Source of the DNA: Candidatus Parcubacteria bacterium
Lineage (GTDB): Bacteria; Patescibacteriota; Minisyncoccia; Phycocordibacterales; UBA918
Direction of reading: 5' to 3'
NCBI GenBank assembly: GCA_046050355.1
Contig: JBJOPW010000004.1
Span: 1-64,000, forward strand
DNA length: 64,000 nucleotides
The notes below the pieces were generated by a model. That model ran no database searches and had not been told where the DNA came from. It saw nothing but the letters and a program-made list of their open reading frames with translations. Position 1 is the stretch's first letter, and the number at the start of each line of letters is the position of its first letter. Positions 1-64,000 of this stretch are shown one piece after another. The position numbers and the translations under genes were made by a program.

Positions 1-50
1 AACTTCACCGTACTCAGTGCGTAACAAACGAGAGGACTTCAGTCCGTGCT

Positions 51-93
51 TGAAGCCACGAAGAACCCCTCGCCTTGAGGCGAGGGTGGTTCA
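51..93 (+). mobile_element. Probable right end of an IS200/IS605-family (tnpB-type) element
   Basis: GAACCCCTCGCCTTGAGGCGAGGGTGGTTCA is a subterminal palindrome ending in TTCA, as at IS200/IS605 right ends. The element body would lie upstream of the window. Confidence 0.45.
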
Positions 94-513
94 GTTTGTT
101 TCAGAGTCGTCTGACTGTTTGCCGGAATCAAGAAGGCGTTCTATCACTGCTTCATGGGAGATACCTTCTTTTTCATCAATATCTGCAGCGATTTCATCGA
201 TGTGTTGGCGGTGGCGTTCGCCATAGTCCACTGAGAATTCGAGGTGGGGGATGATCTTGAGCTTCGTGTGCTTTTTTACGTAGTCGCGGATATCGCTCGC
301 GGAACGCTTGAGAAAGATAAGCGCATCATCTTCGCGACCATCGGGGATGGTGGTGAAGAAGATGGTGTACTTGCGGTAGTCGGGTGAGACGGAGACGTTT
401 GTGACGGTGATGAGGGGATTGGTGTTTGCCTCGTTGCGGATATAGGTCGCCACCACCTCGTGGATAAGGGAGGTGGCACGGTCATGTTTGTCGTAATTGA
501 GTTGCTTGTTCAT
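91..513 (-). CDS. rbfA: Ribosome-binding factor A
   Basis: LITVTNVSVSPD and IIPHLEFSVD motifs; directly downstream of infB. Confidence 0.92.
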   Translation of the reverse strand: MNKQLNYDKHDRATSLIHEVVATYIRNEANTNPLITVTNVSVSPDYRKYTIFFTTIPDGREDDALIFLKRSASDIRDYVKKHTKLKIIPHLEFSVDYGERHRQHIDEIAADIDEKEGISHEAVIERLLDSGKQSDDSETN

Positions 514-544
514 ATTTCTAAATAATCAGATGTCCACAATAAGA

Positions 545-663
545 GAGTGATAAAAATGAGATGATGGCGAGGCCGAGGAGTAAAAAATCATGAGGTGTAC
601 ACTTTGGTACATTGAATGAATTTTTACGAACGAGAACAAAGCTAGCGCTCATTTTTAGTGCTC
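545..663. repeat. Intergenic palindromic element (MITE/REP-like)
   Basis: Terminal inverted repeat TAAAAATGAG ... CTCATTTTTA with inner palindrome TGTAC-N6-GTACA. Confidence 0.35.
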
Positions 664-664
664 G

Positions 665-2161
665 TTACGTTATTACCAACTCAAAGCCTTCGAGGATGTC
701 GCCGGGTGCAACTTCAAATTTGGCATCCACCTGCATACCAAACTCACCTTCGTTCACCTGCTTCACGTCAGATTTCATCTGTTGGAGGTTCTTGATGGTG
801 CCGCGACCAACCTCGATATCACGACGGAGCACCCGTACGCTCGTATTGAGTTTCATCGTGCCGTCTTCAACGCGGGCACCAAGGACGTGGGTGTACTTTT
901 GGGTACTGAAGTGTTTGAGAATCTTGGCGTGGCCAGTGACGACTTTTTCTTCCATCTTGGGCGTACGGTTCTTTAGCGCGGTATTAAGCCAATCTGATAG
1001 CTCGTAGATAATTGAGAAGGTATCGATTTCAACACCAAGGCGTTCGGCGAGGTCTTTGGCCTCACGGTCTACTTTTACATTAAACCCGACGATGATGGCA
1101 TCTTTGGTGGCACTCACGGCCTGGACATCGTTTGCGGTAATTGGACCAACAGCAGAATCAATAACCCGTACGGTAATACGCTCTGAAGTGAACTGTGACA
1201 GTTCGTGTTCAATCGCCTCGACCGTACCAAGCACATCAGCTTTGATGAGGACCGGGATGGTAGGTAAGCCAGACTTCTTGTGGGTCGCAGCAATTGGCGT
1301 CGCGGTACCACTGATAGCTACTTCAGCCTCTTTCTTTGAAGCAACGGTATAAAATTCAGCTCCTGCCTTCGGGATAGTAGTCCAACCAACGATACCGACA
1401 GGTTCAGAGAGGTGTGCTTCTTTGATGGCTTTGCCCGTAGCGTCTTCCATGATGCGGACTGGTGCGAAGGAATTGCCTGATACGACAAACTGCCCGGTCT
1501 TTAAGGTGCCGTTTTTGATGATCAGTGTAGCTGTGTTGCCGCGCTTTGAGTCAAGCTTACCTTCAACCACGGTACCAGTGGCGGCAGCGCCGGTGTCTCC
1601 CTGGAGTTCGAGGATATCAGCAGCGAGAATAACGAGATCGAGGAGGTCAGACACACCCGTACCTTGCTTCGCAGAAATTGGTGCCCACGGGATATCACCA
1701 CCCATGCCTTCGATGTAGATTTCGTGTTCAATGAGGCTGGTCTGGGTGCGCATGATGTCCGCTCCGGGCTTATCAATCTTGTTGATAGCAATAATCATCG
1801 GGATACCCGCTTCTTTGATGGCGTTAAGGGCTTCAAGCGTTTGTGGCTTCACCCCGTCTTCGGCCGAGACCACGAGGATGGCGACATCAGCGACGTCAGC
1901 GCCACGGAGGCGCATCTTTTGGAAGGCGGCATGTCCTGGAGTATCAAGGAAGGTGATTTTTTCATCAGATCCTTCTTTGGTTTTGTGGTTTACCACATAG
2001 GCCGAGAGGTGCTGCGTGATGCCGCCGGCCTCACCATCAACCACATTGGTCTTGCGGATGTAATCAAGGAGCGTTGACTTACCGTGGTCGATATGACCCA
2101 TGACGACGACCACCGGTGGTCGCTTTTCGATACTGCTGGTTGTTTTTGCTGCTTTTGCCAT
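665..2161 (-). CDS. infB: Translation initiation factor IF-2 (short form lacking the N-terminal domain)
   Basis: GHIDHGKS, GGITQH, DTPGH, NKID and IKADVLGT motifs. Confidence 0.97.
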   Translation of the reverse strand: MAKAAKTTSSIEKRPPVVVVMGHIDHGKSTLLDYIRKTNVVDGEAGGITQHLSAYVVNHKTKEGSDEKITFLDTPGHAAFQKMRLRGADVADVAILVVSAEDGVKPQTLEALNAIKEAGIPMIIAINKIDKPGADIMRTQTSLIEHEIYIEGMGGDIPWAPISAKQGTGVSDLLDLVILAADILELQGDTGAAATGTVVEGKLDSKRGNTATLIIKNGTLKTGQFVVSGNSFAPVRIMEDATGKAIKEAHLSEPVGIVGWTTIPKAGAEFYTVASKKEAEVAISGTATPIAATHKKSGLPTIPVLIKADVLGTVEAIEHELSQFTSERITVRVIDSAVGPITANDVQAVSATKDAIIVGFNVKVDREAKDLAERLGVEIDTFSIIYELSDWLNTALKNRTPKMEEKVVTGHAKILKHFSTQKYTHVLGARVEDGTMKLNTSVRVLRRDIEVGRGTIKNLQQMKSDVKQVNEGEFGMQVDAKFEVAPGDILEGFELVIT

Positions 2162-2276
2162 ACGTGATAATTGCTTCGTTTTATGAGAAATCTGCCGGGG
2201 AACGGCGGCTACTAAAATAAGTGGTCGCAGTATAGCAGATATTTACAGAAATAACAGCCCGTGTCATGATTTCGTA

Positions 2277-3503
2277 ATGATCCCTTGGCTCAAGAAAAAC
2301 CCTAAGTTCGAGGAAGGACCTCGAACAAACAATCGCATCTATCTCGACTACGCCGCCGCTACCCCAATGACCACAGCTGCAGCTGCAGCTATGACCCGCT
2401 TTTTGAGTGAGGATTTTGGTAATCCTGGTGGTATTCATAAAGAAGGGGTGACCGCCAAACGCGCTTTGGAGGAATTTCGTACCCAAGTCGCACGCACCCT
2501 TGAAGTACAGGAGAGTGGTGTCGTGTTCACCAGTGGTGGTACCGAGAGTAACAACCTTGCGATCCGCGGGGTAGTAGAATCGCTCCGGGCAGCCGGTCGT
2601 GAGTACCCGTCGATGACTATTGTCTCAACCAAGCTCGAGCACCCGGCGACTCTACGCACCTTAGACGGACTCGCGGCAGAGGGAGTTACGGTCGTGTATG
2701 CACCAGTTCGAGAAGATGGACAGCTTGATATGGTTACTTTGCGAACACTCCTTGATGCTTCGGTAGTATTGGTTACTGTTGCTTACGTGAATAGTGAAGT
2801 GGGGGTGATTACTGATACGCGAGCCGTGCGCCGCCTCCTCGATGAAGTTGAGAAAAAATTAGGAACTAAGATTCTACTCCATGTTGATGGAGCACAGGCA
2901 CCGCTGTGGCTACCATGCCAATTGGTGCGCATTGGCGCCGACCTCCTCTCGCTTGATGGTGGTAAGTGCGGTGGTGGCAAAGGTATCGGTGCGCTCGTGA
3001 TGAAAAAAGGAGTGACGGTGTTACCGCTCTTGCGTGGTGGTGGGCAGGAGATGGGACTGCGTCCGGGGACTGAACCAGTGCATCTCGTTGCAGCATTCGC
3101 CACCGCGCTCTTGGAGGCGCAAGAAAGTTGGCAAGCACGTAGTGAGACGGTGACTCTTGTGCGCGACTACGCAATTGCTGAAATTGCGAAACGTATCCCC
3201 ACCGCCGTACTCAACGGTCCGCTTGGTAGCGATCGAGTCGCTAACAATATTCATATTTCAATCCCTGGTATTGATGCCGAGTTTGCGGTCATCACCCTTG
3301 ATACCCACGGTATCGCCGCGAGTACCAAAAGTGCTTGTAGCAGCAAAGGTGGGGGAGCGAGTGCGGTCGTACTTGCAATGACGGGTGACGAAGCTCGCGC
3401 GCTGTCGACCCTCCGCTTTACGCTCGGACCAGATACGACAACCGACGATATCGATCAGATGCTCGCAGTGCTCACTGTGCATATTCAAACGGTCATCAAA
3501 TAA
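2277..3503 (+). CDS. Cysteine desulfurase (NifS/IscS family)
   Basis: IYLDYAAATP, FTSGGTESNN, HVDGAQ and catalytic SACS motifs. Confidence 0.93.
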   Translation: MIPWLKKNPKFEEGPRTNNRIYLDYAAATPMTTAAAAAMTRFLSEDFGNPGGIHKEGVTAKRALEEFRTQVARTLEVQESGVVFTSGGTESNNLAIRGVVESLRAAGREYPSMTIVSTKLEHPATLRTLDGLAAEGVTVVYAPVREDGQLDMVTLRTLLDASVVLVTVAYVNSEVGVITDTRAVRRLLDEVEKKLGTKILLHVDGAQAPLWLPCQLVRIGADLLSLDGGKCGGGKGIGALVMKKGVTVLPLLRGGGQEMGLRPGTEPVHLVAAFATALLEAQESWQARSETVTLVRDYAIAEIAKRIPTAVLNGPLGSDRVANNIHISIPGIDAEFAVITLDTHGIAASTKSACSSKGGGASAVVLAMTGDEARALSTLRFTLGPDTTTDDIDQMLAVLTVHIQTVIK

Positions 3504-3603
3504 TAGTTTTGAGGTCCAACAACAAAAGCTCGTCTTCATTGACGAAAATGTTTTTTAATGTTATTATACTGCCGCGGTAATGTTGCCGTGACAGGAGGAC
3601 TAT

Positions 3604-3879
3604 ATGCCAAAACGTGAGGAAATCATCGCTGTCTTTCAGGCAGACGAAACTTCGCGGGCACTGAGCGGACTTGAGCCCCGGGAAATCGCGATACTCAAGG
3701 CCAAATTCGGTGTTGAGTCTGACGCCGGAATCGTCGAAGCTGTTCGTGAACAGTTGGACATCTCCGGAGAAAGAAGACGCCTGATTGAAGCCAAGACCCT
3801 GCGTAAGCTCAAACACCCAAATCGGGTGCGGCGCTTGGCCAGCTACCTTGATGGTGCAGATACGGAAGGAGAGAAGTAA
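3604..3879 (+). CDS. Stand-alone sigma-70 region 4 domain protein
   Basis: LEPREIAILKAKFG...ERRRLIEAKTLRKLKHP resembles RpoD region 4; AGGAGG RBS. Confidence 0.75.
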   Translation: MPKREEIIAVFQADETSRALSGLEPREIAILKAKFGVESDAGIVEAVREQLDISGERRRLIEAKTLRKLKHPNRVRRLASYLDGADTEGEK

Positions 3880-4086
3880 CCACCGGAAACTGCTGTTAAC
3901 ATTTAGAATTTTGTTCATCTTCGTAACCGTCAACTACTTAACCGGGTAGATGATAGGGAATATGAGGCGTCTGTTGTAAAAAACGCCAACATCCGAGGAG
4001 AGACTCCAAATCGGATGCGTCTACATGAGTCTCGCGACACTAGTCGTGAATAACGGGCCCTCCTCACCGAGACGCCCTTTTTGATT

Positions 4087-4132
4087 TTAGGGGTCCAACC
4101 CCGAAACTTCGGGGTTGAATCTACCACCCCTA
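4087..4132. repeat. REP-like palindromic repeat GGGGTCCAACCCC
   Basis: TTAGGGGTCCAACCCCGAA followed by an inverted partial copy; the same unit recurs at 54576-54656. Confidence 0.55.
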
Positions 4133-4255
4133 AATTGGACAAAAGGCGTTTTTTATAGCATTATGAGAGTACTTCCACTCCCGATTGACTGACTCCGGTA
4201 ACGACCCCACAGTGCGACCGTCTCCCTTTAGGAAGTACTGTATAATTCTATTGTC

Positions 4256-6973
4256 ATGCCTAGTTTTCACAATTTTACATCCAAAGCCAAAGAAGCTATT
4301 CGGAAGGCCCACGAACTCGCCATTGAGCGAGGTCAAAACCACGTGAGTCCAGTCCACCTCATGACCGCTCTTGCTCTCCAAGAAGAGAGTATGGTGATTT
4401 CTGTACTCGACCGAATGGATATTGATATCATTGCGCTCACCGACCTCCTCCTTGAAGCACTCGAAGGACCGGAGTCTGCGACGACGGTCTCGCAGTCGTA
4501 CCAGCTCTACCTCACCGCCGATCTGGCGAAGGCGCTTGAATACTCAGGTCAGCTCGCAGAGCAGCTTGGTGATTCGTACGTTGGGGTGGAACACCTTTTT
4601 GTCGCAGTACTCGAAAACCCAGGACCAGCCATCGAAATTATGCAACGTGCCGGTATCGATAAGACTCGGGTCATGAACACCATCAAAGAGATTCGCGAGA
4701 ACCGTGTCTCAGATGCAGAGACACCAAAGAAGTTTCGCTCACTGGCGAAGTACACCCGCAACCTCACCAAGCTCGCGCAGGAGAACAAACTTGACCCCGT
4801 GATTGGGCGTGATGTTGAGGTGCAGCGGGTGATTCAGATTCTCTCACGCCGTACGAAGAATAATCCCGTGCTCATCGGTGAGGCTGGTGTTGGTAAGACC
4901 GCGATTGCCGAAGGTCTCGCCCAGCAGATTGCGCAGAACCAAGTGCCAGAGTCAATCAAAGGGAAGGAGATTCTCTCGCTTGACTTGGGACTCCTCGTCG
5001 CGGGGACCAAGTTCCGTGGCGAATTCGAAGAGCGTCTCAAGGCGGTCATGAAAGAAGTAGAATCATCACAAGGACAGATCATCCTTTTTATTGACGAGCT
5101 CCATACCATTGTGGGGGCTGGTCAGGCTGAAGGCTCGATGGATGCAAGTAATATGCTGAAGCCCGCCCTCGCCCGTGGCGAGATGCGTGTCATCGGTGCC
5201 ACCACCCTTAAGGAATACCAAAAGCATATCGAACGTGACCCAGCACTGACCCGACGCTTCCAGCCGGTGTATGTGAACGAGCCAAGTCACGAAGACGCGA
5301 TTGCCATCCTCCGTGGTATCGCTGAGAAATATGAACTCTTCCATGGTGTCCGTATTACCGACGATGCGATTGTGAGCGCGGTGAATCTTTCTTCTCGCTA
5401 CATCACCGACCGCTTTTTGCCTGACAAGGCGGTAGACCTCATCGATGAAGCAGCGTCGGCCCTCCGTATCTCACTTGAAAATAAGCCAGATGAACTGGTC
5501 GTCTCTGATCGCCAGATTCGTCGTCTCGAAATTGAAAAAGAGGCTTTGAAGAAAGAGTCCGAAGTCTCAGAATTATCGACTGATCAGAAAAAACGCATCA
5601 AAGACCGACTCAAAGAAATTGATGGTGAGATTGGCGAGCTTCGTGAGACCACCTCAGCGCTAGAAACCAAATGGAATAATGAAAAAGAAGCCTTAGATGC
5701 GATGAGTAAGCTTAAAAAGGAGCTTGAAGAACTCCGTCTCGAGGCAGAGAGTGCAGAAGCCATGGCTGACCTCGCTCGGGCCGCCGAGATCCGCTACGAC
5801 AGTATCCCCACGATTGAACGCGAACTCGAAACCCACCAAAAGCGCCTCAAGAAACTCCAGCGCAGTCGTCGTCTCCTCAAAGAAGAAGTCACTGAAGAAG
5901 ATATCGCGTCAGTGGTATCACGCTGGACTGGCATCCCAGTCTCACGCATGCTTGAAGCCGAGGCTGAGAAGCTTGCGCGGATTGAAGACGAACTAAAGAA
6001 GAAAGTCGTGGGGCAAGATCATGCGATCAAGCTGGTCGCTGACGCTATTAAGCGTTCACGCGCTGGTATCGCTGATCCGAACCGCCCAATTGGTTCGTTC
6101 CTCTTCCTTGGTCCAACTGGTGTTGGTAAGACTGAGCTCTCGCGAGCCTTGGCCGAATTCATGTTCAATGACCCCGACGCTATGGTGCGTATCGACATGT
6201 CTGAGTTCATGGAAAAACACTCAGTCTCAAAGATCATTGGTTCGCCACCAGGCTATGTTGGTCACGAAGAGGGGGGTAACATCGCTGAGCGCGTTCGGCA
6301 CCGACCATACTCGGTGATTCTCCTTGATGAAGTTGAGAAGGCGCACCCAGAGGTATTTAACGTCCTCCTCCAGGTACTCGATTCAGGACACCTCACGGAC
6401 GCCAAGGGTCGCAAGATCAACTTCCGCAACACGGTTATCATCATGACCTCAAACATCGGGGCCGAACATATCGACCGCATGTCTAACTGGGGCTTTACCC
6501 ACGACCACGGCGAGAAGGCGCAGTACACCCAAGCCAAGGACAAGGTGATGGAAAGTCTCAAACACTTCTTCCGTCCAGAGTTTCTCAACCGTCTTGATGA
6601 GATTATTATCTTCGATATTCTCTCACCGGAGACCGTGCGCAGTATTGTCTCACTCCAGGTGGAAGACGTGACCAAACGTCTCCGTGGTAAGGAAATTGCG
6701 CTGTCTGTCAGTGATGCGGTCTTAGATTATCTCGCCAAAGAAGGCTATGATCCGAAGTTTGGTGCGCGACCTTTGAAGCGTGTCATTCAAAGTAAGATCT
6801 TGACCCCTGTGGCTAACATGATGATTCAAGAAGGGATGCTTCGTGGCGGCACGGTGCGTGTTGATATGAAGAAAGATGAACTATCCTTTGATGTGAAGAA
6901 AAAAGCTCTCTCTAAGAGTGCACAAGCCAAAAAAGAACCAGTACCAGCGCCGGTGGTATTGGCAACGAAATAA
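4256..6973 (+). CDS. clpB: ATP-dependent chaperone ClpB
   Basis: Two AAA+ modules ([16 protein letters not shown]), coiled-coil middle domain, GARPLKR motif. Confidence 0.96.
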
Positions 6974-6984
6974 ACAGAATTCAT

Positions 6985-7026
6985 AAAACAAAACCTTTCG
7001 ATTGATAGAAAGGTTTTGTTTTATTT
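6985..7026. terminator. Bidirectional rho-independent terminator
   Basis: AAAACAAAACCTTTC...GAAAGGTTTTGTTTT between convergent genes. Confidence 0.75.
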
Positions 7027-8574
7027 TTCTCCATGTAATCTAAATTGTTTTGCTAGTAGTGGTTCCATACCAGGACGATTATCGGTAAAGGCTACTTCAT
7101 CAGCGAGTGTATCAGTGGGGAGTACTATCATCTGCTCGTTGAGGGGGTAGTCATAGGCATAGAGCCGATTTTTGATTCTTGTAGTTGTAGCAAATTTAAT
7201 TGGGTCGTTGTCGTGACGAACAATAATCATAATGTTTTGAATGCTTTTGCTGGTTGTGCTCGTGATTGGGACGAGGGTATGGTTGGGGAAAACAGTCGTG
7301 AGGGTCTTGATGAGTGATCCGGTCATGCTGGTGCCGTGGGTATCGAGACTCCCAATGTAATTGAGGTAGGCTACACCACCGGGGGCGAGCACCTTTTTAA
7401 AACTAGCAAAAAACTCAACCGTGAGAAGATGGGGAGGGATGTAGTGACCACTATTCATGACGTCAGAAAATATGACATCGTACGTCGTGGTGGAATGTTC
7501 AAGGAAAACTCGAGCGTCAATAGTGTGATTACGGAGCTGCGTTGAGGTAGGTAACTCAAAGTAGGTGGCAGCCATGGGAAGGAGATAGGGCTCAAGTTCG
7601 ACAGTATCGATAGTAAGTGTGGGGTTGTCGAGGTGTACGTGACGGGGAATAGTAAATGCACCACCACCGAGGACGAGATACGACGAAGCATCCTTGATCA
7701 TGTCAGGATAGGTCAGTGCCAGTTCTGCGTACGGAAAGGCTATTTCGGTACTGCCAGGAATAATCGCTGATGAGTAGTTGCTATCGTTTTTTAAAAAGCG
7801 GTACGTCGTACCGCGAAATTCCTCCTCAAAAACGGTGAGTTTTGAGTAGAGACCATCTTGCTCGTAGACGAGCGTCCCGCGACTCTGTGGCGGAGTTTTG
7901 ATAGTGGCGGCAGTAATCACTAGCGCAATGGTGACCAGCATGAGAGCCACTATATGTATCTGCAGGGTGATGGTTCTTGTACGCGCGTGGTGGGTGATAA
8001 GTACACTCATGCTCCAGAGGACTAAGAGAAGTCCAGTGACAGCCAAAGTGGTCGAAAGTCCAAGGTGCGGAATGAGGTAAAAACCAGCTGCGAGACTACC
8101 AACAATACTCCCTATAGTACTGAGAAAAAAGACCGTGCCAACAACTGCACCTTCTTTGTCTTTGTCTTGGGCAAGTAGTTTTGAGACAAACGGTGAATCG
8201 GCGCCCAAGAGACAGGCGGGCAAAAAGAAAATTAAAAGCGAAATAAGTAGCGGGCCAGTGCTCTGCCCGAGGATCGGGGCGAGGGTAGGTAATAGGGAGA
8301 GGGCAGTATAAAGTAGGCCGAGCATCAAAAGGCCAGCGCCACCGATGATATACATGAGGAGTGGGAGATGCGGAGCGCGGTCGGCGAGCCGACCGCCAAA
8401 AAAATAGCCAAGACTGAGTGCAAGAAGAATGACCGAGAGGACGCTTGATACAACGGTGAGGGACGAACCATAGTAGGGGGCGAGGAGACGCATTGCGCTG
8501 ACTTCAAATATGAGGACGGCTGCGCCAGTAATAAAGACGGTAGCGAGGAGGGAGTGGCGCGAGAGGGTAGTCAT
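7021..8574 (-). CDS. Membrane-domain-fused spermidine synthase-like SAM-dependent enzyme
   Basis: N-terminal TM helices (FITGAAVLIFEV, GSIVGSLAAGF), then LVLGGGAFTIP and YDVIFSD; start placed at MTTLSRH. Confidence 0.85.
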   Translation of the reverse strand: MTTLSRHSLLATVFITGAAVLIFEVSAMRLLAPYYGSSLTVVSSVLSVILLALSLGYFFGGRLADRAPHLPLLMYIIGGAGLLMLGLLYTALSLLPTLAPILGQSTGPLLISLLIFFLPACLLGADSPFVSKLLAQDKDKEGAVVGTVFFLSTIGSIVGSLAAGFYLIPHLGLSTTLAVTGLLLVLWSMSVLITHHARTRTITLQIHIVALMLVTIALVITAATIKTPPQSRGTLVYEQDGLYSKLTVFEEEFRGTTYRFLKNDSNYSSAIIPGSTEIAFPYAELALTYPDMIKDASSYLVLGGGAFTIPRHVHLDNPTLTIDTVELEPYLLPMAATYFELPTSTQLRNHTIDARVFLEHSTTTYDVIFSDVMNSGHYIPPHLLTVEFFASFKKVLAPGGVAYLNYIGSLDTHGTSMTGSLIKTLTTVFPNHTLVPITSTTSKSIQNIMIIVRHDNDPIKFATTTRIKNRLYAYDYPLNEQMIVLPTDTLADEVAFTDNRPGMEPLLAKQFRLHGEK

Positions 8575-8644
8575 TGAGAGATAGTATAGCGTATTACATG
8601 TTACGAAAAAAGAAAAGTTGCCCGCGCAAGCGCAGGCAGCAGTT

Positions 8645-9163
8645 TCAATTGTCGCTTTTTTCGATGAGTGGTCGAGCAACAGGGTCTGTCATTAGTTTTT
8701 TTCGCAGTTCACCATCAAGGGTTGCAACTTCCTCAATTCGTACTTGGTAAATCTGACATTTCCCATTCGTTAGTGCCTTGAATTCTCCCATGCCAGTGAA
8801 TTGTGGCGAAGTAATATGAGCTGTTCCTATAATGCGGAAATTACCTTCCTTGGTGACTTCTACTGTATTGACGGTGAGGTCACGATACCGGTACTCCCCA
8901 CTTGGACTCTCGAAGGATGCCTTGAGTACGTTGGTAGCAGCTTTGATGGCAAGGGCTCGCTCTGCATCAGTTAGTGTTCGAAAATCTTGACCGAATGCCC
9001 GACGAGTGATTGATTCGATTGCTAGAAACTTCTCAGGGAAGCGACGTTCATTATAGGCAGAGAGGAGTTCGTTTGCACAAACCCTCGCTTCCTCAGTTGT
9101 GAGAGCCTGCACTCTAGTTGGTGCGATGAGTGCTAGCAGAAGAACGGCAAGGATCAAGCGCAT
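8645..9163 (-). CDS. Secreted protein, MlaC/Ttg2D-like
   Basis: Signal peptide; ITRRAFGQDFRTLTDAERA resembles the MlaC helix motif. Confidence 0.5.
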   Translation of the reverse strand: MRLILAVLLLALIAPTRVQALTTEEARVCANELLSAYNERRFPEKFLAIESITRRAFGQDFRTLTDAERALAIKAATNVLKASFESPSGEYRYRDLTVNTVEVTKEGNFRIIGTAHITSPQFTGMGEFKALTNGKCQIYQVRIEEVATLDGELRKKLMTDPVARPLIEKSDN

Positions 9164-9266
9164 ATTTTCCCCTCGCGCTAGAGTGTTACAACTCATCTAA
9201 TCATACGCTTGTTTTTGGGAAAATGTAAGCTTCTATAGTGCTGTTGCTTGTAAGCTGTTATTTATG

Positions 9267-9349
<83 letters not shown>

Positions 9350-9450
9350 AATTATTCTTCTTGTAACGTGACCGCTACGTGGACTGTACGTTACCACAGA
9401 TTGTGGCTATTTTCAAAGGGGGTAATATGCTACCCTGTAGGTATCAATGT

Positions 9451-10530
9451 ATGAAGCGGTTTTGGGGAATACTACTATTTTTGGGGTTGGCAGCTATACC
9501 GCTTCTTAGCTACGCGGCCGGACTCGTGCCCTGCGGTGGTCCAAATGAACCGGCCTGCCAGACCTGTCATGTAATAGAGCTTGTCAACCGAGTCGTGTCG
9601 TGGCTGGTGCTCATCTTGGGTACGGTAGCCGCCATTATTATTGTGTATGCTGGTTTTAAACTCGTGACATCGGGTGGTAATCGTCATGCCAAAGAAGATG
9701 CCAAATCAATGATCAGCAATATGATTATTGGGTATTGTATTGTCCTCGCGGGTTGGCTCCTTGTAGACACCGGAATGAAGATGTTGCTCACCGATGGAGA
9801 GACAGCTCTCGGCGTATGGAATCAGGTTAGTTGCACTGCTCAGCCAAAGCCAAAGAGTCGAACCTTTACCCCAACAGTATTTGAACCAGATACCTCGATA
9901 CCATCGACACCGGGTGCTGGTGTAAACGTTGGTAATACACAAACTCTGGCTTGTTCGGTTCGTCCCAATGGTTCGGATATCTGTACCTACCAGCAAGATC
10001 AATGTACTCGCAGTGGTGGGGTGCCGACCATAGATAGTTCTACGTCACCACGATCGGTTGTTTGTAAGTATTATGTGGCTGGTGGGGTAACTGGTAGTGG
10101 AGGTACCTTACCACCAAATATTTCGGGTACGGGTGCCTGTAACCCCTATACGATTGCCAAATATTTCCCCACTGGGCTGGTCGGGAGTGCGCAGTGCATT
10201 ATTGGGGCCGAAAGTTCCTGTGGTGCGCGGTCGCAGAGTATTACGGATGTCATGAATATAGATAAACGCCCATTCTCATTTGGTCCGATGCAAATCAATC
10301 TTACTGTCCATGTGCTCCAGGGCTGTAGCGGTTATCCGGCGACGCTTAATTGTTACGCTGCATTTTCTGGCAAGAATTATAGCGCTCGGGTAGTTGATGA
10401 AGCGCTGTATCAAACTTGCGCCAAAGCCGCTCAAAATGTCGACTGTAATATTAAAAATGGTTATCGCATTTATCAAGAGGCGGGTAATCGTTGGAGTCCG
10501 TGGTCGACCGCTTCAGCGTGTGGTCTATAA
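9451..10530 (+). CDS. VirB2/TrbC-like pilin-domain protein with C-terminal lytic transglycosylase-like domain
   Basis: CPR pilin motif (LVPCGG..C..C, YAGFKLVTSGGN...AK); C-terminus has AES, GPMQIN and WSPWS lysozyme-fold motifs. Confidence 0.75.
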   Translation: MKRFWGILLFLGLAAIPLLSYAAGLVPCGGPNEPACQTCHVIELVNRVVSWLVLILGTVAAIIIVYAGFKLVTSGGNRHAKEDAKSMISNMIIGYCIVLAGWLLVDTGMKMLLTDGETALGVWNQVSCTAQPKPKSRTFTPTVFEPDTSIPSTPGAGVNVGNTQTLACSVRPNGSDICTYQQDQCTRSGGVPTIDSSTSPRSVVCKYYVAGGVTGSGGTLPPNISGTGACNPYTIAKYFPTGLVGSAQCIIGAESSCGARSQSITDVMNIDKRPFSFGPMQINLTVHVLQGCSGYPATLNCYAAFSGKNYSARVVDEALYQTCAKAAQNVDCNIKNGYRIYQEAGNRWSPWSTASACGL

Positions 10531-10549
10531 TATGTGGTAGTATCGATGT

Positions 10550-11035
10550 ATGAGTAAATCATTTATTGTCACGATGTCGTTCCTCTTAGGTACTTTTTTA
10601 GTCGCTTTGGTATTTCTCTATACACTCAAAAACACAGACAATACACCAACTGAAACCACTCGTCCATTTGGCGGATCTGAAGGGGGTGTCGTCAGTAGTG
10701 GTAGTGGTGTACGATTTAATGACCCAAAAAATTCAACTGACTTTACCGACATCGGCGCAAATGTGTTTGTTAGTGATGAGCGTTCGCTTGGGACAGATGC
10801 CGGTTACAGCATTGCATACTTTGCCGATGATCAGTCTTTCGCGATTGATATTAGTGGTAAACCCATCGCCGTGTATCGAGACCAAGCCAGTAGACATTTG
10901 CTACAAATGCTACAGGTGAGTGAGACTGAGGCATGCAAATTGAATATTTACGTTGGCGTAACGTACGAAACAGATAATAAACTGTTTGGTAAGAATCTTG
11001 GACTCAGTTTTTGTCCGGGTAGTGTACAATTGTAG
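10550..11035 (+). CDS. Hypothetical membrane-anchored protein
   Basis: N-terminal TM helix; lies in operon between two pilin-like genes; ends GLSFCP. Confidence 0.75.
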   Translation: MSKSFIVTMSFLLGTFLVALVFLYTLKNTDNTPTETTRPFGGSEGGVVSSGSGVRFNDPKNSTDFTDIGANVFVSDERSLGTDAGYSIAYFADDQSFAIDISGKPIAVYRDQASRHLLQMLQVSETEACKLNIYVGVTYETDNKLFGKNLGLSFCPGSVQL

Positions 11036-11043
11036 ACATACGT

Positions 11044-12165
11044 ATGCGGATCGGTTTATTTCTTTCGATTTTCAGTTTTGTCTGCCTTGTTCCGATGATG
11101 GTGCCGAGTGTCGCAGTGGCGCAGATATCGCTTGCTGAGTACGCTGGTTGTTCGGGGACTGACTGCTCGGCTTGCAATCTGGTTGATCTCGCAAATGGAC
11201 TCATCAAGTGGCTCATAGGCTTCCTGTTTCTCATTTTTGCCGTCATTTTGACCTATGCGGGCGTTGGTCTTGTGACCTCTGGTGGCAATCACCATGCCCT
11301 TGATGAAGCGAAGAATCGGTTCGTGAACGCACTGATTGGACTCATGATTGTGCTCGCGGCATGGTTGATTGTGGACACCATCATGCGTGGCCTGGTGGGT
11401 CAGTCTGGGGCAGAAGGACAGATTCCTACTGGGGGTGACGTATCTGGGTGGCTCTACTGGAGTGAAGTGCAGTGTTATACGCAAAAGACACCAACCCCTA
11501 AGACATTTACTCCTAATGTATTTGAACCAAATACATTTTGGCCGGGTGATTCTGGTAGTGCTGGTGGTCAGATAGTATCTGAGTCGCCTTGTGCATCGAC
11601 ACCTGCTGGTAATGTCAATTGTATAGCAGCTGAAGCAAGCTGTCGGGCACAAGGCCTACAGCCGATTATCAATACTGAAAACCCAACCAACTATCTGGTG
11701 TCGTGTGTGCAAGTAGGAAGTTCATCAAATGGAGCAGATGGTACTGGCGGAGCAGGAAGTGGCTCAAGTGGATGTTCGGGTGGGACATGTATTGCGTTGA
11801 CTATTCCATGTTCAGCGCGAGGCTGTACTATTGCTCCAGATATGGTAAGTCGTCTTGAGCGGATGCATAATACTGCTGGTGTCTCTGGAGCTAGAGTTAC
11901 TGAGGCGATGCCGCCTTCACGTCAACATAAAAGTGCCTGCCATAGTAATGGTACCTGTGTCGATTATAGTAAGAGTGGCGGTATGTCTGCGTCTGAAGTG
12001 TCCCGTGTAGTAACAGCGGCATCGGCAAATGGATTGCGTGCAGTCTATGAGGTACAAACACAATCTCAAAAAGACAGCTTGGTCAGTGCTGGTGTGTCGG
12101 CGGGAAATATTCTTGTGCTTGGTAGCTGGATTAGTGCTCCGCACTTTTCTATTTATGGCTACTAA
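11044..12165 (+). CDS. VirB2/TrbC-like pilin-domain protein with C-terminal peptidase M15-like domain
   Basis: Paralogous pilin N-terminus (YAGVGLVTSGGN...AK); C-terminal CHSNGTCVD (H-x6-D) and PHFS motifs. Confidence 0.7.
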   Translation: MRIGLFLSIFSFVCLVPMMVPSVAVAQISLAEYAGCSGTDCSACNLVDLANGLIKWLIGFLFLIFAVILTYAGVGLVTSGGNHHALDEAKNRFVNALIGLMIVLAAWLIVDTIMRGLVGQSGAEGQIPTGGDVSGWLYWSEVQCYTQKTPTPKTFTPNVFEPNTFWPGDSGSAGGQIVSESPCASTPAGNVNCIAAEASCRAQGLQPIINTENPTNYLVSCVQVGSSSNGADGTGGAGSGSSGCSGGTCIALTIPCSARGCTIAPDMVSRLERMHNTAGVSGARVTEAMPPSRQHKSACHSNGTCVDYSKSGGMSASEVSRVVTAASANGLRAVYEVQTQSQKDSLVSAGVSAGNILVLGSWISAPHFSIYGY

Positions 12166-12167
12166 GG

Positions 12168-12207
12168 TAAGAAAATACATCAGTAAGATACTGATGTATT
12201 TTCTTAA
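12168..12207. terminator. Hairpin terminator between pilin gene and tRNA-Trp
   Basis: TAAGAAAATACATCAGTA...TACTGATGTATTTTCTTA inverted repeat. Confidence 0.7.
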
Positions 12208-12213
12208 CGAGTG

Positions 12214-12284
12214 CGGGCCCATTCCGACTCGAACGGAAGACGGCGGTTTTGGAGACCGCTGTTTTACCACTAAACTATAGGCCC
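12214..12284 (-). tRNA. tRNA-Trp(CCA)
   Basis: GGGCCTA...TGGGCCC acceptor stem, anticodon loop CTCCAAA, GTTCGAGTC T-loop. Confidence 0.93.
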
Positions 12285-12325
12285 GTGTGCGCACCATAGT
12301 ACGCAAAAAACTAAAGAAAGGCAAA

Positions 12326-13237
12326 TTAATTGGTTGGGATTGGTGTGGTAAGAAACGATTCAATGTGAGTTGTGATGTTGTCAAAATCTTTGGGATCGAC
12401 CCAGACGATTGAGATGTCGCGTTTGAGCCAGGTGTACTGTCGCTTCGCGAATTGGCGGATTTTGGTTTCGAGTTCGGTGACCATGGTGTCGTGGTCGATA
12501 AGTCCGCGCAGGAACCTACTGATATACCGGTACTCAAGACCAAGTGATTCTAAGCGCTCATGGGCTACACCACTGGCGAGAAGCCCTTCAACTTCAGCTA
12601 CCATACCTGCCTCAAGTCGCTCGAGGAGACGGACGTGAATATTGTGGTGGAGTGTCTCTTTATCGATTGAGATACCGAGGGTGAGTGGTCGGTATGGCGT
12701 GTCCGTCACGGTAGGTGTGGGGACGGACCCAAGAGCGGTCGCAATCTCAATCGCGCGGATAAGGCGATGTGGGTTGTCTCGATCAATAGTGCTCGCACGG
12801 ACGGTATCAAGTGCCTCGAGTCGGGTGAGGAGGGTGTCGGTATCGAGCGAGAGGAGTTCCTCGCGTAGTGGCTCATTTGGTGGTACCTGCGGTAAGGAGA
12901 TGCGACCAAGGAGGCTATCGATGTAGAAAAATGTTCCACCAGCAATGATAGGGAGGTACTGTCTAGTGGCAATGTCTGTGATAGCGGCTTTGGCGTCACG
13001 CACAAAATCGCTCGCATTGTAGACGGTCTCTGGGTCCGTGATATCAATGAGGTGGTGGGGAACACCTTGCATCTCAGCCTCTGTCACTTTACCGGTACCG
13101 AGATCCATGCCCCGATAGACTTGGCGGCTATCAGCCGAAATCACCTCACCTTGAAATGCTTTGGCGATTTTGATGGAGAGGGAGGTCTTGCCGGAGGCGG
13201 TTGGCCCGACAATGATGATTAATGGTTGTTTGTCCAT
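12326..13237 (-). CDS. miaA: tRNA dimethylallyltransferase
   Basis: GPTASGKT, DSRQVY, GGTFFY and FAKRQYTW motifs. Confidence 0.97.
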   Translation of the reverse strand: MDKQPLIIIVGPTASGKTSLSIKIAKAFQGEVISADSRQVYRGMDLGTGKVTEAEMQGVPHHLIDITDPETVYNASDFVRDAKAAITDIATRQYLPIIAGGTFFYIDSLLGRISLPQVPPNEPLREELLSLDTDTLLTRLEALDTVRASTIDRDNPHRLIRAIEIATALGSVPTPTVTDTPYRPLTLGISIDKETLHHNIHVRLLERLEAGMVAEVEGLLASGVAHERLESLGLEYRYISRFLRGLIDHDTMVTELETKIRQFAKRQYTWLKRDISIVWVDPKDFDNITTHIESFLTTPIPTN

Positions 13238-13355
13238 ATTCGTAGCGGCAGTGTAGCAAATAAAACAAAAAAAGAAACGCCGCCCGAGGGTGAGCCAGGG
13301 CGGCGGTAGATGGCCTGATGATCACTAAGTGATGACGATTTGTTCGCCCGCTTGC

Positions 13356-13781
13356 TCAGGCTACTTGATGAGCCTCGATCTCAGCTTTGACCTTAGCAAG
13401 ACGGTCGCTGTCCCATCCCTTGATGTCGAGTTGTGATAAAACCCAAACGACGTCAAGGAGTTCGAAGAAGGAATGGATCGTGTATCCTTCATGACGAAGA
13501 TGAGTGACCTCTCCTTGCTGCCGATCCATGAAGACGAAGTGGGTCATCGCCTTCACATCATAACCGTCGTTCGATTCGAGACGTTCGAGGGCTTCGAGTA
13601 ACGAGCCGCCACTGGTCACCACGTTCTCGATGGTGAAATAGATGTGATGTTCCGGGTTGGGACGGCCGTTGACCCAGTAGCCACGTTGTCCGGTGGCACC
13701 GTGAGTCTCCTTGAGCTTTTCGCGCATAATGCGATAGCCTAGCCGATGTCGACCGAACGTTCGAGGATCATAGTGGGTCAC
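13356..13781 (-). pseudogene. pyrE: 3' half of interrupted orotate phosphoribosyltransferase-like gene
   Basis: PRPP-binding-like loop TIENVVTSGGS and DRQQG motif; joins 42881-43219 in frame through the shared VTH codons. Confidence 0.8.
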
Positions 13782-15198
13782 CATCGGGGGCACTCAAGTC
13801 ATTCTTGAGGTCCTGAAGCCAACTCTGTGGCTCCAAACATAACTCTCCTGGACTGAGGGTTCGGTACGAGAAGAGATTTTGCACCATCTGACGTTTTTCA
13901 TCGCCTATCGCCACTTTGTATTGCAGATCAAAGGTCGTTGCGAGTTCGAGGAAGTTCTGTACGTCCTGTTCTGTCGGAAGGTTTTCGGTCAGTCGTGAGC
14001 GTTCTTGGGTGAGGTCAGCGAGTTCAAGTGTCATGTTCTGCTTCTTCGCCTCGAAGTCTGGCTTTGAGATTGTGCCATCGATCAGTAGATCTGTAAGTCG
14101 ATCCAAGCGCTGCTTCTGTTGTTCGATACGCAGGTCCAGCGACCGTCTGGTGCTGTTGAGGTCCGGATCATGGATGAACTCTAGTAACGACGCACGGAGT
14201 ACCTCTGCCTCTTCCTGCCTGAGTGCAACTGTCCGGAAACACTTCTCGACGGCCTCTTCGATCTTGTCTTCTCGGATGGTTGTCGTTGGGCACGATGCTG
14301 TCTGGCATCGATAGTACACTCTGCCTTTCTGCCTCTCTGGAGAAAGTGGGCCGTTACACAACGCACAGCGAAAAAGCCCGCGATAGCGATGGTTGTGGCG
14401 GGTGACCTTTTTTCCCGCCTTACCGACTTTCACGTCTTGGATGTTTCGATACGTGCTCACAGTGATGAGCGGCTCGTGTATGCCGTCGTACGTCGCGCCG
14501 GTTTGCCTGATGCGCATGACCCCGCAGTAGAATGGGTTCTGCAGCATGGTTTCGATCCCATGCAATGAAAGACTTCTGCCCCGGTGGTTCTTTAGGCCGA
14601 TGCGCACGGCTTCTCGGTGCAAGCTGCGAAGTGAGTGCTGTCCTGAGGCGTATTTCTCCAGCAGGTCACGGACCAACGGAGCTTTCTCCGGGCAAGGAGT
14701 CTTTGGTTTTCCTCGCCCGTTGTCGAGATATCCCAAGGGTGCTTGGAAGGGATAGAGGCCCTGGCGCAGCCGACCGTCGATGCCCTTCTTCGTCTCTTCC
14801 CGGAGGTTTCGGATGTAGTCAGCTGCGATCACGGCTTGGATGTCCGCAGTTAGTCGCCCTCCGCGAGAACGGAAGTCGAGACTCTCAGTCGCGAAGTATA
14901 CACCAACTCCCTTGTCGGAGAGTTCGCTGATGATCGCCCAATCCTTGAGATTCCGTGCGGACCTATCGATCTTGTGGATGATGAGGCCAGAAGCTTTTCC
15001 ACGCTCCAACAATTTGAGCATCTTCGTGAACACTGGGCGGCCAGACTTCGCCGCCGTTTCCTTCTCTTCAAACCAGTCAGTAACTTGGAGATTGTTACGA
15101 CTCGCAAATGCCGTAATAGCGTCCTTCTGAGCTTCGAGAGAAACGCCTTCTCCCTGCTTCTGGGTGGAAACCCGTATGTATCCAAAACACGACTTCAT
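13768..15198 (-). CDS. Large serine recombinase
   Basis: YIRVST catalytic Ser, DRSAR motif, recombinase domain, CALC/YYRC zinc ribbon, coiled coil. Confidence 0.96.
   Translation of the reverse strand: MKSCFGYIRVSTQKQGEGVSLEAQKDAITAFASRNNLQVTDWFEEKETAAKSGRPVFTKMLKLLERGKASGLIIHKIDRSARNLKDWAIISELSDKGVGVYFATESLDFRSRGGRLTADIQAVIAADYIRNLREETKKGIDGRLRQGLYPFQAPLGYLDNGRGKPKTPCPEKAPLVRDLLEKYASGQHSLRSLHREAVRIGLKNHRGRSLSLHGIETMLQNPFYCGVMRIRQTGATYDGIHEPLITVSTYRNIQDVKVGKAGKKVTRHNHRYRGLFRCALCNGPLSPERQKGRVYYRCQTASCPTTTIREDKIEEAVEKCFRTVALRQEEAEVLRASLLEFIHDPDLNSTRRSLDLRIEQQKQRLDRLTDLLIDGTISKPDFEAKKQNMTLELADLTQERSRLTENLPTEQDVQNFLELATTFDLQYKVAIGDEKRQMVQNLFSYRTLSPGELCLEPQSWLQDLKNDLSAPDGDPL
13773..13781. repeat. 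att core, left junction
   Basis: GTGGGTCAC, identical to 42881-42889 and 38348-38356. Confidence 0.9.
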
Positions 15199-15341
15199 AG
15201 TTCGGTGTTGCTATCGTCGGATTCTATCAGATCTTTATTTTTTGGCGAATCACGCCACGGCCAAGATTGATCGCATAGCATCCGCAAGTAGATCTTCTTG
15301 CAGTGTTCAAGATGCGCTCTCAGAAATTCGTCGTGGTTCAT
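15195..15341 (-). CDS. 48-aa small protein coupled to recombinase
   Basis: MNHDEFLRAHLEHCKKIYLRMLCDQSWPWRDSP...; GGAGG upstream; its TGA overlaps the recombinase ATG (ATGA); below the ORF-track cutoff. Confidence 0.6.
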   Translation of the reverse strand: MNHDEFLRAHLEHCKKIYLRMLCDQSWPWRDSPKNKDLIESDDSNTEL

Positions 15342-15404
15342 CGAACCAGTCTATAACCTCCAATTTCTTCGAATAGTCCGCGAGGTTTCGAGCTATTGCC
15401 TCTT

Positions 15405-16559
15405 TCAATGCCGTGTCACCAGAGAGAACGGCTTCGAACGTTCACCTGAAACCATGATTTGTGCATAAGCATGATGGTTCGGAAGTCCAATGAGGTCCGC
15501 TGGAGATACCCCTTGCATTTGAGCGGCAATCACCGGGGCATCCAGTGCTCCGACACGAAATGCAAGCGTGCTGCCGACGTTCCCCATGATGGCCTCGAAC
15601 ACCGTTCTGTCTGCCTGGAGGGTGTGTTGATGAGCCAACGTGATAGCCACACCGTACTTCCGTACCTCGGAAAGCATTCCTGCGAAGGCGGTCGTCGTAA
15701 ATGAGTGGAACTCGTCCACGTATAGCATGAAGGGTCTCCGGCCACCTTCCGCGACACTCTGTCTGCTGAAGGCTGCGTTCATAACGGCTGATACGATCAG
15801 CCCTCCAAGAACGTTTGCGATGTCGCCACCGATTGCACCCTTGGCGAGGTTCACTACAAGAATTTCACCGTTGTCCATCAAGCGCCTGAACCGAATGGGC
15901 TCAACAGGTTCGCAGATCGCCGAGCGAACGACAGGATGAGACAGGAACGCCCCTAGCTTGTTGGCAATCGGGGCAACGCCATCGACGGCGTTCTTGTAGT
16001 TCATCGTCGGATATTCGACTTCCCAAAAGTAACGCACCTGAGGATCGGTTATGCGGTGAAGCACTCGCTTCTGAAATTCTCGCTCGATCAGCAACCTGAC
16101 GACTTCGCGGATGTCTGCCTGCGGCTGCTCAAGCAACGCCAGAATTGAGTAACGAAGTAGGTGCTCCATGCGGGCACCCCAAGCATCCTCCCATTGACGT
16201 CTGAGTGCTTCGATGAGGCCAGAGCATACGAGTGGGCGCAACGATGCCTGGACGGGACGAATAGGGTTGTAGCCCAGACCGCAGTTTGGGTCGGCAAGGT
16301 TCCAGAAGTGGAGCGGACGCTGCACAGTCGCTGATAGGCTCAGGGCGAGATCGCCGTGCGGGTCGATCACACAGAAACCGCGTCCCTCGGCAACATCTGC
16401 CTCAGCGAGGTTCCTGATCAGGGTAGACTTCCCGGTTCCGGTCTGACCGACAACGTACAGGTGAAGAAGCCGGTCCGAGAGTGCGATGGATACTGTTTTC
16501 CCGTCCTGGCGACCGGAAAGGAGCCCAAGTACGGACGCATTAGACTGTGTGTTGTTCAC
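15405..16559 (-). CDS. Type IV secretion coupling protein-like ATPase (VirD4/TrwB-like, soluble)
   Basis: GQTGTGKS Walker A, IDPHGD, YVDEFH Walker B and EVRKYG motifs. Confidence 0.88.
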   Translation of the reverse strand: MNNTQSNASVLGLLSGRQDGKTVSIALSDRLLHLYVVGQTGTGKSTLIRNLAEADVAEGRGFCVIDPHGDLALSLSATVQRPLHFWNLADPNCGLGYNPIRPVQASLRPLVCSGLIEALRRQWEDAWGARMEHLLRYSILALLEQPQADIREVVRLLIEREFQKRVLHRITDPQVRYFWEVEYPTMNYKNAVDGVAPIANKLGAFLSHPVVRSAICEPVEPIRFRRLMDNGEILVVNLAKGAIGGDIANVLGGLIVSAVMNAAFSRQSVAEGGRRPFMLYVDEFHSFTTTAFAGMLSEVRKYGVAITLAHQHTLQADRTVFEAIMGNVGSTLAFRVGALDAPVIAAQMQGVSPADLIGLPNHHAYAQIMVSGERSKPFSLVTRH

Positions 16560-16779
16560 GCTGTCAGTCTGCCGGACTAAGCGCGAGATCCAAAGACTAT
16601 GGAAGCTCGGAGATCGACCTGTTCGGAAGCCCTGAGATGTGACTTAGCAAATTTCCAAGGACTTTTTGGAGGGCAAGCGGGCCCCGATAATGAGGGCAGA
16701 CCGATCTTTTGCTCATCGCCTTTCGTAGGGTCTGCCTGAAATCACTTCGGGCAGCGACCCAAGCGGAAGGAGATGAAGA

Positions 16780-17313
16780 ATGGGCTACGCTGTAGAAGAC
16801 GACGAACTGGGTGGTATCGGCTATACCCCGACCTGCAAGAGTTGCGGTTCCGAACATGTATCCAAGGATGCTTGGGCCTGTTGGAATCCGGCTACTGGGA
16901 TGTGGGAACTCGAAACCACTTTCGATCATGAGTACTGTCATGTGTGCGAGGCCGACACGTCGTTCACCTGGCAGCGAGTGGAGAGCGTTCCATCAAGGCG
17001 CGTTCGGGCCTTGAATGACAGGTTCCGCAAGGAAGGCGGAAAGGAACGGTCGGTGGTCGTCACCTCCGGCGTTCTGGCGCTCGGGACAGACTTCCTTGTC
17101 GCCGCGCTCGTAGCCATCCGGGACTTCGACAGCTTCACTGACGACAATGACCCCTGGGGCGAGCATGACTACGGGAAGGTCACCATCCACGGCCAGCCCG
17201 TCTTCTGGAAGATCGACTACTACGATCTCAACCTCGCGGGACGCTCATCCAATCCCGCCAACGACGGCGAGACGCATCGCGTACTGACCGTCATGTTGCC
17301 AAGCGAGTACTAA
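16780..17313 (+). CDS. Zn-ribbon + DUF3768 domain protein
   Basis: CKSC/CHVC at N-terminus; LNDRFR, NDPWGEHDYG, FWKIDYYD and RVLTVMLPSEY motifs. Confidence 0.85.
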   Translation: MGYAVEDDELGGIGYTPTCKSCGSEHVSKDAWACWNPATGMWELETTFDHEYCHVCEADTSFTWQRVESVPSRRVRALNDRFRKEGGKERSVVVTSGVLALGTDFLVAALVAIRDFDSFTDDNDPWGEHDYGKVTIHGQPVFWKIDYYDLNLAGRSSNPANDGETHRVLTVMLPSEY

Positions 17314-17317
17314 GATC

Positions 17318-17344
17318 CCGCCTCCCACTGTGGAGGCGGTTTTC
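17318..17344 (+). terminator. Rho-independent terminator
   Basis: CCGCCTCC-loop-GGAGGCGG followed by a T run. Confidence 0.65.
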
Positions 17345-17706
17345 GCAATGGCATGTCCGAGACGTCAAGACCCTGAACGTGAAAGAGCACGGCCATGAGT
17401 TCGTCTTCACGAATAGACTGTGACCAGTGCTCAGCCGGTTCTTGTCGCTGTCTAGCCAAACGAGCGGGAATTTCGATATCCTGATACTCGGAACGATAGA
17501 AGGTAGCCTTGGCGTTCGTAGCAAGGTCGGACTGGCGTCAGCCGGAAGGGTGGCAACCCTTCCGGGGTGAAGCGCTGGTACGAGGCCTTGTCGACGACCG
17601 ATCACCAAGGCCACCAAACATGCTGAACCGGCACATTGCGCCTTCTAGGTGCTGAGGGAGCATCGACATACACTGCTTGTATTATCAGCAGTAAGTCACA
17701 AACCAA

Positions 17707-18057
17707 ATGTCCACCGAGTTTGCCCTGGACCTGCGCCTCGCGCGCCGGAAAGCAGGCTTCACGCAGCGCGACTGCGCACATTTATTAGCGATCTCTCCGT
17801 CGGTCTTGTCACAGATGGAAGGCGGCAAGCGCCTGCCGAGCATTCTTCAGATCTGCATGCTGTCCGTCATCTACGGTCGATCCTTCGAAAGCCTTTTTGG
17901 CTTTCTTCTTGACGAGGCTCGTGCCCAGCTCCGGACGCGCATTTTGAGCTTGCCTGAAGATGTCCGTCACTTCGCCGGGACTCGCAACCGCGACTACAGC
18001 ATCGACCGACTGGCGCAGCGCTTAGCAGATGAGCAAGACGTACATGGCGGCGCTTAG
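17707..18057 (+). CDS. XRE-family HTH regulator
   Basis: LRLARRKAGFTQRDCAHLLAISPSVLSQMEGGKRLP. Confidence 0.85.
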   Translation: MSTEFALDLRLARRKAGFTQRDCAHLLAISPSVLSQMEGGKRLPSILQICMLSVIYGRSFESLFGFLLDEARAQLRTRILSLPEDVRHFAGTRNRDYSIDRLAQRLADEQDVHGGA

Positions 18058-18526
18058 GATACTCTCCATTGCGGCAGCCACTGGTCGGATAGCGTACGTC
18101 TATTTGATCGGCGATCGGCTGATGGACTGGCGCATTTCAGACAAGGCTAGTTCGTCTGCGCAAGACGCGAGAGAAGCATCGGCCCATTGGATCGAGACGC
18201 TCCGTCCGGACGTCGTTGTTACGGAGATTCCGGTGTCGAAGACTCGAAAGGGCGACAACACCAGACAGTTGATCGAAGCAATGGCTAAAGTGGCCGAAGA
18301 AGCGGATGTACTGGACGTCAAAGTCACCCGAGAGCAATCCTATGCGAACAAGTACGAAGAGGCCGCTGCATTAGCAGAGAGCTATCCGGAGCTGCTGCCG
18401 TGGGTCCCACGCAAGCGCCGCTTCTTCGACAACGAGCACCGCAATACCGTGCTCTTTGAGGCTTTGGCCCTAGCGCAAGCAATCGTTCGGTCGCCTGCAA
18501 CTACCCTTGGGGCCGCGATGGGATAG
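18029..18526 (+). CDS. Hypothetical protein, possible RNase H/RuvC-like fold
   Basis: RILSIAAATGRIAYV...RPDVVVTE pattern; overlaps the HTH gene. Confidence 0.65.
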   Translation: MSKTYMAALRILSIAAATGRIAYVYLIGDRLMDWRISDKASSSAQDAREASAHWIETLRPDVVVTEIPVSKTRKGDNTRQLIEAMAKVAEEADVLDVKVTREQSYANKYEEAAALAESYPELLPWVPRKRRFFDNEHRNTVLFEALALAQAIVRSPATTLGAAMG

Positions 18527-18601
18527 TTCACAAAGACGAAATTGTTGACAGGCTGCAACATGGTGTTGCAGCTTTTTTGTACTGGTATTTAGGAGGTACC
18601 C

Positions 18602-19156
18602 ATGCGCTCATATCATGCCGCTCGCGCGGTTTTTTCTCTCTTCTCTGGGTTGGCCTGGACCGTGATCCTCATCGGAATTCTTGCTGTGTTTCTAGGCATT
18701 GCACGGGGACGCAGCATAAACCCGTACAATCCAGACCTAGGAGCTGCCGTGGTCGCAATACCCGGAGTCTTGGCTGTCGTATTTGGCTTGGTTATGCTGG
18801 TAATGGCTCAGATGGGCCGCGCCGGGGTTGATACCGCAGAGTATTCTCAGCAGATGCTGCAGGCATCGCGGGATCACATGGAAGTCTCACGACAACTGGT
18901 TCGCCAAGGCGAAAAACTCGAACAGGGCTATGCTGCTCTTGCGGCGAAACTCAGCATACCCCCGTCGGTTTCGTATGATGGTCGCATTTCCACAGCGGAA
19001 GCGTCTTCTTCTGCGGCACCCGCAGCTACACCGCTCTCCGCCACTGGCGAAGGTACGACGCAAAAGGTGGGCTACAGCGACCGGCTCCAGATCGAACAGG
19101 GTATCCCGATGACCACCCTCCAGGGTGCTGACGCGAAGTCTACCGCGTCGTCCTAA
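18602..19156 (+). CDS. Hypothetical two-TM membrane protein
   Basis: AGGAGG RBS; two hydrophobic helices. Confidence 0.75.
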   Translation: MRSYHAARAVFSLFSGLAWTVILIGILAVFLGIARGRSINPYNPDLGAAVVAIPGVLAVVFGLVMLVMAQMGRAGVDTAEYSQQMLQASRDHMEVSRQLVRQGEKLEQGYAALAAKLSIPPSVSYDGRISTAEASSSAAPAATPLSATGEGTTQKVGYSDRLQIEQGIPMTTLQGADAKSTASS

Positions 19157-19329
19157 TCCCCACACCGGAACACATCCTCTATGGGGACTCTGTATGGGGG
19201 TACATACCGACACATCCTTGGCCATAGCTTCTCAACTTCGTCCCTCAGATCATCCTGACATATGCCACCTTCGTGGCATAGGCTGGTCGGCACCTAGGCC
19301 GACCAGCCGCACCATTACCTGGAGCTTCG

Positions 19330-19689
19330 ATGCGAATTTCGATCTCTCACCATGATGTCCGTAAGGGACTATTGTTCAGGAAGACTATGCACGAAGTCCA
19401 CTTGTCGGTGGCCTTCACCCACGAAGAAAAGCAGATTGTGCGCCAGCGCCGTCTAGGGGATCAGGTCATCCTGCAGCGCCGTCCGGCGAACGCCAAAGTT
19501 GATGATCGCGACAGTAAGTTCGTCCTGCGACTAGGTGACCTGCTTGACGGTCGTACCGACCGCTTTCTCCTCGCAACACCATCTGCAGCAAAAATCTACG
19601 AGGAAGACCTGATCCGAATGTTGGCCCAAGTGAAGCTTTGGATTTCAGACAATGCAGAGACCGCAGGTCGGACGGTGATTGAACTTTGA
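19330..19689 (+). CDS. Hypothetical protein
   Basis: GGAG RBS; stop overlaps start of the downstream ATPase. Confidence 0.7.
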   Translation: MRISISHHDVRKGLLFRKTMHEVHLSVAFTHEEKQIVRQRRLGDQVILQRRPANAKVDDRDSKFVLRLGDLLDGRTDRFLLATPSAAKIYEEDLIRMLAQVKLWISDNAETAGRTVIEL

Positions 19690-21770
19690 GCACAGAACGC
19701 GAGATCAAGGAGTTCTTCAACTCGACGCTCGGATTGGGCGTCCTTTTTGTTTTCCTCCTCCTCGGCGTGGTAGTTGCACCGATATTCCTCATAGGGGCAG
19801 CGGTCTATGTAGTGGGTCGCCTTTATCTTGAAAACCCCGCCAGACTGGAGCGGGTAGCGAGACGAGAGACAGAGATCCTATACAATCACGCGCTCGCCGG
19901 GCAAGTTATCTTGAGCCGTGATGATATTGATGAAATCTTGTCAGCTAGCTGGCCGGAAGAATTGCCATTTCCAACGCGTGCACAGCTGCTTGATCTTGGC
20001 TATGAGCTTTTCCGAGACGAGGGACTTAGTCCAGACATTCCACCAGTTCCGGCACTTTGCAACACGGTGGAAGGGGCAAGATACCGCGACCTGCTTGCGA
20101 GACTAGGACAAGCGCGAACGGATCGTGTGATGGTTACCGCCGCTCTTTCGCAAATTGGAGAAAGTCTTTCGGTCGTCGCGCGGGCAATTCCAAACCTTGA
20201 TGGAGATGTACTTGTTTCTGTCTCTCAGTTCTTGGAACCGGTTGGTCCGACCATCGAAGAGATCATTGCGCCCTTTTATAGGGAGACTGGCTATATCCAT
20301 TTCAAGGCTCTGAGGGAACGCCTCGATCAGAACTTGGAACGGACCCATCGGACAAACCCGGTCTTTCCCCGCGACTACAAGGGTACTGATGCGGTTGAAA
20401 CCTACTTGGCTGGTACCCGGCTCAAAGCTCTCTTCAGCATCAAGACGCCCTTTGAGATCCCCGAAGCTTCACGCTTCGAGCATGTGCACATGGTTGCGGG
20501 AACCGGTCACGGGAAGACTCAGACGCTCCAATACTTCATCGCTAAAGACCTCCTCGACGTCGCGCGGCGTGACAAGTCCATTGTCGTCATTGACAGTCAG
20601 GGCGACCTGATCAGAACGATCCTCGCAGCCAAGCACCTTCCCCCCGAGCGCATCGTCTTGATCGATCCGGAGGACATTGCGTTCCCGGTAGCTCTCAACT
20701 TGTTTTCGGTCGGCCAAGAACGTCTCACGGGCTACAGCGCGGTCGATCAGGAACGGCTCACCAACTCGATCCTGGAGCTCTATGACTTCGTGCTGGGGTC
20801 ACTCCTTGGGTCGGGGATGACGTCGAAGCAGAACGTCATCTTCCGCTATGTCACCAGGCTCATGCTTCATATACCGGACGCTACGATCCACACCCTTCGG
20901 GAGCTCATGGAGCCTGGAGGGACGGTGAAGTATCAAGACGCTATCGACCGGCTGGATGGAACCGCGCGCAAGTTTTTCGCCAGCGAGTTTGACGGCAAGG
21001 AGTTCACGAACACAAAAGCGCAGGTCCTACGTCGCCTCTATGGTGTGCTGGAGAACCGTACCTTCGAACGGATGTTCTCGCACCCAACTTCACGCTTCGA
21101 CATGTTCACCGAGATGAACGCGGGGAAGCTCATTCTGATCAACACGGCGAAATCTCTGCTGAAAGAACAAGGCACGGAGATCTTCGGCCGCTTCTTCATC
21201 GCCCTGATCGCTCAGGCCGCGCAAGAACGTGCCACCCTGCCAGAGTACGACCGGCTCCCGTGTATGGTTTTCGTGGATGAGGCCCAGGACTACTTCGACG
21301 AAAACATCGGGATCATCCTCAGTCAGGCACGCAAGTATCGGGTCGGCATGACACTGGCACACCAATATCTTGGACAACTGTCTTCCTCGCTTCAGGAGGG
21401 CGTTGAGGCGAACACGGCAGTCAAACTTGCAGGCGGTGTCTCGGCTCGGGACTCCCGTGCTCTTGCAGGACAAATGGGGGCTGACCCCGACATGATCGCC
21501 CGACAGCCAAAGGGAACGTTTGCTGCCTTTATCCGTGGCGTCACAGAGAAAGCAGTCCCGATCTCGTTCCCGTTCTTTGTCCTAGAGAAATCAGAGAAGA
21601 CGACAGACCAAGAGCGGGCCGAAATCCGGACTTTCAGCCGCAATGCCTATGCGCACGCCTGGGATCGTCCCGAAGAAGACCAACAGCCGACGGAAGCGAA
21701 CAGCGACATTCCTTCCGGAGGTTCAAGAGACGACCGCATAGACCCACTTTCTCCTTCCACAGAGCTATGA
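19686..21770 (+). CDS. Membrane-anchored coupling-protein-like ATPase (TraD/VirD4-like)
   Basis: N-terminal TM; GTGHGKT, IDSQGD, FVDEAQ and QARKY motifs. Confidence 0.87.
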   Translation: MSTEREIKEFFNSTLGLGVLFVFLLLGVVVAPIFLIGAAVYVVGRLYLENPARLERVARRETEILYNHALAGQVILSRDDIDEILSASWPEELPFPTRAQLLDLGYELFRDEGLSPDIPPVPALCNTVEGARYRDLLARLGQARTDRVMVTAALSQIGESLSVVARAIPNLDGDVLVSVSQFLEPVGPTIEEIIAPFYRETGYIHFKALRERLDQNLERTHRTNPVFPRDYKGTDAVETYLAGTRLKALFSIKTPFEIPEASRFEHVHMVAGTGHGKTQTLQYFIAKDLLDVARRDKSIVVIDSQGDLIRTILAAKHLPPERIVLIDPEDIAFPVALNLFSVGQERLTGYSAVDQERLTNSILELYDFVLGSLLGSGMTSKQNVIFRYVTRLMLHIPDATIHTLRELMEPGGTVKYQDAIDRLDGTARKFFASEFDGKEFTNTKAQVLRRLYGVLENRTFERMFSHPTSRFDMFTEMNAGKLILINTAKSLLKEQGTEIFGRFFIALIAQAAQERATLPEYDRLPCMVFVDEAQDYFDENIGIILSQARKYRVGMTLAHQYLGQLSSSLQEGVEANTAVKLAGGVSARDSRALAGQMGADPDMIARQPKGTFAAFIRGVTEKAVPISFPFFVLEKSEKTTDQERAEIRTFSRNAYAHAWDRPEEDQQPTEANSDIPSGGSRDDRIDPLSPSTEL

Positions 21771-21788
21771 TTTTGCTAGCATTTCCTT

Positions 21789-22670
21789 ATGGGAAAGCTG
21801 GATGCTCTCGGTCGCGCAACATTCCATCACATAGCTGAACAATCAGCTGTGCGGGTGACGAATCGCGAGCTTGCTTGGCTCGCGCACATCCATCGACATG
21901 GCCCCCAGTCGTCCACAGCGCTGTATGATTTGACGGTTTCCACGCACCGCTGCCGCGACACTAGTCTCCGCGCCCTTCAGCGGCTTCGTGCTGGCGGTGT
22001 CCTTTCACTCCCTCGCCAACAGCGCATGACCGAAAGAGCGGAGTTCAATCCGTACATTTACGATGTCACTGAGTTGGGCAAAGGCCACTTGGAAAATCGC
22101 GATCTGCTTGAACCCACTCTCCGCCCAAGTGGGCATTGGTGGCACGCTTACGGTGTCGGTGCGATCACAGCCGCCATCGAGCGCCGCGGTGCCGAGAAAG
22201 GCATTCGCTACATACCGCCTCAGTCAATCTTGGCGCGGGCAAGATGCGAACTTCCGCTACCCACACCTGCTGGCATGGTCATTCCGGATCAGCTATTCGC
22301 CTTGGACTACGGCGGCACCTTCAGAGCCTTTATGCTGGAGCATGACCGTGGGTCTGAACCGCTGTCTTCAAAGGCAGCACGTGAAAGCCTGGAACGAAAA
22401 CTTCATCGATACTCGACGGCTGCATCCAGCGATTTGCATCGTCGGCACTATGGCCTGAAGTCGCCGCTTGTCTTGATGTTCACCTTTGCGTCACGAGCGC
22501 GAGCCGCGCGGTTCTTAGACCTTGTCACCACGAAGTACCCGGTACTGTCTTCCATCGTCATCTTCGCCATTCTGAACGACGATGATCCACTGCTTCTGTG
22601 TTCTCGGGACATTGTCTTGGGTCCCTGGCAACGCGGGTCCGGTGGAACTTTCGAGCTATTCCAATCCTAG
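21789..22670 (+). CDS. Replication-relaxation family protein
   Basis: N-terminal wHTH, HWWH, and IPDQLF...FMLEHDRGSE PD-(D/E)xK-like motifs. Confidence 0.85.
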   Translation: MGKLDALGRATFHHIAEQSAVRVTNRELAWLAHIHRHGPQSSTALYDLTVSTHRCRDTSLRALQRLRAGGVLSLPRQQRMTERAEFNPYIYDVTELGKGHLENRDLLEPTLRPSGHWWHAYGVGAITAAIERRGAEKGIRYIPPQSILARARCELPLPTPAGMVIPDQLFALDYGGTFRAFMLEHDRGSEPLSSKAARESLERKLHRYSTAASSDLHRRHYGLKSPLVLMFTFASRARAARFLDLVTTKYPVLSSIVIFAILNDDDPLLLCSRDIVLGPWQRGSGGTFELFQS

Positions 22671-22824
22671 GCCTAACTGGGGAACTTCGCCCAAGCAGAA
22701 GTTCCACTGTCTAGGGCAGGATGCGGCACGACCGTATTCTGAGCCTGGACCGTTCCTTATCAGAGCTATGCCGCAAGGCCTGCTCACTAGGCATGTGTCC
22801 TTTCCCAGAAACGTGGAGATACCC

Positions 22825-23538
22825 ATGACCCTTATGCTGCACACTGGCGGCGAAGCCATCGACTTCGATGACCTTCGTCTGCTTCCAACACCAGAACCAA
22901 CGGCGAGCCATGTCCCGATACCGCACCACTCGGTGGTGGATATGGTCCGCTACGCGCTCGGCTTCTTCGGTCACGAACTGCTCGAAGAGCATCATGCCGT
23001 CACACCCGACGGGATGAACTACTTCGGCGTCCTGTCTCTGCGGTCGCCATATGGTGACTACACCGACATGGTAGGCCTCAGGAACAGCCACAAAAAGCAG
23101 TTTCCAATTGGCATCGCCATCGGAAGCAGGGTGTTCGTCTGCGACAACCTAGCCTTCCATGCTGACCATGTGATCCGACGAAAGCACACGGCGAACGCCA
23201 AACGAGATCTTCCTGGCCTCGTCAGTGAAGTGATCGAGCCGTTGCATTTGGCACGGCGCGACCAAGCGCAGAGAATTGAAAGATACAAAGCCTTGGCGCT
23301 ACCCGATGCACTGGCTGATCAAGCCATCATGGCCATGTACCGTCGCGGGGTGATCAACTTGACCCGCATCGGCGACGTTCTGACGATCTACGAGGAGCCA
23401 CCGCATGATTGGGGTGACAAGACGCCATGGCGACTCTTCAATGCTGCGACGTTCGCCTTAATGGGCAAGGTGGCAGAAAATCCCACCCATACCAAACGTC
23501 TACACGATGTAATTGATGGGATATGTGCAAAGGCATGA
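22825..23538 (+). CDS. DUF932 domain protein
   Basis: GLRNSH, RVFVCDN, RKHT and WRLFNAAT motifs; GGAG RBS before ATG 22825. Confidence 0.82.
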   Translation: MTLMLHTGGEAIDFDDLRLLPTPEPTASHVPIPHHSVVDMVRYALGFFGHELLEEHHAVTPDGMNYFGVLSLRSPYGDYTDMVGLRNSHKKQFPIGIAIGSRVFVCDNLAFHADHVIRRKHTANAKRDLPGLVSEVIEPLHLARRDQAQRIERYKALALPDALADQAIMAMYRRGVINLTRIGDVLTIYEEPPHDWGDKTPWRLFNAATFALMGKVAENPTHTKRLHDVIDGICAKA

Positions 23539-23543
23539 AGGAA

Positions 23544-23567
23544 AAGGACGGCTCTTGAGCCGTCCTT
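23544..23567. terminator. Bidirectional terminator
   Basis: AAGGACGGCTC-TT-GAGCCGTCCTT between convergent genes. Confidence 0.7.
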
Positions 23568-23570
23568 ATT

Positions 23571-26564
23571 CTAGACGTGCTTCATAACTACATCGACAGA
23601 GGTGGCTTTAATGAAGCGAGCCGGGTTCGGTTCAGTGGCAATGGCCTGGAAATGCTTCTCGCCGCATTTGATTTTAGCGCCCTCATGGTGGCGTAGATCA
23701 TCCCACCAGCCGCTGCTCTTCGTTTCGACAACGAAATAGAGCTTTTCCTCGCCGTCCTGGTCGATGAGCACCGCCCAGTCGGGGTTGTAGGTGCCGAGCG
23801 GGGTCGGAACTTTGAACCATGCGGGCAGCTTGGCGTAGACTTTCACGGCCTCGTTGGCTTCAAGGTCTTCAGCGAAGGACTTCTCAGTGCCCTCGGAATC
23901 GTAGACCACGTACTCGAAGACCGACTTTTGCGCCGGGATGGCGTTCTTGAGGTAGGTTTTCAGCTCTTCCTGCTCGAACAGCTCCTGGCAGTAGTAGTCA
24001 TCGTCGCCAATGCGGCGGTACTTGATACCGTCCACCAGGGCGAGGCGCTTGGTGCGGTTGATGGCTTCGGCGGCCTGGTCAATAAACTGCTGCGGGTTGC
24101 GCTTGAAGTCCTCGATGCGGTCGCTCTTGAGCAAAATATCGACAATGCTGCCGCGCGTGAGCTGGGTCTTGTCCTGAAGCTCGGTGATGATGTCCGGCAG
24201 CTCGATGTCATCTTCATTTATCGTGGTGTAGGCGCTCTTGGCCCCGTCTTCCTTCGTCGAAACACCGCCCTTGCCGATTTCCAGTCCAGCCTTGCGGAAG
24301 CGCGCGCGGGTCTTGGTTATCGGTTCGGAATTGCGGATGTTCTCCGCGCAGTCCTCGATCAGTTTGGCGTTATCGAATTCCACCCGGTAGGTGGTCTTGT
24401 GCTTGATGCGCTCCCAAAGGGCCTTGAACTCGGGGCTTTGCAAGATGGCCTCGCGGGTCTTGATGACCTTGCGGTCGTCGGCGTTCTTGATGTCGAGGCG
24501 ACCGGCGAGCTTCTTGAGGATGGCGCTGATCTCGCCAGCCTGGGCGGTGAACTCTTCGGGTAGCGCAAGGGTGCCAGCCTTGAGGGCCGTGCGCAGGCTG
24601 TCCTGAACCCGTCCCTTGGCGTCAATCAGCTCTGCGGCCTTGAGATGCTCCCAAAGCTTCTCGGAAGCAGTCGCGCCAAGCGGCTTAGCTTCGCCATCTT
24701 CCGACTGCACCATGATCGCAGCGAACTGATGCGGTTCGACGACGCCGAACTTGATGCCGGTATCCTGCTCGATCTCGCTCTGGAGGTTCTTGGCGAAATC
24801 CTCGTAGCTTTCCGTGGCAATCACGGTGAGCGTGTTGACTTCGTGGCCCCGCAAGCGTTGGCCGCTCTGGTCAACACAAAGGCGAAGCCCGCGACCGATG
24901 GTCTGCCGACGCTCGCGCTCGGTTCCCATGTCGCGCAGGGTGCAAATCTGGAAGACATTGGGGTTGTCCCAACCTTCGCGGAGCGCGGAGTGCGAGAAGA
25001 TGAACTTCAGCTTCGTGTCGAAGCTGAGCAGCTTCTCCTTTTCCTTCATAATCAGGTTGTAGGCCCGCTCGGCGTTGTCGCGGTTGGACTGGTTGTTTTC
25101 TGCCGTGTCCGTCCAGCCCCCCTTCTTGTCGATGGAGAAATAGCCGTTGTGTAGCTCTTCGGCGTCCTGACCGGGGTCGATCTGGGCGAACAGCGTATTG
25201 TAGGCCGGGCTCTTGGCGAGCTTCTTGTATTCCTCTTCGAACATGACAGCATACTTGCCCTTGTGGGCGTTTCCGGCTTCGTCGTACTGGCGGTAGTGCT
25301 CGACGCTGTCGATGAAGAAGAGGCTGAGCACCTTGATCGGGCGGCCTGTCTCTTTGAAGCGAAGCTCCTTGTCGAGGTGCTCCTTGATGGTGCGGCGGAT
25401 CATGAGCCGTTTTTGCTCATCAGGATCGACACCACCGTAGGACATGCCAGGCTTAAGTACCTTGTCTAGGCCAGGTCCCTGAAGCTCGATAGTTTGCTCG
25501 GGGCCAACGGTGATTGTTGCGATCTGCATGTTCTCGTAGAGGGAACGGTTGGTGAGCTGCTCCAGGTCGTCACCATCCTCGACGGTCACAATCTTGCGCT
25601 TCACATCCTTGCCGCTGGCGATGTCGAGCTCGACCTTGGCGGTGATGGAGCCTTGCCTATTGTGCGTCGAAAGCAGCTTCACGTAAGGCTTGTTGTGGCC
25701 GCCCTCTATCTCAAGCGAAGCAACCTCGATTTGCTTCACTAGGCCGCGCTCGTAGGCGTCCACGGCATCGAGCCGGTAGACCATGTGGTGCTTTTGCAAG
25801 TGAGTGGCTGAATAGCGAAGGGTACAAAGCGCGTTCATATCCTTTAGTGCCTGTCGCCCTGCACCTTGCAGACCGCCATCGACGCTTTGAGGCTCATCGA
25901 CGACAATGATGGGGTTGGTCGCCTTAATCAGGTCAATAGGCTTTTCCCCGCCTGTGTTCTCGCTTTCCCGATAGATAACATTCGTCTGGCGGGACAGAGC
26001 CTGAATGGTGGACACCATTATCTGAATAGTCGAGCTTGTAGCGAAATTGCGAACCTGCCCAAGCTTCGATGATTCATAGAGGAAATACTCGTAGCCCTTG
26101 GCCTTGGGGTAGAGGTTCTCGAAGTGGTCGCGGGTGATCTCCAGCGTCTTGTAGACGCCTTCTTTGATGGCGACAGACGGCACCACGATGACGAACTTCG
26201 TGAAGCCGTACTCGCGATTAAGCTCGAAAATCGTCCTGAGATAAACGTAGGTCTTCCCGGTTCCCGTCTCCATCTCGACGGTGAAGTCGCCGGATTGCAG
26301 CAGCTTGTCCTGGGCCAGGCCATTGCGTAGCTGCACCTCTGCCAGGTTATCCAGCAATTCTTCATCGATCAGCTGAAGCCGATTGCCCACGCCAAGATCA
26401 CTCTCGATAAGCCCAAGCGTGGCCTGAGACCCGGTCTGCGGACGGTAGGTCACGGTGAACTCTGAACGGGACACTTCCTGCCCCTTGAACAGCTCAACAA
26501 CCGATGCAATCGCCGCTTGCTGGTAATCAAGGTTGTCTTCGAAATGTAGTTTCATTGCAGGCAT
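23571..26564 (-). CDS. res: Type III restriction enzyme Res subunit
   Basis: METGTGKT, DEPQ, LREGWDNPNVFQIC, QTIGRGLRL and YNPDWA...VETK motifs. Confidence 0.95.
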   Translation of the reverse strand: MPAMKLHFEDNLDYQQAAIASVVELFKGQEVSRSEFTVTYRPQTGSQATLGLIESDLGVGNRLQLIDEELLDNLAEVQLRNGLAQDKLLQSGDFTVEMETGTGKTYVYLRTIFELNREYGFTKFVIVVPSVAIKEGVYKTLEITRDHFENLYPKAKGYEYFLYESSKLGQVRNFATSSTIQIMVSTIQALSRQTNVIYRESENTGGEKPIDLIKATNPIIVVDEPQSVDGGLQGAGRQALKDMNALCTLRYSATHLQKHHMVYRLDAVDAYERGLVKQIEVASLEIEGGHNKPYVKLLSTHNRQGSITAKVELDIASGKDVKRKIVTVEDGDDLEQLTNRSLYENMQIATITVGPEQTIELQGPGLDKVLKPGMSYGGVDPDEQKRLMIRRTIKEHLDKELRFKETGRPIKVLSLFFIDSVEHYRQYDEAGNAHKGKYAVMFEEEYKKLAKSPAYNTLFAQIDPGQDAEELHNGYFSIDKKGGWTDTAENNQSNRDNAERAYNLIMKEKEKLLSFDTKLKFIFSHSALREGWDNPNVFQICTLRDMGTERERRQTIGRGLRLCVDQSGQRLRGHEVNTLTVIATESYEDFAKNLQSEIEQDTGIKFGVVEPHQFAAIMVQSEDGEAKPLGATASEKLWEHLKAAELIDAKGRVQDSLRTALKAGTLALPEEFTAQAGEISAILKKLAGRLDIKNADDRKVIKTREAILQSPEFKALWERIKHKTTYRVEFDNAKLIEDCAENIRNSEPITKTRARFRKAGLEIGKGGVSTKEDGAKSAYTTINEDDIELPDIITELQDKTQLTRGSIVDILLKSDRIEDFKRNPQQFIDQAAEAINRTKRLALVDGIKYRRIGDDDYYCQELFEQEELKTYLKNAIPAQKSVFEYVVYDSEGTEKSFAEDLEANEAVKVYAKLPAWFKVPTPLGTYNPDWAVLIDQDGEEKLYFVVETKSSGWWDDLRHHEGAKIKCGEKHFQAIATEPNPARFIKATSVDVVMKHV

Positions 26565-26575
26565 ACTCGATCAGG

Positions 26576-28438
26576 TTACAGGCTGCGAACGTGGCTGATG
26601 CCGTTCTGCTCAAGGATGGCCACCATGTTGGTCTTGGCGATGTCATCGGCGAAGGCACTGTCCCGGAAGAAGACATGGGAGTCAGTCTCAGGCTCGAGCT
26701 CCCTGTGCCAATCCAGAATACCTTGAGCGAGACTGTCCACGAGGGTTGCTTCAACTGAGGTATCAAGACATGCGAATAGCACGCCATAACCGACGCTGTA
26801 GACTGATTTTCCGGCAACTTTCCGTTCTTCTATTGGGGCAGTCAGCTCTATTCCACGCTTCAACAAAAGTTCGCATAGTATATCTGCTTCGGACCGACCT
26901 TCAACAAGGTGATCCTTATTTAGAAGCAAGGCTCCCTCCATATCATTGCGATCTGGGGTCCAGGCTTTGATACCAGATCGATTCAGCTGGAAATAGCGAA
27001 AGCCTAGATCCTTCACCTTTCCTTGCATTGTTTTTCCAGCTCTCCTAATTCTTTCAGCCGACAGCTTTGCTATGTTTTCGTATCCGGCAGCTCCAGCTAC
27101 AGAACTTTTGTCAATTTCCTCTGGCAACTGAATCTGGATAAACCTACGCGTCCCGCCATCTTCTGCATTGGCGGAGAGGACAGCATGGGCCGTGGTCGAA
27201 GAGCCGGCAAAAAAATCTATAATCAGATCATCTTTGCTGTCACTCTGTGACAACTGAATCATCCGACGAATCAATCTTGTGGGCTTGGGATTGTCGAACA
27301 TTCCGGCCATTCCTAAGGCCTTCAATTCACTATTGGATTCGTGATTATGGCCGACTTCGTCATATGGCCACAATGTCGTTGGCGTAACCCCATCTTTTAT
27401 TTCGCTCAGAAAGCTTTTTCTTGATGGAGTCTGGTCTCCTTTTTCTCCAAACCAAATCTCATCACCTTCATCCATCATTTTCATAGATGCATCATTGAAA
27501 CGTCGATAGGTTCCAGCAGGTGGGGTCCATGTGACCCCATTTTTGAAGGTGTAGCTCGAGTTATTTGTTCCACTCTTGGCGTGCAAAGGCGTTGCCTTCC
27601 ACGGTCCTTTGGGGTGACCATCTGGGTTCTTATAGGCACTTACTTGGTCTTCCGTGCGAGGAAGTTGATTTAGGACAAAACTATCTTTGTTTTTGGCGTA
27701 GCATAGGACATGATCATGATTTGATGAAAACCACTTAGCGTCGTTGGCGCGAGTGTATTTCTTTTGCCAAACGACATTAGCAATGAAGTTCTCTTCGCCA
27801 AATATTTCATCACAAATTTTTCGCAGGTTCGCCTGTTCCGTGTCATCTATTGTAACGAAAATTACGCCCTCATCGGATAGTAGGGTTCTTGCGAGGCGGA
27901 TTCTGGGATACATCATATTCAACCAATTGGTGTGTAATCTCCCGCCCGTTTCCATATTGGATGAAAATTTCATTCCATCCGAGGCAATCTGGCCGGTATA
28001 CTTAAGGTAGGTCTCAAGATTGTCTTGGAATCTGTCGGGATAGATGAATTCATTCCCAGTGTTATAGGGCGGATCGATAAAAATCATTCTAGCTTTTCCT
28101 GCATAACTTTTTTGCAGGAGCTTCAGCGATTCAAGGTTATCCCCCTCAATAAAAACATTCCGAGTTGTGGCCCAATCGACACTTTCATCCTTTCGCGGTA
28201 CGAGCGTCCCTGTGCTTGGCGTGAGAGCAATTTGTCGCGCTTGCTTCTTGCCATGCCAGGTTAGGCCATACTTTTCCTCACCCTCATCTAGCACTTTTGC
28301 ATCGCCAAGCAGCTGGCGAAGAACGTCAATATTCATCCCGCCTTCGGTGAAAGCGTCGGGAAACAGCGCCTTTAGCTTGGCAATGTTCTCGGCGATGATG
28401 TTGGCGCTCTGGCCGTCTTCGTGGGTGACTTTTTTCAT
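26576..28438 (-). CDS. mod: Type III RM adenine methyltransferase Mod subunit
   Basis: IEGDNL, IDPPYNTG and DFFAGSSTT motifs. Confidence 0.95.
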   Translation of the reverse strand: MKKVTHEDGQSANIIAENIAKLKALFPDAFTEGGMNIDVLRQLLGDAKVLDEGEEKYGLTWHGKKQARQIALTPSTGTLVPRKDESVDWATTRNVFIEGDNLESLKLLQKSYAGKARMIFIDPPYNTGNEFIYPDRFQDNLETYLKYTGQIASDGMKFSSNMETGGRLHTNWLNMMYPRIRLARTLLSDEGVIFVTIDDTEQANLRKICDEIFGEENFIANVVWQKKYTRANDAKWFSSNHDHVLCYAKNKDSFVLNQLPRTEDQVSAYKNPDGHPKGPWKATPLHAKSGTNNSSYTFKNGVTWTPPAGTYRRFNDASMKMMDEGDEIWFGEKGDQTPSRKSFLSEIKDGVTPTTLWPYDEVGHNHESNSELKALGMAGMFDNPKPTRLIRRMIQLSQSDSKDDLIIDFFAGSSTTAHAVLSANAEDGGTRRFIQIQLPEEIDKSSVAGAAGYENIAKLSAERIRRAGKTMQGKVKDLGFRYFQLNRSGIKAWTPDRNDMEGALLLNKDHLVEGRSEADILCELLLKRGIELTAPIEERKVAGKSVYSVGYGVLFACLDTSVEATLVDSLAQGILDWHRELEPETDSHVFFRDSAFADDIAKTNMVAILEQNGISHVRSL

Positions 28439-28454
28439 GGTCTTCTTCTTGAAT

Positions 28455-29219
28455 TTAGTTGCTAAAGTTCAGGCGAGCTTCGAGCTTGAGTATAGCATCT
28501 TTTCGTTCCCTGATCATGCTGTTCAGGGTGATCTTGCTTCCCATCTGGTGCTCGCGATTCAGCGTGGTCCGGAGCTCAGCAATCTCGCGTTCCAGTTTGT
28601 GAATCTCCCCGAGAATGACAGTGTGTTCCTTGGATGCCGAGATCGAGGCCGAAACGAACGTCCCGGTCCTGTCCGAGGTGATCAGCCCGATGACCTGGCT
28701 CTGGAATGCTTCATAGAGGGCATAAAAGTTGGTGGCGGGAAGCCGGTGAAGCTGAATGGCCTCCAGGAAGGCCGCCTGTGATGTCGAAGGCTTGTTCGGA
28801 TCGATCCATTCGGTCTGCCAACGATCCACCAACACGAGCTTGGACTTGTCGGCCTGGTTGATCCGCTTTTCCGCAACACTGATGGCGATCTTGCCCGCGT
28901 GCTCGAACGCCAGGATCAGCGGATATGGAATGGCCCGGTGCATGAAGGCTGCGACGCGATTGAGGCGAGCAGGATTCGACAGCTCGACCGAAAGGACGGC
29001 GATCTCCAGGTATTCTCGCTCGCTGTCCTGGAAGGGTGCGATGTTGATGGTGTCGGGCTTGAGCGTGTATTGCCAGCGGATGCGCCCGACATCCTCGCTC
29101 AGCGCCTTCCTGTCGGTCTGGTCTAGCTCTGCGTGATCGAGGAACATCTTCTTGTAGACCGGCTTGTCGAGCAAGCAGGCTTCAGGGATGCCAAGGCTGG
29201 AGAGGAAGGCGTCGATCAT
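28455..29219 (-). CDS. DUF4391 domain protein
   Basis: HRAIPYP motif and C-terminal coiled coil; lies between SNF2 helicase and mod. Confidence 0.85.
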   Translation of the reverse strand: MIDAFLSSLGIPEACLLDKPVYKKMFLDHAELDQTDRKALSEDVGRIRWQYTLKPDTINIAPFQDSEREYLEIAVLSVELSNPARLNRVAAFMHRAIPYPLILAFEHAGKIAISVAEKRINQADKSKLVLVDRWQTEWIDPNKPSTSQAAFLEAIQLHRLPATNFYALYEAFQSQVIGLITSDRTGTFVSASISASKEHTVILGEIHKLEREIAELRTTLNREHQMGSKITLNSMIRERKDAILKLEARLNFSN

Positions 29220-32200
29220 GCTGCGGCTTGGATAACGAGGAAGCTCACAACCTCAAAATCGTCTCCGCCCTTGAGGTGATCTTTGGTGAGCGCCGTACCG
29301 CCACGGGAAAAGAGGCTCTCGACGCCCTTTTCTTCAGTCTTGCCGACGACGCTCTCTATGGCGCGATCCAGCAGCTCTCGATAGGCGCTCATATCGCGCC
29401 CGTTCTTGGTTTTGGTGTTAAGGGCGTCGATGCTGGCGCGGTCTAGCTCAGTCGCAGACGCGGCGAGCTTCTTGTATACGTCCAGGCTCTTTTTGGCCTG
29501 AAGGTGATTGAACACGATGGTGCCCGCCTCGGAGACATAGATGAGGTAGAATGGCGTGAGCGCGTAGCTGTCTTCGTTCTGCACCTTACCCTTAAGGTCG
29601 CGCAGGCAGAAGATCACGCCTGGCACGGCTTGGTCAATGTTGGGCGACACAACCGCGTGAAAGCCGGTTGGTGAGCCTTCCAGGCGCTTCAGGTTTTCCT
29701 TCATGAAGCTGGACAAATCCATGCGGAAGTCGTTCAGCGTCATGTCGGTGATGGAGACGCTGCCATCCATGTCCTCAAGATCGATGACGGCATCTTGGAG
29801 CTGCTGCATTTGTTTGCGACGGTATTCCAGATCGTTCATCTGCTTGTTTTCGTCATATTCGATGACGTTCTCTTCGCCGGTCGCGGAGATGTCCAAGAGC
29901 ACCATGCGACCGCTCACGCGGGCTTCGAGGTTGATATACTCGTCGAGCTGCATGTTAGGCCAGAAATTGGTGAGCTGGATCGCGGCGTTCTTCGATCCTA
30001 AGCGGTCCACGCGCCCGAAGCGCTGGATGATCCGCACCGGGTTCCAGTGGATGTCGTAATTGACTAGCATGTCGCAGTCCTGAAGGTTCTGGCCTTCCGA
30101 AATGCAGTCCGTGGCGATCAGGATGTCGATGTCAGTCGTGGCATCGGGGTCGATCTTGTCGCGCTCTTTTGAAACCGGCGAAAAATTAGTCAGGATGCTG
30201 TTGAGGTCGCGCGGCAAGCCGTCGATGGTGCAGCGGTTGGTTCCACTACCCGTCACGAGCGCGCTGTGGAGGCCAAATTCCTTCAGCGCCCAGGTGTGTA
30301 TGTGCTTGAAAAGATATTCAGCCGTGTCGGAGAAGGCGGTGAAAACGATGACCTTGTTGTTGCCAGGGTTGATCGGCGTTTTGAGCTTGGCGGCAATGGT
30401 GTCCTTCAGCTTTTGGAGCTTGGCATCGTCCGCAGCCGCAATCTTCCGCGCCTCGTCGAGCAGGTAGCCTAAAAGGATGTGATCGGCTTCGAGGTCCTGA
30501 CGCATCCGGATGAGGTCCAGGTCCTGGATCAGCACCTTGACCTTTCGGCCAATCATAAGGTCTTCGAGTTCGGGAGAATCTGCCTCGATGTCCTCGATGA
30601 GCAATTCCTCGATTTCCGTAGCCTCATGAGCATCGATCTTCGCGAGGAAGTTGCCGACCTGAGCATGAATCTTCTCGACGGTGAGAGCGAAGGAATGGAT
30701 CGAGCTCTCCATCCGCTTAAGCATGTTGACGCGCATGAGGTGGATCAGGCTGCGCTCCCGGTCCACCTGCTTGAGCGTCGATTTCCCACCTTTGACTTGT
30801 TGGTCGTACTTGCGGCTGTAATCGTCCTGCTTGTCGGCGCGCACATAATCCAGGGGCGCGTAGGCCGCCAGAGAAAGCTTCTTGATTGAGCGGTTGATGT
30901 CCTTGAGCGGCGGGAACCGGCCATCCTTGTCGATGTCCGACTTCACATTCTGCGGCTTCAGACGCTCGGGGAATTTCCCGATTTCCGCAGTGTCGTAATA
31001 CTTCTCGATATGCCGCCGCGACCGCGCGATGGTAAGCAGGTCGAGTAGCTTGAAATAGCCGAAGTTAAGGCTTTCGAGCAGCCCTTCGGTGGTGCGGCTT
31101 TCAGCCGGTAGCTTCAGCCAGGTGTTGAACTGCGTCTGCGCGCGACGGAGTGTAACTTCTATGCTTTGAATGCCCGCATCGGCTAGCGCTTTGTCCTGCC
31201 CTTCGGTGATGAAGGCGACCTGGTTCTTCAGGTCATTCAGGCGATTGTTCACCGGGGTGGCGGAGAGCATCAGGACTTTGGTTTTGACGCCTTTCCGGAT
31301 TACCTCGTCCATCAGCCGCTGGTAGCGAGTGATCTTGTCTTTGCTCGGGTTGTTGTTTCGGAAATTGTGGGACTCGTCGATGACGATGAGGTCGTAGTTG
31401 CCCCAGTTGATCGTCTCCAGGTTAATCTCACCGGAGCGACCCGTCTCGCGGCTCAAGTCTGTGTGGTTCAGGACATCAAAGTTGAAGCGATCAGCCGCAA
31501 GCAAGTTGCGCTTGTCGTTGATCGTGTAGACAGTCCAGTTTTCTCGGAGCTTCTTGGGCGCGAGCACCAGAACGCGGTCATTGCGCAGTTCGTAGTATTT
31601 TATGACGGCCAGCGCCTCGAACGTCTTACCCAAACCGACGCTGTCGGCGATGATGCAACCGTTGTAACGCTCAAGCTTGTCGATAGCGCCGAGAACGCCG
31701 TCTTTCTGGAACTTGTAGAGCTTGTTCCAAACTAACGTGTCCTTAAAGCCAGTCTTCGACCGTATGATGCTTTCCTCATCGATTTCCTCGATGAAGTCCC
31801 TGAAGATATTGAACAGGGTGATGAAGTAGAGAAGGTTCGCAGGCTTATCGGAGGCGAGGAAATCAAGGCTTTCAAGCACCGCATCCTTTGCATTGCGAAC
31901 GGCAGTTGGATCATTCCAGATTGTCTCGAACCAGTTGAGCAACTGCTTCGTTGCCTCCGGGTCTTTCGCCACGGTGTTCATCGCAAAGCTGTTGGATCGC
32001 ACAACGCCAAGACCAGCGGCTGTAAAGTCCGAAGTGCCAGCGACGGCAACCACTTCACCAAGGGGTGGTTGAATGTGAAAAATATTCTGCGCGATAGGCG
32101 CTCCTGCGAGCTGTCGGACCTGAGCCTTCTTTCGAACCCATTCCGCACACTCGGCGGCGATGCGCTGGAGGTTCAGCTCATTCTTCAGGCCAATCTCTTC

Positions 32201-32407
32201 AGTGGTCCCGGCTAGAGGCAGCGGGAGAGCGGCATCAGGTCGCGCCAAGAGAATGCGCAAGTCCTGAACCTTGTTGAGCTCTGACTTCAGGGCGGAATAA
32301 CCAAAAACGGAAAACCAGGCGGTCAAAACCAACATTTTCGAGTCTGGGCTCAAGGCCGCTCGAAGTTCGTCTACGACCTTGCCGTGGACCTTGTTATCTA
32401 GAAGCAT
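29216..32407 (-). CDS. SNF2-family helicase with degenerate PLD-like N-terminus
   Basis: ADSVGLGKT, DESH, SATP, SEGQNLQ and QRFGRVDR motifs; start placed at MLLDNK. Confidence 0.9.
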   Translation of the reverse strand: MLLDNKVHGKVVDELRAALSPDSKMLVLTAWFSVFGYSALKSELNKVQDLRILLARPDAALPLPLAGTTEEIGLKNELNLQRIAAECAEWVRKKAQVRQLAGAPIAQNIFHIQPPLGEVVAVAGTSDFTAAGLGVVRSNSFAMNTVAKDPEATKQLLNWFETIWNDPTAVRNAKDAVLESLDFLASDKPANLLYFITLFNIFRDFIEEIDEESIIRSKTGFKDTLVWNKLYKFQKDGVLGAIDKLERYNGCIIADSVGLGKTFEALAVIKYYELRNDRVLVLAPKKLRENWTVYTINDKRNLLAADRFNFDVLNHTDLSRETGRSGEINLETINWGNYDLIVIDESHNFRNNNPSKDKITRYQRLMDEVIRKGVKTKVLMLSATPVNNRLNDLKNQVAFITEGQDKALADAGIQSIEVTLRRAQTQFNTWLKLPAESRTTEGLLESLNFGYFKLLDLLTIARSRRHIEKYYDTAEIGKFPERLKPQNVKSDIDKDGRFPPLKDINRSIKKLSLAAYAPLDYVRADKQDDYSRKYDQQVKGGKSTLKQVDRERSLIHLMRVNMLKRMESSIHSFALTVEKIHAQVGNFLAKIDAHEATEIEELLIEDIEADSPELEDLMIGRKVKVLIQDLDLIRMRQDLEADHILLGYLLDEARKIAAADDAKLQKLKDTIAAKLKTPINPGNNKVIVFTAFSDTAEYLFKHIHTWALKEFGLHSALVTGSGTNRCTIDGLPRDLNSILTNFSPVSKERDKIDPDATTDIDILIATDCISEGQNLQDCDMLVNYDIHWNPVRIIQRFGRVDRLGSKNAAIQLTNFWPNMQLDEYINLEARVSGRMVLLDISATGEENVIEYDENKQMNDLEYRRKQMQQLQDAVIDLEDMDGSVSITDMTLNDFRMDLSSFMKENLKRLEGSPTGFHAVVSPNIDQAVPGVIFCLRDLKGKVQNEDSYALTPFYLIYVSEAGTIVFNHLQAKKSLDVYKKLAASATELDRASIDALNTKTKNGRDMSAYRELLDRAIESVVGKTEEKGVESLFSRGGTALTKDHLKGGDDFEVVSFLVIQAAA

Positions 32408-32573
32408 GTGGACTTTTGCCTTGCCTGAAGAGTCGTCGTATGTGGTTGATTTTTTATGGGAATCCATGCCTTTTCTAGTCTCATTATCATTCCACAGATC
32501 GAGACTACAAGCAAAGGTTGGGTGACCGGATTCTGCAGACCCGGCCACCCGCGCTCCCACAAGGGGAGGGTCG

Positions 32574-32756
32574 TCAGGTCTCGCGGCGCGTGATCCGCTC
32601 TTGGAGCCATTCCAGCACTTCGCTTTCGACCCATCCGACCCGGTTCGGCCCGAGGTTTACCCGCTTGGGGAATGCTCCGACCTTTTCCAGCCTCGCGACG
32701 TGTTGCGGCGAGTACAGGACCAACTCTTTGAGCTGGCGCTTTGAAAGTATCCTCAT
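32574..32756 (-). CDS. AlpA-family regulator/excisionase
   Basis: FPKRVNLGPNRVGWVESEVLEWL motif. Confidence 0.88.
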   Translation of the reverse strand: MRILSKRQLKELVLYSPQHVARLEKVGAFPKRVNLGPNRVGWVESEVLEWLQERITRRET

Positions 32757-32953
32757 CACGATCTCTCCATGGTGAAGAGCATCGCGATGCCCAGGGTTAC
32801 GACGTTCCTAGGTGTGAGGAGAGTAGTGCGAGATTAGTTGCCATGCCATAGAGTTGTGCCGCTCTTGATCCGTTCCTGCATGGCCAGTGTGCGCTTTGAT
32901 TGAACCGGGATAGGGTTTTCGATTAGACTCCTGCACATGAAATGGAGGTACGA

Positions 32954-33271
32954 ATGAGCAGTATTGACTTGAACGCTCTCGACTTGGCTGAACTCAAGCA
33001 GTTAGCCAAGGACGTGTCGAAGGCGATTTCGGGGTTTGAGGATCGGAAGAAGTCGGAGGCTCGGGCTGCGCTCGAAGCTCAAGCCAAAGAGCTTGGCTTC
33101 ACGCTGAGCGAGCTACTCGGGACTGGTAGCGGAAAGACGCGCGCACCGACCGTCGCCAAGTACCGCCATCCCGAGAATGCTTCGATTACATGGTCTGGCC
33201 GTGGCCGTAAGCCGCACTGGTTTTCAGACGCGATCGCAAAAGGTGTCTCTCCCGAGTCGTTAGCGGTATAG
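32954..33271 (+). CDS. H-NS family nucleoid protein (alphaproteobacterial type)
   Basis: AKYRHPEN..TWSGRGRKPHW motif; GGAGG RBS. Confidence 0.92.
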   Translation: MSSIDLNALDLAELKQLAKDVSKAISGFEDRKKSEARAALEAQAKELGFTLSELLGTGSGKTRAPTVAKYRHPENASITWSGRGRKPHWFSDAIAKGVSPESLAV

Positions 33272-33343
33272 TCTCGTGGTGCGATCATACTCTCAGGCGC
33301 GGCCACGGCTGCGCTTGGGCCGCCTAGATCGTTGATCGACCGG

Positions 33344-33586
33344 AGGTGGTCTAGAAGGTGGACCGGATTCTCAGCGCTCTACAAAAGCTATATTTTTCAG
33401 TGCATTGGAAAATTTAGTGGTGCCCAGAGCCGGAATGGGATTGCCGGAACATTCCAACACATAGCCTTGCATTTTCAATTTCTTAGACCAAGTCGCGGCT
33501 CCAAGGGCAACACATCGCCGAACATCGCTGAACATACAATCACAACCCTTGAGGTGGACTAAAAGGTGGACTAGAAAAGGTGGACT
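33344..33586. repeat. attP-like site: tRNA 3'-end core flanked by integrase arm-type repeats
   Basis: Reverse complement of 33418-33436 is ATTCCGGCTCTGGGCACCA; two AGGTGG(A/T)C repeats on the left, three on the right. Confidence 0.72.
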
Positions 33587-33599
33587 GCGGGAGGATTCG

Positions 33600-34760
33600 A
33601 TGGTTCTCTTGAACAGCCTGAACCCACTGAAAGCAAAGAACCTAGTCGCAGGAAAGCACGCTGACGGCCAAGGACTTTGGCTAGTGAAGAGTGAGCGCAC
33701 TCGGGGAAAGTGGGTTCTCCGCGTTGTCGTCCAAGGAAAGCGTCGGGAAATGGGTTTGGGCCGGTGGCCTGACGTCTCCATTGCTGAAGCGCGTGAGTTG
33801 GCCGCGGAGGCGCGGAGGAAGCTCCGGACAGGCATCGATCCGATAGCTCAACGTGTTGAAGGCCGGAAGAAAGTCGTACGCCTAACGGTACAACAAGCAG
33901 TGGACGCGTGCTTCGAGGCACGAAAAGCAGAACTCAAGAGCGACGGCGAGGCGGGTCGCTGGATGTCTCCGCTCTCAGTCCACGTGCTGCCGGTGATTGG
34001 AAAGACTGCGATAGAGGACGTCGATCAACATGTGCTGAAGAAAGCTTTGGAGCCCATCTGGCACTCAAAGGCCGACACAGCTCGAAAAGCTCTAAACCGC
34101 CTCAGCTTGACCCTAAAGCATGCGGCTGCACTTGGACTGGAAGTAGACCTCCAGGCAACGATGAAGGTCCGGGCTCTCCTAGGCAAACAAAGGCACGTGT
34201 CCGAACACATTCCTTCGATGCCATACAAAGACGCACCGGCCTTCTATCGCTGGCTCTCCGAACAGACCTCGGCGGCAGCCCTACCGCTTCGCTTCCTCAT
34301 TTTGACAGCTGCCCGAACTGGAGAGGTGCGCTATGCTCGGCATAGCTACATTGAGGACAAAGTTCTTACACTCCCTCCCGAGATCACAAAGACCGGGCGT
34401 GAACACAAAATTCCGCTTACATCGGAAGCCGCAGCAGTGATCAACGCTGCGAAGCTGCAAGACAGCCAGGACCTGTTGTTCCCTTCCCCAACCGGAAAGA
34501 CCTTCTCTGATGCGACAATGTCACGATTAATGCAGCGTGAAGGCCTAGTTTATAGGCCCCATGGCTTCAGGGCCACATTCCGGACGTGGGTCGAAGAACA
34601 AACTGACACTCCTCTCGAAGTGGCTGAGGCCGCACTCGGGCACGTCGTAGAGGGACAGGTCATCCGGGCCTACCAACGATCTGATCGACTTGAGAAACGA
34701 CGATCCTTGCTAGTCAAATGGAGCAAGTATCTGCAAGACACAGGACACCCCAACCCATAG
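33600..34760 (+). CDS. P4-like tyrosine integrase
   Basis: GKHADGQGLWL arm-binding domain; RTGE, HGFR, LGH and RAYQR catalytic motifs. Confidence 0.95.
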   Translation: MVLLNSLNPLKAKNLVAGKHADGQGLWLVKSERTRGKWVLRVVVQGKRREMGLGRWPDVSIAEARELAAEARRKLRTGIDPIAQRVEGRKKVVRLTVQQAVDACFEARKAELKSDGEAGRWMSPLSVHVLPVIGKTAIEDVDQHVLKKALEPIWHSKADTARKALNRLSLTLKHAAALGLEVDLQATMKVRALLGKQRHVSEHIPSMPYKDAPAFYRWLSEQTSAAALPLRFLILTAARTGEVRYARHSYIEDKVLTLPPEITKTGREHKIPLTSEAAAVINAAKLQDSQDLLFPSPTGKTFSDATMSRLMQREGLVYRPHGFRATFRTWVEEQTDTPLEVAEAALGHVVEGQVIRAYQRSDRLEKRRSLLVKWSKYLQDTGHPNP

Positions 34761-34775
34761 CAACCAAAAATACGG

Positions 34776-35537
34776 TCAAAGCCTGATTATTGTATCCTGA
34801 ACCTGCAGAGCGCTCATCGCCGAGCAGAACTCAGTCAAGCCAAAGTCTCGATTAAATCGGTCATTAGACTCATGAACCAAAAGCGTCTTCGCCGCGAAGA
34901 CAGCGCCCGAATCACGTGCGAGTACTATAGCTCTCAAGTACTTCCGGTCCAAATCTCCAGAAATGCTACCAGACACAACCCGAAGATAACTGGTGTCTGC
35001 TCCTACAACATAGACACGATCTGCCTGGCAAAAGTAATAACCCTGATGATCGGGGTCAACGCTTTTCCGAGCAACTTGGAATGGAGAAACGTCATCATCA
35101 CCGATCGATCTGTAAGCGTCAAAGAACTTATCGAAGTTCTTGCGCTTAATGAAATTCATGAACCGGAATAGACCACAGTACTCAAAGAAAATTAACCCTC
35201 CAGAAACTAAGTCCCCAAACCCATCCGACCGGTAATAACGAAATGCACCAAGCAGAGTCCGTGCCTGCTGAATAGACTGACTATCTATCCCCAGACTCTC
35301 GCTAAGCGCTGAGTACGTTCTAAATTGCCTGTTTGGAACTCTCAAACACACGTCAACTTTTGCAAGAGACGAAAGTTCAACTTCTTCCCCCCTATAGATT
35401 TTTTCAAGTGTCGCAATGTCTGGCGCACGCGAGCCAAAGACCTTCTTGAACGCCCGAGCAGTCTTGAAGCCGTCCGCTACCGCTCTAGCCAAAACTTCAT
35501 CACCGACCAACGTTCGAGCGCCTGACTTCAACACCAC
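34776..35537 (-). CDS. Putative HTH regulator with C-terminal beta-rich domain, divergent from radical SAM operon
   Basis: 253-aa ORF; XRE-like helix pattern DIATLEKIYRGEEVELSSLAKV. Confidence 0.6.
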   Translation of the reverse strand: MVLKSGARTLVGDEVLARAVADGFKTARAFKKVFGSRAPDIATLEKIYRGEEVELSSLAKVDVCLRVPNRQFRTYSALSESLGIDSQSIQQARTLLGAFRYYRSDGFGDLVSGGLIFFEYCGLFRFMNFIKRKNFDKFFDAYRSIGDDDVSPFQVARKSVDPDHQGYYFCQADRVYVVGADTSYLRVVSGSISGDLDRKYLRAIVLARDSGAVFAAKTLLVHESNDRFNRDFGLTEFCSAMSALQVQDTIIRL

Positions 35538-35742
35538 TACCCACTCCCGAATCTAACGATTCCTCATCAAATCGCAAGATTCTCATACCAGTCCCGGCAC
35601 TGCAAGATCAAGTCGCACGAGCGAGGTAACGATCCCAACAAACAACTGAAAATCGGTGTTTTACCAGTGACTCGTAGGCGTGCGACCATGGAGCCGCAGA
35701 TGAGAGCAACTGATCTGCGCGAACGTAGACGGGAGGAACAGA

Positions 35743-37071
35743 ATGCGCATCGCAATGGTTTACCCAGAAGTCTTCGACCTTGCACGGTTCAATGAAAAGC
35801 GGAAAGAGTTTCCGCCTTTTGGGGTAATGTACCTATCCGCCATGATGGAGCAGGCAGGGCACGTTGTCCAAGTATTTGCCATATCCTTCGAAACGAGTGC
35901 GATCGATTTCCGAGGCTTCGATGCAGTAGGATACTCCATCCCATCATCAGCAACTTTTGGTATAACAAAGAAGGTACGGTTTGCTAGTAAGTACGACGAG
36001 GGGGCACTGATCATGGCTGGTGGAGTACACGCAAACCTTTACCCACTGCAGACTCTGGATGAATTGGAACCGGACGTTGTTGGCATTGGTGAGTGCGAAC
36101 AGACCATACTCGACATCTTGGAGAGGGGTAAGAATGCGGATTTTGGTAACATCCTCGGAGTCGCCTTTAAGAAGAACGGGGAAGCAGTGAAGACACCTCC
36201 TCGTCGAGTAGATAAAGACATTGACTGGCTTCCACTTCCATCCCGACACCTCCTGCCTCGGTCAGACATTGTGATGAGCAATCGACTATCTAACACGGAC
36301 ATCGAAATGGCCCACGTCATGTTCACACGTGGATGCCCGTTTCCGTGCAGGTTCTGTGCAGTTGCGCAAACTAAGATACAGTATCGCTCAGGCGCCAGCG
36401 CAAGACGTGAAATAGTTCACCTAATGGAAACTTATGGAATAGGTGGTTTCGCCATTGTCGATGACAATTTCATCGTTGACAAGCGTAAGGTTCATGACGT
36501 AGCCGAAAGCATCCAAGACCTCGGTGTAAAATGGTCGGCTCTTTCCCGAGTCGACACCATTGACAAAGAACTGCTCACGGCAATGGCCTCATCCGGATGC
36601 ATCGAAATTAAGTTTGGAATGGAGTCAGGGAGTCAGAGAATTCTTGATGCAATGCAGAAAAACACGACCCCGGAACAGATCCTAGAGGCCGCAAGGCTTT
36701 CATATGAAGCCGGCATCAAGGCCAAGTTCTTTATTGTTCATGGTTATCCTGGTGAAAACATGGAGACCACAGCCGAGACAATCGCCCTCCTTGATAGAGC
36801 TAAAAGATATGTAGATCGAGTTTCGCTCTTCAGGTTTGCCCCATTGCCGGGGACATATGTCTACAATCACCCTGAAGAGTTCGGCCTCCGGGGAACGGAC
36901 CGGCAAGCAGACTGGGATGGCAACTGGGATAAATATCATATTTATCACAATGCGTACCACTGGTGGGGAACGGATGATCAATTTGAAGAGCTGAACAGGG
37001 CGCACACGGAGATCTCCAACTATATTGACGAAACTTGGCCAGCGACTTTTCAACCGCCCCAAAATGTGTAA
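35743..37071 (+). CDS. Cobalamin-binding radical SAM enzyme
   Basis: PPFGVMYL and GGVHA B12-binding domain; RGCPFPCRFC, DDNF and GMESGS motifs; GGAGG RBS. Confidence 0.92.
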   Translation: MRIAMVYPEVFDLARFNEKRKEFPPFGVMYLSAMMEQAGHVVQVFAISFETSAIDFRGFDAVGYSIPSSATFGITKKVRFASKYDEGALIMAGGVHANLYPLQTLDELEPDVVGIGECEQTILDILERGKNADFGNILGVAFKKNGEAVKTPPRRVDKDIDWLPLPSRHLLPRSDIVMSNRLSNTDIEMAHVMFTRGCPFPCRFCAVAQTKIQYRSGASARREIVHLMETYGIGGFAIVDDNFIVDKRKVHDVAESIQDLGVKWSALSRVDTIDKELLTAMASSGCIEIKFGMESGSQRILDAMQKNTTPEQILEAARLSYEAGIKAKFFIVHGYPGENMETTAETIALLDRAKRYVDRVSLFRFAPLPGTYVYNHPEEFGLRGTDRQADWDGNWDKYHIYHNAYHWWGTDDQFEELNRAHTEISNYIDETWPATFQPPQNV

Positions 37072-37081
37072 AACTTAGAGA

Positions 37082-37828
37082 ATGGAGAGGATTGGAACTG
37101 TAGAAGCGGTGTTCCTACGCAAGGCACATGGCCGTGCTGTTGAGGAATCAACAGTCCTCAACTTAGTGGCTGATTTCGGGATCGTAGGGGATATCAACTT
37201 CTCGGCTTCGTCGCCTCGCCATTTGCTACTTAAGAGGATTGGACGTCCAGGCGATTGGACGGACAACGCCGGTTACTTCAATGAAAACGTTTCTTTCACT
37301 TCTGAAAGTCTGAATTCGCTTCGTCCGGGAGACATCGTAAGAGTTGGCTCCGCAACTCTCCTCGTTCGTTCAAAAAATGAGCGGTGCAACATTTTTGCGC
37401 CAGAGGTCCGCGTGGCACGAGGCCTTCATTGTGTTTGCATAGACGCCGGATCCATTCGTCGTTCGGATGACATCATAAAGCTCGGTAGCGTTTCTATCGC
37501 AGAGGACAGTCGCGCGGCACTATTGGTAACGGGCCTCAGGGCTGTTCCGCTCGGAAGAGTGGTGACTTTTGAAGATGCATGCACTATGATTGGTGGCAGC
37601 CGCCCACACTTGCGGATCATTCCAAGACTGCTAAAGATTGCAATTACTTTGCATCCAACTGGGGTTCCATTTCACAGGTTAGTCAAATCTAAGGGTGATC
37701 TAATTGACAACATTGTCACTGATCAGATGCTCCTCCTGGCGGCGGAAGGTATATCGACTTCAAACGGAAGAACTGTAAATCTTCAGTTCCGTCATGTTTT
37801 CGGGAGAAACCCATTTTGCGAAATGTAA
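37082..37828 (+). CDS. MOSC domain + alkyltransferase-like (ATL/MGMT) fusion
   Basis: GIVGD, ENV, GDIVRVG, ERC and RG (MOSC); VPLGRVVTF...PFHRLV (ATL, no catalytic Cys). Confidence 0.75.
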   Translation: MERIGTVEAVFLRKAHGRAVEESTVLNLVADFGIVGDINFSASSPRHLLLKRIGRPGDWTDNAGYFNENVSFTSESLNSLRPGDIVRVGSATLLVRSKNERCNIFAPEVRVARGLHCVCIDAGSIRRSDDIIKLGSVSIAEDSRAALLVTGLRAVPLGRVVTFEDACTMIGGSRPHLRIIPRLLKIAITLHPTGVPFHRLVKSKGDLIDNIVTDQMLLLAAEGISTSNGRTVNLQFRHVFGRNPFCEM

Positions 37829-38232
37829 GCTGCTTTGTCTCGATGGCAATTGAAGCTCGTGAAGCACTTAGTGAAGAGCTCTCCGCAATTAAGAGTGTGT
37901 GCAGTAGATTTGGTGTTAGAGCCCATGTCTTCCTAGATGAATACTCATTTGAGAAAGGCAAAGAATCCCAAATGATGGCGGAGGTCGTTTCGTGTATTAA
38001 TGGCTGTGATTTCTTGATTGCTGAAGTAAGCAAGAAGGCGATTGGGGTGGGGTGTGAGGTTGGCATCGCTGCAGCATTGGGAAAGCCGGTGATCTATTGT
38101 CGGCAGGCAGGGAGTCCAGCTTCGCTGACGGTTGGCGGACTGGCAAGTTTTACTCTGACTTATAGTGAAGCCAACGAACTTGCGCGGAAACTAAGTTTCG
38201 TATTAGAGAACAGGTTCTTCGAGTCCGACTAG
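37816..38232 (+). CDS. Nucleoside 2-deoxyribosyltransferase-like protein
   Basis: CDFLIAEVSKKAIGVGCEVGIAAALGKPVI motif. Confidence 0.8.
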   Translation: MRNVSCFVSMAIEAREALSEELSAIKSVCSRFGVRAHVFLDEYSFEKGKESQMMAEVVSCINGCDFLIAEVSKKAIGVGCEVGIAAALGKPVIYCRQAGSPASLTVGGLASFTLTYSEANELARKLSFVLENRFFESD

Positions 38233-38327
38233 ATTTCGATGCTACTTGGACCGGATCCCGATCTTTTATCTGGGTGTCCGGCATCTAGTGTCTTAGTCAA
38301 GGCAATGAGAATTCATTGAAGTGAGGA

Positions 38328-38357
38328 AGTTTGAGAAGTGTTTCGAAGTGGGTCACA
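38328..38357. repeat. Internal second copy of the element's right att half-site
   Basis: AGTTTGAGAAGTGTTTCGAAGTGGGTCACA matches 42861-42890 at 27/30 positions. Confidence 0.85.
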
Positions 38358-38663
38358 TTTTGGAAGTTTCGGAGCCTTCCTCGTTGCTCCGGCTCATTGT
38401 TTAACTTGATGACGGTCGCCGTCACGGGTCAGTGTGTTGATCGTACAGGATCCATGAGTGGGGTTTCGAAGCGGTCCCTGCATACCTTGGAGTTCCGGGT
38501 AGCTCGGGTGGAGGATAGTGATATTCGAGGCGCTCTCCCGTGTGGAGTGCTCGCCAATGACAGTTTGGTCGCGCATGCTGTCAGGCGCAGGACGCTAGAA
38601 GACCCTCATTGACAACTCATGGTATAGTATCTATGTCTTACTAGCTAAATGTAGAGGTAAACC

Positions 38664-38906
38664 ATGTCCGAGAAATACAAATTCAAAGTTGAGAATGAAA
38701 CCTACGAGTGGGGCGATGCAACCATCACCGCAGCGGAAGTACGCGGGGTCGGTCCAGGGATTCCTGATAGCATGGATCTCTTTGTGAAGCTTCCCGGAAA
38801 GCCTGCGCGCTTAGTGTCGGATCCAGGCGAAGTCTTTGATCTCTCGAAGCCGGGAATCGAGAAATTCTTTGCGCAGAACTCATCGTCGGAAGCGGGCGCC
38901 AACTAA
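38664..38906 (+). CDS. Ubiquitin-like (multiubiquitin-domain) protein
   Basis: YKFKVEN..YEW...IT...DLSKPGIEKF beta-grasp pattern; tail EAGAN. Confidence 0.82.
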   Translation: MSEKYKFKVENETYEWGDATITAAEVRGVGPGIPDSMDLFVKLPGKPARLVSDPGEVFDLSKPGIEKFFAQNSSSEAGAN

Positions 38907-38908
38907 TT

Positions 38909-39316
38909 ATGCCGTTATTGTTCGAAGATGACTACGAGTACTTGAAAAGTACTGGGCTAAAGTACGATGAGTACACGGACCAGCGCTTCTTGGTGGTCAG
39001 GGCTTACCCCGTTCCGGAGGGTAAGTACATCTTCGAAGGACAACCGGTTCGGACGGTCGATGTCCTGTCCATTATCCCGCCAAACTACAACACCGAAGGC
39101 TGCGACATGTTCTGGGTGCACCCAGCGATATCGCGTGCTGATGGAAAGCCCATTCCGGCAACTGGCGGCGACGACAGAGTCTTCGACAACACGACCTTCG
39201 TTCGTTGGTCCAGGCACTGGCCTGCCGGTCGATGGAGACCCAAGGTTGATACAATAGAGACCATATTGAGCCGTATCGACTGGGCCTTGCATAACCCAGA
39301 CCCTGCTGAAGCATGA
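38909..39316 (+). CDS. Prokaryotic E2-like protein (Prok-E2_E type)
   Basis: IPPNY, DMFWVHP and RWSRHW motifs. Confidence 0.82.
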   Translation: MPLLFEDDYEYLKSTGLKYDEYTDQRFLVVRAYPVPEGKYIFEGQPVRTVDVLSIIPPNYNTEGCDMFWVHPAISRADGKPIPATGGDDRVFDNTTFVRWSRHWPAGRWRPKVDTIETILSRIDWALHNPDPAEA

Positions 39317-40764
39317 GCCAACCCCGCATCACCCTCCTGCAATCACATCGAGAGCGCTTGGAGCGTTGGTTACCGTCTCATCCAGAGCATCACGAACGTG
39401 CCGCTGTAGTACTGTTCCGCTCGTTTGCACGAGAGGTACTGGAACAGACTCAATCAGAACGGCTCGTCTCGGTCGACGTGATCGAAATGACTGATGACTG
39501 GCTCGTGGAGAGCTCAGTCATCAGTGTCAAAGTCAACCTTCGAAAGCTTGTGGATCTGTATTTCCGCTGTGAGCAGGAGGGCTTACACTTAGGCTTCGTA
39601 CATAGTCACCCACTTGGTGCTGACGCCTTCTCGGGTCAGGACGATCAGAACGAACAAAACATCTTGCGGGGCTACGCTGGCTGCAATGGACGAGACTCAA
39701 GATTGGTGGCTCTTGTCTACGTCGACGGCGAGTGGATTGGTCGGGTGCGTTATGCGACCAAGCCAACCGAGAGCTCGCCTGTTCGTCACATACTTACACT
39801 GGGGGAAACCCTTGCTGTACACCATTTGACCAACCCGGAGGGTGATCTGGCTACACTGGAGCGACAGGCGGCCGCTTTCGGTCGACCATTTAATCAAAAG
39901 CTTCAGTCTCTTAGAGTTGCAGTGGTTGGGTGCGGAGGTACCGGCTCACCAACTGCTACCCTTCTGGCTCGCGCAGGTGTCGGCGAACTTATTCTCATTG
40001 ATGGTGACAACCTAGAGGAAAGCAATCTCAACCGGGTTCGAGGCTTGCGGAGAGATGATGTCGGACACAACAAGGCAGAGAGGCTGTGTTCGTACATCCG
40101 CTCCTTATCCCTGCCAACATCCGTGTCGTTTGTCCCCAATTATCTTGAGGACAATCGGGCAGCTGTCGACGCACTTTCCTCAGCCGATGTCGTATTCGGC
40201 TGCACCGACACCGTGGCAAGTCGAGAACTCTTAAACGAGGCTCTGTACTATTATGGGTTTGTGCTCATTGATTGCGGACTGTCGGGAGAAGTTGCCAGCA
40301 CTGCTGATGGGAAACCAAGGCTCATTGAGCATCGCGGTCGCGTAAGCACCGTGCAGCCCGAAACTGGAGCTTGCCTGCGCTGCCAAGGGGTCGTCACAGA
40401 CAACAAACTGAGATACGAGAGAGCGGTCAACGAGAACCCAGAGCTCAAGAAGCTCGACGCCAAAACGCTGCTCCGCGAACATTATCTAGTTGGCGGAGGC
40501 GAAGCCGCTCCGGGGGTCGGACCGTTCACTAGCGCAACTGCCGATCTTGCTGTCTCCTCACTATTTGAACTCATTCATCCATACAGACAACTGGGCGGCG
40601 ATTTCCGTCCTGACAATATTTGGCAAGATTACTTGCATATGACTTATCACAGTAACGAGCCCCGAAACCTTTCTGCCGATTGTTATTGCTGTGGCACGCG
40701 CGCGATCCTACTGAAGCGTGAGCGTCAAGTTCTACTGGACAGACCGGCACTTGGTACGATTTGA
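39313..40764 (+). CDS. JAB peptidase-ThiF/E1 fusion
   Basis: E...HSHP...FSGQD JAB motif; VGCGGTGS, SNLNR, GCTD, CLRC and CYCC motifs. Confidence 0.9.
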   Translation: MSQPRITLLQSHRERLERWLPSHPEHHERAAVVLFRSFAREVLEQTQSERLVSVDVIEMTDDWLVESSVISVKVNLRKLVDLYFRCEQEGLHLGFVHSHPLGADAFSGQDDQNEQNILRGYAGCNGRDSRLVALVYVDGEWIGRVRYATKPTESSPVRHILTLGETLAVHHLTNPEGDLATLERQAAAFGRPFNQKLQSLRVAVVGCGGTGSPTATLLARAGVGELILIDGDNLEESNLNRVRGLRRDDVGHNKAERLCSYIRSLSLPTSVSFVPNYLEDNRAAVDALSSADVVFGCTDTVASRELLNEALYYYGFVLIDCGLSGEVASTADGKPRLIEHRGRVSTVQPETGACLRCQGVVTDNKLRYERAVNENPELKKLDAKTLLREHYLVGGGEAAPGVGPFTSATADLAVSSLFELIHPYRQLGGDFRPDNIWQDYLHMTYHSNEPRNLSADCYCCGTRAILLKRERQVLLDRPALGTI

Positions 40765-40765
40765 T

Positions 40766-41200
40766 ATGAATCTAGGCATTCCCAAGATATTTCTAAACTT
40801 CTGGAAGAAAGCACGGCTTCCAGAAATCCAAGAACCTACCAATCATGTGAGGCACTATCAAGCTGCCCTGATCTTGGAAAGAACACCAAGCAACTCGGCA
40901 ATCGGAGATCGCGATTTTGTATTCGTGATCTATGAGACCGTTCCACGGTGGGCACTGTTTCGATGCCCCTGCGGCTGTAGCGAAGTCATCAGCCTACCCC
41001 TAGCTGCTCCACACAATCCTCGATGGGCCGTCTATGTCGACGAGGATGGCTTCGCTTCTCTGTATCCATCCGTTTGGCGCAACACTGGCTGCATGAGTCA
41101 CTTTGTAATTCGCTCAGGATGTGTATTCTGGGCGAATAAGAGCGGGGTCAGCCCATTTGAAGCCAGCCCAAATTTCTATAAGCCTCGCATTCCCAAGTAG
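40766..41200 (+). CDS. DUF6527 family protein
   Basis: CPCGC, SLYPSVW and GCMSHFVIR motifs. Confidence 0.85.
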   Translation: MNLGIPKIFLNFWKKARLPEIQEPTNHVRHYQAALILERTPSNSAIGDRDFVFVIYETVPRWALFRCPCGCSEVISLPLAAPHNPRWAVYVDEDGFASLYPSVWRNTGCMSHFVIRSGCVFWANKSGVSPFEASPNFYKPRIPK

Positions 41201-41214
41201 AAGGGACGTGAGCT

Positions 41215-42636
41215 CTAGTATTCCCAGCGAACAAAATAGCCAGACCGTCCATAGCAGTCGTATCCGCGCTTGTCCTTATGTGCCTTGAGCATTGTCCCGG
41301 AGCTCTTCCTCTTGAACTCTTTTCCGCAGTAGGTACATGCGATCACCTGAAGGGGTCCACCAGAGTAGGTTGAAGGCCTGCGATTCACTCGACCCGCCGA
41401 ACTTCCTCCTCGCTTTGTCTGGGCACCAAGCCGACCGCCTCCTCCAAAGTAGGAATTTTCTGGCAGCTCACCTGCTTTTGACAGTTCGACCTCGAAGCGC
41501 GGTTCGAACTTTTCTTCAAGTATCTGTGGCTTCTCAACTTTTGGATTAACCAGGGACTTGATTCCGGTTGACCCTGAGGCACCTCCAGTTCGATCCCACA
41601 CATAGAAGTATTCGCGCGGAGACCCGTCCGATGGACGTTTGTAGCTTAGAGCGTAAGGTTCGACGACCCTCTCGTATCCGTCATAGGTTAGTCGGATAAG
41701 CCGTTGTTGAGACCCGGCTTCCAAGAAGACGTTACGAAGTTCTGCCGGAAAGAAGGCATCGCTTATGCGATCTGCCATACCGCTCGTTTCGAATACACTA
41801 TCGACGAACCGCGTGTACGCTTCTGTCGCGGTGTCGAAGTCTATTTTGCTTGCTGCCGGGCAAACTATGTATTTCTCCCATGCCGCCCGGAAGAAGGCCA
41901 TGGGGAGACCAAGGAGTATTTGCCGAGCTGAACCCGGACTTCGTTCAAAGATGGTCTTCTTGAGAAAGACGCTTGCAATTGTTGATCGATCAAGGTCAAT
42001 CCGATCATCAAAGAACGCAGCGTAAACTAGATCGTAGAGATCATGGGAGTGACGACGTTGCAGCAAGCATTTGAGCTTAGATGCCATGCCCTCTTCGAGA
42101 GCAACACATCTAAGATTTACTCTGCAGACATCTGAATCCGAATATGGATGAATAAGTGGAACCGTGCTCACTGGAAGATACAAGCGGTCGAACTCTGTCA
42201 CATCCATCCGAACTGAAATTTCCAGCGCGCTTTTCTGGCCATAGAAATCTTCGAAGAAGACCTTTCCCTTGTAGATTTTTCTGTCGGTGTTTTTGCCGAG
42301 ATTGGCCCGTGCGGCTTCTTTGAAAGAGCTTCTCTCACTTACAAACTTGATACCCGATACAGCTTGAGCCATCTTGCAGCTACGTTCAATTTGAGCAGTC
42401 AGTTCATCCAAGTCAACTGCACGTTCAGTTGAGAAATCCAGGTCAGAGGAGAACCTGGTGTTCGGAAAGTACGCTTTTCGGAAGCAGTTTCCGCCCTTTA
42501 GGATGAGAAGGTCACTGAGATACTCATTTTGGTATATTGCAAACAGGAGCCAGCCGAAGACGTAGTCACGCTGAACATTCGAGGTATTGATCTCGAATTC
42601 AGCAGATTTCTGGTCGATTTCATCTCTCTCGATCAT
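41215..42636 (-). CDS. AbiEii-type nucleotidyltransferase fused to WYL-like and Zn-finger domains
   Basis: LKGGNC, RFSSDLDF and K...HDLYDL (NTase); RVVEPYAL...YFYVWD (WYL-like); CTYC...H...C. Confidence 0.85.
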   Translation of the reverse strand: MIERDEIDQKSAEFEINTSNVQRDYVFGWLLFAIYQNEYLSDLLILKGGNCFRKAYFPNTRFSSDLDFSTERAVDLDELTAQIERSCKMAQAVSGIKFVSERSSFKEAARANLGKNTDRKIYKGKVFFEDFYGQKSALEISVRMDVTEFDRLYLPVSTVPLIHPYSDSDVCRVNLRCVALEEGMASKLKCLLQRRHSHDLYDLVYAAFFDDRIDLDRSTIASVFLKKTIFERSPGSARQILLGLPMAFFRAAWEKYIVCPAASKIDFDTATEAYTRFVDSVFETSGMADRISDAFFPAELRNVFLEAGSQQRLIRLTYDGYERVVEPYALSYKRPSDGSPREYFYVWDRTGGASGSTGIKSLVNPKVEKPQILEEKFEPRFEVELSKAGELPENSYFGGGGRLGAQTKRGGSSAGRVNRRPSTYSGGPLQVIACTYCGKEFKRKSSGTMLKAHKDKRGYDCYGRSGYFVRWEY

Positions 42637-42860
42637 GTGACTACTCTACACCAAATCCCAAGCTACGGCACCTTAAGGCGATGATGACGGTTTGGCCAAG
42701 GAACACAACCCGTATGGCACCTCTATGCTGCATCTGCTGTGTCTTGAGGCTTTTGATACTTCAAATTGTACTGCCACTGCGGGATCTTATTTGGAGTACA
42801 CGCTGGTCTTTTAGGACAGAAGGTTAGAAGGTGGCTCAGGGACGTCTTCATCTCCTTTAG

Positions 42861-42889
42861 AGTTCGAGAAGTGTTCCGATGTGGGTCAC
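42861..42889. repeat. att site, right junction
   Basis: Core GTGGGTCAC at 42881-42889. Confidence 0.9.
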
Positions 42890-43219
42890 ACTGGCGGCAA
42901 AACCGGTGGCGGCAGTGGGGATGCCGATGATGATGGGTTGACGCCTTTCATCATCGGACAAAATGTCGCAGATGCGTTTGCCGATGAATCGTCCGCACCG
43001 CTCAGTCAGGGATGGGTTGTCGGTCAGGTCGCCACGACCATTGAAGTAGATGTGGCTCGCTACACCGCTTTTCAGTGTGAACGGATCTTCTGTCCACACC
43101 AACATTCCATATTTGACCATTTCACGGATCAGGTCGATCTCCTCGTTTTCGAAGCGACGACCTGCACCGAATGGTGAAGTAAGTTCTGGCAAAGTACTAA
43201 TCCTTCCTGTTTGGGCCAC
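42881..43219 (-). pseudogene. pyrE: 5' half of interrupted orotate phosphoribosyltransferase-like gene
   Basis: FTLKSGVASHIYFN and IIGIPTAA motifs; reads into the element and stops at 42857; GTG start assumed. Confidence 0.8.
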
Positions 43220-43331
43220 TCCATCACGTATGGTGTGGCGGTTTGGCGATGGGGGTAGAGTACGCTTTGGCAAGTAAAAATGCAAGTACAGCAAAGAAAA
43301 TGAGTAATCTCATGCTACTATTTACATATAC

Positions 43332-44471
43332 ATGAAAGCGCCTGAAGTAAGTACAATGAATGAGGCTCGCGCGGCTCATGCGGAGTTCACTTTGCAACGT
43401 GCCGCTTTTTCATTTTTTCAAGAAAATATAGAACTGTGTTCCAAACCACCTCGTGATGTAATGCCAGAGATTATTGCAGAGTTGCCAGAGTCGCCCAAAT
43501 TACTCTCGAAACAAGAGATGGATCTATGGCTCAAAGAGAATACCTCAATGAGCGGTCAGCGGTTACATATGGACGTCGGGGCGCCATCAAAATTGGAATC
43601 CTATATTTTGTTTTTACTCATGACAACCAGTCCAAAAAGTACACAATTTGAAACAACGGATATAGAAACTACAGGTGACAGATTTTCATTAGTTGATAGT
43701 ATACAAATTTTGCGTGATGAGGTACGAACTAAGCGTTTCCTGATGGGTATCAAAGAGGCAGTTGCAAACCTTCTTACAACCAAAGATAATATACTTGTTT
43801 GCGATGCCGGTTGCGGAGCGATTCCTATTTTAGGTATACAAGCAGCATTGCAATCGCCAAATGTGCAGGTTGTTTGTATTGAGAGCAATCCCGAATCGGT
43901 TATTATGGCGCGTGAATGTATTAATGCGTTTAATCTTGGTAATCAAGTGTTGGTTATAGAAGGAGACGCACGTGAATATAAGCCAAAGAGAGAAATTGAT
44001 CTTGTTATTTCTGAGACAATGGATATTGGCTTACTTAATGAGCCAATGTGTGACATTATGTCGAGTTTAAAACCTTTCACATCAAATGATAGCATTTTCA
44101 TTCCAGAACAAGTAGAAGTATTGGCAACAGCATTAACAGCGTCTGATTATGATAGTGCTGATAGTTACGCCCTTATTGATAAGGATTGTTGGCCAGTTAT
44201 TCAAACAAAGTGGCAAGTTATCGGTAGCTACAAAGCAGGTGATTTGAGTCCGTATTTTGAAAGTGATATTTCGGTACCGCAGAATAATGAAGCAAAAATT
44301 CCACTAATAAGTTCAAGGGTAAAAATTCATGATTCAGTGCCAACTCTCGATTTTTGCGAAAGCCGCCTTACAGCATTTTTGCCTTTGCCTGGAAGCCTCC
44401 AGTCGCGTGATAGTAAACTACATATTTCGTATCGAGCGGGTGATTCGATCAAAGAAGTACAAATAGCATGA
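43332..44471 (+). CDS. Class I SAM-dependent methyltransferase (PRMT-like motifs)
   Basis: CDAGCG, EGDA and DLVISETM...LLNE motifs; AT-rich relative to neighbours. Confidence 0.8.
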   Translation: MKAPEVSTMNEARAAHAEFTLQRAAFSFFQENIELCSKPPRDVMPEIIAELPESPKLLSKQEMDLWLKENTSMSGQRLHMDVGAPSKLESYILFLLMTTSPKSTQFETTDIETTGDRFSLVDSIQILRDEVRTKRFLMGIKEAVANLLTTKDNILVCDAGCGAIPILGIQAALQSPNVQVVCIESNPESVIMARECINAFNLGNQVLVIEGDAREYKPKREIDLVISETMDIGLLNEPMCDIMSSLKPFTSNDSIFIPEQVEVLATALTASDYDSADSYALIDKDCWPVIQTKWQVIGSYKAGDLSPYFESDISVPQNNEAKIPLISSRVKIHDSVPTLDFCESRLTAFLPLPGSLQSRDSKLHISYRAGDSIKEVQIA

Positions 44472-44499
44472 CCAGCATAAATGTATACATAGCAATGTT

Positions 44500-45117
44500 A
44501 TGCAATACGGCGTAGATGTGGCGAGCACCCGGCTTGATGATCTCGATAAACGAGTGTTGGCAGATGTGCGTGAACGTATCGGTCGTGTGGAGGAGGTGTC
44601 AGTGCTTGATGTTGGGTGCGGGCAGGGTGGCTTGGCGCTGGTACTGACTCAAGCTGGAGCCATTGTTACTGCACTTGATATTCCTGACTACAGTTCGGCC
44701 TTTCAAAATGAGACTGCTGCGACAATTGAATTTGTTCAGGCAGATGTCCGTGAGTGGATACAAAATAATACTGTTCAGTTTGATATGGTCGTGCTGCAAC
44801 GCGTACTCCATTATCTACCGAATCATGAAGCTAAGAAGCTTCTGAGAGCACTGCGAGATGTGACCGCTACACTCTATCTGTCAGTGACCGGCACGACGAC
44901 TGCCATCGCGAGTCACTATGACAAAGTCCACGAGCTAATCGAGAGGCGGTGGGGTGTACTTGATACAGTGGGGCAGGAATTATTTTCTATCACTGCACCG
45001 GTGTGTCTCTATAGTAAGGAGGAGTTACTTGAGCTCCTCAAGGACTGTGGGTGGGAGGTAGTGTGGTCGCGAGTGTCTGATTTTGGGAATATTAAGGTGG
45101 TGGCTCGAGGGAGTTAA
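44500..45117 (+). CDS. Class I SAM-dependent methyltransferase
   Basis: VLDVGCGQG and FDMVVLQRVLHY motifs. Confidence 0.88.
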   Translation: MQYGVDVASTRLDDLDKRVLADVRERIGRVEEVSVLDVGCGQGGLALVLTQAGAIVTALDIPDYSSAFQNETAATIEFVQADVREWIQNNTVQFDMVVLQRVLHYLPNHEAKKLLRALRDVTATLYLSVTGTTTAIASHYDKVHELIERRWGVLDTVGQELFSITAPVCLYSKEELLELLKDCGWEVVWSRVSDFGNIKVVARGS

Positions 45118-45121
45118 GTAC

Positions 45122-45157
45122 AAACGTAAAAGTCCCCAATCGGGGACTTTTACGTTT
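45122..45157. terminator. Bidirectional terminator
   Basis: AAACGTAAAAGTCCCC-AATC-GGGGACTTTTACGTTT. Confidence 0.8.
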
Positions 45158-45166
45158 ACGTGTAGG

Positions 45167-45345
45167 GTGCCGGAGATAGGACTTGGTCACAGATAATTTC
45201 TTGCAGAAATTTCCGCGACCCCGCCTCATAGTCGCAGAGCGACATATTCCGGCTTTCAAGTCCCTCACGAAAGTAAAGCAGTTTGCTTTCTCTCCGGCTC
45301 ATTAAAATCAAAATGCGCCATAAAGCGCATTAAGATTTTATATTG
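45167..45345 (-). other. tRNA-Leu 3'-associated structured element
   Basis: Split antisense copy of the tRNA 3' end, internal hairpins, terminal degenerate direct copy CAAGTCCTATCTCCGGCAC. Confidence 0.75.
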
Positions 45346-45426
45346 TGCCGGAGGAGGGACTTGAACCCTCACACCTTGCGATAATGGGTTTTGAATCCAT
45401 CGCGTCTACCATTCCGCCACTCCGGC
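45346..45426 (-). tRNA. tRNA-Leu(CAA)
   Basis: GCCGGAG...CTCCGGC acceptor stem, loop TTCAAAA, long variable arm. Confidence 0.95.
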
Positions 45427-45619
45427 AATATTTCTCTTTCTATACTCGGCAAATATGAGGTATTTCCTCAATCGCTAGAGCATACCAGATAATCCAAAAC
45501 TTATAAACACCCATGGCCGGGGAAGGGTGTGGTAGAATAGAGGGACGAGCAACCGCGTTAGAACGGTTTTGGAGGTCATTCTTGCTCGGCTTTTTCCGTG
45601 TTAATTAGTATTCTGTCTT

Positions 45620-46987
45620 ATGGCATTTCAAGCTGATTCCATCTTCTGGGTAGAAGTAGAAAAAATTGTCCCAAACCCCTTCCAGCCACGTCGTGAGTTT
45701 GATGAGGCGAAGCTCAAAGAGTTGGCTGAATCAGTGCGGATGTACGGTATCTTGCAACCTCTGACAGTCACCCGCAAAGAAATCCAAGGGGAAGATGGAT
45801 CGTTCCGTAGTGAATACGAACTGATCGCTGGTGAACGACGCTTGCGCGCGAGTAAGCTGGCTGGACTGCAACTGGTGCCGGTCATTATCCGTGACGGTGA
45901 GCAGACAGAACAAGAGAAGCTTGAGCTTGCTATCATCGAAAACCTCCAGCGCGAGGATCTTAATGCAGTCGATCGAGCGCTCGCTTTTCGGCAGCTGGCT
46001 GATGTATTTGGACTCTCTCATAGTCAGGTAGGAGTGAAGGTAGGGCGTAGTCGCGAGTATGTTTCAAACTCAATTCGACTCTTAGCGCTCCCCGACTACA
46101 TGCTTGATGCGCTGCGGAGTAACGACATCACCGAGGGGCATGCGCGTACACTCCTCATGCTGAACGACCGACCCGAAGAGCAGGACGTAGTCTTCCGTGA
46201 GATTCTTCTCAAGAAGTTGTCCGTACGTGAAGTAGAAAAGATTGCCCGTGGCATCGCAACGGAGAAAGTGCGCAAGAAAGAACTAGTGGATGATGGACTC
46301 CTCGAGATGGAAAAAGAATTTAGTAGCACTCTCGGTACGCGCGTTAGTATCACCAAAACAGAATTTGGTGGACGTCTGACCATTGATTACTTTTCACTTG
46401 AAGACCTGGAGTCAATGCTTGAACGGATGCGGCAGGAGAAGCTCGGTAGTGTTCGCACTCCAGTTCCGGCTGACTACCGTGATGAGTCAAACGACACCGT
46501 TGTCAGTGATGCGGTTGACGAAGAAATGTCGACACTAGCTGAGTTGGCGCGCGCGACTGGGCTTGAACCAATTGTACCGAGCCAGGTTCCTTCCGAGTCT
46601 GTTGAGGCTCTAGAAGAGCGTGCGGCAGTGCTGGCGGAAGTAGTAGCGGAAGCGATGCCTCAGGTTGAGGAGTCGGTTGTCGCGGTGGAGCCGGTCATGC
46701 CGGACGCTAAGGAACCGGAGTCACTGATGGTGCCGGTAGCTCCATCGCCAGCCGCTGCGGACACTCCTACACCAACCGCTGATCTGAGTGCTAAGCCAAG
46801 CTTACGCGATCAACTAGCCTTACTCCTTGGTAATCGAGTACCGACACCGACGCCTCTGTCACCATCCACGGAAGAAATTACTCCTCTTGGTGACGACACA
46901 AAGCCAGCTGAAACGGCTACTGCTCCTCTCCGTGCTAAGTCAGCGACGGACGATGATTTGTATTCGGTGACAAAATTCACCATCTAA
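45620..46987 (+). CDS. parB: ParB/Spo0J partition protein with long acidic Pro-rich tail
   Basis: NPFQPRR, IAGERRLRA and ENLQREDL motifs. Confidence 0.93.
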   Translation: MAFQADSIFWVEVEKIVPNPFQPRREFDEAKLKELAESVRMYGILQPLTVTRKEIQGEDGSFRSEYELIAGERRLRASKLAGLQLVPVIIRDGEQTEQEKLELAIIENLQREDLNAVDRALAFRQLADVFGLSHSQVGVKVGRSREYVSNSIRLLALPDYMLDALRSNDITEGHARTLLMLNDRPEEQDVVFREILLKKLSVREVEKIARGIATEKVRKKELVDDGLLEMEKEFSSTLGTRVSITKTEFGGRLTIDYFSLEDLESMLERMRQEKLGSVRTPVPADYRDESNDTVVSDAVDEEMSTLAELARATGLEPIVPSQVPSESVEALEERAAVLAEVVAEAMPQVEESVVAVEPVMPDAKEPESLMVPVAPSPAAADTPTPTADLSAKPSLRDQLALLLGNRVPTPTPLSPSTEEITPLGDDTKPAETATAPLRAKSATDDDLYSVTKFTI

Positions 46988-47027
46988 ATAAAAACGAGCG
47001 ACTCAAGAGGGTCGCTCGTTTTTATTT
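46987..47027. terminator. Bidirectional terminator
   Basis: AAATAAAAACGAGCGAC...GTCGCTCGTTTTTATTT. Confidence 0.75.
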
Positions 47028-48578
47028 GCCAATCGCTGGAAGGCCGAGTTCGCTCCGGATATGGCGGCGAGCAATTGAGGTCTTCGCGATATCGAGCCAC
47101 TTTTTGGAAGGCTTGGCTGATTCTTTGGTTTCGATTTCGACGATATCACCATTCTTCAATTCAGTTTCGAGTTGGACAAATTTGCGATTGACCCGTGCGC
47201 CCGAGATATGGTTCCCAATTTCGGAGTGGATGGCATATGCAAAATCAATGGGGGTAGCGCCAAGCGGGAGATCGACCACATCACCATTGGGGGTAAAGAC
47301 GAAGATGCGGTTCATAAAGAAGTCTTGTCGCATATCAGCCATAAACTGACTACTCATCTCGTCCTTGGTATACATGTCACCAATCTGGCTAATCCATTGC
47401 GGTATCTTTTGCTTGTGGTCAGGGATCTTGGCATCAACAACCTCTTCTGGCATGGCGCGTTTGGAAAATGGCCGAAAGAGACTCGGGATTAGGTTAGAAA
47501 AACGTCCGCTGGTAGTGGTGTTGTTGTTTTGCGGGAGGGCCTGCTCTTTGTACAGGAGGTGTGATGCGATACCGAATTCAGCCTCTTGGTGCATTTGGTG
47601 AGTACGGATTTGGATTTCCATAATTGTGCCATGGTTTGAAGTCACTGTAGTATGGATTGATTGGTAGCCGTTTGGCTTCGGGAAGGCGATGTAATCCTTC
47701 ATCCGACCTGGTAACGGCCGCCAGAGGTCATGGATGATACCTAGTGTTCGGTAGCAGTCTTCGACGGTGGGTACAACGATACGCATAGCCATGAGATCGT
47801 AGACGGCATTGATATCCCAGTCCTTGCGGATCAGTTTGTGGTAAAGACTGTAGAGACCTTTGACTCGATACGATGTATGAAAATCAAGTAATTTGGCTTC
47901 AGCGAGTCGCTTCTGGATTGACTTTCGTTCTCGTTCGAGCACTTCACTACTTTTACCAGCCCGCTGTTCGAGGAGGTGCTTTACGCGTTTGTGCTCTTCG
48001 GGGTAGACATAGAAAAAGGCGATATCTTCAAGCTCCTTACGGAGCTTACCCATACCAAGTCGGTGGGCAACGGGCACATAGATCTCAAGTGTTTCGCGCG
48101 CAATACGGAGCTGCTTCTCAGCCGGCACATGATTAAGCGTCTCCATATTATGGAGTCGATCATTCAGTTTGATGATGAGGACCCGGATATCTTGACTGGT
48201 TGCGACGAAGAGCTTTCGTAATGATTCATTGTGTCTATCTTTACCGTAGTAGCGCACTGAAGAAAGTTTGGTGACTCCCTCAACTAGGTAGAGAACTTCT
48301 TCCCCAAATGTCTCTTTTATTTCTTCTGCTGTGGCATCGGTATCTTCGATGGTGTCGTGGAGAAGGGCGGCCGCGACCGTTCGTGGCCCGAGACCCATAT
48401 CAGCAATTTTGTAGGCTACTTCAGCCAAATGCATCATGTATGGTTCTCCAGAATAACGGGTTTGACTAGCGTGCTTGGTGGCGGCAAACGCATAGGCCTG
48501 TTTGATAAGCTCCTCATTTTGTTGAGTGAGCTTTGGCATTTTACCAATGATGTCTGCAGCGGTGCGCATAAAACTCAT
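47022..48578 (-). CDS. RelA/SpoT family (p)ppGpp synthetase/hydrolase with TGS domain
   Basis: SGEPY..H, LLHD, DRLHN, GYQSIHT, EIQIRT and DFAYAIH motifs. Confidence 0.95.
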   Translation of the reverse strand: MSFMRTAADIIGKMPKLTQQNEELIKQAYAFAATKHASQTRYSGEPYMMHLAEVAYKIADMGLGPRTVAAALLHDTIEDTDATAEEIKETFGEEVLYLVEGVTKLSSVRYYGKDRHNESLRKLFVATSQDIRVLIIKLNDRLHNMETLNHVPAEKQLRIARETLEIYVPVAHRLGMGKLRKELEDIAFFYVYPEEHKRVKHLLEQRAGKSSEVLERERKSIQKRLAEAKLLDFHTSYRVKGLYSLYHKLIRKDWDINAVYDLMAMRIVVPTVEDCYRTLGIIHDLWRPLPGRMKDYIAFPKPNGYQSIHTTVTSNHGTIMEIQIRTHQMHQEAEFGIASHLLYKEQALPQNNNTTTSGRFSNLIPSLFRPFSKRAMPEEVVDAKIPDHKQKIPQWISQIGDMYTKDEMSSQFMADMRQDFFMNRIFVFTPNGDVVDLPLGATPIDFAYAIHSEIGNHISGARVNRKFVQLETELKNGDIVEIETKESAKPSKKWLDIAKTSIARRHIRSELGLPAIGK

Positions 48579-48806
48579 TGTAGGGTAAAAATAGAGAATA
48601 GGGAATAGAAGGATATTGAAAATAGAATAGAGAAGATTGAAGATGGAAGATTGAGAGTGGCTTCACTCAACAAAACTTGCTTCATTTACAATCCTGTGGT
48701 TAAATATTGTCCTGCCGTTTGGGACAACGGTGGGCCGAAATCCGCGGGCTCTTGCGGATAAAAACAACACCCGCGTGAAGCGCGGGAAGAGAAGAAAGAA
48801 GAAAAG

Positions 48807-49031
48807 ATGCGCGAAATCACTACCGACGAAGCCAACCGCAGCTCTGGTGGATTCCCTGTCTGGCTCGACGTCATTGGGCCCGACAACAAGCCCACTGGGG
48901 AAAAACTCCACCACTTAACCAAACAGCGGGCGGTCGTCGCTACCTACGGCCAGGTCCTGGAAGACACGACCAAGCGAGGGCGCGGACGTTCACATCCCGA
49001 CCAAAACATTGTGGTCGGACGGCGCGAGTAG
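48807..49031 (+). CDS. Small hypothetical protein
   Basis: 74-aa ORF after a purine-rich leader in the rel-topA gap; no recognisable motif. Confidence 0.35.
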   Translation: MREITTDEANRSSGGFPVWLDVIGPDNKPTGEKLHHLTKQRAVVATYGQVLEDTTKRGRGRSHPDQNIVVGRRE

Positions 49032-49199
49032 AAGCCCGAGCAGGCCGCGAAGGTGGGCGGTGATCGCCCTCCTTCGACTAGTTCTTTAATGAGTGCAAGC
49101 AGTACAACATAATCGCGCATTTCGCGCGATCATCTAAGGCGCCTACTTTGGCGCCTTTGTTCTGTATTGATGAATCTAACTTCGAGGCAAGACCTCGTA

Positions 49200-51605
49200 C
49201 TATTGCTTAAGCAGTTCGACAGCGACTTCAAGGGTGATGTCTTCAGTCTTCATGTTATCGGGGATACTGATCCGTTTGAAACCCTTGCGGAAGTAGCGAC
49301 CAGACTTTGATTCGTAGAGGTTGATGAGCTTGCGGGTACGGGGATGGATACCAATTTGTTTGAGGAGCGTCTCTCCTTTACGACCTTGCTTTGGTTCTTT
49401 CAATATTTCAAGTGCGCGTTTGAAGGTGATGGTGTACGGGTCGTCATTGCCCTTCAGTGAACGAAAATCGCCGGCATGTGCAATATACGGACCATACTGA
49501 CCAGTATTTGCCATGACTGGCTCGCCAGTATCGGGATGTTGGCCGAGTTCGCGTGGCAGTATGAGATACTTTGTCGCCATCAGGAGGGTGACATCTTCCA
49601 TCTTCACACCAGTCGGTAAGCTTGCACGTTTTGGCGCAACCGCTTTTTTGCCCTTTACTTTTTCTGGGGTAGCACCGAGCTGGACATAGGGACCGTATTT
49701 GCCATTAAGCACATAGATGTCTTCACCGGTCTCGGGGTGTTTGCCAATTGGAGCCTCTGCCTTTAGCTCACTCCCGTCAATGAGGCGAGAGCCTTCACAA
49801 TCTGGGTACTGTTCACAAGAGAGGAAGGTGCCCGAGCGACCGAGCTTTATGACCATCCCAGCACCACAGGTTGGGCAGGGGAATTGCTTTGGGCCGGCGC
49901 CGAGGTTCGTGAGCTTCGGAATATCTTCTTTGGCGGCCACATCTTTACTAAATGGGGTGTAGAAATCCTTGAGGGTCTTTTCATACGTACGCTTGCCTTC
50001 GGCGATTTCGTCGAGCTCGTCTTCCATATCACTCGTGAAGGTGTCACTTATGTATTCGCCAAAGTATTGCTCGAGGAACGTAGATACGACATCACCGGTA
50101 TCAGTTGGGATGAGGGTGCGACCGTCTTTAGTGACGTAACCACGCTCGGTGATAGTGTTCATGATACTCGCGTATGTTGATGGACGACCGATACCACGCT
50201 TTTCTAGTTCTTTGATAAGACCAGCTTCGGTATAACGGTTTGGCGGTTGGGTTTGTTTGGCTTCGACCATAATGTCTGTCACGGTAAGTGCCGTACCAAT
50301 GGCGAGTTTTGGCACTTCGACATCCTCACCCCGCGAGGCGGTGTCTACTTTGAGCCACCCGTCAAAGGTGATACGGGCACCAGTGACCGCGAAGTCTGGA
50401 ATAGTTTCTTTACCGGCAATATTCGCTACCACTTTGGTGCGAGCAAATAGGGCTTCACTCATTTGTGAACTTACGGTACGACGCCAAATGAGTTCATAAA
50501 GCGCCTTTTGGTCTTGGGTGAGACCAGCGCTTTTAACCGCGATGTTTGTCGGGCGAATTGCTTCGTGCGCTTCTTGGGCTGACTTACTCTTTGTCTTGTA
50601 CTGTCGGGGAGCGAGGTAGTCTTTACCGTACTCGGCGCTGATGTGCGCGATGATTTGCTTTTGCGCGACTTGGCTGATGGTTGTACTGTCGGTACGCATG
50701 TACGTGATATGTCCCGCTTCATAGAGCTTCTGCGCCGCTCCCATCGTCCGTGATGGCGAAAAGCCCAGGCGAGTAGACGCCGCCTGTTGAATAGTTGAGG
50801 TCGTAAACGGCGCCCGTGGTGCACGACGAGCCTCGGTCTCTTTGAGATCGGTTACCGTCCAGGTACCTTTCTCGCCAACTTTTTTGATACGGTCCGCTTC
50901 AGCGCTTTCGGTTGGTTCGATACTACAGGTGAGCGGCAGCGTCATCTTACCTGCTTTGGCTTCGGTGGTGAGGACAAAAAAATCGTCTGGCACAAAGGCG
51001 CGGATCTCACGCTCACGCTCCATGATAATACGGAGGGCTGGCGACTGTACGCGACCAGCTGAGAGACCGTACCGTACCTTTTTCCAGATAAGACCAGAGA
51101 GGTCGTAGCCGACGAGACGATCAAGGACGCGACGGGCTTCCTGGGCTTCCTTGAGATTTTCGTCGATGGCACGTGGATGGGTGATCGCTTCCTTCACCGC
51201 CCCTTCAGTGATTTCGTGAAAGACGACTCGCTTGAGGTTTTTGTTTGCGCCTTTAATCAGTTCAGCCACATGCCAGGCAATGGCTTCTCCTTCACGGTCT
51301 GGGTCGGAGGCAAGGAGGACAAGGTCAGCAGCTTTCGCCGCTTTTTGGAGACCAGCAATCACTTTTTCTTTACCGGGCGAAATGATGTAGCGGGGGACAA
51401 AACCGGCTTCAATATCAACCGCATCCTTATTTGTTTTGGGTAAATCACGAACATGCCCAATCGAGGACATAACGGTGTAGCCTTTCCCGAGATATTTTTC
51501 AATGGTTTTGGCTTTGGCTGGTGACTCAACGATAACAAGGGTACTCATCCCGTTAGCGGCTTTTGGGGTTGTTGATGTCTTAGTTTTAGTCCCGGTTGTC
51601 GTCAT
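49200..51605 (-). CDS. topA: DNA topoisomerase I
   Basis: IVESPAKAK, DPDREGE, SAGRVQ, ITYMRTD and GIGRPSTY motifs. Confidence 0.97.
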   Translation of the reverse strand: MTTTGTKTKTSTTPKAANGMSTLVIVESPAKAKTIEKYLGKGYTVMSSIGHVRDLPKTNKDAVDIEAGFVPRYIISPGKEKVIAGLQKAAKAADLVLLASDPDREGEAIAWHVAELIKGANKNLKRVVFHEITEGAVKEAITHPRAIDENLKEAQEARRVLDRLVGYDLSGLIWKKVRYGLSAGRVQSPALRIIMEREREIRAFVPDDFFVLTTEAKAGKMTLPLTCSIEPTESAEADRIKKVGEKGTWTVTDLKETEARRAPRAPFTTSTIQQAASTRLGFSPSRTMGAAQKLYEAGHITYMRTDSTTISQVAQKQIIAHISAEYGKDYLAPRQYKTKSKSAQEAHEAIRPTNIAVKSAGLTQDQKALYELIWRRTVSSQMSEALFARTKVVANIAGKETIPDFAVTGARITFDGWLKVDTASRGEDVEVPKLAIGTALTVTDIMVEAKQTQPPNRYTEAGLIKELEKRGIGRPSTYASIMNTITERGYVTKDGRTLIPTDTGDVVSTFLEQYFGEYISDTFTSDMEDELDEIAEGKRTYEKTLKDFYTPFSKDVAAKEDIPKLTNLGAGPKQFPCPTCGAGMVIKLGRSGTFLSCEQYPDCEGSRLIDGSELKAEAPIGKHPETGEDIYVLNGKYGPYVQLGATPEKVKGKKAVAPKRASLPTGVKMEDVTLLMATKYLILPRELGQHPDTGEPVMANTGQYGPYIAHAGDFRSLKGNDDPYTITFKRALEILKEPKQGRKGETLLKQIGIHPRTRKLINLYESKSGRYFRKGFKRISIPDNMKTEDITLEVAVELLKQ

Positions 51606-51866
51606 AATGTTTTTAATATACTTAAATCAATAGCTAAGCCTCTAACGGGGCTCATATATATGTGTGCCGTAACAAATACTAGGTTTCTACAGTTCTGTCA
51701 AATCTGTAGAACATTGCCAAAATGTCCGGATACGGCGTCACTGCTCGCTCGTCAATACTCACCGTATCATCAATACGGCTCGCATTTCCTTACTCGCGCT
51801 TCTTGTCTGCGAACATTTTTACAGCGTTCTAACGCGGATAAATTGACGTGGGGATAGTAGATAAGA

Positions 51867-52742
51867 TCAGAGATGAGTAAGTGGGGTATAGATACCCCCT
51901 TCGGCGTCAATATGACCTTCAAGTTCCACCTGCATGAGGACAATATTGGCGGCAGCCGTCGGGAGGTCAAGACGGGTGATAAGGGTGTCTCTGTCTGTTG
52001 GTTCCCTGAGGTGAGTAAGGACAAGTATAGCTTCGGGTGAGAGATCACTCTCGGCCGCAACTTTCGATTCCGTACTGGTTGGTTCGATATTGAGCGCATC
52101 GAGAATATCCGCCGCCGAGGTCACCGGTGTCGCGCCGAGTCTAAGGAATTGGTGACACCCCCGTGAGGTGGGTGAGAAGATACTACCAGGTACCACGAGG
52201 AGTTCGCGATTGTAGTCTACGGCCATGCGAGCGGTGATGAGGGTACCAGACTTTTCACCTGCTTCAATGAGGAGGGTGGCTCTACATATACCAGCCATGA
52301 TGCGGTTCCGTTGCGGGAAGGTCCACTGTGCCGCCTGAGTATCAGGGGCAAGCTCAGAGAGAAGTCCGCCACCAGCATCGATAATCCGCCGGGCCAAGCG
52401 ACGATTGGTCGCTGGGTAGATAACTCGTTCGCCAAGGCCACTGCCAGGGACCGCCAGGGTATAGAGTCCGGCCTTGAGAGCTGCCTCATGGGCAAGCGCA
52501 TCAATGCCAAGTGCGAGGCCAGAAACGATACCAATAGGGTAGCCAGCGAGACCGCCAATCAATTGCTCCACTGCCTGTTTGCCGTAGGTAGTGTATTGAC
52601 GAGAGCCAACAACAGCGAGAAGAGCAAGATCGGATGGTGGGAGATTGCCTTCGGCCCAGAGGGTCTTCGGTGGTTGGGGGATTTCCGCCAAAAGAGCCGG
52701 GAACTCGTCCCGTAGTAACTGCCGTAATGGCAAGGTACTCAT
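51867..52742 (-). CDS. dprA: DNA-processing protein DprA
   Basis: AVVGSR, SGLALGID, FPQRNRI and KSGTLITA motifs; upstream of topA. Confidence 0.95.
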   Translation of the reverse strand: MSTLPLRQLLRDEFPALLAEIPQPPKTLWAEGNLPPSDLALLAVVGSRQYTTYGKQAVEQLIGGLAGYPIGIVSGLALGIDALAHEAALKAGLYTLAVPGSGLGERVIYPATNRRLARRIIDAGGGLLSELAPDTQAAQWTFPQRNRIMAGICRATLLIEAGEKSGTLITARMAVDYNRELLVVPGSIFSPTSRGCHQFLRLGATPVTSAADILDALNIEPTSTESKVAAESDLSPEAILVLTHLREPTDRDTLITRLDLPTAAANIVLMQVELEGHIDAEGGIYTPLTHL

Positions 52743-52849
52743 AGAAAAATTGTAGCATAGAGCGTAGCTATTTTGACAGCATTTAAAAAATGTGGCAATA
52801 TAAAGAAAGATGCAACAAGCGCTTACGCGCAAAACACGGAGGCAGTTCT

Positions 52850-53187
52850 ATGCAGCGTATGCTTTCGGCCGTGATGGCCTTTTTTTTGCTGGTTCCCATG
52901 CCGGCCCAGGCTGAAAAGTCGGTTTGGCAAGGTCCGCACCTGAGCTATGGTGTGCCGATACAAACCGGCAGTCATGACTTCACCCTCAGTCACAAGGACT
53001 GGGGTGAGTATGTGGTCTGGACCCTGCCACTTTCTGGGCAAGGCGCGGTCGGCGAGCTTGGATACCGCTGGCAGCTTGGAAATTCGGCCCTGACGACTGC
53101 GCTTACCGCGAGGTGTATCGGGGCGTGGTCGGGGAGCTTGCCACGGGAGAAGTGTACGTCAACCTCTCAATCGGCTATCAGTTCTGA
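52850..53187 (+). pseudogene. Outer-membrane beta-barrel-like gene, frameshifted or internally deleted
   Basis: Signal peptide, WQG and LGYRWQLG; an alternate frame ends VYVNLSIGYQF-stop. Confidence 0.5.
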
Positions 53188-53296
53188 CGTTTGTCCGTAC
53201 CGCTTGGAGGGCCCTTAAGTATCTTTGGGGCCCTTTTCTTTATCTATTGTGAAAGTCGTGTATAATTTTTTCACATTATTTAGTTAAGAACGCACC

Positions 53297-54559
53297 ATGC
53301 TCGATATCAAATTCATACGTGAGAACCTTGACCTCGTCAAAGCCGCTGCTATCAAAAAGAAAATCAAAGTCGACCTCGACCGACTGGTCGTTCTTGATGA
53401 TAGTCGTCGGTCTTTGATGACGAGTATCGAGGGTAAAAAAGCCGAGCAAAACCGTGTGTCTGACGAAATCGCCAAGGCCAGCGATACGAGCGTGCGTGAA
53501 CCTCTCATTGCCTCAATGCAGACGGTGAAGGCCGCTATCCAGGCTGAGGAAGAAGCGTTGAAGCCGGTCCTTGATGAGTGGAAGGCCTTGATGCTCCAGG
53601 TGCCAAATATTCCCGATATGACCGTCCCTGATGGAGAGAGTGATGCCGATAATGTTGAGGTGCGGACCTGGGGCGAACAGACCAAATTCCCATTTGCGGC
53701 AAAAGACCATATCGAACTCATGCTCGCGCACAAGATGGTTGATTTTGAGCGGGGGGCGAAAGTCCACGGCTTCCGTGGGTACTACATGCTTGGCGATGGA
53801 GCGCGACTGATGTGGGCGATTTGGAACTATGCGAATGATTTCTTTGGTGCTCGTGATTTCGTGCAGATGTTGCCACCAACCATTGTCCGCAAGCAAAACC
53901 TCTATGGTACCGGACATCTCCCGAACGACGCCGACGACGTCTTCCGGACCCAAGATGATGACTACCTGATTGGTACGAGTGAAGTATCGGGCATGGGCTT
54001 TTATAGTGACGAAGTACTTGATAAGAGTGAACTACCGGTCAAGTTCCTCGCTTTCTCACCGTGTTATCGTCGCGAGGCGGGGAGTCACAGTAAAGACGTG
54101 AAAGGACTCATTCGTGTGCATGAATTTTATAAAGTAGAGCAGATTGTCCTCTGTGAAGCCTCACACGAAGAAAGTGTGAAATGGCACGAAGAAATCACGA
54201 AGAACACCGAAGACTTTATGCAATCTCTTGGTATCCCGTACCATGTTGTACTCAACTGTGGGGCTGATATCGGCCAGGGGCAGGTGAAGAAGTATGATAT
54301 CGAAGCGTGGGTACCAAAAGAAGGCAAGTACCGCGAGACGCACTCGGCTTCGTACTTCCACGACTTCCAGACCCGTCGCTTTAATATCCGCTACAAGGAT
54401 ACTGACGGGATTGTGCGCTACGCTCACTCACTCAATAACACCGCGGTGGCAGCACCTCGTATTCTGGTCTCACTCGTCGAGAACCTGCAGCAAGCAGACG
54501 GATCAATCAAGATTCCTGATGTGCTGATACCGTACTTCGGCAAGTCCAAAATCGGGTAG
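53297..54559 (+). CDS. serS: Seryl-tRNA synthetase
   Basis: MLDIKFIREN, CYRREAG, RVHEFYKVE and HSLNNTA motifs. Confidence 0.97.
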   Translation: MLDIKFIRENLDLVKAAAIKKKIKVDLDRLVVLDDSRRSLMTSIEGKKAEQNRVSDEIAKASDTSVREPLIASMQTVKAAIQAEEEALKPVLDEWKALMLQVPNIPDMTVPDGESDADNVEVRTWGEQTKFPFAAKDHIELMLAHKMVDFERGAKVHGFRGYYMLGDGARLMWAIWNYANDFFGARDFVQMLPPTIVRKQNLYGTGHLPNDADDVFRTQDDDYLIGTSEVSGMGFYSDEVLDKSELPVKFLAFSPCYRREAGSHSKDVKGLIRVHEFYKVEQIVLCEASHEESVKWHEEITKNTEDFMQSLGIPYHVVLNCGADIGQGQVKKYDIEAWVPKEGKYRETHSASYFHDFQTRRFNIRYKDTDGIVRYAHSLNNTAVAAPRILVSLVENLQQADGSIKIPDVLIPYFGKSKIG

Positions 54560-54575
54560 AGCTTCTATCAGGTAT

Positions 54576-54656
54576 ATCTCGGGGTTGGACCCCTAGTTAG
54601 GGGTCCAACCCCGAGATGCATTGGCAGAAATAAATGTAAGGGGTCAGACCCCTTAC
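54576..54656. repeat. REP-like palindromic cluster
   Basis: ATCTCGGGGTTGGACCCCTA-GT-TAGGGGTCCAACCCCGAGAT plus GTAAGGGGTCAGACCCCTTAC. Confidence 0.6.
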
Positions 54657-54731
54657 TTATAGCTACAAACCGCCTTCAGGAGTATTGCTTCCGGGGCGGT
54701 TTGCCCGTTTTTGATATGCTACACTACCACC

Positions 54732-55688
54732 ATGTTTAAGCAGAAGTCTCCGGTTAAAAAGAAGTTTGCCCAACCACTAAAAGCGAAGAAACCCCGTCGA
54801 CAATGGGATCCGCGTACCCGTGCGATTTTGCGGCAGATTATCATCGGTCTTGGTATCTTGACCATGATTGGACTTCTGGTCACCGCGGTGTGGTACGGTA
54901 CACGGGTACAGTTTTTGACCATCACCACAGTCACGGTCGGGGGTGGAGAAACTATCAATCACGAGACAGTCAAAAAAGCTGTAGAGGAAGTGCTCCTCGG
55001 CGACTATGTCGGTCTCGTGCCACGACGCTTTGCGTGGACGTATCCTCACGAGGAGATACTGAAGCGCGTGGTAGAGATTCCACGACTCAAAGATCCGATA
55101 CTCAAACGCGTGAGTGGTACCGAACTCCACCTCAATTTCAGTGAATATATTCCCCACGCACTCTGGTGCAAAGGACGAGGGAGTGATGATTGTTACTTTA
55201 TTGATAGTACTGGCTACGCTTTCACCAAAGCCCCCAAGCTCGACGGTGGAACGTTGCCCCGTTTTCATACGATTGGTACAGATGCTACAGAGCGCACAAT
55301 GATGATTCCGACCGAAGATCTCCGTGCTATCGAGGTGATGCGCGAAGCCTTGCGTGAAGAACTCGATTTTCCGATTGCTTTTGTAGAAACAGATATGGTG
55401 CGTGACGTATTTTTAGGTCTGGCGGGCGGTGGTGAGATTAAGGCGACTTTGCGCATGACTCCAGAGGAGACTGTCTCAAATCTCAAGAGTATCCTCGCTT
55501 CGAAAGAATTTTCTGATATCAAATCGGGTAGTTTTCAATACATTGACCTTCGTTTCGGGAACAAAGTATTTATTAACGAAGAAGCACCAGGAAGTAGAGC
55601 GACCACTACCGCCACGAGTAGTGACTCCGTCAGTGAAATGACAGAGCCGGCAAATGAGGGAAGTGCCGATACCACTGATGATGCCTAA
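54732..55688 (+). CDS. FtsQ/DivIB-like cell division protein
   Basis: Single TM, POTRA-like segment, YIDLRFGNKV motif. Confidence 0.75.
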   Translation: MFKQKSPVKKKFAQPLKAKKPRRQWDPRTRAILRQIIIGLGILTMIGLLVTAVWYGTRVQFLTITTVTVGGGETINHETVKKAVEEVLLGDYVGLVPRRFAWTYPHEEILKRVVEIPRLKDPILKRVSGTELHLNFSEYIPHALWCKGRGSDDCYFIDSTGYAFTKAPKLDGGTLPRFHTIGTDATERTMMIPTEDLRAIEVMREALREELDFPIAFVETDMVRDVFLGLAGGGEIKATLRMTPEETVSNLKSILASKEFSDIKSGSFQYIDLRFGNKVFINEEAPGSRATTTATSSDSVSEMTEPANEGSADTTDDA

Positions 55689-55728
55689 AATGGAACACCC
55701 GCCTGTCGGAGGATGTTCCGAGGCGGGT

Positions 55729-55992
55729 TTAGATTGGCCGGACATACAGAGTCAGATATATTGCCCGACAGACAGCGAGTGCTCGTTCCTGGCTGATGAC
55801 GCCAATTAGTCCGCTAACTGCAATGATACCGATTGCAAAAGTAGCCAATGAATAGAATTCCCCCAACCAGAGCAAAGCTTCGGCATTGATGAGGAGGAAG
55901 ATAATAATAAAGGGCGATTTAATGGCCCAACCTAAGAATAATGTCAGTACAACTGTCTCAAAGAGACGCGTCGATTCAGTTGTTTGTTGCAT
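55729..55992 (-). CDS. Small membrane protein
   Basis: Hydrophobic 87-aa ORF with AGGTGG RBS. Confidence 0.45.
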   Translation of the reverse strand: MQQTTESTRLFETVVLTLFLGWAIKSPFIIIFLLINAEALLWLGEFYSLATFAIGIIAVSGLIGVISQERALAVCRAIYLTLYVRPI

Positions 55993-56037
55993 GTTCCACC
56001 TTGAGCTTTTTATACTATCGTGTACAGTACAACAATT

Positions 56038-57129
56038 ATGAATTTCTGGCAACGGTTCCCAACGCCATTTCTTGCTATCGCCCCGATGGCGGATGTGACC
56101 GATGCTGCCTTTCGCCAGATGATAGCGAAGTACTCACGCCATGCCCGCGCGGATGGTACAGAAGGTGGTGCCGATATCACCTGGACTGAGTTTGTGGCGG
56201 CCGATGGCCTCGTCCGTGCTACCCCGGAGGGTAAGGTAAAACTGATGGCTGACCTCATTTACAGTGAGGAAGAACGACCGATTATCGCGCAGTTATTTAC
56301 CCGGCACCCTGAGCACATGGAGTATGCCGCTCGTCTCTGTCTTCAACTTGGGTTTGACGGGATTGATATCAATATGGGCTGTCCGGCAGGGGCAATCATT
56401 GACCAGGGCTGTGGCGCTGCGATGATTAAAACCCCAGATATCGCTCGCGCCGTTATCCAGGCAGCGAAGCGGGGAGCAAAGAGCGACGAGGGCGGTATCC
56501 CCGTCTCGGTGAAGACCCGTCTCGGGTACAATACCGATCAAGTCGAAGACTGGATACCAGTAATCCTTAGTGAAAAGCCTGCGGCACTCACGGTCCATGC
56601 TCGTACCCGCAAAGAGATGAGTAAGGTCCCTGCCCGGTGGGAACGTCTCAAGCGTGTGGTCGAACTCCGCAATGAACTGTCGCCTGAGACCAAAATCATC
56701 GGTAATGGTGATGTTCTCTCCGCTGCAGATGGTCGTGCGAAAGCCATCGAATACGGCCTTGATGGCGCGATGGTGGGGCGAGCGCTCTTTGGCAATCCGT
56801 GGTTCTTCCATCCCACTCGTCGCCTCCCGACTCGTCTCACGGCCTTGCCAACGCATGGGGTCAATCGCGATACCATAATGACCACGGATACCAGTGCGGC
56901 GGATATCGAATACATCAGTATCGAAGAGCGCCTCCGCGTGCTCGTTGAGCACACAAAGCTCTTTGTCGAGCTCTTACCGTTCAAGAACTTCGCCGTCATG
57001 AAAAAACACTACAAAGCCTATGTCGGCGGCTGGCATGGTGCCGCTGAACTCCGTCACCTCCTCATGGAGCAGGACACACCCGAGGCGGTTGCCCGGGTGG
57101 TAGATGAGTACCTTGCGTCCCAGAAATAG
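56038..57129 (+). CDS. dus: tRNA-dihydrouridine synthase
   Basis: APMADVTD, DINMGCP, SVKTRLG, GNGDV and MVGR motifs. Confidence 0.95.
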   Translation: MNFWQRFPTPFLAIAPMADVTDAAFRQMIAKYSRHARADGTEGGADITWTEFVAADGLVRATPEGKVKLMADLIYSEEERPIIAQLFTRHPEHMEYAARLCLQLGFDGIDINMGCPAGAIIDQGCGAAMIKTPDIARAVIQAAKRGAKSDEGGIPVSVKTRLGYNTDQVEDWIPVILSEKPAALTVHARTRKEMSKVPARWERLKRVVELRNELSPETKIIGNGDVLSAADGRAKAIEYGLDGAMVGRALFGNPWFFHPTRRLPTRLTALPTHGVNRDTIMTTDTSAADIEYISIEERLRVLVEHTKLFVELLPFKNFAVMKKHYKAYVGGWHGAAELRHLLMEQDTPEAVARVVDEYLASQK

Positions 57130-57177
57130 AGGCGTATAGTATTTTGTAGTCAAAAACACCAACAGTGGGGGTAGTAC

Positions 57178-57738
57178 ATGAGCAGGTTCTTTCCGCCGTC
57201 AGAATACGTGCAGGAGATGGTGGGTGTCTTTAACTTGACGCTGACATCCAAACAGTTGGACGATTACTGCGCCGCTGTGATGATGATTCAGAGTGCAGAC
57301 AAAAATTCAGTCGATCTCGTTTGCCTTCATAAGACACTATGTGCTCGCGAATCAACAGCCGGTCAATACCGTACAGGTACGTTGTTCTCGTTACGTGGTA
57401 GCATGATGGTCAAGCGTCCGTACCCGCGTGCAACCGCAGTCAGTCAGCTTCTCTTCAGTTTCCGCCAGGCATACAAACGAGCCTTGCGTGGAGAAATTCC
57501 TGAAGAAGTTGTGAATATCGAGGCGTTGGCGTGGCAAGTCGCAGCCACGGGACGGTGTATCCATCCGTTTTCTGTCGGGAACACCCGACTTTTCACCTTG
57601 ATCGAAAACCATATCAGGCAAGCACATGGTCTGCCGTGGCGAATCGATTTCTGTGAGAAAGAAAAATTCGATGCCTTCCGTCGACTCTACATCATTCGTC
57701 ATAAGGAGTTCTATGGAGAAATCGCGGGCGCCCCCTAG
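57178..57738 (+). CDS. Fic-domain protein with non-canonical motif
   Basis: GQYR and IHPFSVGNTRL motifs. Confidence 0.7.
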   Translation: MSRFFPPSEYVQEMVGVFNLTLTSKQLDDYCAAVMMIQSADKNSVDLVCLHKTLCARESTAGQYRTGTLFSLRGSMMVKRPYPRATAVSQLLFSFRQAYKRALRGEIPEEVVNIEALAWQVAATGRCIHPFSVGNTRLFTLIENHIRQAHGLPWRIDFCEKEKFDAFRRLYIIRHKEFYGEIAGAP

Positions 57739-57795
57739 GCGCCCGTTTCTGTGTATTGCGAGCGGGGCGACTGAGCTACGTCCTGTACAATAGAT

Positions 57796-58089
57796 ATGAT
57801 GAACGAAGTACTACACGCTAACATTTTCTTTATCATTGCGAGTGTGGCCACGGTTGCTTTTGCAATCATGGTCTGTATTGCTCTGTACTATGTGATCAAA
57901 ATCCTCGCTTCAGTACAAGCGATTGTAGCTCGAGTCGAAGAGGGGAGCGATGTCATTGCTGAAGATGTTGCTGCTATGCGCGAATTTGTCAAAGGCGGTG
58001 GTCTCGTTTCGTCACTAGTAAGTTTTGTATCAGGAAAGCCGCGCTCGCATAGACGAGCGAGACGCGCAAAAGATGCAACAGAGGACTAA
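57796..58089 (+). CDS. Small membrane protein
   Basis: One TM helix followed by an amphipathic helix. Confidence 0.7.
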   Translation: MMNEVLHANIFFIIASVATVAFAIMVCIALYYVIKILASVQAIVARVEEGSDVIAEDVAAMREFVKGGGLVSSLVSFVSGKPRSHRRARRAKDATED

Positions 58090-58107
58090 TGGTATAATCT
58101 ATTTCAT

Positions 58108-58569
58108 ATGGCAGTAAAGAAAAATAATGGTTTGAGTGATAAAGAAAAAATGAGCATTGGCGTGGGACTAACAGCCGCAGCGGTGGCAGCAGCTGGCGCG
58201 TACTTTCTCGCTGGGAGTAAAAAGGCTGCCCAAAATCGCAAGGCGGTAAAAAGTTGGATGCTTAAAGCTAAAGCCGAAGTGCTTGAAGGACTCGAGAAGG
58301 CGCAAGAAATGTCTCAAAAGGAGTACGAAGCGTTGATTGAACAAGTAGGAGCAGCCTATACGCAAGTCCAAAGTGCCTCAAAGGCCGATCTCTCAGGATT
58401 CAAAAAAGAAATGAAAGACCATTGGCAGAAGATTGCCAAAGCAGCCGCACCAAAGAAGAAGTCAGTTAAGAAAGTAGTAGCGACCAAGGCTGCCGCCGCT
58501 GCGACCAAGGCAGCGACGAAGGCGGTCGCTAAGAAGGTAGCGAAGGTCGCCAAAAAAGCGGCAAAGTAG
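58108..58569 (+). CDS. YtxH-like protein with Lys/Ala-rich tail
   Basis: AAAVAAAGAYFL anchor; histone-like KKAAK tail. Confidence 0.7.
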   Translation: MAVKKNNGLSDKEKMSIGVGLTAAAVAAAGAYFLAGSKKAAQNRKAVKSWMLKAKAEVLEGLEKAQEMSQKEYEALIEQVGAAYTQVQSASKADLSGFKKEMKDHWQKIAKAAAPKKKSVKKVVATKAAAAATKAATKAVAKKVAKVAKKAAK

Positions 58570-58652
58570 GGGACTACGAGTCAAAACACAAAACACCACT
58601 TGGGGTCTACCGACCGTTGGTGGTGTTTTGATTTGGTACTATAGAGAGAGTC

Positions 58653-59555
58653 ATGCAGAAAGCCGTTTTTGTACACATTTTTGTTTGGTGTCTGTTTGTG
58701 ACCATAATTATGGGTTTTTTGGTCTGGTCTGTTGGTTCGGTGACGGCCACCAATCGTGAGATTTCTGCAATTTACCAGTATGTAATCACTCCGACAGCAC
58801 CAGTGCCGGGTGTTGCTGGCTACATTGTCCTCGATGAAGAAACAGGTGAGGTATTGCTCTCTCTGGCACCTGATGTAGCGCGGCCAACTGCTTCGGTGGT
58901 AAAGCTTGTCGTAGCGGCCGCGGCGCTACGGTCTGGGCTCCTTGAGGCTACTACCACCATCACCAGCAGTGATGTAGCTGCTCCCGAAGATTTTGGCAAA
59001 CTTACGGTGGGGGAGGTGTACACCCTCCGTGAACTCCTCTTTCCGTATCTGATGGAATCTTCCAATGATGCCGGAGCGGTGATTGAGCGCACCTGGGGTG
59101 AGGAGCTTTCACCAATCATCGCCGAGGTACTTGCAGCGGCTGGTGTGAGTCACTCGATCACGGCAGCTGACTTTAATGGACTCCGTCACGAAACTACTGC
59201 CACGCCGGCAGCGCTTGCCCGCCTGACCAAGTCACTTGTCAAGATCACACCAACCGTTTTTGATATCACAACACTTCCACAGTATCTTGGTCACCAGCCA
59301 CTCGTGAATAATAGTCCGTTTATTGGAGCTAGTGACTATGAGGGTGGTAAACACGGTTATACACCTGAGGCGGGGAAGACCGCCGTGGTTCGTTTCCGCA
59401 CCACTTATCCTGATGGCGAGCGAACTCTCATCGCTGTTCTGCTTGGGGCCGAGGATAGTAAGATCGCACTTGAAGCAATGAAGACAGTGCTCCGTGAGTC
59501 GGTTGCCCGCATTCCCCAGAGTACTGAAGATTCTGTTATAATACCTGCGACTTAA
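58653..59555 (+). CDS. D-alanyl-D-alanine carboxypeptidase (S11 family)
   Basis: ASVVK (SxxK), SSN (SxN) and GKHGYT (KTG variant). Confidence 0.85.
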   Translation: MQKAVFVHIFVWCLFVTIIMGFLVWSVGSVTATNREISAIYQYVITPTAPVPGVAGYIVLDEETGEVLLSLAPDVARPTASVVKLVVAAAALRSGLLEATTTITSSDVAAPEDFGKLTVGEVYTLRELLFPYLMESSNDAGAVIERTWGEELSPIIAEVLAAAGVSHSITAADFNGLRHETTATPAALARLTKSLVKITPTVFDITTLPQYLGHQPLVNNSPFIGASDYEGGKHGYTPEAGKTAVVRFRTTYPDGERTLIAVLLGAEDSKIALEAMKTVLRESVARIPQSTEDSVIIPAT

Positions 59556-59565
59556 TATAAGAATT

Positions 59566-60603
59566 ATGACCGAATCGACCGCTCTCTATCGTAAATACCG
59601 TCCAGACACCTTTGCGGCTGTCCGTGACCAGGATCACATCGTCTCGGTCCTTGAAGGTGCCATCAAAAAGGGCAGTATCCCACACGCACTCCTTTTTTCA
59701 GGTTCGCGAGGGACCGGAAAAACGACCATGGCGCGTATTTTTGCCCACGCGATTGGCGCCAAGGATATTGATATCTACGAAATGGACGCTGCGAGTAATC
59801 GTGGCATTGATGATATTCGCGCACTCCGCGATGCGGTGCATACGGCACCCTACGAGTCACCGTTTAAGGTCTACATCATCGACGAGGTGCACATGCTCAC
59901 AAAGGAGGCTTTTAATGCGCTTTTAAAGACCCTCGAGGAACCACCAGCGCATGTCGTCTTTATCCTTGCCACTACCGAAGAGGAGAAGCTTCTCGATACG
60001 ATTTTGTCTCGCTGCCAGGTGTTTCGCTTCCGCTCACCATCACGTGCGGTCTTGGTCGCTACCGTGACTGATGTCGCCAAGCAAGAAGGCTTCACCCTTG
60101 AGCCAGCCGCGGCTGACCTCATCGCGATTGCCGCCGATGGATCATTTCGTGATGCGCTTTCAATTACCCAGAAGGTTCTCTTGGCCTCAGGGGATAAAGT
60201 TGGGACGGCGGACGAGGTCGCCATCATCATTGGTGCCCCAAAGGTGACCCTCATGGTCAATCTGCTCGGAGCCCTCAATAAAAAAGATACGCCGGTCGCC
60301 CTCGCTGCTGTACGCGAAGCAACTCAGCTCCATCTCGAGATGAAACTCTTTTTGCGACTGCTGCTTGAATCCGTACGCGCCGTAATGGTCATTCGTAATG
60401 ACAAATCAGCCACCGAAACCATCCTCGGAAGTTTCAGTGGGGAACTGGCGACCGCACTGGCCGGCTTTAGTGCCGAAGCCAACTCGACCCTCAACTCGCA
60501 TCTCCTTCTGAAGCTCCTCCGTGCCGCTGATGATGGTGCCCGCTCACCACTCCCATACCTGCCCCTTGAAGTAGCGATTGTGGAGCACTGCGGTGGGCAG
60601 TAA
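59566..60603 (+). CDS. dnaX: DNA polymerase III subunit gamma/tau (short form)
   Basis: LYRKYRP, GTGKT, DAASNRG, IIDEVHML and SRC motifs. Confidence 0.95.
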   Translation: MTESTALYRKYRPDTFAAVRDQDHIVSVLEGAIKKGSIPHALLFSGSRGTGKTTMARIFAHAIGAKDIDIYEMDAASNRGIDDIRALRDAVHTAPYESPFKVYIIDEVHMLTKEAFNALLKTLEEPPAHVVFILATTEEEKLLDTILSRCQVFRFRSPSRAVLVATVTDVAKQEGFTLEPAAADLIAIAADGSFRDALSITQKVLLASGDKVGTADEVAIIIGAPKVTLMVNLLGALNKKDTPVALAAVREATQLHLEMKLFLRLLLESVRAVMVIRNDKSATETILGSFSGELATALAGFSAEANSTLNSHLLLKLLRAADDGARSPLPYLPLEVAIVEHCGGQ

Positions 60604-60610
60604 ATATTGT

Positions 60611-61213
60611 ATGGATATCTATTTTGTACGGCACGGCCAAACAGATGGGAATGTCGCTCGGCGTCACCAGCATCCGGATATTGAGCTCAATGAAATGGGG
60701 AAGCTCCAGGTCGCCCGCTTAGCGAAACTGATCAAAGGACTAAAGCCGACTCATCTGATTACTAGCACAAATAAACGAGCAATGTTGACCGCTGTCGCTA
60801 TTGGTCGCGAGTGTGATTTGATTCCCGAAACTTATCCGAACTTTGAAGAAATGCGGCGACCTAATTTTTTGATTGGGAAGCGCTTCCTCGAATGGACAGC
60901 TCTCAAATACGTTTGGGGTTGGCTCTTTGGACTAAAAACTGCGTCGATGCACGATGGTGAGTCGTATGACGATTTTCTTGCTCGTATCCTGGCGGCCAAA
61001 GCGCAGTTAGCAGCGTTGCCAAAACAGAGCAAAGTGGTAGTGGTTTCACATACGGTCTTCATCAATTTCTTTTTGGAGCACATGCGTCGTCCAGAAAAAA
61101 TGGGTATCATTCGGGCCACCCTTCGCTTTTTTGCCATTTTACGCCTCAAAAATACCGCAGTGACCAAAGTGACGGTGAAAGACGGTAGTTGGCGTATCGC
61201 TGACCGCTTTTAG
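60611..61213 (+). CDS. Histidine phosphatase family protein
   Basis: FVRHGQT, GES and VVSH motifs. Confidence 0.88.
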   Translation: MDIYFVRHGQTDGNVARRHQHPDIELNEMGKLQVARLAKLIKGLKPTHLITSTNKRAMLTAVAIGRECDLIPETYPNFEEMRRPNFLIGKRFLEWTALKYVWGWLFGLKTASMHDGESYDDFLARILAAKAQLAALPKQSKVVVVSHTVFINFFLEHMRRPEKMGIIRATLRFFAILRLKNTAVTKVTVKDGSWRIADRF

Positions 61214-61376
61214 TTGGGGTAGACAAGAGAGCTTCACTTTTTTGTCTTTTTCTGGCACTATATGGCCTGCTGTGGCGTGTGTGTCCCCCACTCTCGCTGC
61301 AGCAGACGCAAGGAGGGCTTCATTCGCCCTCCTCGCCCTCCTTGCGTCACCCAAGGGTCAATCGACCCTTACTTTT

Positions 61377-61447
61377 TGCCCGATCGTCTAATGGTAGGAC
61401 TCTGGTTTCTGGCACCAGCTATCGAGGTTCGAATCCTTGTCGGGCAG
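61377..61447 (+). tRNA. tRNA-Gln(CTG)
   Basis: TGCCCGA...TCGGGCA acceptor stem, loop TTCTGGC, GGTTCGAATCC. Confidence 0.93.
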
Positions 61448-61622
61448 CACGAGAGAATTAAGCGCTTTATAGCGCTTTTTCTCGTGCTGCCCGAAGGAGT
61501 GATTCAATATCACTCCGTCAAGGATTCGAAGCCTGATTGAGCATAATTTGTGACTGAAAGGAAACAAATTATCCAATCAGGATACTGCTCCTGTAAGGAG
61601 AGAAATTCCTTGTCGGGCAGCA
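61448..61622 (+). other. tRNA-Gln 3'-associated structured element
   Basis: Split antisense copy of the tRNA 3' end, internal hairpins, terminal direct copy TCCTTGTCGGGCAGCA. Confidence 0.78.
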
Positions 61623-61722
61623 TAGAGATATAAACACTCATCATCACACGGTCACATAATTCGGTGCCATACTTAGTGTGTACAATCATAGAGTCGTTCT
61701 TTATTTCAATAGTTCATTTTTT

Positions 61723-62189
61723 ATGCAATATAAAAGTGTACGGACGGTTGAAGGAAGAGGATTTACTTTAATTGAATTGCTGGTTGTCATTGGCGTCATC
61801 GCTATTCTGGCTTCGATTGTGGTGGTAGCACTTAATCCGGCGAGACAATTCGCTCAAGCGCGTAACACTGAGCGCGAAGCCCACGTTACTACTATACTTG
61901 ACGCGATTGGACAAAATGTCGTCGATAACCAAGGGATCTTCACCTGTAGTGGTGTGACCATACCAAGTACCGCTACTCCGATTGGTACCGGGAGTGGAAT
62001 GTTGATCTTGGTTCTTGTCTCGTGCCAACCTATATCCCAACAGCGATACCCCAAGATAGTGCGGGTGGTTCAGCTAGTGATACGAAATACACGGTTCGGG
62101 TTGATAGTAACGGCCGGTTTACTGTCTGTGCACCTAATCATGCCGAAGCGGCAATTGCGGGCAGTGTGGCGTACTGCTTGACAAGGTAA
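61723..62189 (+). pseudogene. Type IV pilin with apparent 1-nt frameshift near 61997
   Basis: GFTLIELLVV N-methylation motif; typical C-terminus DLGSCLVPTYIP...TVCAP lies in another frame ending at 62189. Confidence 0.75.
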
Positions 62190-62280
62190 CGAAGTGTAGG
62201 TCAATTATTACCGCCGGTAACGTTTGTGGTCATTTATCACATATACTACGTGAAGCCGTTTATTTGTGTAAATATTTTTT

Positions 62281-63078
62281 ATGAAGCAGTTACCAATGTA
62301 CTTACTCATGTTGCCACTGATGGTTATGCTCGTGCTGGCTCCGGCAGTAGTCTCAGCAAGAGAGGATGATGATTGGGAGGAAAGGGAGGATGAAGATGAG
62401 AGTAGTCTTGAAGTTGAGGCATCTGTCTTTACCGATACTACGATTGTGAAAGTGGAAGTTAATGATCGTAAAACAATCTTTGCTACTGAAGCAGACACCA
62501 AGGAAGAAGTGGTGACGGTTGTGTCCGAGAAATTTAAGCTCACCAAAGAGGCAGTTAATGCCGTACTCGAATTTGAGCTTGAAGATCGTGCCAGTCGTCC
62601 ACAGGATCGCGGTAAGCTTAATCGTGAAATAAAACACGAAAAGAAAGAGAAGAAGGACAAGAAATGGTGGGGCGAACATGCGTCTACTACACCAAAAGTA
62701 TGTCGCGATAATGACACGAAGCTCCAAGTAGAGGCTGATGTTTTTACGGACAAAACTGTCGTCAAAGTAGAGTTCGTTAATGCCAAGGACGTGGTCTTTA
62801 CTACCAATGCTACTACCAGTGCTGACATCATCGCTGCCGTAACAAGTCGCTACAGTACACTGTCAACCAGTAGTATTGCCTCTGCACTAGACATTGAAGT
62901 AGAGGATAGAGCAAGTCGACCAGATGACCTCACCGTTGATAATGATTGTAAAGAGTGGGTGCGGTCAACCAGTACACCAAATGAAACGACCGAAGCCAAA
63001 TTAGCCGAACTCCGTGCTCGTATTGCTGAATTGCAGAGCATTCTCGATCGGATTCTGAACCTGATGCGAGGGAGTTAA
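62281..63078 (+). CDS. Secreted protein with tandem duplicated ~68-aa domain
   Basis: Signal peptide; two LxVEAxVFTD...EDRASRP units; C-terminal coiled coil. Confidence 0.8.
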   Translation: MKQLPMYLLMLPLMVMLVLAPAVVSAREDDDWEEREDEDESSLEVEASVFTDTTIVKVEVNDRKTIFATEADTKEEVVTVVSEKFKLTKEAVNAVLEFELEDRASRPQDRGKLNREIKHEKKEKKDKKWWGEHASTTPKVCRDNDTKLQVEADVFTDKTVVKVEFVNAKDVVFTTNATTSADIIAAVTSRYSTLSTSSIASALDIEVEDRASRPDDLTVDNDCKEWVRSTSTPNETTEAKLAELRARIAELQSILDRILNLMRGS

Positions 63079-63248
63079 ACACACAGTGCAGTAAATAAAA
63101 GGCCTTTACAGGCTTTTTATTTTGTCACCTGGTCGGGTTAGACTCTTACCTTATTGTAATTGGGAGTAAGAATATGAGAGTTGACATAATAAATAAAGTG
63201 TGATAGTATGCAAATGGTTAGCTTTTACTAGCAAGTATCTATCATTTT

Positions 63249-63575
63249 ATGAAATTTATTATTGCAATTGCCATTATGCTCATGGTTATGCCGTTTGGTA
63301 TGGCCGAGGCATCCACTACAAAGGCGGTAAGCAACGAAGCCAAGTTGTATGAAATCGAACAGAAGATTTCACATATTCGTATGCTTATTATGTCTCGTGT
63401 ATTGGGAGCGAGTACTTCAAATTACTTTATGGTTACCAGCAATGGTAACATTATCGCTCAGAGTTATGTTCCGGTGACAGTGGCGGTGGCCCAGTCATGG
63501 TGTGCTGATATGAAAGCGATTAATTCGTTTAAGAACACTACCATTGTGTGTACACAAAACGGTGTAGTTTTTTAA
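63249..63575 (+). CDS. Secreted hypothetical protein
   Basis: Signal peptide; VLGAST motif; TTGACA-N17-GATAGT promoter-like sequence at 63181. Confidence 0.7.
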   Translation: MKFIIAIAIMLMVMPFGMAEASTTKAVSNEAKLYEIEQKISHIRMLIMSRVLGASTSNYFMVTSNGNIIAQSYVPVTVAVAQSWCADMKAINSFKNTTIVCTQNGVVF

Positions 63576-63587
63576 TCAACACAAAGA

Positions 63588-63635
63588 ATTTCACAAACAA
63601 AACAACCTCTTGCTGAGGTTGTTTTGTTTGTGAAA
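63588..63635. terminator. Long hairpin terminator
   Basis: ATTTCACAAACAAAACAACCTC...GAGGTTGTTTTGTTTGTGAAAT. Confidence 0.75.
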
Positions 63636-63709
63636 TCTTACTCTAGCAGGATTTGCAGTTACAGTCCGACTATAAATTCCACTGTGCGTAGTGTGATACA
63701 ATACGAACT

Positions 63710-64000
63710 ATGCAAAAAATACTACTGCTTTGTATGATGATGGTTGGTGTCTACTCATTTTGGACAACTGCCTCGGCAGCCACCTCGACTGCAGACCGTA
63801 CTATAGCTACTGCAACAGTGGATAAGAGCACGGTTGTTGAAACAAAGCCGCCTCCGGTCGTGATTGAGGCGGTGGTCACATCATACTTTGCTGATACACC
63901 AGTCATGATTGAGATCGCAAAGTGTGAGTCGAAGTTCAGACAGTACACTGACGCTGGCAATGTGTTTTATGGCGGGGCAGGGGGTGGTATGGTTGGGATT
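63710..64000 (+). CDS. Secreted lytic transglycosylase-like protein (runs off window end)
   Basis: MQKILLLC signal peptide; IEIAKCESKFRQ SLT-type catalytic Glu motif. Confidence 0.7.
   Translation, partial: MQKILLLCMMMVGVYSFWTTASAATSTADRTIATATVDKSTVVETKPPPVVIEAVVTSYFADTPVMIEIAKCESKFRQYTDAGNVFYGGAGGGMVGI

Follow-up and report, generated by a model that had tools for sequence, protein, structure and literature searches.

A 29.1-kb element with Rhodobacterales-type kinship inserted in an OPRT-like gene of a Kaiserbacteria-like chromosome

Analysis of a 64,000-nucleotide stretch of a Candidatus Parcubacteria genome (the window) points to a 29.1-kb, probably mobilisable element of a Rhodobacterales-type family that entered a Kaiserbacteria-like cell and was inserted into an OPRT-like gene by its own recombinase, a reading to which we assign a probability of roughly 0.85. 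The insertion is precise, the recombinase gene lies at one end of the element and the backbone is kin to alphaproteobacterial loci. An initial annotation of this DNA had proposed a cross-phylum transfer, and the combination of an alphaproteobacterial-type backbone, a Patescibacteria chromosome and an exact insertion upholds that proposal; its additions, that the transfer ran from host to epibiont and that the element points to the host, are conjecture.

Results

The insertion is delimited to the base. The 9-bp core GTGGGTCAC (+ strand) stands at both ends of the element (Table 1), with an extra internal copy, the third in the window, at 38348; 0.43 copies of the 9-mer are expected in the window by chance, and at least three occurred in 1 of 100 shuffles. 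In silico removal of 13782-42889 (29,108 bp) yielded one 276-codon frame with a lone terminal stop. At the right repeat, the minus-strand ORF 42857-43294 reads ...GFAASVTH followed by IGTLLEL and a stop, these last seven residues and the stop of the N-terminal half being element-encoded. At the left repeat, the minus-strand ORF 13356-13793 reads VPPMVTH followed by YDPRTFG...; its first listed residues are likewise element-encoded and the real coding of the C-terminal half runs from the core downwards. Rejoining the element ends to rebuild attP places 6-bp arms, CCGATG and CATCGG, around an 8-bp spacer. The repeated core, the ORF-restoring deletion and the inverted repeat of the rejoined ends were all present in the initial annotation, and each was recovered here. 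The attL core is presumed to be the site of crossover.

Natural empty sites agree with the in silico deletion. The uninterrupted gene and colinear flanks are present in three same-genus genomes (G562, G541 and G542), whose sites read, in gene orientation, GTAACCCAC, GTTACCCAC and GTGACCCAC, respectively. Contig C75 of G562 follows the order of the window with the element left out: contig positions 7593-7998 correspond to window 43286-42881 and 7990-9413 to window 13781-12393, and the overlap of the two alignments is exactly 9 nt, the core. The alignment of intact homologues (215-248 aa) is gapless over the junction, and the natural protein P0008 carries GFAASVTHYDPRTFGRH, the restored junction sequence.

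In at least two freshwater samples, Logan contigs run across attL. A 20,728-nt contig from runs X1 and X2 covers 9323-23999 with 0 differences, and a 7,563-nt contig from X3 covers 12450-20012 with one SNP; since X1 and X2 are equal in size, the independent support amounts to at most two samples, and the source sample itself may be among the three runs. Depth on the element relative to the flank is single-copy-like (flank 15.9-16.2 versus element 18.4 in X1; 9.9-13.9 versus 12.8-13.4 in X3). Both the spanned left junction and the similar depth are in line with the insertion as initially annotated. No excision products (attB or attP) were found among the Logan contigs, which drop rare forms.

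The chromosome belongs to a Kaiserbacteria-like member of the Patescibacteria, in agreement with the CPR flanks noted initially. The genome, a 17-contig metagenome-type assembly of 939,894 bp (0.94 Mb) that is 99.97% complete, encodes a SerRS whose closest matches, at 91% and 86% identity, carry the labels Candidatus Parcubacteria and Kaiserbacteria, and the flanks of the element contain two T4SS_pilin genes and are colinear with those in same-genus genomes 0.7-1.0 Mb in size. The split gene is predicted from sequence to be an OPRT-like accessory gene. The earlier name pyrE-like gains from the match of the intact homologue P0004 to the human OPRT domain 2wns (E 7e-9, residues 37-236) and loses from its sub-threshold Pfam Pribosyltran score (20.5 bits, cut-off 26.3). 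Two homologues are named OPRT by JGI; P0008 and P0012 had no PRTase match.

Table 1. Features of the element and its target gene (window coordinates)
Feature	Position	Strand	Evidence
OPRT-like gene, C-terminal half	13356..13793	-	86% identical to P0004 of same-genus G562
attL core	13773..13781		9-bp identity with attR; G562 flank alignments overlap on these 9 nt
Integrated element	13782..42880		29,099 bp between cores; GC about 0.55 versus genome about 0.475
Large serine recombinase, 476 aa as integrated	13768..15198	-	Pfam Resolvase 8e-32, Recombinase, Zn_ribbon_recom
VirD4/TraD-like coupling-type ATPase, 384 aa	15405..16559	-	Pfam AAA_22, TrwB_AAD_bind, TraG-D_C (weak)
DUF3768 protein	16780..17313	+	Pfam 1.3e-30; 44-62% identity in 11 loci
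HTH regulator	17707-18057	+	Colinear in Rhodobacterales loci (block 17707..19689)
Three small backbone ORFs	18029-18526, 18602-19156, 19330-19689	+	Colinear in Rhodobacterales loci
HerA/FtsK/VirD4-superfamily ATPase, 694 aa	19686..21770	+	
Replic_Relax protein (candidate relaxase or replication initiator)	21789..22670	+	Pfam 2e-18
Conserved backbone ORF, DUF932-like lead	22582..23538	+	59-88% identity in 7 loci
Cargo 1, type III R-M/SNF2 cluster	23571..32560	-	
Type III restriction enzyme (cargo 1)	23571-26564	-	
Type III methylase (cargo 1)	26576-28438	-	
DUF4391 (cargo 1)	28455-29219	-	
SNF2 helicase (cargo 1)	29216-32560	-	
RF02649 'Ruegeria trans44 sRNA' match	32528..32789	-	Rfam 174.6 bits versus gathering score 108
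61-aa AlpA-family ORF overlapping RF02649 match	32574-32759		Phage_AlpA 6.3e-11
H-NS-family protein	32942..33271	+	Pfam 6e-17
P4-type tyrosine integrase	33549..34760	+	Pfam Arm-DNA-bind_3, Phage_int_M, Phage_integrase
Cargo 2, lower GC	34776..38232		
Cargo 3, Bub ('6E/DUF6527')-like operon	38664..41200	+	
AbiEii-family nucleotidyltransferase, 473 aa	41215..42636	-	48-49% identical to Sinorhizobium, Sphingomonas plasmid copies
Right-end segment, predicted to prolong recombinase frame to 527 aa in excised circle	42726..42887	-	Tail similarity
attR core	42881..42889		9-bp identity with attL; G562 flank alignments
OPRT-like gene, N-terminal half	42857..43192	-	81% identical to P0004 (match 42872-43192)

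The initial annotation described an integrative element with serine-integrase-type ends, and a large serine recombinase is indeed encoded at the left end; its gene did not appear in the earlier gene list. The three Pfam domains scored above their cut-offs (PF00239, 8e-32, residues 5-147; PF07508, 3.6e-10, residues 170-255; PF13408, 1.7e-10, residues 273-319), and NCBIfam XisF/Ccr-like models scored below theirs (best XisF, 110 bits versus 375). The block YIRVSTQKQ (residues 7-15), which we take to hold the catalytic serine, is common to nine relatives. The protein is 53-61% identical to large serine recombinases in seven Rhodobacterales loci; in the recombinase tree, it lies outside any starred alphaproteobacterial set, in a clade of 10 that includes the CPR recombinases of G014 and G034 (45-50% identity). 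Its last codons run through the attL core to a stop codon in the flank. The tail that the right-end segment would supply in the excised circle (DPHRNTSRT...) resembles that of Rhodovulum locus L022, with a score of 44 versus a shuffle maximum of 33; among the other 12 rows the similarity was borderline in 2 and absent in 10.

The remaining mobility genes would suit a mobilisable element: besides the integrase, there is a candidate relaxase, the Replic_Relax protein (44-55% identity in 24 of 25 loci), and no oriT was identified in the element. By Pfam and NCBIfam, the backbone ORFs contain only two VirD4/FtsK/HerA-like ATPases, of which the 384-aa coupling-type protein is 55-63% identical to copies in 10 Rhodobacterales loci and scored below cut-off with NCBIfam conju_CD1115/TraD. 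The same searches recognised no VirB4, VirB6 or pilin family in these ORFs, with the proviso that distant homologues could escape them. A self-transmissible ICE was considered and rejected, no full mating-pore gene set with VirB4 having been recognised in the backbone. Also rejected was a tRNA-targeting P4-type island, there being no tRNA inside the element or at its ends and no suitable repeats; the P4-type enzyme, a second integrase located away from the ends, is 61% identical to an Actibacterium copy.

Kinship of the backbone lies with Alphaproteobacteria of the marine type (Rhodobacterales). The 694-aa ATPase showed 60-77% identity to 25 genome loci, all 25 non-CPR; 19 bear Rhodobacterales genus or family names, and the others are MAGs of Alphaproteobacteria or Pseudomonadota, a Rhizobiaceae MAG and a single MAG with the label Acidobacteriota. 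Ten backbone genes occur in the same order in Rhodobacterales loci, with 44-78% aa identity. In the ATPase tree, the window's copy falls within an alphaproteobacterial clade (98/97) with the CPR homologues outside, the opposite of the branching within CPR that had been named as evidence against the transfer. Its closest relatives (97% and 81-87%) are on metagenome contigs without host assignment, and in named genomes the ATPase is no closer than 73-77%. The element ends were not conserved in the Rhodobacterales loci compared.

Among Patescibacteria, a nucleotide match to the backbone was found in none of 200 genomes, the ATPase reached at most 33% identity in 299 of 301 genomes, and 164 family genomes yielded one distant backbone homologue (43.5%) and no close match. 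The same-genus genome G584 contains 42-44% homologues of both ATPases and the DUF3768 family occurs in 5 of 150 other Patescibacteria, indicating that machinery of a related type exists within the phylum; the copies in G014 and G584 have a CPR-like GC of 0.36-0.45, unlike the element. The alphaproteobacterial look of the genes noted initially stands for the colinear backbone, for the P4-type integrase and for H-NS, which is 58% identical to the copy adjoining Replic_Relax in Maritimibacter (L029) and belongs to a family that none of 150 other Patescibacteria was found to have, whereas DUF3768 is a weaker marker than had been assumed.

The composition of the element, which makes up about 3% of the genome, is uneven. 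Tetranucleotide z scores against 172 background windows were 3.9-5.1 at 15-35 kb and 0.6-1.6 at 35-45 kb, the right third (34.8-42.6 kb) being host-like. The 694-aa ATPase gene has a GC of 0.555 and a GC3 of 0.63, within the range of its Rhodobacterales homologues (0.53-0.675), compared to a mean GC3 of 0.505 for the flank. The right third had no nucleotide match in the Rhodobacterales or Patescibacteria genomes searched, and its alphaproteobacterial link consists of plasmid matches at 35-49% identity. Giant genes aside, the element is the genome's main compositional outlier. The unameliorated composition and the undecayed state of both gene halves suggest that the insertion would have been recent, as was also the initial view.

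The four genes of cargo 1 occur in identical order in a Rhodobacterales genome (G380; 64-69% nucleotide identity), and the RF02649 region recurs 16 times, with 73-88% nucleotide identity, among 121 Rhodobacterales genomes, 15 of which contain it. Cargo 2, comprising a hypothetical protein of 253 aa (- strand), a B12-binding radical SAM protein, a MOSC/DNA_binding_1-like protein and a nucleoside 2-deoxyribosyltransferase-like protein, had no nucleotide match among 121 Rhodobacterales or 200 Patescibacteria genomes. Cargo 3 encodes, in order, a Multi_ubiq Ubl, Prok-E2_E, a JAB-ThiF E1 (roughly 35% identity to copies on Celeribacter and Paracoccus plasmids) and DUF6527, an operon type named Bub/6E after bioRxiv 10.1101/2024.11.21.623953. 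In the parts of that source considered here, Ubl and E2 of Type I Bub (6E.1) are fused, unlike the separate ORFs of the element, which has all four domains in order, a likeness of domain content alone. Translation of the backbone ORF at 22582..23538 probably begins downstream of the start given here, and its DUF932 likeness is a lead given by an Atlas score of 0.93.

Discussion

We propose that the recombinase would pair an attP inside its own 3' end with a chromosomal site having just the 9-bp core in common, and that integration would thereby split the target gene and reduce the 527-codon recombinase frame to 476 codons. The element may have arrived in one piece, with the R-M/SNF2 cluster, AlpA, H-NS, the second (tyrosine) integrase, the Bub-like operon and AbiEii, and may have entered through conjugation or by mobilisation, in either case from a host cell, or as free DNA taken up by the recipient. 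Large serine recombinases need no host factors, which fits a cross-phylum jump.

That the P4-type tyrosine integrase made the insertion, the serine recombinase not being responsible, is very improbable. The enzyme appears complete and has an AlpA-family gene nearby, yet its gene lies 20 kb in from the left and 8 kb in from the right, and neither a tRNA target nor a long direct repeat occurs at the element's ends or beside the integrase. The ends themselves, with their short core, their arms in inverted orientation and a recombinase gene alongside, are as expected of a serine integrase; moreover, the recombinase frame crosses the rebuilt junction into a tail resembling that of a relative. Less probable still is an artefact in which alphaproteobacterial DNA was misjoined into a Patescibacteria contig during assembly or binning: a fragmented metagenome-type assembly and the outlying composition would suit it, and against it stand the same 9-mer at both junctions, the restored conserved ORF, the three natural empty sites, the equal depth of flank and element and a second assembler's contigs across attL, the X3 contig with a strain SNP.

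The direction and partners of the transfer are a separate matter. Most Patescibacteria have not been cultured. Their genomes are minimal, attachment to other microbes is the presumed way of life, and for most of the lineages no partner organism is known. We regard it as unlikely that the element, still mobile, was recently passed by physical DNA transfer from a Rhodobacterales-type alphaproteobacterial host cell to its Kaiserbacteria-like epibiont. If it was, it would name a host group for a lineage lacking known hosts and imply that a proteobacterial element with H-NS, R-M, Bub and Abi can establish in a CPR cell, where its genes are perhaps expressed and the recombinase regains full length solely upon excision. 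The immediate donor could instead be something other than an alphaproteobacterium. In a slightly less likely scenario, an element of alphaproteobacterial ancestry circulates in Patescibacteria or other freshwater bacteria and says nothing of the host. Several findings lean this way: the nearest ATPase relatives form a subclade on a 0.33 branch without host assignment, the contig of the 'Acidobacteriota' MAG has the backbone at 70%, CPR recombinases share the window's clade, and distant ATPase homologues in G584 and DUF3768 occur within the phylum. They are countered by the lack of a backbone match in 200 (nucleotide) and 300 (protein over 33%) genomes of the phylum, by the lone distant homologue in the family genomes, by backbone GC and GC3 within the Rhodobacterales range and outside the CPR range, and by the dissimilar GC of the G014 and G584 copies.

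Entry of a Rhodobacterales-type element by its own recombinase would represent a clean, apparently recent case of DNA movement between very distant bacterial phyla, suggesting that host-factor-independent serine integrases can bring whole defence-laden elements across phyla into streamlined genomes. It gives a testable clue to which organism is the ecological partner, or if not a partner then a frequent neighbour, and would offer natural attP/attB pairs with a recombinase whose predicted length switches with the integration state.

The element is a further member of kinds already known. Large-serine-recombinase elements include those of phiC31/Bxb1-type integrases, SCCmec Ccr, XisF and Tn4451/Tn5397-type elements. 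Shared with them are a three-domain recombinase with its gene adjoining the attachment site, a short attL/attR core, an imperfect inverted repeat in the rebuilt attP and a protein-coding gene as target; the weak sequence similarity to named examples, the crossover in the recombinase's own 3' end, at a cost of 51 residues, and the Patescibacteria host are different. Integrative mobilisable elements and actinomycete-type ICEs use FtsK-like translocases, and similarly combine an integrase, a candidate Replic_Relax relaxase/replication protein and FtsK/VirD4-superfamily ATPases without a full mating-pore gene set in the element; VirB4 and pore genes are unrecognised here, and the likeness is one of genes alone.

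With the Rhodobacterales family (loci L018, L021, L022, L025, L028, L029, L036 and others), for which our literature search found no published description, the element shares its gene order, running from the recombinase through the coupling-type ATPase, DUF3768, the HTH gene and the three small ORFs to the 694-aa ATPase and Replic_Relax, followed by a DUF932-like ORF, an AlpA region or H-NS. It differs in cargo, in its non-conserved ends, in host phylum and in the OPRT-like target, which none of those loci has. Finally, the Patescibacteria genomic islands of mSystems 2025 (PMC12455944) are, in the parts of that article considered here, foreign islands with R-M cargo and donors outside the phylum. 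Our element is likewise a foreign island with R-M cargo in a streamlined CPR genome and, set against those same parts, stands apart in being base-delimited, with integrase and empty sites identified and a source family that can be named.

Insertion site and target gene

The 9-mer GTGGGTCAC stands at both ends of the element, as the initial annotation had it, and occurs once more at 38348; the mean for shuffled sequence is 0.43 copies per window. That third exact copy falls within the element, in a 93-codon ORF without a family, and shows no sign of use. Each of the two outer copies is abutted by a 145-codon ORF on the minus strand, the upstream one running through ...GFAASVTH and stopping seven residues later, and the downstream one reading ...VTH and then YDPRTFG.... 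In-script deletion of 13782-42889 (29,108 bp) gave a single frame of 276 codons with one terminal stop, confirming that excision would restore one ORF. The end sequences likewise bore out the inverted repeat described for the rejoined ends, with 6-bp arms and an 8-bp spacer.

Intact relatives of the interrupted gene (215-248 aa), retrieved by protein search with its C-terminal half, cross the junction ungapped (alignment A1); one of them, P0008, equals the restored peptide exactly, and another, P0004, encoded in the same-genus genome G562, shows identities of 81% and 86% to the two halves. On its contig C75, G562 keeps the gene order of the window (TopA, RelA, ParB, tRNA-Leu, methyltransferase, target gene and MiaA), and its alignments to 43286-42881 and 13781-12393 share exactly the nine core bases. 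Two further genomes of the genus, G541 and G542, have the same gene order without the element, the core of G542 being identical. The target gene is rare: of the 164 other family genomes, four have it, and these belong without exception to the window's own genus; it was not found in 40 relatives queried with the half-protein, and scans of metagenome contigs for the intact gene (P0004, P0008) gave no match, the empty site being found by genome search instead. Because P0004 has a hit to the human OPRT domain (2wns, E 7e-9) and reaches Pfam Pribosyltran only below threshold, the designation pyrE-like is fair as a likeness, with the function unproven.

Assembly support

The junction stretch is present in three freshwater-metagenome runs (X1-X3), all flagged as possible sources; X1 and X2 are equally large and possibly represent a single data set. 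The left junction (attL) is bridged in X1/X2 by a 20,728-nt Logan contig covering 9323-23999 with no differences, and in X3 by a 7,563-nt Logan contig covering 12450-20012 with one SNP at 13448; this support covers attL and comes from contigs. Among the 18 listed of 57, no junction loose end occurred; these are contigs only and have no bearing on excision. Contig depth was alike in flank and element in both X1 (15.9-16.2 and 18.4, respectively) and X3 (9.9-13.9 and 12.8-13.4). Eight further runs (X4-X11) held 5-9% of sampled words and were not counted as evidence.

Host chromosome

The genome comprises 939,894 bp in 17 contigs, with 99.97% completeness and a GC content of about 0.475. Flank composition is in line with that of the rest of the genome (z −0.7 to 0.3), and within the element the tetranucleotide distance reaches z 3.9-5.1 across 15-35 kb. 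Colinearity with same-genus genomes, together with the nearest named relatives of SerRS, which carry the labels Candidatus Parcubacteria (91% identity) and, at 86%, Candidatus Kaiserbacteria, upheld the assignment of the flanks to CPR. The genome's other marked outlier in tetranucleotide composition lies at 100-115 kb of contig C1; it was rejected as an island, since a single ORF of 5,439 codons (about 101.6-117.9 kb; L060 3609-19928) explains it. Contig C11 holds an Rfam LOOT RNA match (L061 286-404) scoring 89.6 bits, compared with a gathering score of 46.4.

Features of the element and its flanks
Feature	Coordinates	Strand	Remarks
IF-2, ClpB, two T4SS_pilin, MiaA, ParB, RelA/SpoT, TopA, DprA, SerRS, Dus			flank genes
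Two T4SS_pilin-domain proteins	9379-10530; 11044-12165	+	few kb left of insertion, between tRNA-Tyr and tRNA-Trp
Core copy, attL	13773-13781
Element	13782-42889
VirD4/TraD-like ATPase, DUF3768, HTH protein, three small ORFs			backbone, in this order after recombinase
694-aa HerA/FtsK/VirD4-superfamily ATPase, Replic_Relax, conserved ORF with DUF932-like lead			backbone order, continued
Type III restriction enzyme and methylase, DUF4391, SNF2 helicase			cargo cluster
AlpA-family ORF	32528-32789	−	coordinates of the overlying Rfam 'Ruegeria trans44 sRNA' match, 174.6 bits
H-NS, P4-type tyrosine integrase			cargo
B12-binding radical SAM, MOSC/DNA_binding_1-like, nucleoside 2-deoxyribosyltransferase-like trio	35743-38232	+
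Third core copy	38348-38356
Bub ('6E/DUF6527')-like operon: Ubl, E2, JAB-E1, DUF6527	38664-41200	+	ubiquitination-type; named after bioRxiv 10.1101/2024.11.21.623953
AbiEii			cargo
Extra recombinase tail	42726-42887	antisense	predicted frame in excised circle
Core copy, attR	42881-42889

Gene content and relatives in Rhodobacterales

No mating-pore genes were recognised among the backbone genes, and we infer that the element is mobilisable or minimally conjugative. A scan with the 694-aa ATPase, using one genome per species, returned 25 loci at 60-77% identity, of which 19 bear Rhodobacterales genus or family names; the others come from one Alphaproteobacteria MAG, three 'Pseudomonadota' MAGs, one Rhizobiaceae MAG and one Acidobacteriota-labelled MAG. 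A gene-by-gene comparison of all 28 element ORFs with these loci (tblastn) found the complete backbone with its gene order kept, including Replic_Relax in 24 of 25 loci (44-55%), DUF3768 in 11 (44-62%), the coupling-type ATPase in 10 (55-63%), and the recombinase (53-61%) and the DUF932-like ORF (59-88%) in seven each; H-NS (58%) lies immediately 3′ of Replic_Relax in Maritimibacter. In an ATPase tree of 23 rows the window falls inside the clade of all named alphaproteobacterial rows (98/97), which, with the colinear backbone, substantiates the alphaproteobacterial look first reported. In GC and GC3 the backbone exceeds the flanks and falls among the values of its Rhodobacterales homologues. 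The Acidobacteriota-binned locus (JANMWO010000458.1, a 14.5-kb contig) has this backbone too, with the ATPase at 70-71%, DUF3768 at 62% and the HTH protein at 69%; it represents a further cross-phylum copy or else a mistake in binning.

The cargo half was matched at the nucleotide level in 29 of 121 sampled Rhodobacterales genomes. The four-gene restriction-modification/SNF2 cluster is syntenic in the Rhodobacterales genome G380 (64-69%), the H-NS and tyrosine integrase genes match at 64-86%, and the trans44/AlpA region matches at 73-88% in 16 places in 15 of the 121 genomes; right of 34274 there was no match in these 121. In a separate comparison the tyrosine integrase is 61% identical to an Actibacterium copy. 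We tried the notion of a nested element around the tyrosine integrase and rejected it, having found no convincing direct or inverted repeats. A full-length RF02649 match covers the 61-aa AlpA-family ORF (Phage_AlpA 6.3e-11), and this 'sRNA' family may actually reflect transcription of an AlpA-like gene on Rhodobacterales mobile elements. The radical SAM trio has a lower GC (0.48-0.49) and no nucleotide relatives in the sampled Rhodobacterales or Patescibacteria, and may represent a nucleoside or DNA-modification cassette.

Homologues in Patescibacteria

With the ATPase as query, 299 of 301 Patescibacteria genomes (a tally that takes in G194, a genome entering no other claim) yielded no hits other than chromosomal ATPases native to the phylum, at no more than 33% identity. 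At the nucleotide level, the backbone was matched in none of 200 Patescibacteria genomes, six of them matching short Res/SNF2 stretches, and the right third of the element likewise in none of 200; H-NS was found in none, and DUF3768 in five, of 150 other Patescibacteria. The same-genus genome G584 alone among 164 family genomes has a closer ATPase (43.5%). Homologues of both element ATPases (43.5% and 42%) lie adjacent there (G584:C1:259808-263531; L063/L064) in DNA of CPR-like GC (0.36-0.45), which suggests a native, distant version of the transfer module in Patescibacteria. In the ATPase tree G584 is placed outside the alphaproteobacterial clade, with other CPR ATPases far off.

Recombinase and element ends

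The left end encodes a 476-aa large serine recombinase with three Pfam domains, all above cut-off, whose last codons span the core and whose stop codon lies in the flank. In the circular form the frame would gain 51 codons to reach 527 aa, relatives being 483-522 aa. This tail resembles that of the Rhodovulum homologue (score 44 versus a shuffle maximum of 33), with two borderline results and ten without any among the other 12 rows; the Rhodovulum gene also holds the same core and one arm. The 39-40-nt element end sequences, allowing up to nine substitutions, were absent from all 25 loci.

In a recombinase tree of 14 rows the window pairs with a Rhodobacterales MAG (89/98; branch not starred), within a clade of ten that includes the two closest CPR recombinases, from G014 (50%) and G034 (45%), whose neighbourhoods have no other element gene in common with the window. 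The last codons of the G014 gene (L008, contig C15, 17056-18540) overlap, in antisense, the 3′ end of a tRNA at the edge of the contig, and the G034 gene (L009, contig C1, 18461-19965) abuts the 3′ end of tRNA-His. Because of these positions and the occurrence of GTGGGTCACCA in attL, we asked whether a tRNA end is the family's usual target. The 11-mer occurs 15 times in five Rhodobacterales genomes (reversed control, seven), with no tRNA at the 12 sites examined, and six of seven Rhodobacterales loci have no tRNA adjoining the recombinase, tRNA-Phe lying 212 nt away at L036; the tRNA-mimic idea is thus unsupported.

Discussion

We confirm the observation in the initial annotation, and the evidence supports its overall reading, namely a precisely delimited Rhodobacterales-type serine-recombinase element in a Kaiserbacteria-like genome, apparently intact and recently inserted. 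Closer ATPase relatives in the protein database (97% and 81-87%; P0133-P0139), which form the window's immediate subclade, are encoded on metagenome contigs of up to 66 kb, and the immediate donor may have been other than an alphaproteobacterium; the right third has host-like composition, with plasmid matches of only 35-49% that lean towards Alphaproteobacteria. As to entry, DNA uptake is conceivable because the window encodes DprA, and so, to the same degree, is conjugation or mobilisation. The insertion is a worthwhile candidate lead to a host.

Our literature search, of partial coverage, found no account of these elements as a family, nor of any Patescibacteria genome with a Rhodobacterales-type element. 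Patescibacteria have already been described in general terms as undergoing horizontal transfer and carrying genomic islands (PMC12455944), and their type IV systems are described as usually lacking relaxases (PMC12102498). In contrast to the Ubl-E2 fusion reported for Bub Type I, the 80-aa Ubl and the 135-aa E2 are encoded here by individual ORFs with 2 nt between them. Large-serine-recombinase integrative elements and inter-phylum transfer into CPR are both already-known kinds, to which this insertion belongs.

Follow-up and report, generated by a model that had tools for sequence, protein, structure and literature searches.

Genes and Layout of the Locus

The analyzed window is a 64,000-nucleotide stretch of a Candidatus Parcubacteria contig. 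It contains three tightly linked genes (genes 2, 3, and 4, referred to as the trio) together with a divergent gene (gene 1), and the features of the locus are as follows.

23571-32560, restriction-type cluster of Res, Mod, DUF4391, and SNF2 genes
33549-34760, tyrosine integrase, identified using Pfam and absent from the preliminary description
34776..35537, minus strand, gene 1, divergent gene of 253 aa, possibly an XRE-type HTH regulator (Atlas leads)
35743..37071, plus strand, gene 2, radical SAM enzyme of 442 aa with a B12-binding domain, the conserved core (Pfam)
37082..37828, plus strand, gene 3, MOSC-ATL fusion of 248 aa (family profile, AlphaFold model, and Foldseek)
37816..38232, plus strand, gene 4, DNPH1/Rcl-like nucleotide N-glycosidase of 138 aa with the NDT fold and a TTG start (Pfam)
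38333..38357, plus strand, 25-nt att-like repeat, with a second copy at 42866-42890 (2 mismatches)
38664-41200, Multi_ubiq, E2, JAB-E1, and DUF6527 genes of a Bub ubiquitin-like cassette (Pfam)

The coordinates given for the four open reading frames in the preliminary description are all correct, and the restriction-modification-type and ubiquitin-like flanks that it assigned to the trio are both present. A gap of 10 nt lies between genes 2 and 3, and genes 3 and 4 overlap by 13 nt. The radical SAM, MOSC-ATL, and DNPH1-like genes form a single operon on a mobile island. The repeat at 38333..38357 forms the boundary between the trio segment on its left and the Bub/AbiE cassette on its right; for the repeat pair, 2 matches were reached in 0 of 100 shuffles.

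No match to Pfam, NCBIfam, or PADLOC was obtained for the divergent gene at 34776-35537. The Atlas leads for this gene are HTH_3, HTH_26, and HTH_31 clusters at 0.90-0.93 with TM values of 0.5-0.58, and no homology was detected to the genes upstream of the trio in two other loci (L005 and L008, see below). The gene previously grouped with the trio as HTH-type is a neighbor of the conserved unit and not a part of it, and its possible HTH nature comes from the Atlas leads only.

Radical SAM Enzyme

The protein encoded at 35743-37071 gave Pfam matches to Radical_SAM (72.5 bits) and B12-binding (43.6 bits), both of which exceed their cut-offs. The B12-binding match (PF02310, cut-off 32.1 bits) spans residues 22-123 and represents an N-terminal Rossmann-type domain. 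The CxxxCxxC motif (C198-x3-C202-x2-C205) is invariant among the 32 family members that were aligned. The motif and the N-terminal cobalamin-binding domain, the features of class B radical SAM enzymes, are both present. When the family profile was compared with the PDB, values of 3e-20, 6e-20, and 5e-9 were obtained for QCMT, AprD4, and OxsB, respectively. QCMT is a true methylase, and Pfam also reads AprD4 as B12-binding. Since AprD4 scores nearly as well as QCMT, cobalamin is no more than a putative cofactor of the radical SAM enzyme. This enzyme is the sole protein with a B12-binding domain in the host genome, in which a cobalamin adenosyltransferase of the PduO type (PF01923) was not found.

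The radical SAM family is large and unstudied. It comprises at least 668 protein clusters and is frequent in actinomycetes, as judged from the names in the family listing. The identity of the radical SAM enzyme across phyla is 53-71%, compared with 31-39% for the partner proteins, and this uneven conservation fits a universal small-molecule substrate.

MOSC-ATL Fusion

The Pfam matches of the protein encoded at 37082-37828 are both below threshold, with 18.6 bits for MOSC (cut-off 22.7) and 21.7 bits for DNA_binding_1 (cut-off 27). The fusion that was proposed from the single protein is nevertheless real at the level of the family, for which 107 full-length relatives of approximately 250 aa were collected. 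The family profile matches Atl1 from S. pombe at 1e-15 (1e-15 and 1.5e-15 for 3gva and 2kif, respectively) and YiiM at 5e-6. In the AlphaFold model (pLDDT of 92.7), the N-terminal half was matched by Foldseek to YuaD, YiiM, and mARC1, and the C-terminal half to the ATL structures 2kif and 3gx4 with TM scores on the target of 0.68-0.69.

The MOSC half possesses the beta-barrel fold and an invariant cysteine, Cys102, in an alignment of 50 sequences. The ATL half possesses the AGT C-terminal fold with a helix-turn-helix, and the acceptor cysteine of the PCHR motif is replaced. The corresponding sequence is P-x-H-R, in which x is hydrophobic (V, L, I, A, or F) and which reads PFHR in the window protein; no acceptor cysteine appears in this motif among 25 listed sequences of the 50 aligned. 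Arg178, which is at least 90% conserved in the alignment, aligns with the arginine of the Atl1 sequence SYARQ. ATL proteins use an arginine finger and a tyrosine that rotates the phosphate. The aromatic residue is tyrosine in most family members and phenylalanine in the window protein.

Genes for MoaC and MoCF_biosynth are absent from the 99.97%-complete host genome, and because this host lacks the genes for molybdenum-cofactor synthesis, it is doubtful that the MOSC half acts there as a YiiM-like reductase. MoaC is present in the Verrucomicrobiales hosts of the trio. The cofactors named by the domains, cobalamin and molybdenum, would have to be scavenged or go unused in the window host. MOSC-ATL is also found alone on nine cyanobacterial plasmids, none of which carries the radical SAM gene, and the fusion is not special to the radical SAM system.

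DNPH1-like N-Glycosidase and a Second NDT-Fold Partner

The protein encoded at 37816-38232 reaches 35 bits for the Pfam family Nuc_deoxyrib_tr (PF05014), whose cut-off is 28.8. Among proteins of solved structure, its best matches are all DNPH1/Rcl, with an E-value of 5e-9 for an alignment that covers part of the protein. The glutamate of the GVGxEvG sequence aligns with that of GVGYELG in Rcl; this residue, Glu81, is invariant in four homologues. Ser103 aligns with a phosphate-binding serine of Rcl, and the enzyme may be a hydrolase of 5'-phosphorylated substrates rather than a transferase. The Rossmann-like fold and catalytic glutamate of the NDT and DNPH1 enzymes are present. By sequence, the product of gene 4 looks like a putative dNMP hydrolase for which DNPH1/Rcl is the closest relative, with the catalytic glutamate kept.

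A different NDT-fold protein (u133) accompanies the radical SAM enzyme at other loci. The u133 model has a pLDDT of 93.2, and the top ten Foldseek matches are NDT or DNPH1 structures with E-values of 1.5e-4 to 4.8e-4. The CMP N-glycosidase BcmB appears at rank 14.

Recurrence of the Trio

The co-occurrence anticipated in the preliminary description was borne out elsewhere. The trio appears in the same order in two near-identical Verrucomicrobiales loci (L004 and L005) and in one soil metagenome contig (L008). The identities between the window and these loci are 70-71% for the radical SAM enzyme and 31-39% for the partners; against the Verrucomicrobiales copy, the values for the radical SAM, MOSC-ATL, and DNPH1-like proteins are 71%, 31%, and 39%, respectively. 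All three non-redundant trio loci reside on conjugative or mobilizable elements, and the three trio-linked radical SAM enzymes form one clade with an SH-aLRT value of 100. The trio was found in 0 of 40 relatives of the host. The cassette is conserved across phyla and probably moves horizontally.

Neighborhood of the Radical SAM Family

The wider family was surveyed in 83 sources, 80 of which had a called radical SAM ORF, and these were reduced to 55 loci at 90% identity. A partner of the AlkZ-like, NDT-fold, or MOSC-ATL type is located within three genes of the radical SAM gene at 46 of the 55 non-redundant loci, where partner names were taken from representatives only and the counts are a tally of labels. 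These 46 loci contain AlkZ-like (27), u133 (15), MOSC-ATL (3), or NDT alone (1) partners, and an NDT-fold protein is the sole partner, with no DNA reader, at 16 of the 55. Within four genes, thymidylate-kinase-like, MazG-like, dNK-like, and NUDIX proteins were found at 10, 6, 5, and 3 of the loci, respectively. The partner type follows the phylogeny of the radical SAM enzyme, since 3 changes are needed on the tree against a mean of 16.3 after shuffling, and none of the 200 shuffles gave so few. The previous suggestion that the genes make or process a modified nucleotide or base fits this nucleotide-centered neighborhood.

For the commonest partner, the AlkZ-like protein, the PF06224 match reaches 1e-41, and the alignment with AlkZ (5uuj) has a value of 9e-11. 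The Q-A-Q sequence of AlkZ is replaced by H-A-A-R in these radical SAM-linked proteins, which may therefore not be glycosylases.

Defense Systems and Known-System Searches

Many members of the radical SAM family occupy ordinary chromosomal contexts. The family flanks are heterogeneous, with 133 Pfam families in 150 of 184 flank proteins and none of these families present in more than 4 members. No enrichment in defense islands emerged from these flanks, and defense systems on both sides of the trio are found for the window copy only. The four genes gave no system match in PADLOC (PADLOC-DB 2.0). For the radical SAM enzyme, PADLOC returned weak generic core matches to PDC-M51A (2.4e-11) and to two PDC-S05 models (2.3e-4 and 5.1e-3), and no viperin model appears among its NCBIfam or PADLOC matches; the divergent, MOSC-ATL, and DNPH1-like genes gave no PADLOC match. 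A published description of the radical SAM, MOSC-ATL, and NDT combination was not found in the literature searched, in agreement with the earlier statement that the combination was not recognized from a named system. No copies of the system were found in 50,697 phage records or 72,556 plasmids, and none was confirmed in IMG/VR. The one basis for any role against phages or other mobile elements, which would be an inferred role, is the position of the genes in mobile elements.

Proposed Function

The location of the radical SAM family beside genes for damaged or modified DNA building blocks points to an undescribed pathway of nucleotide or DNA-base chemistry. From the observed gene order, conservation, domain identities, and neighborhood statistics we infer a substrate, a chemistry, and a division of labor among the trio proteins. 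In the favored reading, to which we assign a probability of roughly 0.4, the radical SAM enzyme modifies a deoxynucleotide, and its partners keep watch over the product both in the nucleotide pool and in DNA. The substrate of the cobalamin-type radical SAM enzyme would be a (deoxy)nucleotide, or the base within it, and the reaction most likely radical C-methylation or rearrangement, and the two partners would control the destination of the product. Within the pool, the DNPH1-like enzyme would split the altered deoxynucleoside monophosphate (or the competing one) at its N-glycosidic bond. The MOSC-ATL protein would flip out and bind the altered purine in DNA, after which the site may be passed to excision repair or the base processed by the MOSC cysteine. 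In the sister systems, the place of the reader would be taken by an AlkZ-like protein that handles DNA lesions or by a different protein of the NDT fold, and the thymidylate-kinase-like, dNK-like, MazG, or NUDIX proteins would convert nucleotides from mono- to triphosphates or back. The lack of a kinase or pyrophosphatase of its own in the window copy counts against the favored reading.

Proteins of the AlkZ-like and ATL types read lesions in DNA and are not pool enzymes. DNA itself could be the substrate. It is unlikely, on balance, that ATL (AlkZ-like in the sister systems) is an inert base-flipping adaptor that presents a duplex purine to the radical SAM enzyme; the base would be C-alkylated in place as a self-mark or anti-restriction mark for the mobile element, and the NDT-like enzyme would clear modified mononucleotides from DNA turnover. 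Both partners come from base-flipping families and both lack the catalytic residues of their relatives, the three non-redundant trio loci are all on conjugative or mobilizable elements, and the available text of PMC8989533 describes gp53 of phage M6 as a radical SAM enzyme that installs a DNA modification. Against such an adaptor, the radical SAM enzyme (71% identity) is conserved far better than its supposed adaptor (31%), which an obligate complex would not usually show; an NDT-fold partner stands without any DNA reader at 16 of 55 loci; MOSC-ATL is alone on 9 plasmids; and the kinases, MazG, and NUDIX suggest the pool rather than DNA. We similarly doubt that radical carbon chemistry (alkylation, or oxygen-free alkyl removal) is carried out on a purine that is flipped from duplex DNA and presented by catalytically silent descendants of repair proteins, namely ATL in the window and the AlkZ-like protein with H-A-A-R elsewhere. 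ATL, AlkZ, DNPH1, MazG, and NUDIX are families known for sanitation or lesion handling, and the PDB names among the matches include the ATL, AlkZ, and DNPH1 partner families. With every partner family of this kind and many radical SAM family members in ordinary chromosomal contexts, the cassette might instead, with low probability, guard DNA against purines that carry alkyl or other damage. ATL would flag O6-type adducts for nucleotide excision repair, a hand-off that is possible in the host because UvrA is present; damaged nucleotides would be destroyed by the DNPH1-like enzyme and, at other loci, by MazG and NUDIX; and the radical SAM enzyme would use radical or cob(I)alamin chemistry to reverse or convert a lesion. 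A point against this repair reading is that we know of no radical SAM or cobalamin enzyme that dealkylates DNA or nucleotides. The sole repair radical SAM enzyme cited in the available text of PMC8989533 is spore photoproduct lyase. Thymidylate-kinase-like genes do not suit sanitation, and strain-specific cargo (0 of 40 relatives) is less expected of a repair module. The data fit making and repairing alike, and nothing separates the two.

It is improbable that the genes are a small biosynthetic unit whose product, a modified base or nucleoside in free form, serves as a signal or antibiotic. In such a unit the radical SAM enzyme would modify a nucleotide, the NDT-like enzyme would free the base as MilB/BlsM do, and the DNA readers would confer self-resistance. 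The NDT-fold matches include structures of a CMP N-glycosidase and a CMP/hydroxymethyl-CMP hydrolase, the family is frequent in actinomycetes by name, and AlkZ-family proteins are described as self-resistance genes in genotoxin clusters in the available text of PMC9040887. That text also places the AZL2 and YQL clades outside biosynthetic clusters, a statement about those clades that may not extend to the radical SAM-linked AlkZ-like proteins. The unit has just 2-4 genes, and transporter, tailoring, or scaffold genes do not recur beside the pair in the flank survey. The presence of three unrelated cargo genes by chance is very improbable: unrelated genes do pile up in mobile islands, and MOSC-ATL is known elsewhere without the radical SAM gene, but the order and spacing are repeated in three non-redundant loci of different lineages, the trio genes overlap, and the partner type is bound to the radical SAM phylogeny. 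Identities of 31-71% argue against recent copies of one element.

If the favored reading of an altered and policed deoxynucleotide is correct, the 668 or more clusters define an unrecognized route of nucleotide or DNA-base chemistry that is widespread in actinomycetes and that mobile elements also bring into bacteria with tiny genomes. The radical SAM enzyme would be the second nucleotide-acting cobalamin enzyme of its kind after OxsB, and the ATL, altered-motif AlkZ-like, and DNPH1-like proteins would share a physiological context. This small system of 2-4 genes might be the source of a new modified nucleotide that is antiviral or mutagenic. If a purine is instead presented in DNA, this would be the first B12-radical SAM enzyme to act on DNA, and lesion readers would be newly used as targeting subunits that are spread by mobile elements.

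Comparison with Known Systems

Relatives of the AlkZ/YcaQ (HTH_42) interstrand-crosslink glycosylases partner the radical SAM enzyme elsewhere and none is encoded in the window. The H-A-A-R sequence of these relatives replaces Q-Phi-Q/D and differs from the AlkZ-family catalytic motifs QΦD, (Q/H)ΦQ, and HΦ(S/T)(D/E) given in the available text of PMC9040887. The C-terminal half of MOSC-ATL resembles Atl1, eAtl/YbaZ, and the ATL of V. parahaemolyticus in its fold, in the retained aligned arginine, and in the absent alkyl-acceptor cysteine. Unlike these proteins, it is fused to MOSC, and its gene lies in one operon with a radical SAM gene. The position of the Atl1 tryptophan is taken by V, L, F, I, or A, and the window protein has phenylalanine for tyrosine. 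The N-terminal half shares the MOSC beta-barrel and an invariant cysteine with YiiM, YcbX, and mARC. It is much shorter than YiiM and mARC, is closest to the minimal YuaD, and occurs in a host without molybdenum-cofactor synthesis.

Viperins make a nucleotide analogue; prokaryotic viperins can have nucleotide kinases beside them, and vertebrate viperin adjoins CMPK2, a kinase of the thymidylate-kinase family. The radical SAM gene is similarly located beside thymidylate-kinase-family or other nucleotide kinases at 15 of the 55 family loci. It differs from viperins in its radical SAM class and B12-binding domain, the window copy has no kinase, and viperin systems lack the ATL, AlkZ, and NDT partners of this family.

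The substrates of OxsB are deoxyadenosine phosphates, and its partner OxsA is a small nucleotide-hydrolyzing protein. OxsB is described in the available text of PMC12931638 as a B12-radical SAM enzyme that takes part in oxetanocin A biosynthesis. The window enzyme resembles it in the N-terminal cobalamin-binding domain and in the match of OxsB to the family profile (5e-9). The relationship is distant, with better scores for QCMT (3e-20) and AprD4 (6e-20). The partners are an NDT-fold N-glycosidase and a DNA-lesion reader and not an HD phosphohydrolase, and the trio lies outside the context of a biosynthetic cluster. The product of gene 4 shares its fold and the GVGxE catalytic motif with DNPH1/Rcl, MilB/BlsM, and BcmB; unlike these enzymes, it is encoded in one operon with a radical SAM gene.

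Organization of the Trio

The three plus-strand genes encode a B12-binding radical SAM protein (rSAM), a MOSC domain joined to an alkyltransferase-like (ATL) domain, and a DNPH1-like or nucleoside deoxyribosyltransferase (NDT)-like protein. They are listed below with the divergent ORF that precedes them.

34776–35537, minus strand: gene 1, divergent ORF of 253 aa
35743–37071, plus strand: gene 2, rSAM, 442 aa; Pfam B12-binding at 43.6 bits and Radical_SAM at 72.5 bits
37082–37828, plus strand: gene 3, MOSC-ATL fusion, 248 aa; subthreshold Pfam matches only, MOSC at 18.6 bits and DNA_binding_1 at 21.7 bits
37816–38232, plus strand: gene 4, NDT-like, 138 aa; Pfam Nuc_deoxyrib_tr at 35 bits

From the ORF coordinates, genes 2 and 3 are separated by a gap of 10 nt and genes 3 and 4 overlap by 13 nt. 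This spacing gives the three genes an operon layout and bears out the tight linkage claimed in the preliminary description. The divergent HTH-type gene that had been grouped with the trio does not belong to it, as a different gene lies upstream at each trio locus. Gene 1 was rejected as a regulator of the system because the genes upstream of the trio in L005 (Verrucomicrobiales) and L008 (a soil metagenome contig) are unrelated. In NCBIfam, gene 2 is nearest to B12-radical SAM families, with every match far under the curated cutoff; the protein falls outside all named families.

Island Setting and Host Genome

The features surrounding the trio are as follows.

23571–32560, minus strand: four-gene cluster of a Res-type helicase-nuclease with a RE_endonuc domain, an N6/N4 methylase, DUF4391, and a 1114-aa SNF2 helicase
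32942–33271, plus strand: H-NS C-terminal-domain protein, adjoining a P4-type integrase
33549–34760: tyrosine integrase, between the H-NS-like gene and the trio segment
38333–38357 and 42866–42890: 25-nt direct att-like repeat, the copies differing by 2 mismatches; two matches in 0 of 100 shuffles

The cluster at 23571–32560 is predicted to be a type III-like restriction or defense module in the same island as the trio. A Replic_Relax relaxase and a coupling-protein-like ATPase also lie upstream, and a Multi_ubiq/E2/JAB-E1/DUF6527 operon followed by an AbiEii gene lies downstream, in agreement with the earlier placement of the trio between a restriction system and a ubiquitin-like system. The H-NS-like gene probably came in with the island. 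The ubiquitin-like (Bub) operon and AbiEii lie between the two 25-nt repeats; this makes the trio its own piece of cargo, located between the integrase and the repeat site. The second repeat copy is located inside a 145-aa ORF (42857–43294). The 93-aa ORF at 38331–38612 (plus strand) was not counted as a gene and is probably not one: it matches no family, and its start lies on the att-like repeat, which it overlaps.

The host genome is 0.94 Mb in size and 99.97% complete; genomes of the whole order are 0.5–0.9 Mb. Neither the fusion nor rSAM was found in 40 relatives of the host (24 of the genus and 16 from other families of the order). The only B12-binding-domain protein of the host genome is rSAM itself. 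MoaC, MoCF_biosynth, and the PF01923 (PduO-type) cobalamin adenosyltransferase were not found in this genome; the two cofactors to which the cassette points would need an outside source. MoaC is present in the Verrucomicrobiales hosts of the trio. UvrA is present in the Parcubacteria host.

Products of Genes 3 and 4

An exhaustive HMMER search with the gene 3 protein provided 107 relatives, nearly all around 250 aa long and aligned over their full length; a word-index homologue search returned the self-match only. The relatives carry the source names "MGMT family protein", "MOSC domain-containing protein", and "alkylated DNA nucleotide flippase Atl1". A 50-sequence alignment shows no variation at Cys102 and at least 90% conservation at Arg178. 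Its alkyltransferase motif is P-x-H-R; among the 25 rows shown, the x position holds V, L, I, A, or F, with no Cys in any row, and the window protein reads PFHR. The profile of the family hits S. pombe Atl1, Vibrio ATL, and YiiM at 1e-15, 1.5e-15, and 5e-6, respectively. In Foldseek comparisons of the AlphaFold model (pLDDT 92.7), the N-terminal half matches YuaD, YiiM, and mARC1, and the C-terminal half matches ATL structures with a TM of 0.68–0.69 on the target. Because of these motifs, profile matches, and model matches, the protein is a MOSC domain fused to an ATL domain that would be unable to accept an alkyl group. The fusion noted previously is real, given the end-to-end alignment of its relatives and the match of profile and model to both halves.

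The fusion is found without rSAM on 9 of the 9 cyanobacterial plasmids that carry it, including the following two.

L006 (Trichormus plasmid A), 8031–8753: MOSC-ATL fusion gene
L007 (Gloeothece plasmid), 7986–8753: MOSC-ATL fusion gene

On one cyanobacterial plasmid the fusion gene comes immediately after parA/parB, and on another it is two genes away from an IscB gene.

A profile of gene 4 with three homologues was compared with PDB sequences. Rcl/DNPH1 is closest (5e-9), followed by CMP N-glycosidase, and the true transferases have far lower scores. Rcl/DNPH1 is a deoxynucleoside 5'-phosphate N-hydrolase, named in some PDB entries as a 5-hydroxymethyl-dUMP N-hydrolase. Glu81 of gene 4, within GVGCEVG, shows no variation and is aligned to the Glu in the Rcl/DNPH1 motif GVGYELG.

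Trio Loci in Other Genomes

Conservation of the gene neighborhood had been proposed as a check, and the trio was found in the same order in two near-identical Verrucomicrobiales loci (L004 and L005) and on L008. The Verrucomicrobiales rSAM, fusion, and NDT-like proteins are 71, 31, and 39% identical to those of the window, respectively, and both MOSC and DNA_binding_1 are detected in the fusion. A locus search with a 4-sequence fusion alignment returned two near-identical loci only. The rSAM encoded by L008 shows 70% identity; MOSC at 38.5 bits, DNA_binding_1 at 36.6 bits, and Nuc_deoxyrib_tr at 38.7 bits each clear the cutoff on this contig. Three more pairs (P0119/P0005, P0121/P0008, and P0122/P0009) are probably co-located, since the longest contig is of equal length for both members of each pair.

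In L005, a dNK-like kinase gene directly follows the trio, and the flanks contain a coupling protein, RadC, a primase, and a Replic_Relax relaxase. A MobA/VirD2 relaxase is encoded 5 kb upstream of the trio in L008. Since relaxase or coupling-protein genes flank the trio, all three of the nonredundant trio loci are on mobile elements, and these have only a distant relationship to one another. A single mobile element common to the window and L005 was ruled out, the relaxases and coupling proteins being only 24–35% identical over parts of their lengths. Two further genes are found upstream of the soil trio.

L008:1450–3153 and L008:5004–5786, minus strand: HD + HD_assoc_2 protein (dGTPase-like architecture) and N6_Mtase-like fragment

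These genes are more nucleotide- or DNA-directed cargo.

Neighborhoods of the rSAM Family

A total of 668 rSAM relatives were obtained at E < 1e-60, many from Streptomyces, Nonomuraea, and other actinomycetes; the best 120 are 53–71% identical. Adding L004, L005, and the window to the 80 loci of a metagenome scan gave 83 sources. The rSAM ORF was kept by the ORF caller in 80 of these (L025, L055, and L063 were lost), which reduced to 55 nonredundant loci at 90% identity.

Neighbors within four genes of rSAM in the 55 nonredundant loci; family names are from Pfam on representatives only
AlkZ-like (HTH_42, PF06224): 27/55; same strand in 24, next gene in 18
u133 (133-aa family, convergent): 15/55
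Thymidylate-kinase-like: 10/55
MazG-like: 6/55
dNK-like: 5/55
NUDIX: 3/55
MOSC-ATL fusion: 3/55
NDT-like: 3/55; a fourth, in L005, was dropped by the overlap filter and confirmed separately

A partner from an N-glycosidic-bond-cleaving or damaged-purine-reading family is present within three genes of rSAM in 46 of the 55 loci; the other nine are mostly short contigs. For 53 of the rSAMs (the two shorter than 400 aa being excluded), a quick maximum-likelihood tree places the trio-linked proteins in one clade with an SH-aLRT of 100. Partner type changes 3 times on this tree versus a shuffled mean of 16.3, a value as low being reached in 0 of 200 shuffles. Neighborhood, tree, and operon layout together show that the genes form a functional unit, in which rSAM is constant and the variable part is always nucleotide- or damaged-base-related; this fits the earlier suggestion that the partners handle modified bases. 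No larger conserved operon or defense-island signal was seen in the flank proteins; the wider flanks are heterogeneous, as 133 Pfam families occur among 150 of the 184 flank proteins and each is seen in at most four.

Alignment of the AlkZ-like proteins linked to rSAM with AlkZ (5uuj) gives 9e-11. They contain G-l-H-a-a-R versus G-V-Q-A-Q in AlkZ, where Q-A-Q is catalytic; His38 and Arg41 do not vary, and Ala40 hardly does.

L013:7327–8502, L023:7377–8537, L083:7278–8432, and 21 others: AlkZ-like genes with G-x-H-A-A-R
L057:7336–7740, minus strand, and 14 similar loci: u133 gene, always convergent with the rSAM gene

H-A-A-R matches none of the motifs given for the YQL, AZL, and AZL2 clades in the portion of PMC9040887 covered here. 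Judged from their sequences, these proteins may, like ATL, be readers rather than enzymes, and they may represent a non-glycosylase branch of HTH_42. For u133, there is no Pfam match, and its profile gave nothing meaningful against PDB sequences. The best Foldseek matches of its model (pLDDT 93.2) are NDT, DNPH1, and BcmB structures; hhalign against an NDT alignment is weak (probability 29%). By fold comparison alone, u133 is predicted to have a nucleoside deoxyribosyltransferase/DNPH1-like fold.

Proposed Function and Relation to Known Systems

A probability of roughly 0.4 is given to the reading in which rSAM alters a deoxynucleotide and its partners govern the fate of the product in the pool and in DNA. 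This reading is favored because the enzyme is strongly conserved and the partners weakly, because kinase and pyrophosphatase genes occur in the rSAM neighborhoods, and because OxsB and viperin-kinase are precedents. Direct radical modification of DNA bases, which would be presented by the ATL or AlkZ-like proteins as adaptors, is unlikely, and a house-cleaning or repair module is equally so. A mini-pathway that makes a free base or nucleoside is improbable. A phage prereplicative hypermodification pathway was dropped as the main reading because rSAM has no match in 72,556 plasmids or 50,697 phage records and none confirmed in IMG/VR. For the mobile trio, a candidate role in defense is plausible.

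The combination had not been recognized from a named system. No description of the trio, the MOSC-ATL fusion, or the rSAM-AlkZ link was found in the literature searched (subscription journals were outside the coverage), and PADLOC returned no system match for the trio. Phage M6 gp53 is described, in the part of PMC8989533 considered, as the first radical SAM enzyme to install a DNA modification. Among B12-radical SAM enzymes, OxsB is the sole member of a nucleotide pathway named in the corresponding part of a 2026 review (PMC12931638).

Follow-up and report, generated by a model that had tools for sequence, protein, structure and literature searches.

The DNA behind the tRNA-Leu(CAA) gene in a 64,000-nt stretch of contig JBJOPW010000004.1 (hereafter the window), from the genome of a Candidatus Parcubacteria bacterium (G000), was found to belong to a large family of short, highly structured elements, interpreted as insertions, in CPR bacteria of the Paceibacteria type. 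Family members are about 130–230 nt long and encode no protein. Judging from sequence comparison, the explanation that we favour, and to which we give an even chance, is that they are non-autonomous mobile elements which, as a folded single strand, would target the 3′ ends of tRNA genes via an antisense arm. A targeted literature search of titles and abstract openings returned no published description of such an element. Within the window, Rfam 15 at gathering score reported only tRNAs and one unrelated sRNA family, with no RtT (RF00391), and a search of 45100–45450 and 61300–61700 with E-values of up to 10 gave only weak hairpin-type chance matches.

The element occupies positions 45167–45344 of the minus strand (178 nt), immediately downstream of tRNA-Leu(CAA) (45345–45426, minus strand; called by ARAGORN and by the Rfam tRNA model at 57.7 bits), and its presence was confirmed part by part. 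The initial annotation had described a hairpin, an antisense acceptor segment, a hairpin between A and GT, an antisense T-arm segment, a GCC..GGC helix, a GCAA-loop hairpin and a degenerate copy of the tRNA 3′ end, and each of these could be located on the minus strand, to which all coordinates in this paragraph and the next refer. The last 21 nt of the tRNA (D1, tRNA nt 54–74, 45345–45365) supply the 5′ strand of the helix that closes the element in the predicted fold. They are followed by hp1 (45299–45344, stem 45312–45331), an A/U-flanked G+C hairpin with a subsequent T run, which contains GCGCTTTATGGCGC and was recognised by fold and by a terminator scan; the scan found it terminator-like on both strands. 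The first part of the antisense arm, GCCGGAG (45292–45298), is by sequence match the complement of the acceptor 3′ strand, nt 66–72; it extends the hp1 stem and pairs with D1 in the minimum free energy (MFE) fold. The arm is divided at the junction of tRNA nt 65 and 66 by a second hairpin, hp2 (45267–45291), which has the form AG-stem-CTGC loop-stem-CGT, was delimited by folding and by comparison of copies, and has the same position and AG..CGT flanks in other copies. The second part, GAGGGACTTGAA (45255–45266), matches the complement of the T-loop and T-stem 3′ strand (nt 54–65) at 12 of 12 positions. Together, D1, hp1, hp2 and the arm fold into a three-way junction.

Downstream of the arm lies a conserved 3′ domain of 69 nt (45185–45253), assigned to class B and ending in GTGACC, which was defined by alignment, RNAalifold, a covariance model and covariation. 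Its first half consists of a 3-bp helix, GCC/GGC, around an internal loop and a hairpin, and its second half of a helix, GGUCG/UGACC, with an invariant G.U pair around a second hairpin; the GCAA-loop hairpin and the GCC..GGC helix with its inner hairpin both belong to this domain. The element ends with D2 (45167–45184), a degenerate direct copy, AAGTCCTATCTCCGGCAC, of tRNA nt 57–74 that is identical at 15 of 18 positions and is nearer to a sister-genome allele of tRNA-Leu(CAA), with T-stem CCCAT, than to the adjacent tRNA. As to the closing terminator proposed in the initial annotation, a hairpin is present 3′ of D2 at 45122–45157 (sequence, self-match) and is probably the original terminator of the tRNA locus, but it was not called by the terminator scan because its T run sits inside the stem. 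The tRNA accounts for only about 45 of the 178 nt; the remainder is a scaffold that is conserved, covaries and bears no relation to the tRNA. The predicted folding energy of the 206-nt stretch was −96.8 kcal/mol, against −51.9 ± 4.8 for shuffled sequences (z = −9.4), and in the MFE fold of 267 nt the arm pairs with the tRNA 3′ half while the distal copy pairs with the tRNA 5′ acceptor strand. Short ORFs that run over the element were discounted as coding, since copies are separated by indels whose lengths are not divisible by three and their variation follows stem covariation.

A further copy, assigned to class A, was delimited by sequence, fold and terminator scan behind tRNA-Gln(CTG) at 61449–61621 of the plus strand. 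It comprises hp1 (61449–61485, terminator-like by scan), an antisense acceptor segment, GCTGCCCGA (61486–61494, sequence match), hp2 (61495–61518, fold), an antisense T-arm segment, CAAGGATTCGAA (61519–61530, matching at 12 of 12 positions), a long hairpin (61531–61582, fold), a hairpin with a CTGTAAG loop (about 61589–61601, fold) and a direct copy of the tRNA tail (61607–61621, sequence match), and its fold has a z-score of −13.6. For both copies the terminator call on hp1 signifies a consensus match only, that is, a G+C stem followed by a T run. The initial annotation had held the order of parts to be the same behind the two tRNAs. This is true of the 5′ halves, which share hp1, antisense acceptor, hp2 and antisense T-arm in that order, but the 3′ half of the Gln element, with its long hairpin and CTGTAAG-loop hairpin, is a module other than the GTGACC domain; the two copies therefore belong to different classes (B for Leu, A for Gln) despite their matching order.

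The tRNA-specific parts recur in this layout well beyond these two genes. In a strict automated test on an unbiased set, with at most two mismatches allowed, 17 of the 41 scored tRNAs of this 0.94-Mb genome carry the design, and about 24 of 42 show it by eye; the layout was seen again in the complete tRNA set of one sister genome. The 12-nt T-arm antisense, with at most one mismatch and 25–170 nt downstream, was present at 45 of 136 distinct tRNA loci, a sample chosen in part via element matches, and at the same score in 33 of 2720 re-paired controls, in which one tRNA was set against the flank of another. The tRNA-tailing design is thus far beyond chance. The initial annotation had suggested a scan of all tRNAs and a covariance model, and had allowed that the architecture might be absent from other tRNAs and genomes; the opposite was found. 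A covariance model built from the 3′ domain matched 145 of 151 family genomes (up to 25 matches being scored per genome) and 105 sites in 80 metagenome loci. A tRNA on the same strand lies within 700 nt upstream of 32 of 39 matches, one further match stands behind a tmRNA, and one copy adjoins a 5S rRNA. Among the metagenome matches, 71 of the 92 that could be scored have a tRNA or tmRNA upstream on the same strand, at a median gap of 88 nt, and one has it on the opposite strand. The element is present at one of the eight CCA-encoding tRNAs of this genome and at 16 of the 33 without CCA, numbers that are suggestive of a link with the absence of encoded CCA and are too small to establish it.

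Conservation of the scaffold is structural and is seen on the tRNA-sense strand. Twelve copies of this genome, with 3′ domains of 69 to 109 nt, showed compensatory change at 16 of 25 pairs when aligned and analysed with RNAalifold. In 39 distinct copies from sister genomes 98.8% of the cells were paired, with double changes at 23 of the 25 pairs, a value reached by none of 500 shuffles, while controls in which the pairing was slid gave 27–44%. The corresponding figures for 100 distinct metagenome copies were 95.4% and 22 of 25, and one G.U pair was retained in 92 of them. Read on the tRNA-sense strand, the 3′ domains contain overall 148 G.U against 28 A.C combinations, or 56 against 27 when the near-invariant pair is left out. 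The copies behind tRNA-Leu(CAA) and tRNA-Leu(TAA) are 90% identical over 214 nt, and the differences between them that were compared by eye fall in the parts that match the tRNA.

Copies of the element appear and disappear from one sister species to the next, and they also form tandem arrays. At the orthologous tRNA-Leu(CAA) of 17 sister genomes we found two class B elements, five class A elements, one bare partial copy and nine loci with nothing downstream; one of the five class A loci (L002) is a perfect tandem pair, that is, a two-unit array, and a metagenome locus (L171) holds a perfect five-unit array with a period of 136 nt. Cassette-like units with a small ORF between two of them were seen at another locus (L062), and at a fourth (L009) dead tRNA copies contain related modules in their T-loops and have no spare tail. 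In three metagenome DNA runs contigs break at or within the element borders, and no contigs joining across the empty site were found in those runs. A search for the 2-kb stretch returned no RNA dataset, and in one RNA run coverage was confined to the tRNA and came from contigs of other organisms.

Filled and empty alleles of identical tRNAs were compared between G000 and a sister genome (G007). The tRNA-tail repeat begins within the T-loop (nt 53–57) and usually ends at nt 74–77, after which the old downstream DNA follows: its left end lies at nt 53–56 in 21 of 26 loci and its right end at nt 74–77 in 17 of 26, and in 5 of 26 it continues through hp1. A repeat of varying length agrees better with recombination inside a shared segment than with a fixed staggered cut. 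Where CCA is encoded by the gene, the distal tail copy reads on as CCA; at tRNA-Glu(CTC) of G007, for instance, the distal copy is GGGTCACCA followed by the homologous flank and reads on as CCA, and the proximal copy stops at C74, without CCA. A second junction type, GTGACC|N73, has the same geometry, the arm there matching the last acceptor bases and the trailer. At an initiator-like tRNA-Met hp1 is the native terminator and is already present in the empty allele, so that the extent of the insert is ambiguous. In G007 the whole tRNA-Leu, and not its tail alone, differs from the allele represented by the distal copy, and simple insertion does not explain this difference.

The arm tracks the adjacent tRNA, while the distal copy may decay or match another allele. 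In G000 and G030 the arms match the T-stem GAGGG/CCCTC perfectly, and the distal copies read CCTAT and CCCAT, as in the alleles of G009 and G010. Pooled over a set that was selected on the arm, mismatches to the tRNA amount to 111 of 1100 positions for the arm and 194 of 935 for the distal copy. The arm mismatches comprise 24 G.U, 16 A.C and 71 others, with no clear excess of G.U in what is an imperfect automated alignment.

We propose that the element would act as a folded single strand, more likely of DNA than of RNA, and that its antisense arm would recognise the target by base-pairing with the sense strand of the 3′ end of the tRNA gene. The joining point would be set by the duplex of arm and target, 3–4 nt inside its 5′ end, at C56|R57 or C72|N73, and the paired segment would be left duplicated after joining. 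The tRNA would stay intact because its full 3′ end and a terminator-like hairpin precede the insert; since hp1 is terminator-like, most tRNA transcripts should end before the scaffold, which favours a role at the DNA level. Cutting and joining would fall to a host enzyme in trans, with a Xer-like tyrosine recombinase acting on the folded site or an HUH/Y1 enzyme as candidates. We tentatively go one step further and raise the possibility, which we think probably does not hold, of programmable, guide-directed insertion without a dedicated gene of the element's own: a split guide of about 20 nt would direct a host or trans-acting enzyme to cut at fixed distances from its duplex with the target, the paired segment would be duplicated, and a change of guide would retarget the element.

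Other explanations have to be weighed against that of an arm-targeted mobile element. An integrative mini-element, which we consider unlikely, would have its tail copy, hp1 and arm fold to mimic the double-stranded T-arm/acceptor site of a tRNA gene, and a tyrosine recombinase that every genome would carry would recombine this hairpin with the T-loop of the tRNA gene, as modelled on CTX-phage attP(+) with XerCD and on integron attC. The proximal tail, hp1, arm and scaffold would then be element-borne and the distal copy would be the displaced resident tail, which agrees with the distal copies that match other alleles and with tRNA-Glu(CTC) of G007, where the distal copy continues as CCA and then the native flank; the right boundary of the repeat varies, at times taking in hp1, which would reflect a block of shared identity and not a staggered cut. 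The tmRNA is among its targets, as it is among those of classical integrases, the units with a small ORF between them at L062 are cassette-like, and hp2 could act as an extrahelical feature that marks the strand; a Xer-like tyrosine recombinase is encoded in G000 (contig C8), so there is no phyletic problem. However, in classes B and C the arm pairs with T54–T55, which are absent from the circle junction (..GTGACC|R57), and the arm is therefore better suited to the integrated or target state than to a free hairpin. Moreover, a conserved 3′ domain of 69–115 nt would be left without a role, and a mismatched incoming tail would kill a single-copy tRNA. Passive scars without activity of their own, be they leftovers of integrase islands or products of template switching at terminator palindromes, are already disfavoured by the covariation data, and we find them scarcely credible. 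Direct repetition of the tRNA tail is classically the mark of attL and attR, and inverted repeats next to palindromes can arise, and stay perfect, through template switching. Yet scars would not keep a 69–115-nt scaffold with 22–23 of 25 pairs compensated across 145 genomes, nor would they yield near-identical scaffolds at different tRNAs, as with the Leu(CAA) and Leu(TAA) copies. An origin of the inverted copy by hairpin opening, like that of P nucleotides, was rejected by eye, because the hp1 loops are mostly non-palindromic and hp2 interrupts the arm.

Conservation of structure on the sense strand is equally expected of a functional RNA, and it is conceivable, if quite unlikely, that the element is an RNA made with the tRNA, either a stable or regulatory RNA formed by the scaffold upon read-through of hp1 (cf. 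RtT and E. coli tyrT) or a processing or quality-control device, the 3′ half of the tRNA being sequestered by the arm and its 5′ strand available for pairing with the distal copy. The strong covariation with its near-invariant sense-strand G.U, the co-orientation with the tRNA, the pairings of the 267-nt fold and the continued match of arm to tRNA where the distal copy has decayed would all suit such an RNA. On the other hand, both copies in the window have a terminator-like hairpin and a T run between tRNA and scaffold, a scan found no promoter-like site inside the Leu element, and no Rfam family, RtT included, matched. Presence, class and copy number also vary at the same tRNA among sisters (9 of 17 Leu(CAA) loci have no element), and the perfect tandem amplification, the nesting in dead tRNA copies and the copy adjoining a 5S rRNA look selfish. 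We regard as very unlikely an intron-like insertion into the T-loop, whereby tRNA nt 1–56, the insert and the distal tail would make up a split gene that the spare tail allows to work unspliced too. This would account for the junction at C56|R57, for an MFE fold that closes the transcript by pairing the tRNA 5′ strand with the distal copy, and for the modules in T-loops of dead tRNA copies that lack a spare tail (L009); this genome does carry group I introns in tRNA genes, the one in tRNA-Asn having been found by the RF00028 model. Against it, many distal copies are unable to form a T-stem (CCTAT facing GAGGG in the Leu copy), no tRNA of G000 depends on the splicing of such an insert according to our reading of the tRNA sets, no group I match (RF00028) was obtained inside the element, and splicing would be needless at the second junction type, which is located beyond the acceptor stem. 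The tRNA-Asp of this genome also reads as intron-bearing, without confirmation from Rfam.

The proposed mobile element shares traits with several known systems. Williams reportedly described in 2002 tyrosine-integrase islands and prophages in tRNA and tmRNA genes, with a sublocation from the T-loop to the 3′ end. As with these islands, the element lies at the 3′ end of the gene, is delimited by the tail and by a direct repeat beginning in the T-loop (here the 18-nt copy at 45167–45184), leaves the gene intact and can stack. Unlike them, it is only 130–230 nt long, with neither an integrase gene nor an ORF (none is conserved in the 178-nt Leu copy), and it has an antisense tail copy split by a hairpin and a structure-conserved scaffold, and sits at about 40% of one genome's tRNAs. 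The tRNA-linked repeats of the E. coli tyrT operon lie directly behind the tRNA gene and end in a copy of its 3′ end, and the element is likewise a repeat behind a tRNA gene that ends in a tRNA 3′ copy. We know of no antisense arm in RtT; furthermore, RtT (RF00391) is one locus of enterobacteria, whereas the element is a genome-wide family. A preprint describes an RNA released from the tRNA transcript (bioRxiv 10.1101/2024.07.17.603846). With integron attC and CTX-phage attP(+) the element has in common an imperfect inverted repeat, structure conservation on one strand and cassette-like stacking, but its arms copy the tail of the neighbouring tRNA and it has an extra conserved domain outside the repeat. 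Like the EBS/IBS of group II introns and the IS110 bridge RNA, it holds an internal segment, here split, that is antisense to the insertion flank and varies with the target. Unlike group II introns, it has no intron-sized ribozyme and gave no Rfam intron match, and G000 has a single reverse transcriptase gene, on another contig and adjoining an Avd-like four-helix gene; by eye this reverse transcriptase is of the DGR type and is therefore an unlikely partner. Unlike IS110, it has no evident DEDD transposase: PF01548 had no match in G000 (99.97% complete), and the surroundings of the 80 metagenome copies showed no recurrent gene of this kind.

Short, non-coding, hairpin-rich and strand-specific, with tens of mosaic copies per small genome that would be mobilised in trans, the element resembles in these respects REP/REPIN–RAYT systems and the miniatures of IS200/IS605 (PATEs). 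In IS200/IS605, an internal guide pairs with the cleavage and target sites and so lets the element ends recognise them. The Watson–Crick match of the element to its target is about 20 nt, as opposed to 4–5 nt in IS200/IS605, the target (the tRNA tail) is duplicated, and no GTAG-type tag was seen. G000 encodes four Y1/HUH proteins, one IS200 TnpA and three RAYT-like, and no module was found at its recombinase and transposase loci, these four included. RAYT-like Y1 genes occur in only 89 of 151 family genomes, as against 145 for the module, whose profile they do not track, and unlike in REP/REPIN systems none of the three in G000 is flanked by the module; such genes are missing from the module-rich genomes G010, G032 and G112 (17, 15 and 16 matches), which are 98–99% complete. 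Nor does the element look like a MITE, in that its inverted repeats (arm and distal copy) copy the target, the repeat length varies and no autonomous relative turned up: in G000 there is no interval of kb scale between tRNA-tail copies that could be an ORF-bearing version, and two scaffold patterns gave no match in viral contigs. G000 has no TnpB-type gene and two tyrosine recombinases, the Xer-like one and a second encoded at 34281–34685 of the window. No recombinase recurs near the 80 metagenome copies in an all-against-all BLAST of 834 ORFs, the largest cluster of which spans six loci and is not a recombinase. We also noticed a LAGLIDADG ORF beside tRNA-Met and, by eye, another behind the Leu element of G030.

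About 40% of the tRNA genes in this genome are tailed by such elements, although it otherwise has nearly no spare DNA. Whichever way they act, the elements account for the scrambled, nested or duplicated look of tRNA loci, and they form a practical trap for tRNA annotation and assembly. They also offer a reason why many tRNA genes lack an encoded CCA, for which the counts in G000 are suggestive and small. Should they act as RNA, they would constitute a new class of structured RNA, tRNA-linked and very abundant, in CPR bacteria. If the arm directs insertion, they would represent a natural, minimal case in which a guide programs DNA insertion into a safe harbour, namely the end of a tRNA gene, and the enzyme would be worth finding; the guide-directed reading, if true, would mean that the smallest bacterial genomes harbour a new class of DNA transposition guided by nucleic acid.

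Among the four tRNA genes of the window, tRNA-Leu(CAA) (45345-45426, minus strand) is followed by a structured element, and the whole series of parts that the initial annotation had read there is present on the minus strand, including both antisense pieces and the distal copy, a repeat of the tRNA tail past the scaffold. In transcript order these parts are hp1, a hairpin with A/U-rich flanks and a T run (45299-45344) that a terminator scan scored as terminator-like on both strands; the antisense piece GCCGGAG (45292-45298) against nt 66-72 of the acceptor 3' strand; hp2, a 25-nt hairpin flanked by AG...CGT (45267-45291); a second antisense piece, GAGGGACTTGAA (45255-45266), 12/12 antisense to the T-loop and T-stem 3' strand; a two-hairpin domain of 69 nt with a GTGACC end (45185-45253); and the distal copy AAGTCCTATCTCCGGCAC (45167-45184), identical to tRNA nt 57-74 at 15 of 18 positions. 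The scan did not call the further hairpin after this copy (45122-45157, minus strand) as a terminator. From tRNA nt 54 onward the minimum-energy fold is a three-way junction (-96.8 kcal/mol, z = -9.4) in which the tRNA's own tail, the proximal copy, pairs with both antisense pieces (the arm) and hp1 and hp2 form the remaining arms; DNA parameters gave the same fold. The element behind tRNA-Gln(CTG) (61449-61621; z = -13.6) had been described as sharing this order. This held for its 5' half, which has the same layout with its own exact antisense pieces of 9 and 12 nt, but not for its 3' module, a long hairpin plus a CTGTAAG-loop hairpin, unlike that of tRNA-Leu.

The layout recurs across the genome of the window (G000; 939,894 bases, 17 contigs, 42 tRNAs by ARAGORN), as a check of all its tRNAs revealed. 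An antisense acceptor piece, an antisense T-arm piece and a direct copy lie behind about 24 of the 42 (exact-word scan, judged by eye), and 17 of 41 scored tRNAs passed a strict automated test for a T-arm antisense with at most 2/12 mismatches 20-170 nt downstream. With at most one mismatch, it was found at 45 of 136 distinct tRNA loci, a sample partly picked via element matches, vs 33 of 2720 re-paired tRNA/flank controls. The tRNA-Leu and tRNA-Gln elements are neither chance nor a pair of scars. Copies were classed by their 3' module: class A, including the tRNA-Gln element, carries a long hairpin, GTACTG and a CTGTAAG-loop hairpin; class B, including the tRNA-Leu(CAA) element, carries the GTGACC domain; and class C has an unsplit antisense arm of 17-19 nt and a related GTGACC domain. 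A second class-B junction type has its module end, GTGACC, joined to N73, and its arm matches a stretch that runs from the final 4-5 acceptor bases across the discriminator into the first ~6 bases of the trailer. In all types, the helix closing the junction that contains hp1 and hp2 has the arm as its 3' strand.

A covariance model of the class-B 3' domain (model R1), as the initial annotation had proposed, was built and describes a conserved fold. In 12 class-B domains from G000, counted without controls, 16/25 pairs had changed on both sides. The 39 distinct sister-genome copies had 98.8% of cells paired (0/500 shuffles as high; 27-44% when slid) and 23/25 pairs changed on both sides; the figures for 100 distinct copies from 80 metagenome loci were 95.4% (33-44% when slid) and 22/25. 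Both larger alignments were fitted to the model and are hence biased toward structure, but the double changes still stand well clear of the slid controls. One pair in GGUCG/UGACC is G.U in 35/39 sister-genome and 92/100 metagenome copies; summed over every pair there are 148 G.U to 28 A.C, and 56 to 27 once this near-invariant pair is set aside. This excess indicates that the fold belongs to the tRNA-sense strand, as RNA or single-stranded DNA. No family in Rfam 15 matches the element.

Model R1 found matches in 145 of the 151 family genomes searched, with 19 matches in G000 and at least 25 in some others, so that the architecture is not confined to the two cases in the window. In fetched loci, 32/39 matches had an ARAGORN tRNA on the same strand at most 700 nt upstream; among the remaining seven, one lies 91 nt behind a tmRNA gene and two behind putative intron-bearing tRNA-Asp genes (by eye). 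Of the scorable metagenome matches (92), 71 lie behind a tRNA or tmRNA gene of the same strand, at a median gap of 88 nt; one had the gene on the opposite strand and 20 had none called. The class-A module also occurs off tRNAs, in a four-fold cluster on contig C7, and nested within a class-B domain. A class-A three-hairpin module was likewise seen within a partial copy of the 5S rRNA 5' end, after about nt 29, upstream of the real 5S gene (G000 contig C2, about 125150-125340; L127). Outside the window, tRNA-Asn(GTT) (G000 contig C4 68110-68352; L126 111-353) was missed by ARAGORN because a group I intron (RF00028, 79.2 bits) interrupts its anticodon loop; class C and class A elements follow it. 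At tRNA-Asp(GTC) (G000 contig C11, about 33900-34190; L033), which has a class C and a class B element behind it, comparison by eye with an uninterrupted gene (L060) revealed an apparent anticodon-loop insert of ~260 nt, for which Rfam gave no intron call at gathering score.

Orthologous tRNA-Leu(CAA) genes adjoining a ParB-like gene were recovered from 17 sister genomes. Downstream there is a class B element in G030 and G009, class A in G025 (a tandem of two identical units), G007, G031, G013 and G024, a bare partial copy in G022, and nothing in nine. Partial older tRNA-Leu copies with hairpin modules lie upstream of the working gene in three of these nine and in G009, and in G000 tRNA-Lys(TTT), tRNA-Ser(ACT) and tRNA-Leu(CAG) are each preceded by 5' remnants of the same tRNA. 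At such nested loci (C2 29399-29490, C11 14056-14180, C5 47803-47960; L007-L009, L016) the older 5' fragments are interrupted by TGGGA-loop and other hairpin modules. The tRNA-Leu(CAA) gene itself (L001-L020) has at least three alleles in closely related species, differing in acceptor, D and anticodon stems; their distribution is at odds with how similar the ParB-like genes beside them are, a discordance that suggests whole tRNA gene replacement. A comparison of all G000 and G007 tRNAs singled out genes whose 5' and 3' ends are the same in both but for which one genome alone has the filled version: G007 for Tyr, Glu-CTC and an initiator-like Met, G000 for His. Further signs of recent activity are five identical class-B units head to tail with a 136-nt period on a metagenome contig (L171 4051-4689) and the tRNA-Leu(CAA) and tRNA-Leu(TAA) scaffolds of G000, 90% identical over 214 nt; those differences that were compared by eye fall in the tRNA-matching pieces. 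The L171 array follows a tRNA-Asp-like 3' end (read by eye) and closes with a partial sixth hp2. At L062 1652-1978 a 108-aa acidic ORF lies between one element's distal copy and the next one's hp1 and arm, a unit that looks like a gene cassette.

The filled and empty alleles bear on what is duplicated. The empty Glu-CTC allele reads GGGTCACCA directly followed by AAGAG; when filled, it has a proximal copy that ends in GGGTCAC before hp1 and a distal copy, GATTCCCCGTAGGGTCACCA, that precedes the homologous AAGAG flank. Repeat boundaries were measured at 26 loci having an exact anchor of 12 nt. The repeat started at nt 53-56 in 21 of them, namely nt 56 at nine junctions of GTGAC with C (class B/C-type) and nt 53-54 at ten, mostly class A; it ended at nt 74-77 in 17, earlier in four and far beyond, through hp1, in five. 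At the initiator-like tRNA-Met, hp1 is already in the empty allele. Because of the repeat, a T-loop insert bearing a tail and an insert after nt 74 ending in a tail copy are indistinguishable here; under either, the working tRNA is complete, its encoded CCA is lost and a terminator-like hairpin comes next. In G000 the element occurs at 1/8 CCA-encoding vs 16/33 non-CCA tRNAs, small numbers. The arm tracks the tRNA, unlike the distal copy. In G000 and G030 the T-stem is GAGGG/CCCTC and the arm GAGGGACTTGAA perfect, whereas the distal copies read CCTAT and CCCAT, respectively, like G009, G010 and G035 tRNA alleles. In G007 the arm has one mismatch per piece against the local allele and the distal copy is one base off the G000-type tail. 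Pooled over 55 elements, an arm-selected set with imperfect automated placement, mismatches were 111/1100 for the arm and 194/935 for the distal copy. Arms of classes B and C also pair with T54-T55, outside the repeat; in front of the distal copy, AC takes the place of these two bases. The arm is thus matched to its tRNA context, through either selection or conversion inside the quasi-palindrome.

We put at about even odds that this is a non-autonomous mobile element, in which the arm of a folded single strand would pair with the sense strand of the target and joining would occur at a fixed point 3-4 nt inside the 5' end of the arm-target duplex, between C56 and R57 or between C72 and N73. Turnover, tandem arrays, nesting and the absence of carried genes give good support to mobility itself. 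We infer a guide role for the arm and action at the DNA rather than the RNA level, the latter favoured because the hp1 terminator precedes the scaffold and no promoter-like site was found in the tRNA-Leu element. If instead a Xer-like recombinase acted on a folded single-strand attachment site, this would account for the variation in repeat length as well as for the CCA pattern, but it leaves the arm's match to T54-T55 unexplained and gives the 3' domain no explained role; we consider it rather unlikely. So, too, and slightly less plausible, is a functional RNA made together with the tRNA: the sense-strand covariation agrees with it, as does a full-transcript fold in which the arm pairs with the tRNA 3' half and the distal copy with the 5' strand, yet it accords poorly with the presence of a terminator, with turnover and with tandem arrays. 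An intron-like insertion appears very improbable, and passive scars, the rival named in the initial annotation, more improbable still.

The enzyme is the weak point of the mobile-element explanation. G000 encodes two tyrosine recombinases, one LAGLIDADG gene, one reverse transcriptase (DGR-type by eye), one IS200 TnpA and three RAYT-like Y1 proteins, and neither an IS110 nor a TnpB gene; the module is absent from all recombinase, transposase and reverse transcriptase loci checked there, and G000 holds no kb-scale version. The RAYT-like profile does not follow the module: it occurs in only 89/151 genomes and is missing from module-rich ones, among them G010 (17 matches), G032 (15) and G112 (16). 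The three paralogues (211-236 aa; C1 5838-6455, C1 69071-69682, C2 111287-111982) have REP-associated tyrosine transposases as distant relatives (NCBIfam E about 1e-10, under cut-off), and G+C-rich palindromes lie in front of the last. No neighbour protein recurred at 80 metagenome copies (834 ORFs; largest cluster, six loci), and viral contigs gave no match to two scaffold patterns. Free-standing LAGLIDADG homing-endonuclease-like ORFs lie directly behind distal copies at tRNA-Met of G000 (C11 33130-33820; Pfam LAGLIDADG_3) and at tRNA-Leu(CAA) of G030 (L003 542-1100, minus strand; motif by eye). At C11 987-2393 (L071), a 349-aa reverse transcriptase adjoins a 117-aa Avd-like (four-helix-bundle-like) gene, which looks like a diversity-generating retroelement. 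The window also holds a strong full-length match to Trans44_sRNA (RF02649, 'Ruegeria trans44 sRNA'; 32528-32789, minus strand), which scored 174.6 bits where the gathering score is 108; the tyrosine-recombinase-like ORF at 34281-34685 is ~1.5 kb away. Odd in a CPR genome, the match may mark an RNA of a mobile element and not a Ruegeria sRNA.

The nearest known kinds are tRNA/tmRNA-integrating islands, REP/REPIN, miniature IS200/IS605 elements, RtT RNA with the tRNA-linked repeats of tyrT, and folded sites, for example attC; each has some features in common with the element. A tested defining feature was lacking for the islands (an integrase gene within the element), for REP/REPIN (a co-occurring RAYT gene flanked by the repeats) and for RtT RNA (an Rfam match). 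In the comparison with miniature IS200/IS605 elements, hairpins and strand specificity were observed together with duplication of the tRNA tail. A full-text literature search, judged at listing and abstract level, found no prior description of such elements. Together with the negative enzyme searches, the present analysis contributes a family-wide count, two covariation tests and a strand call, two junction types with equal geometry, filled and empty alleles with their CCA pattern, and the observation that the arm tracks the tRNA.
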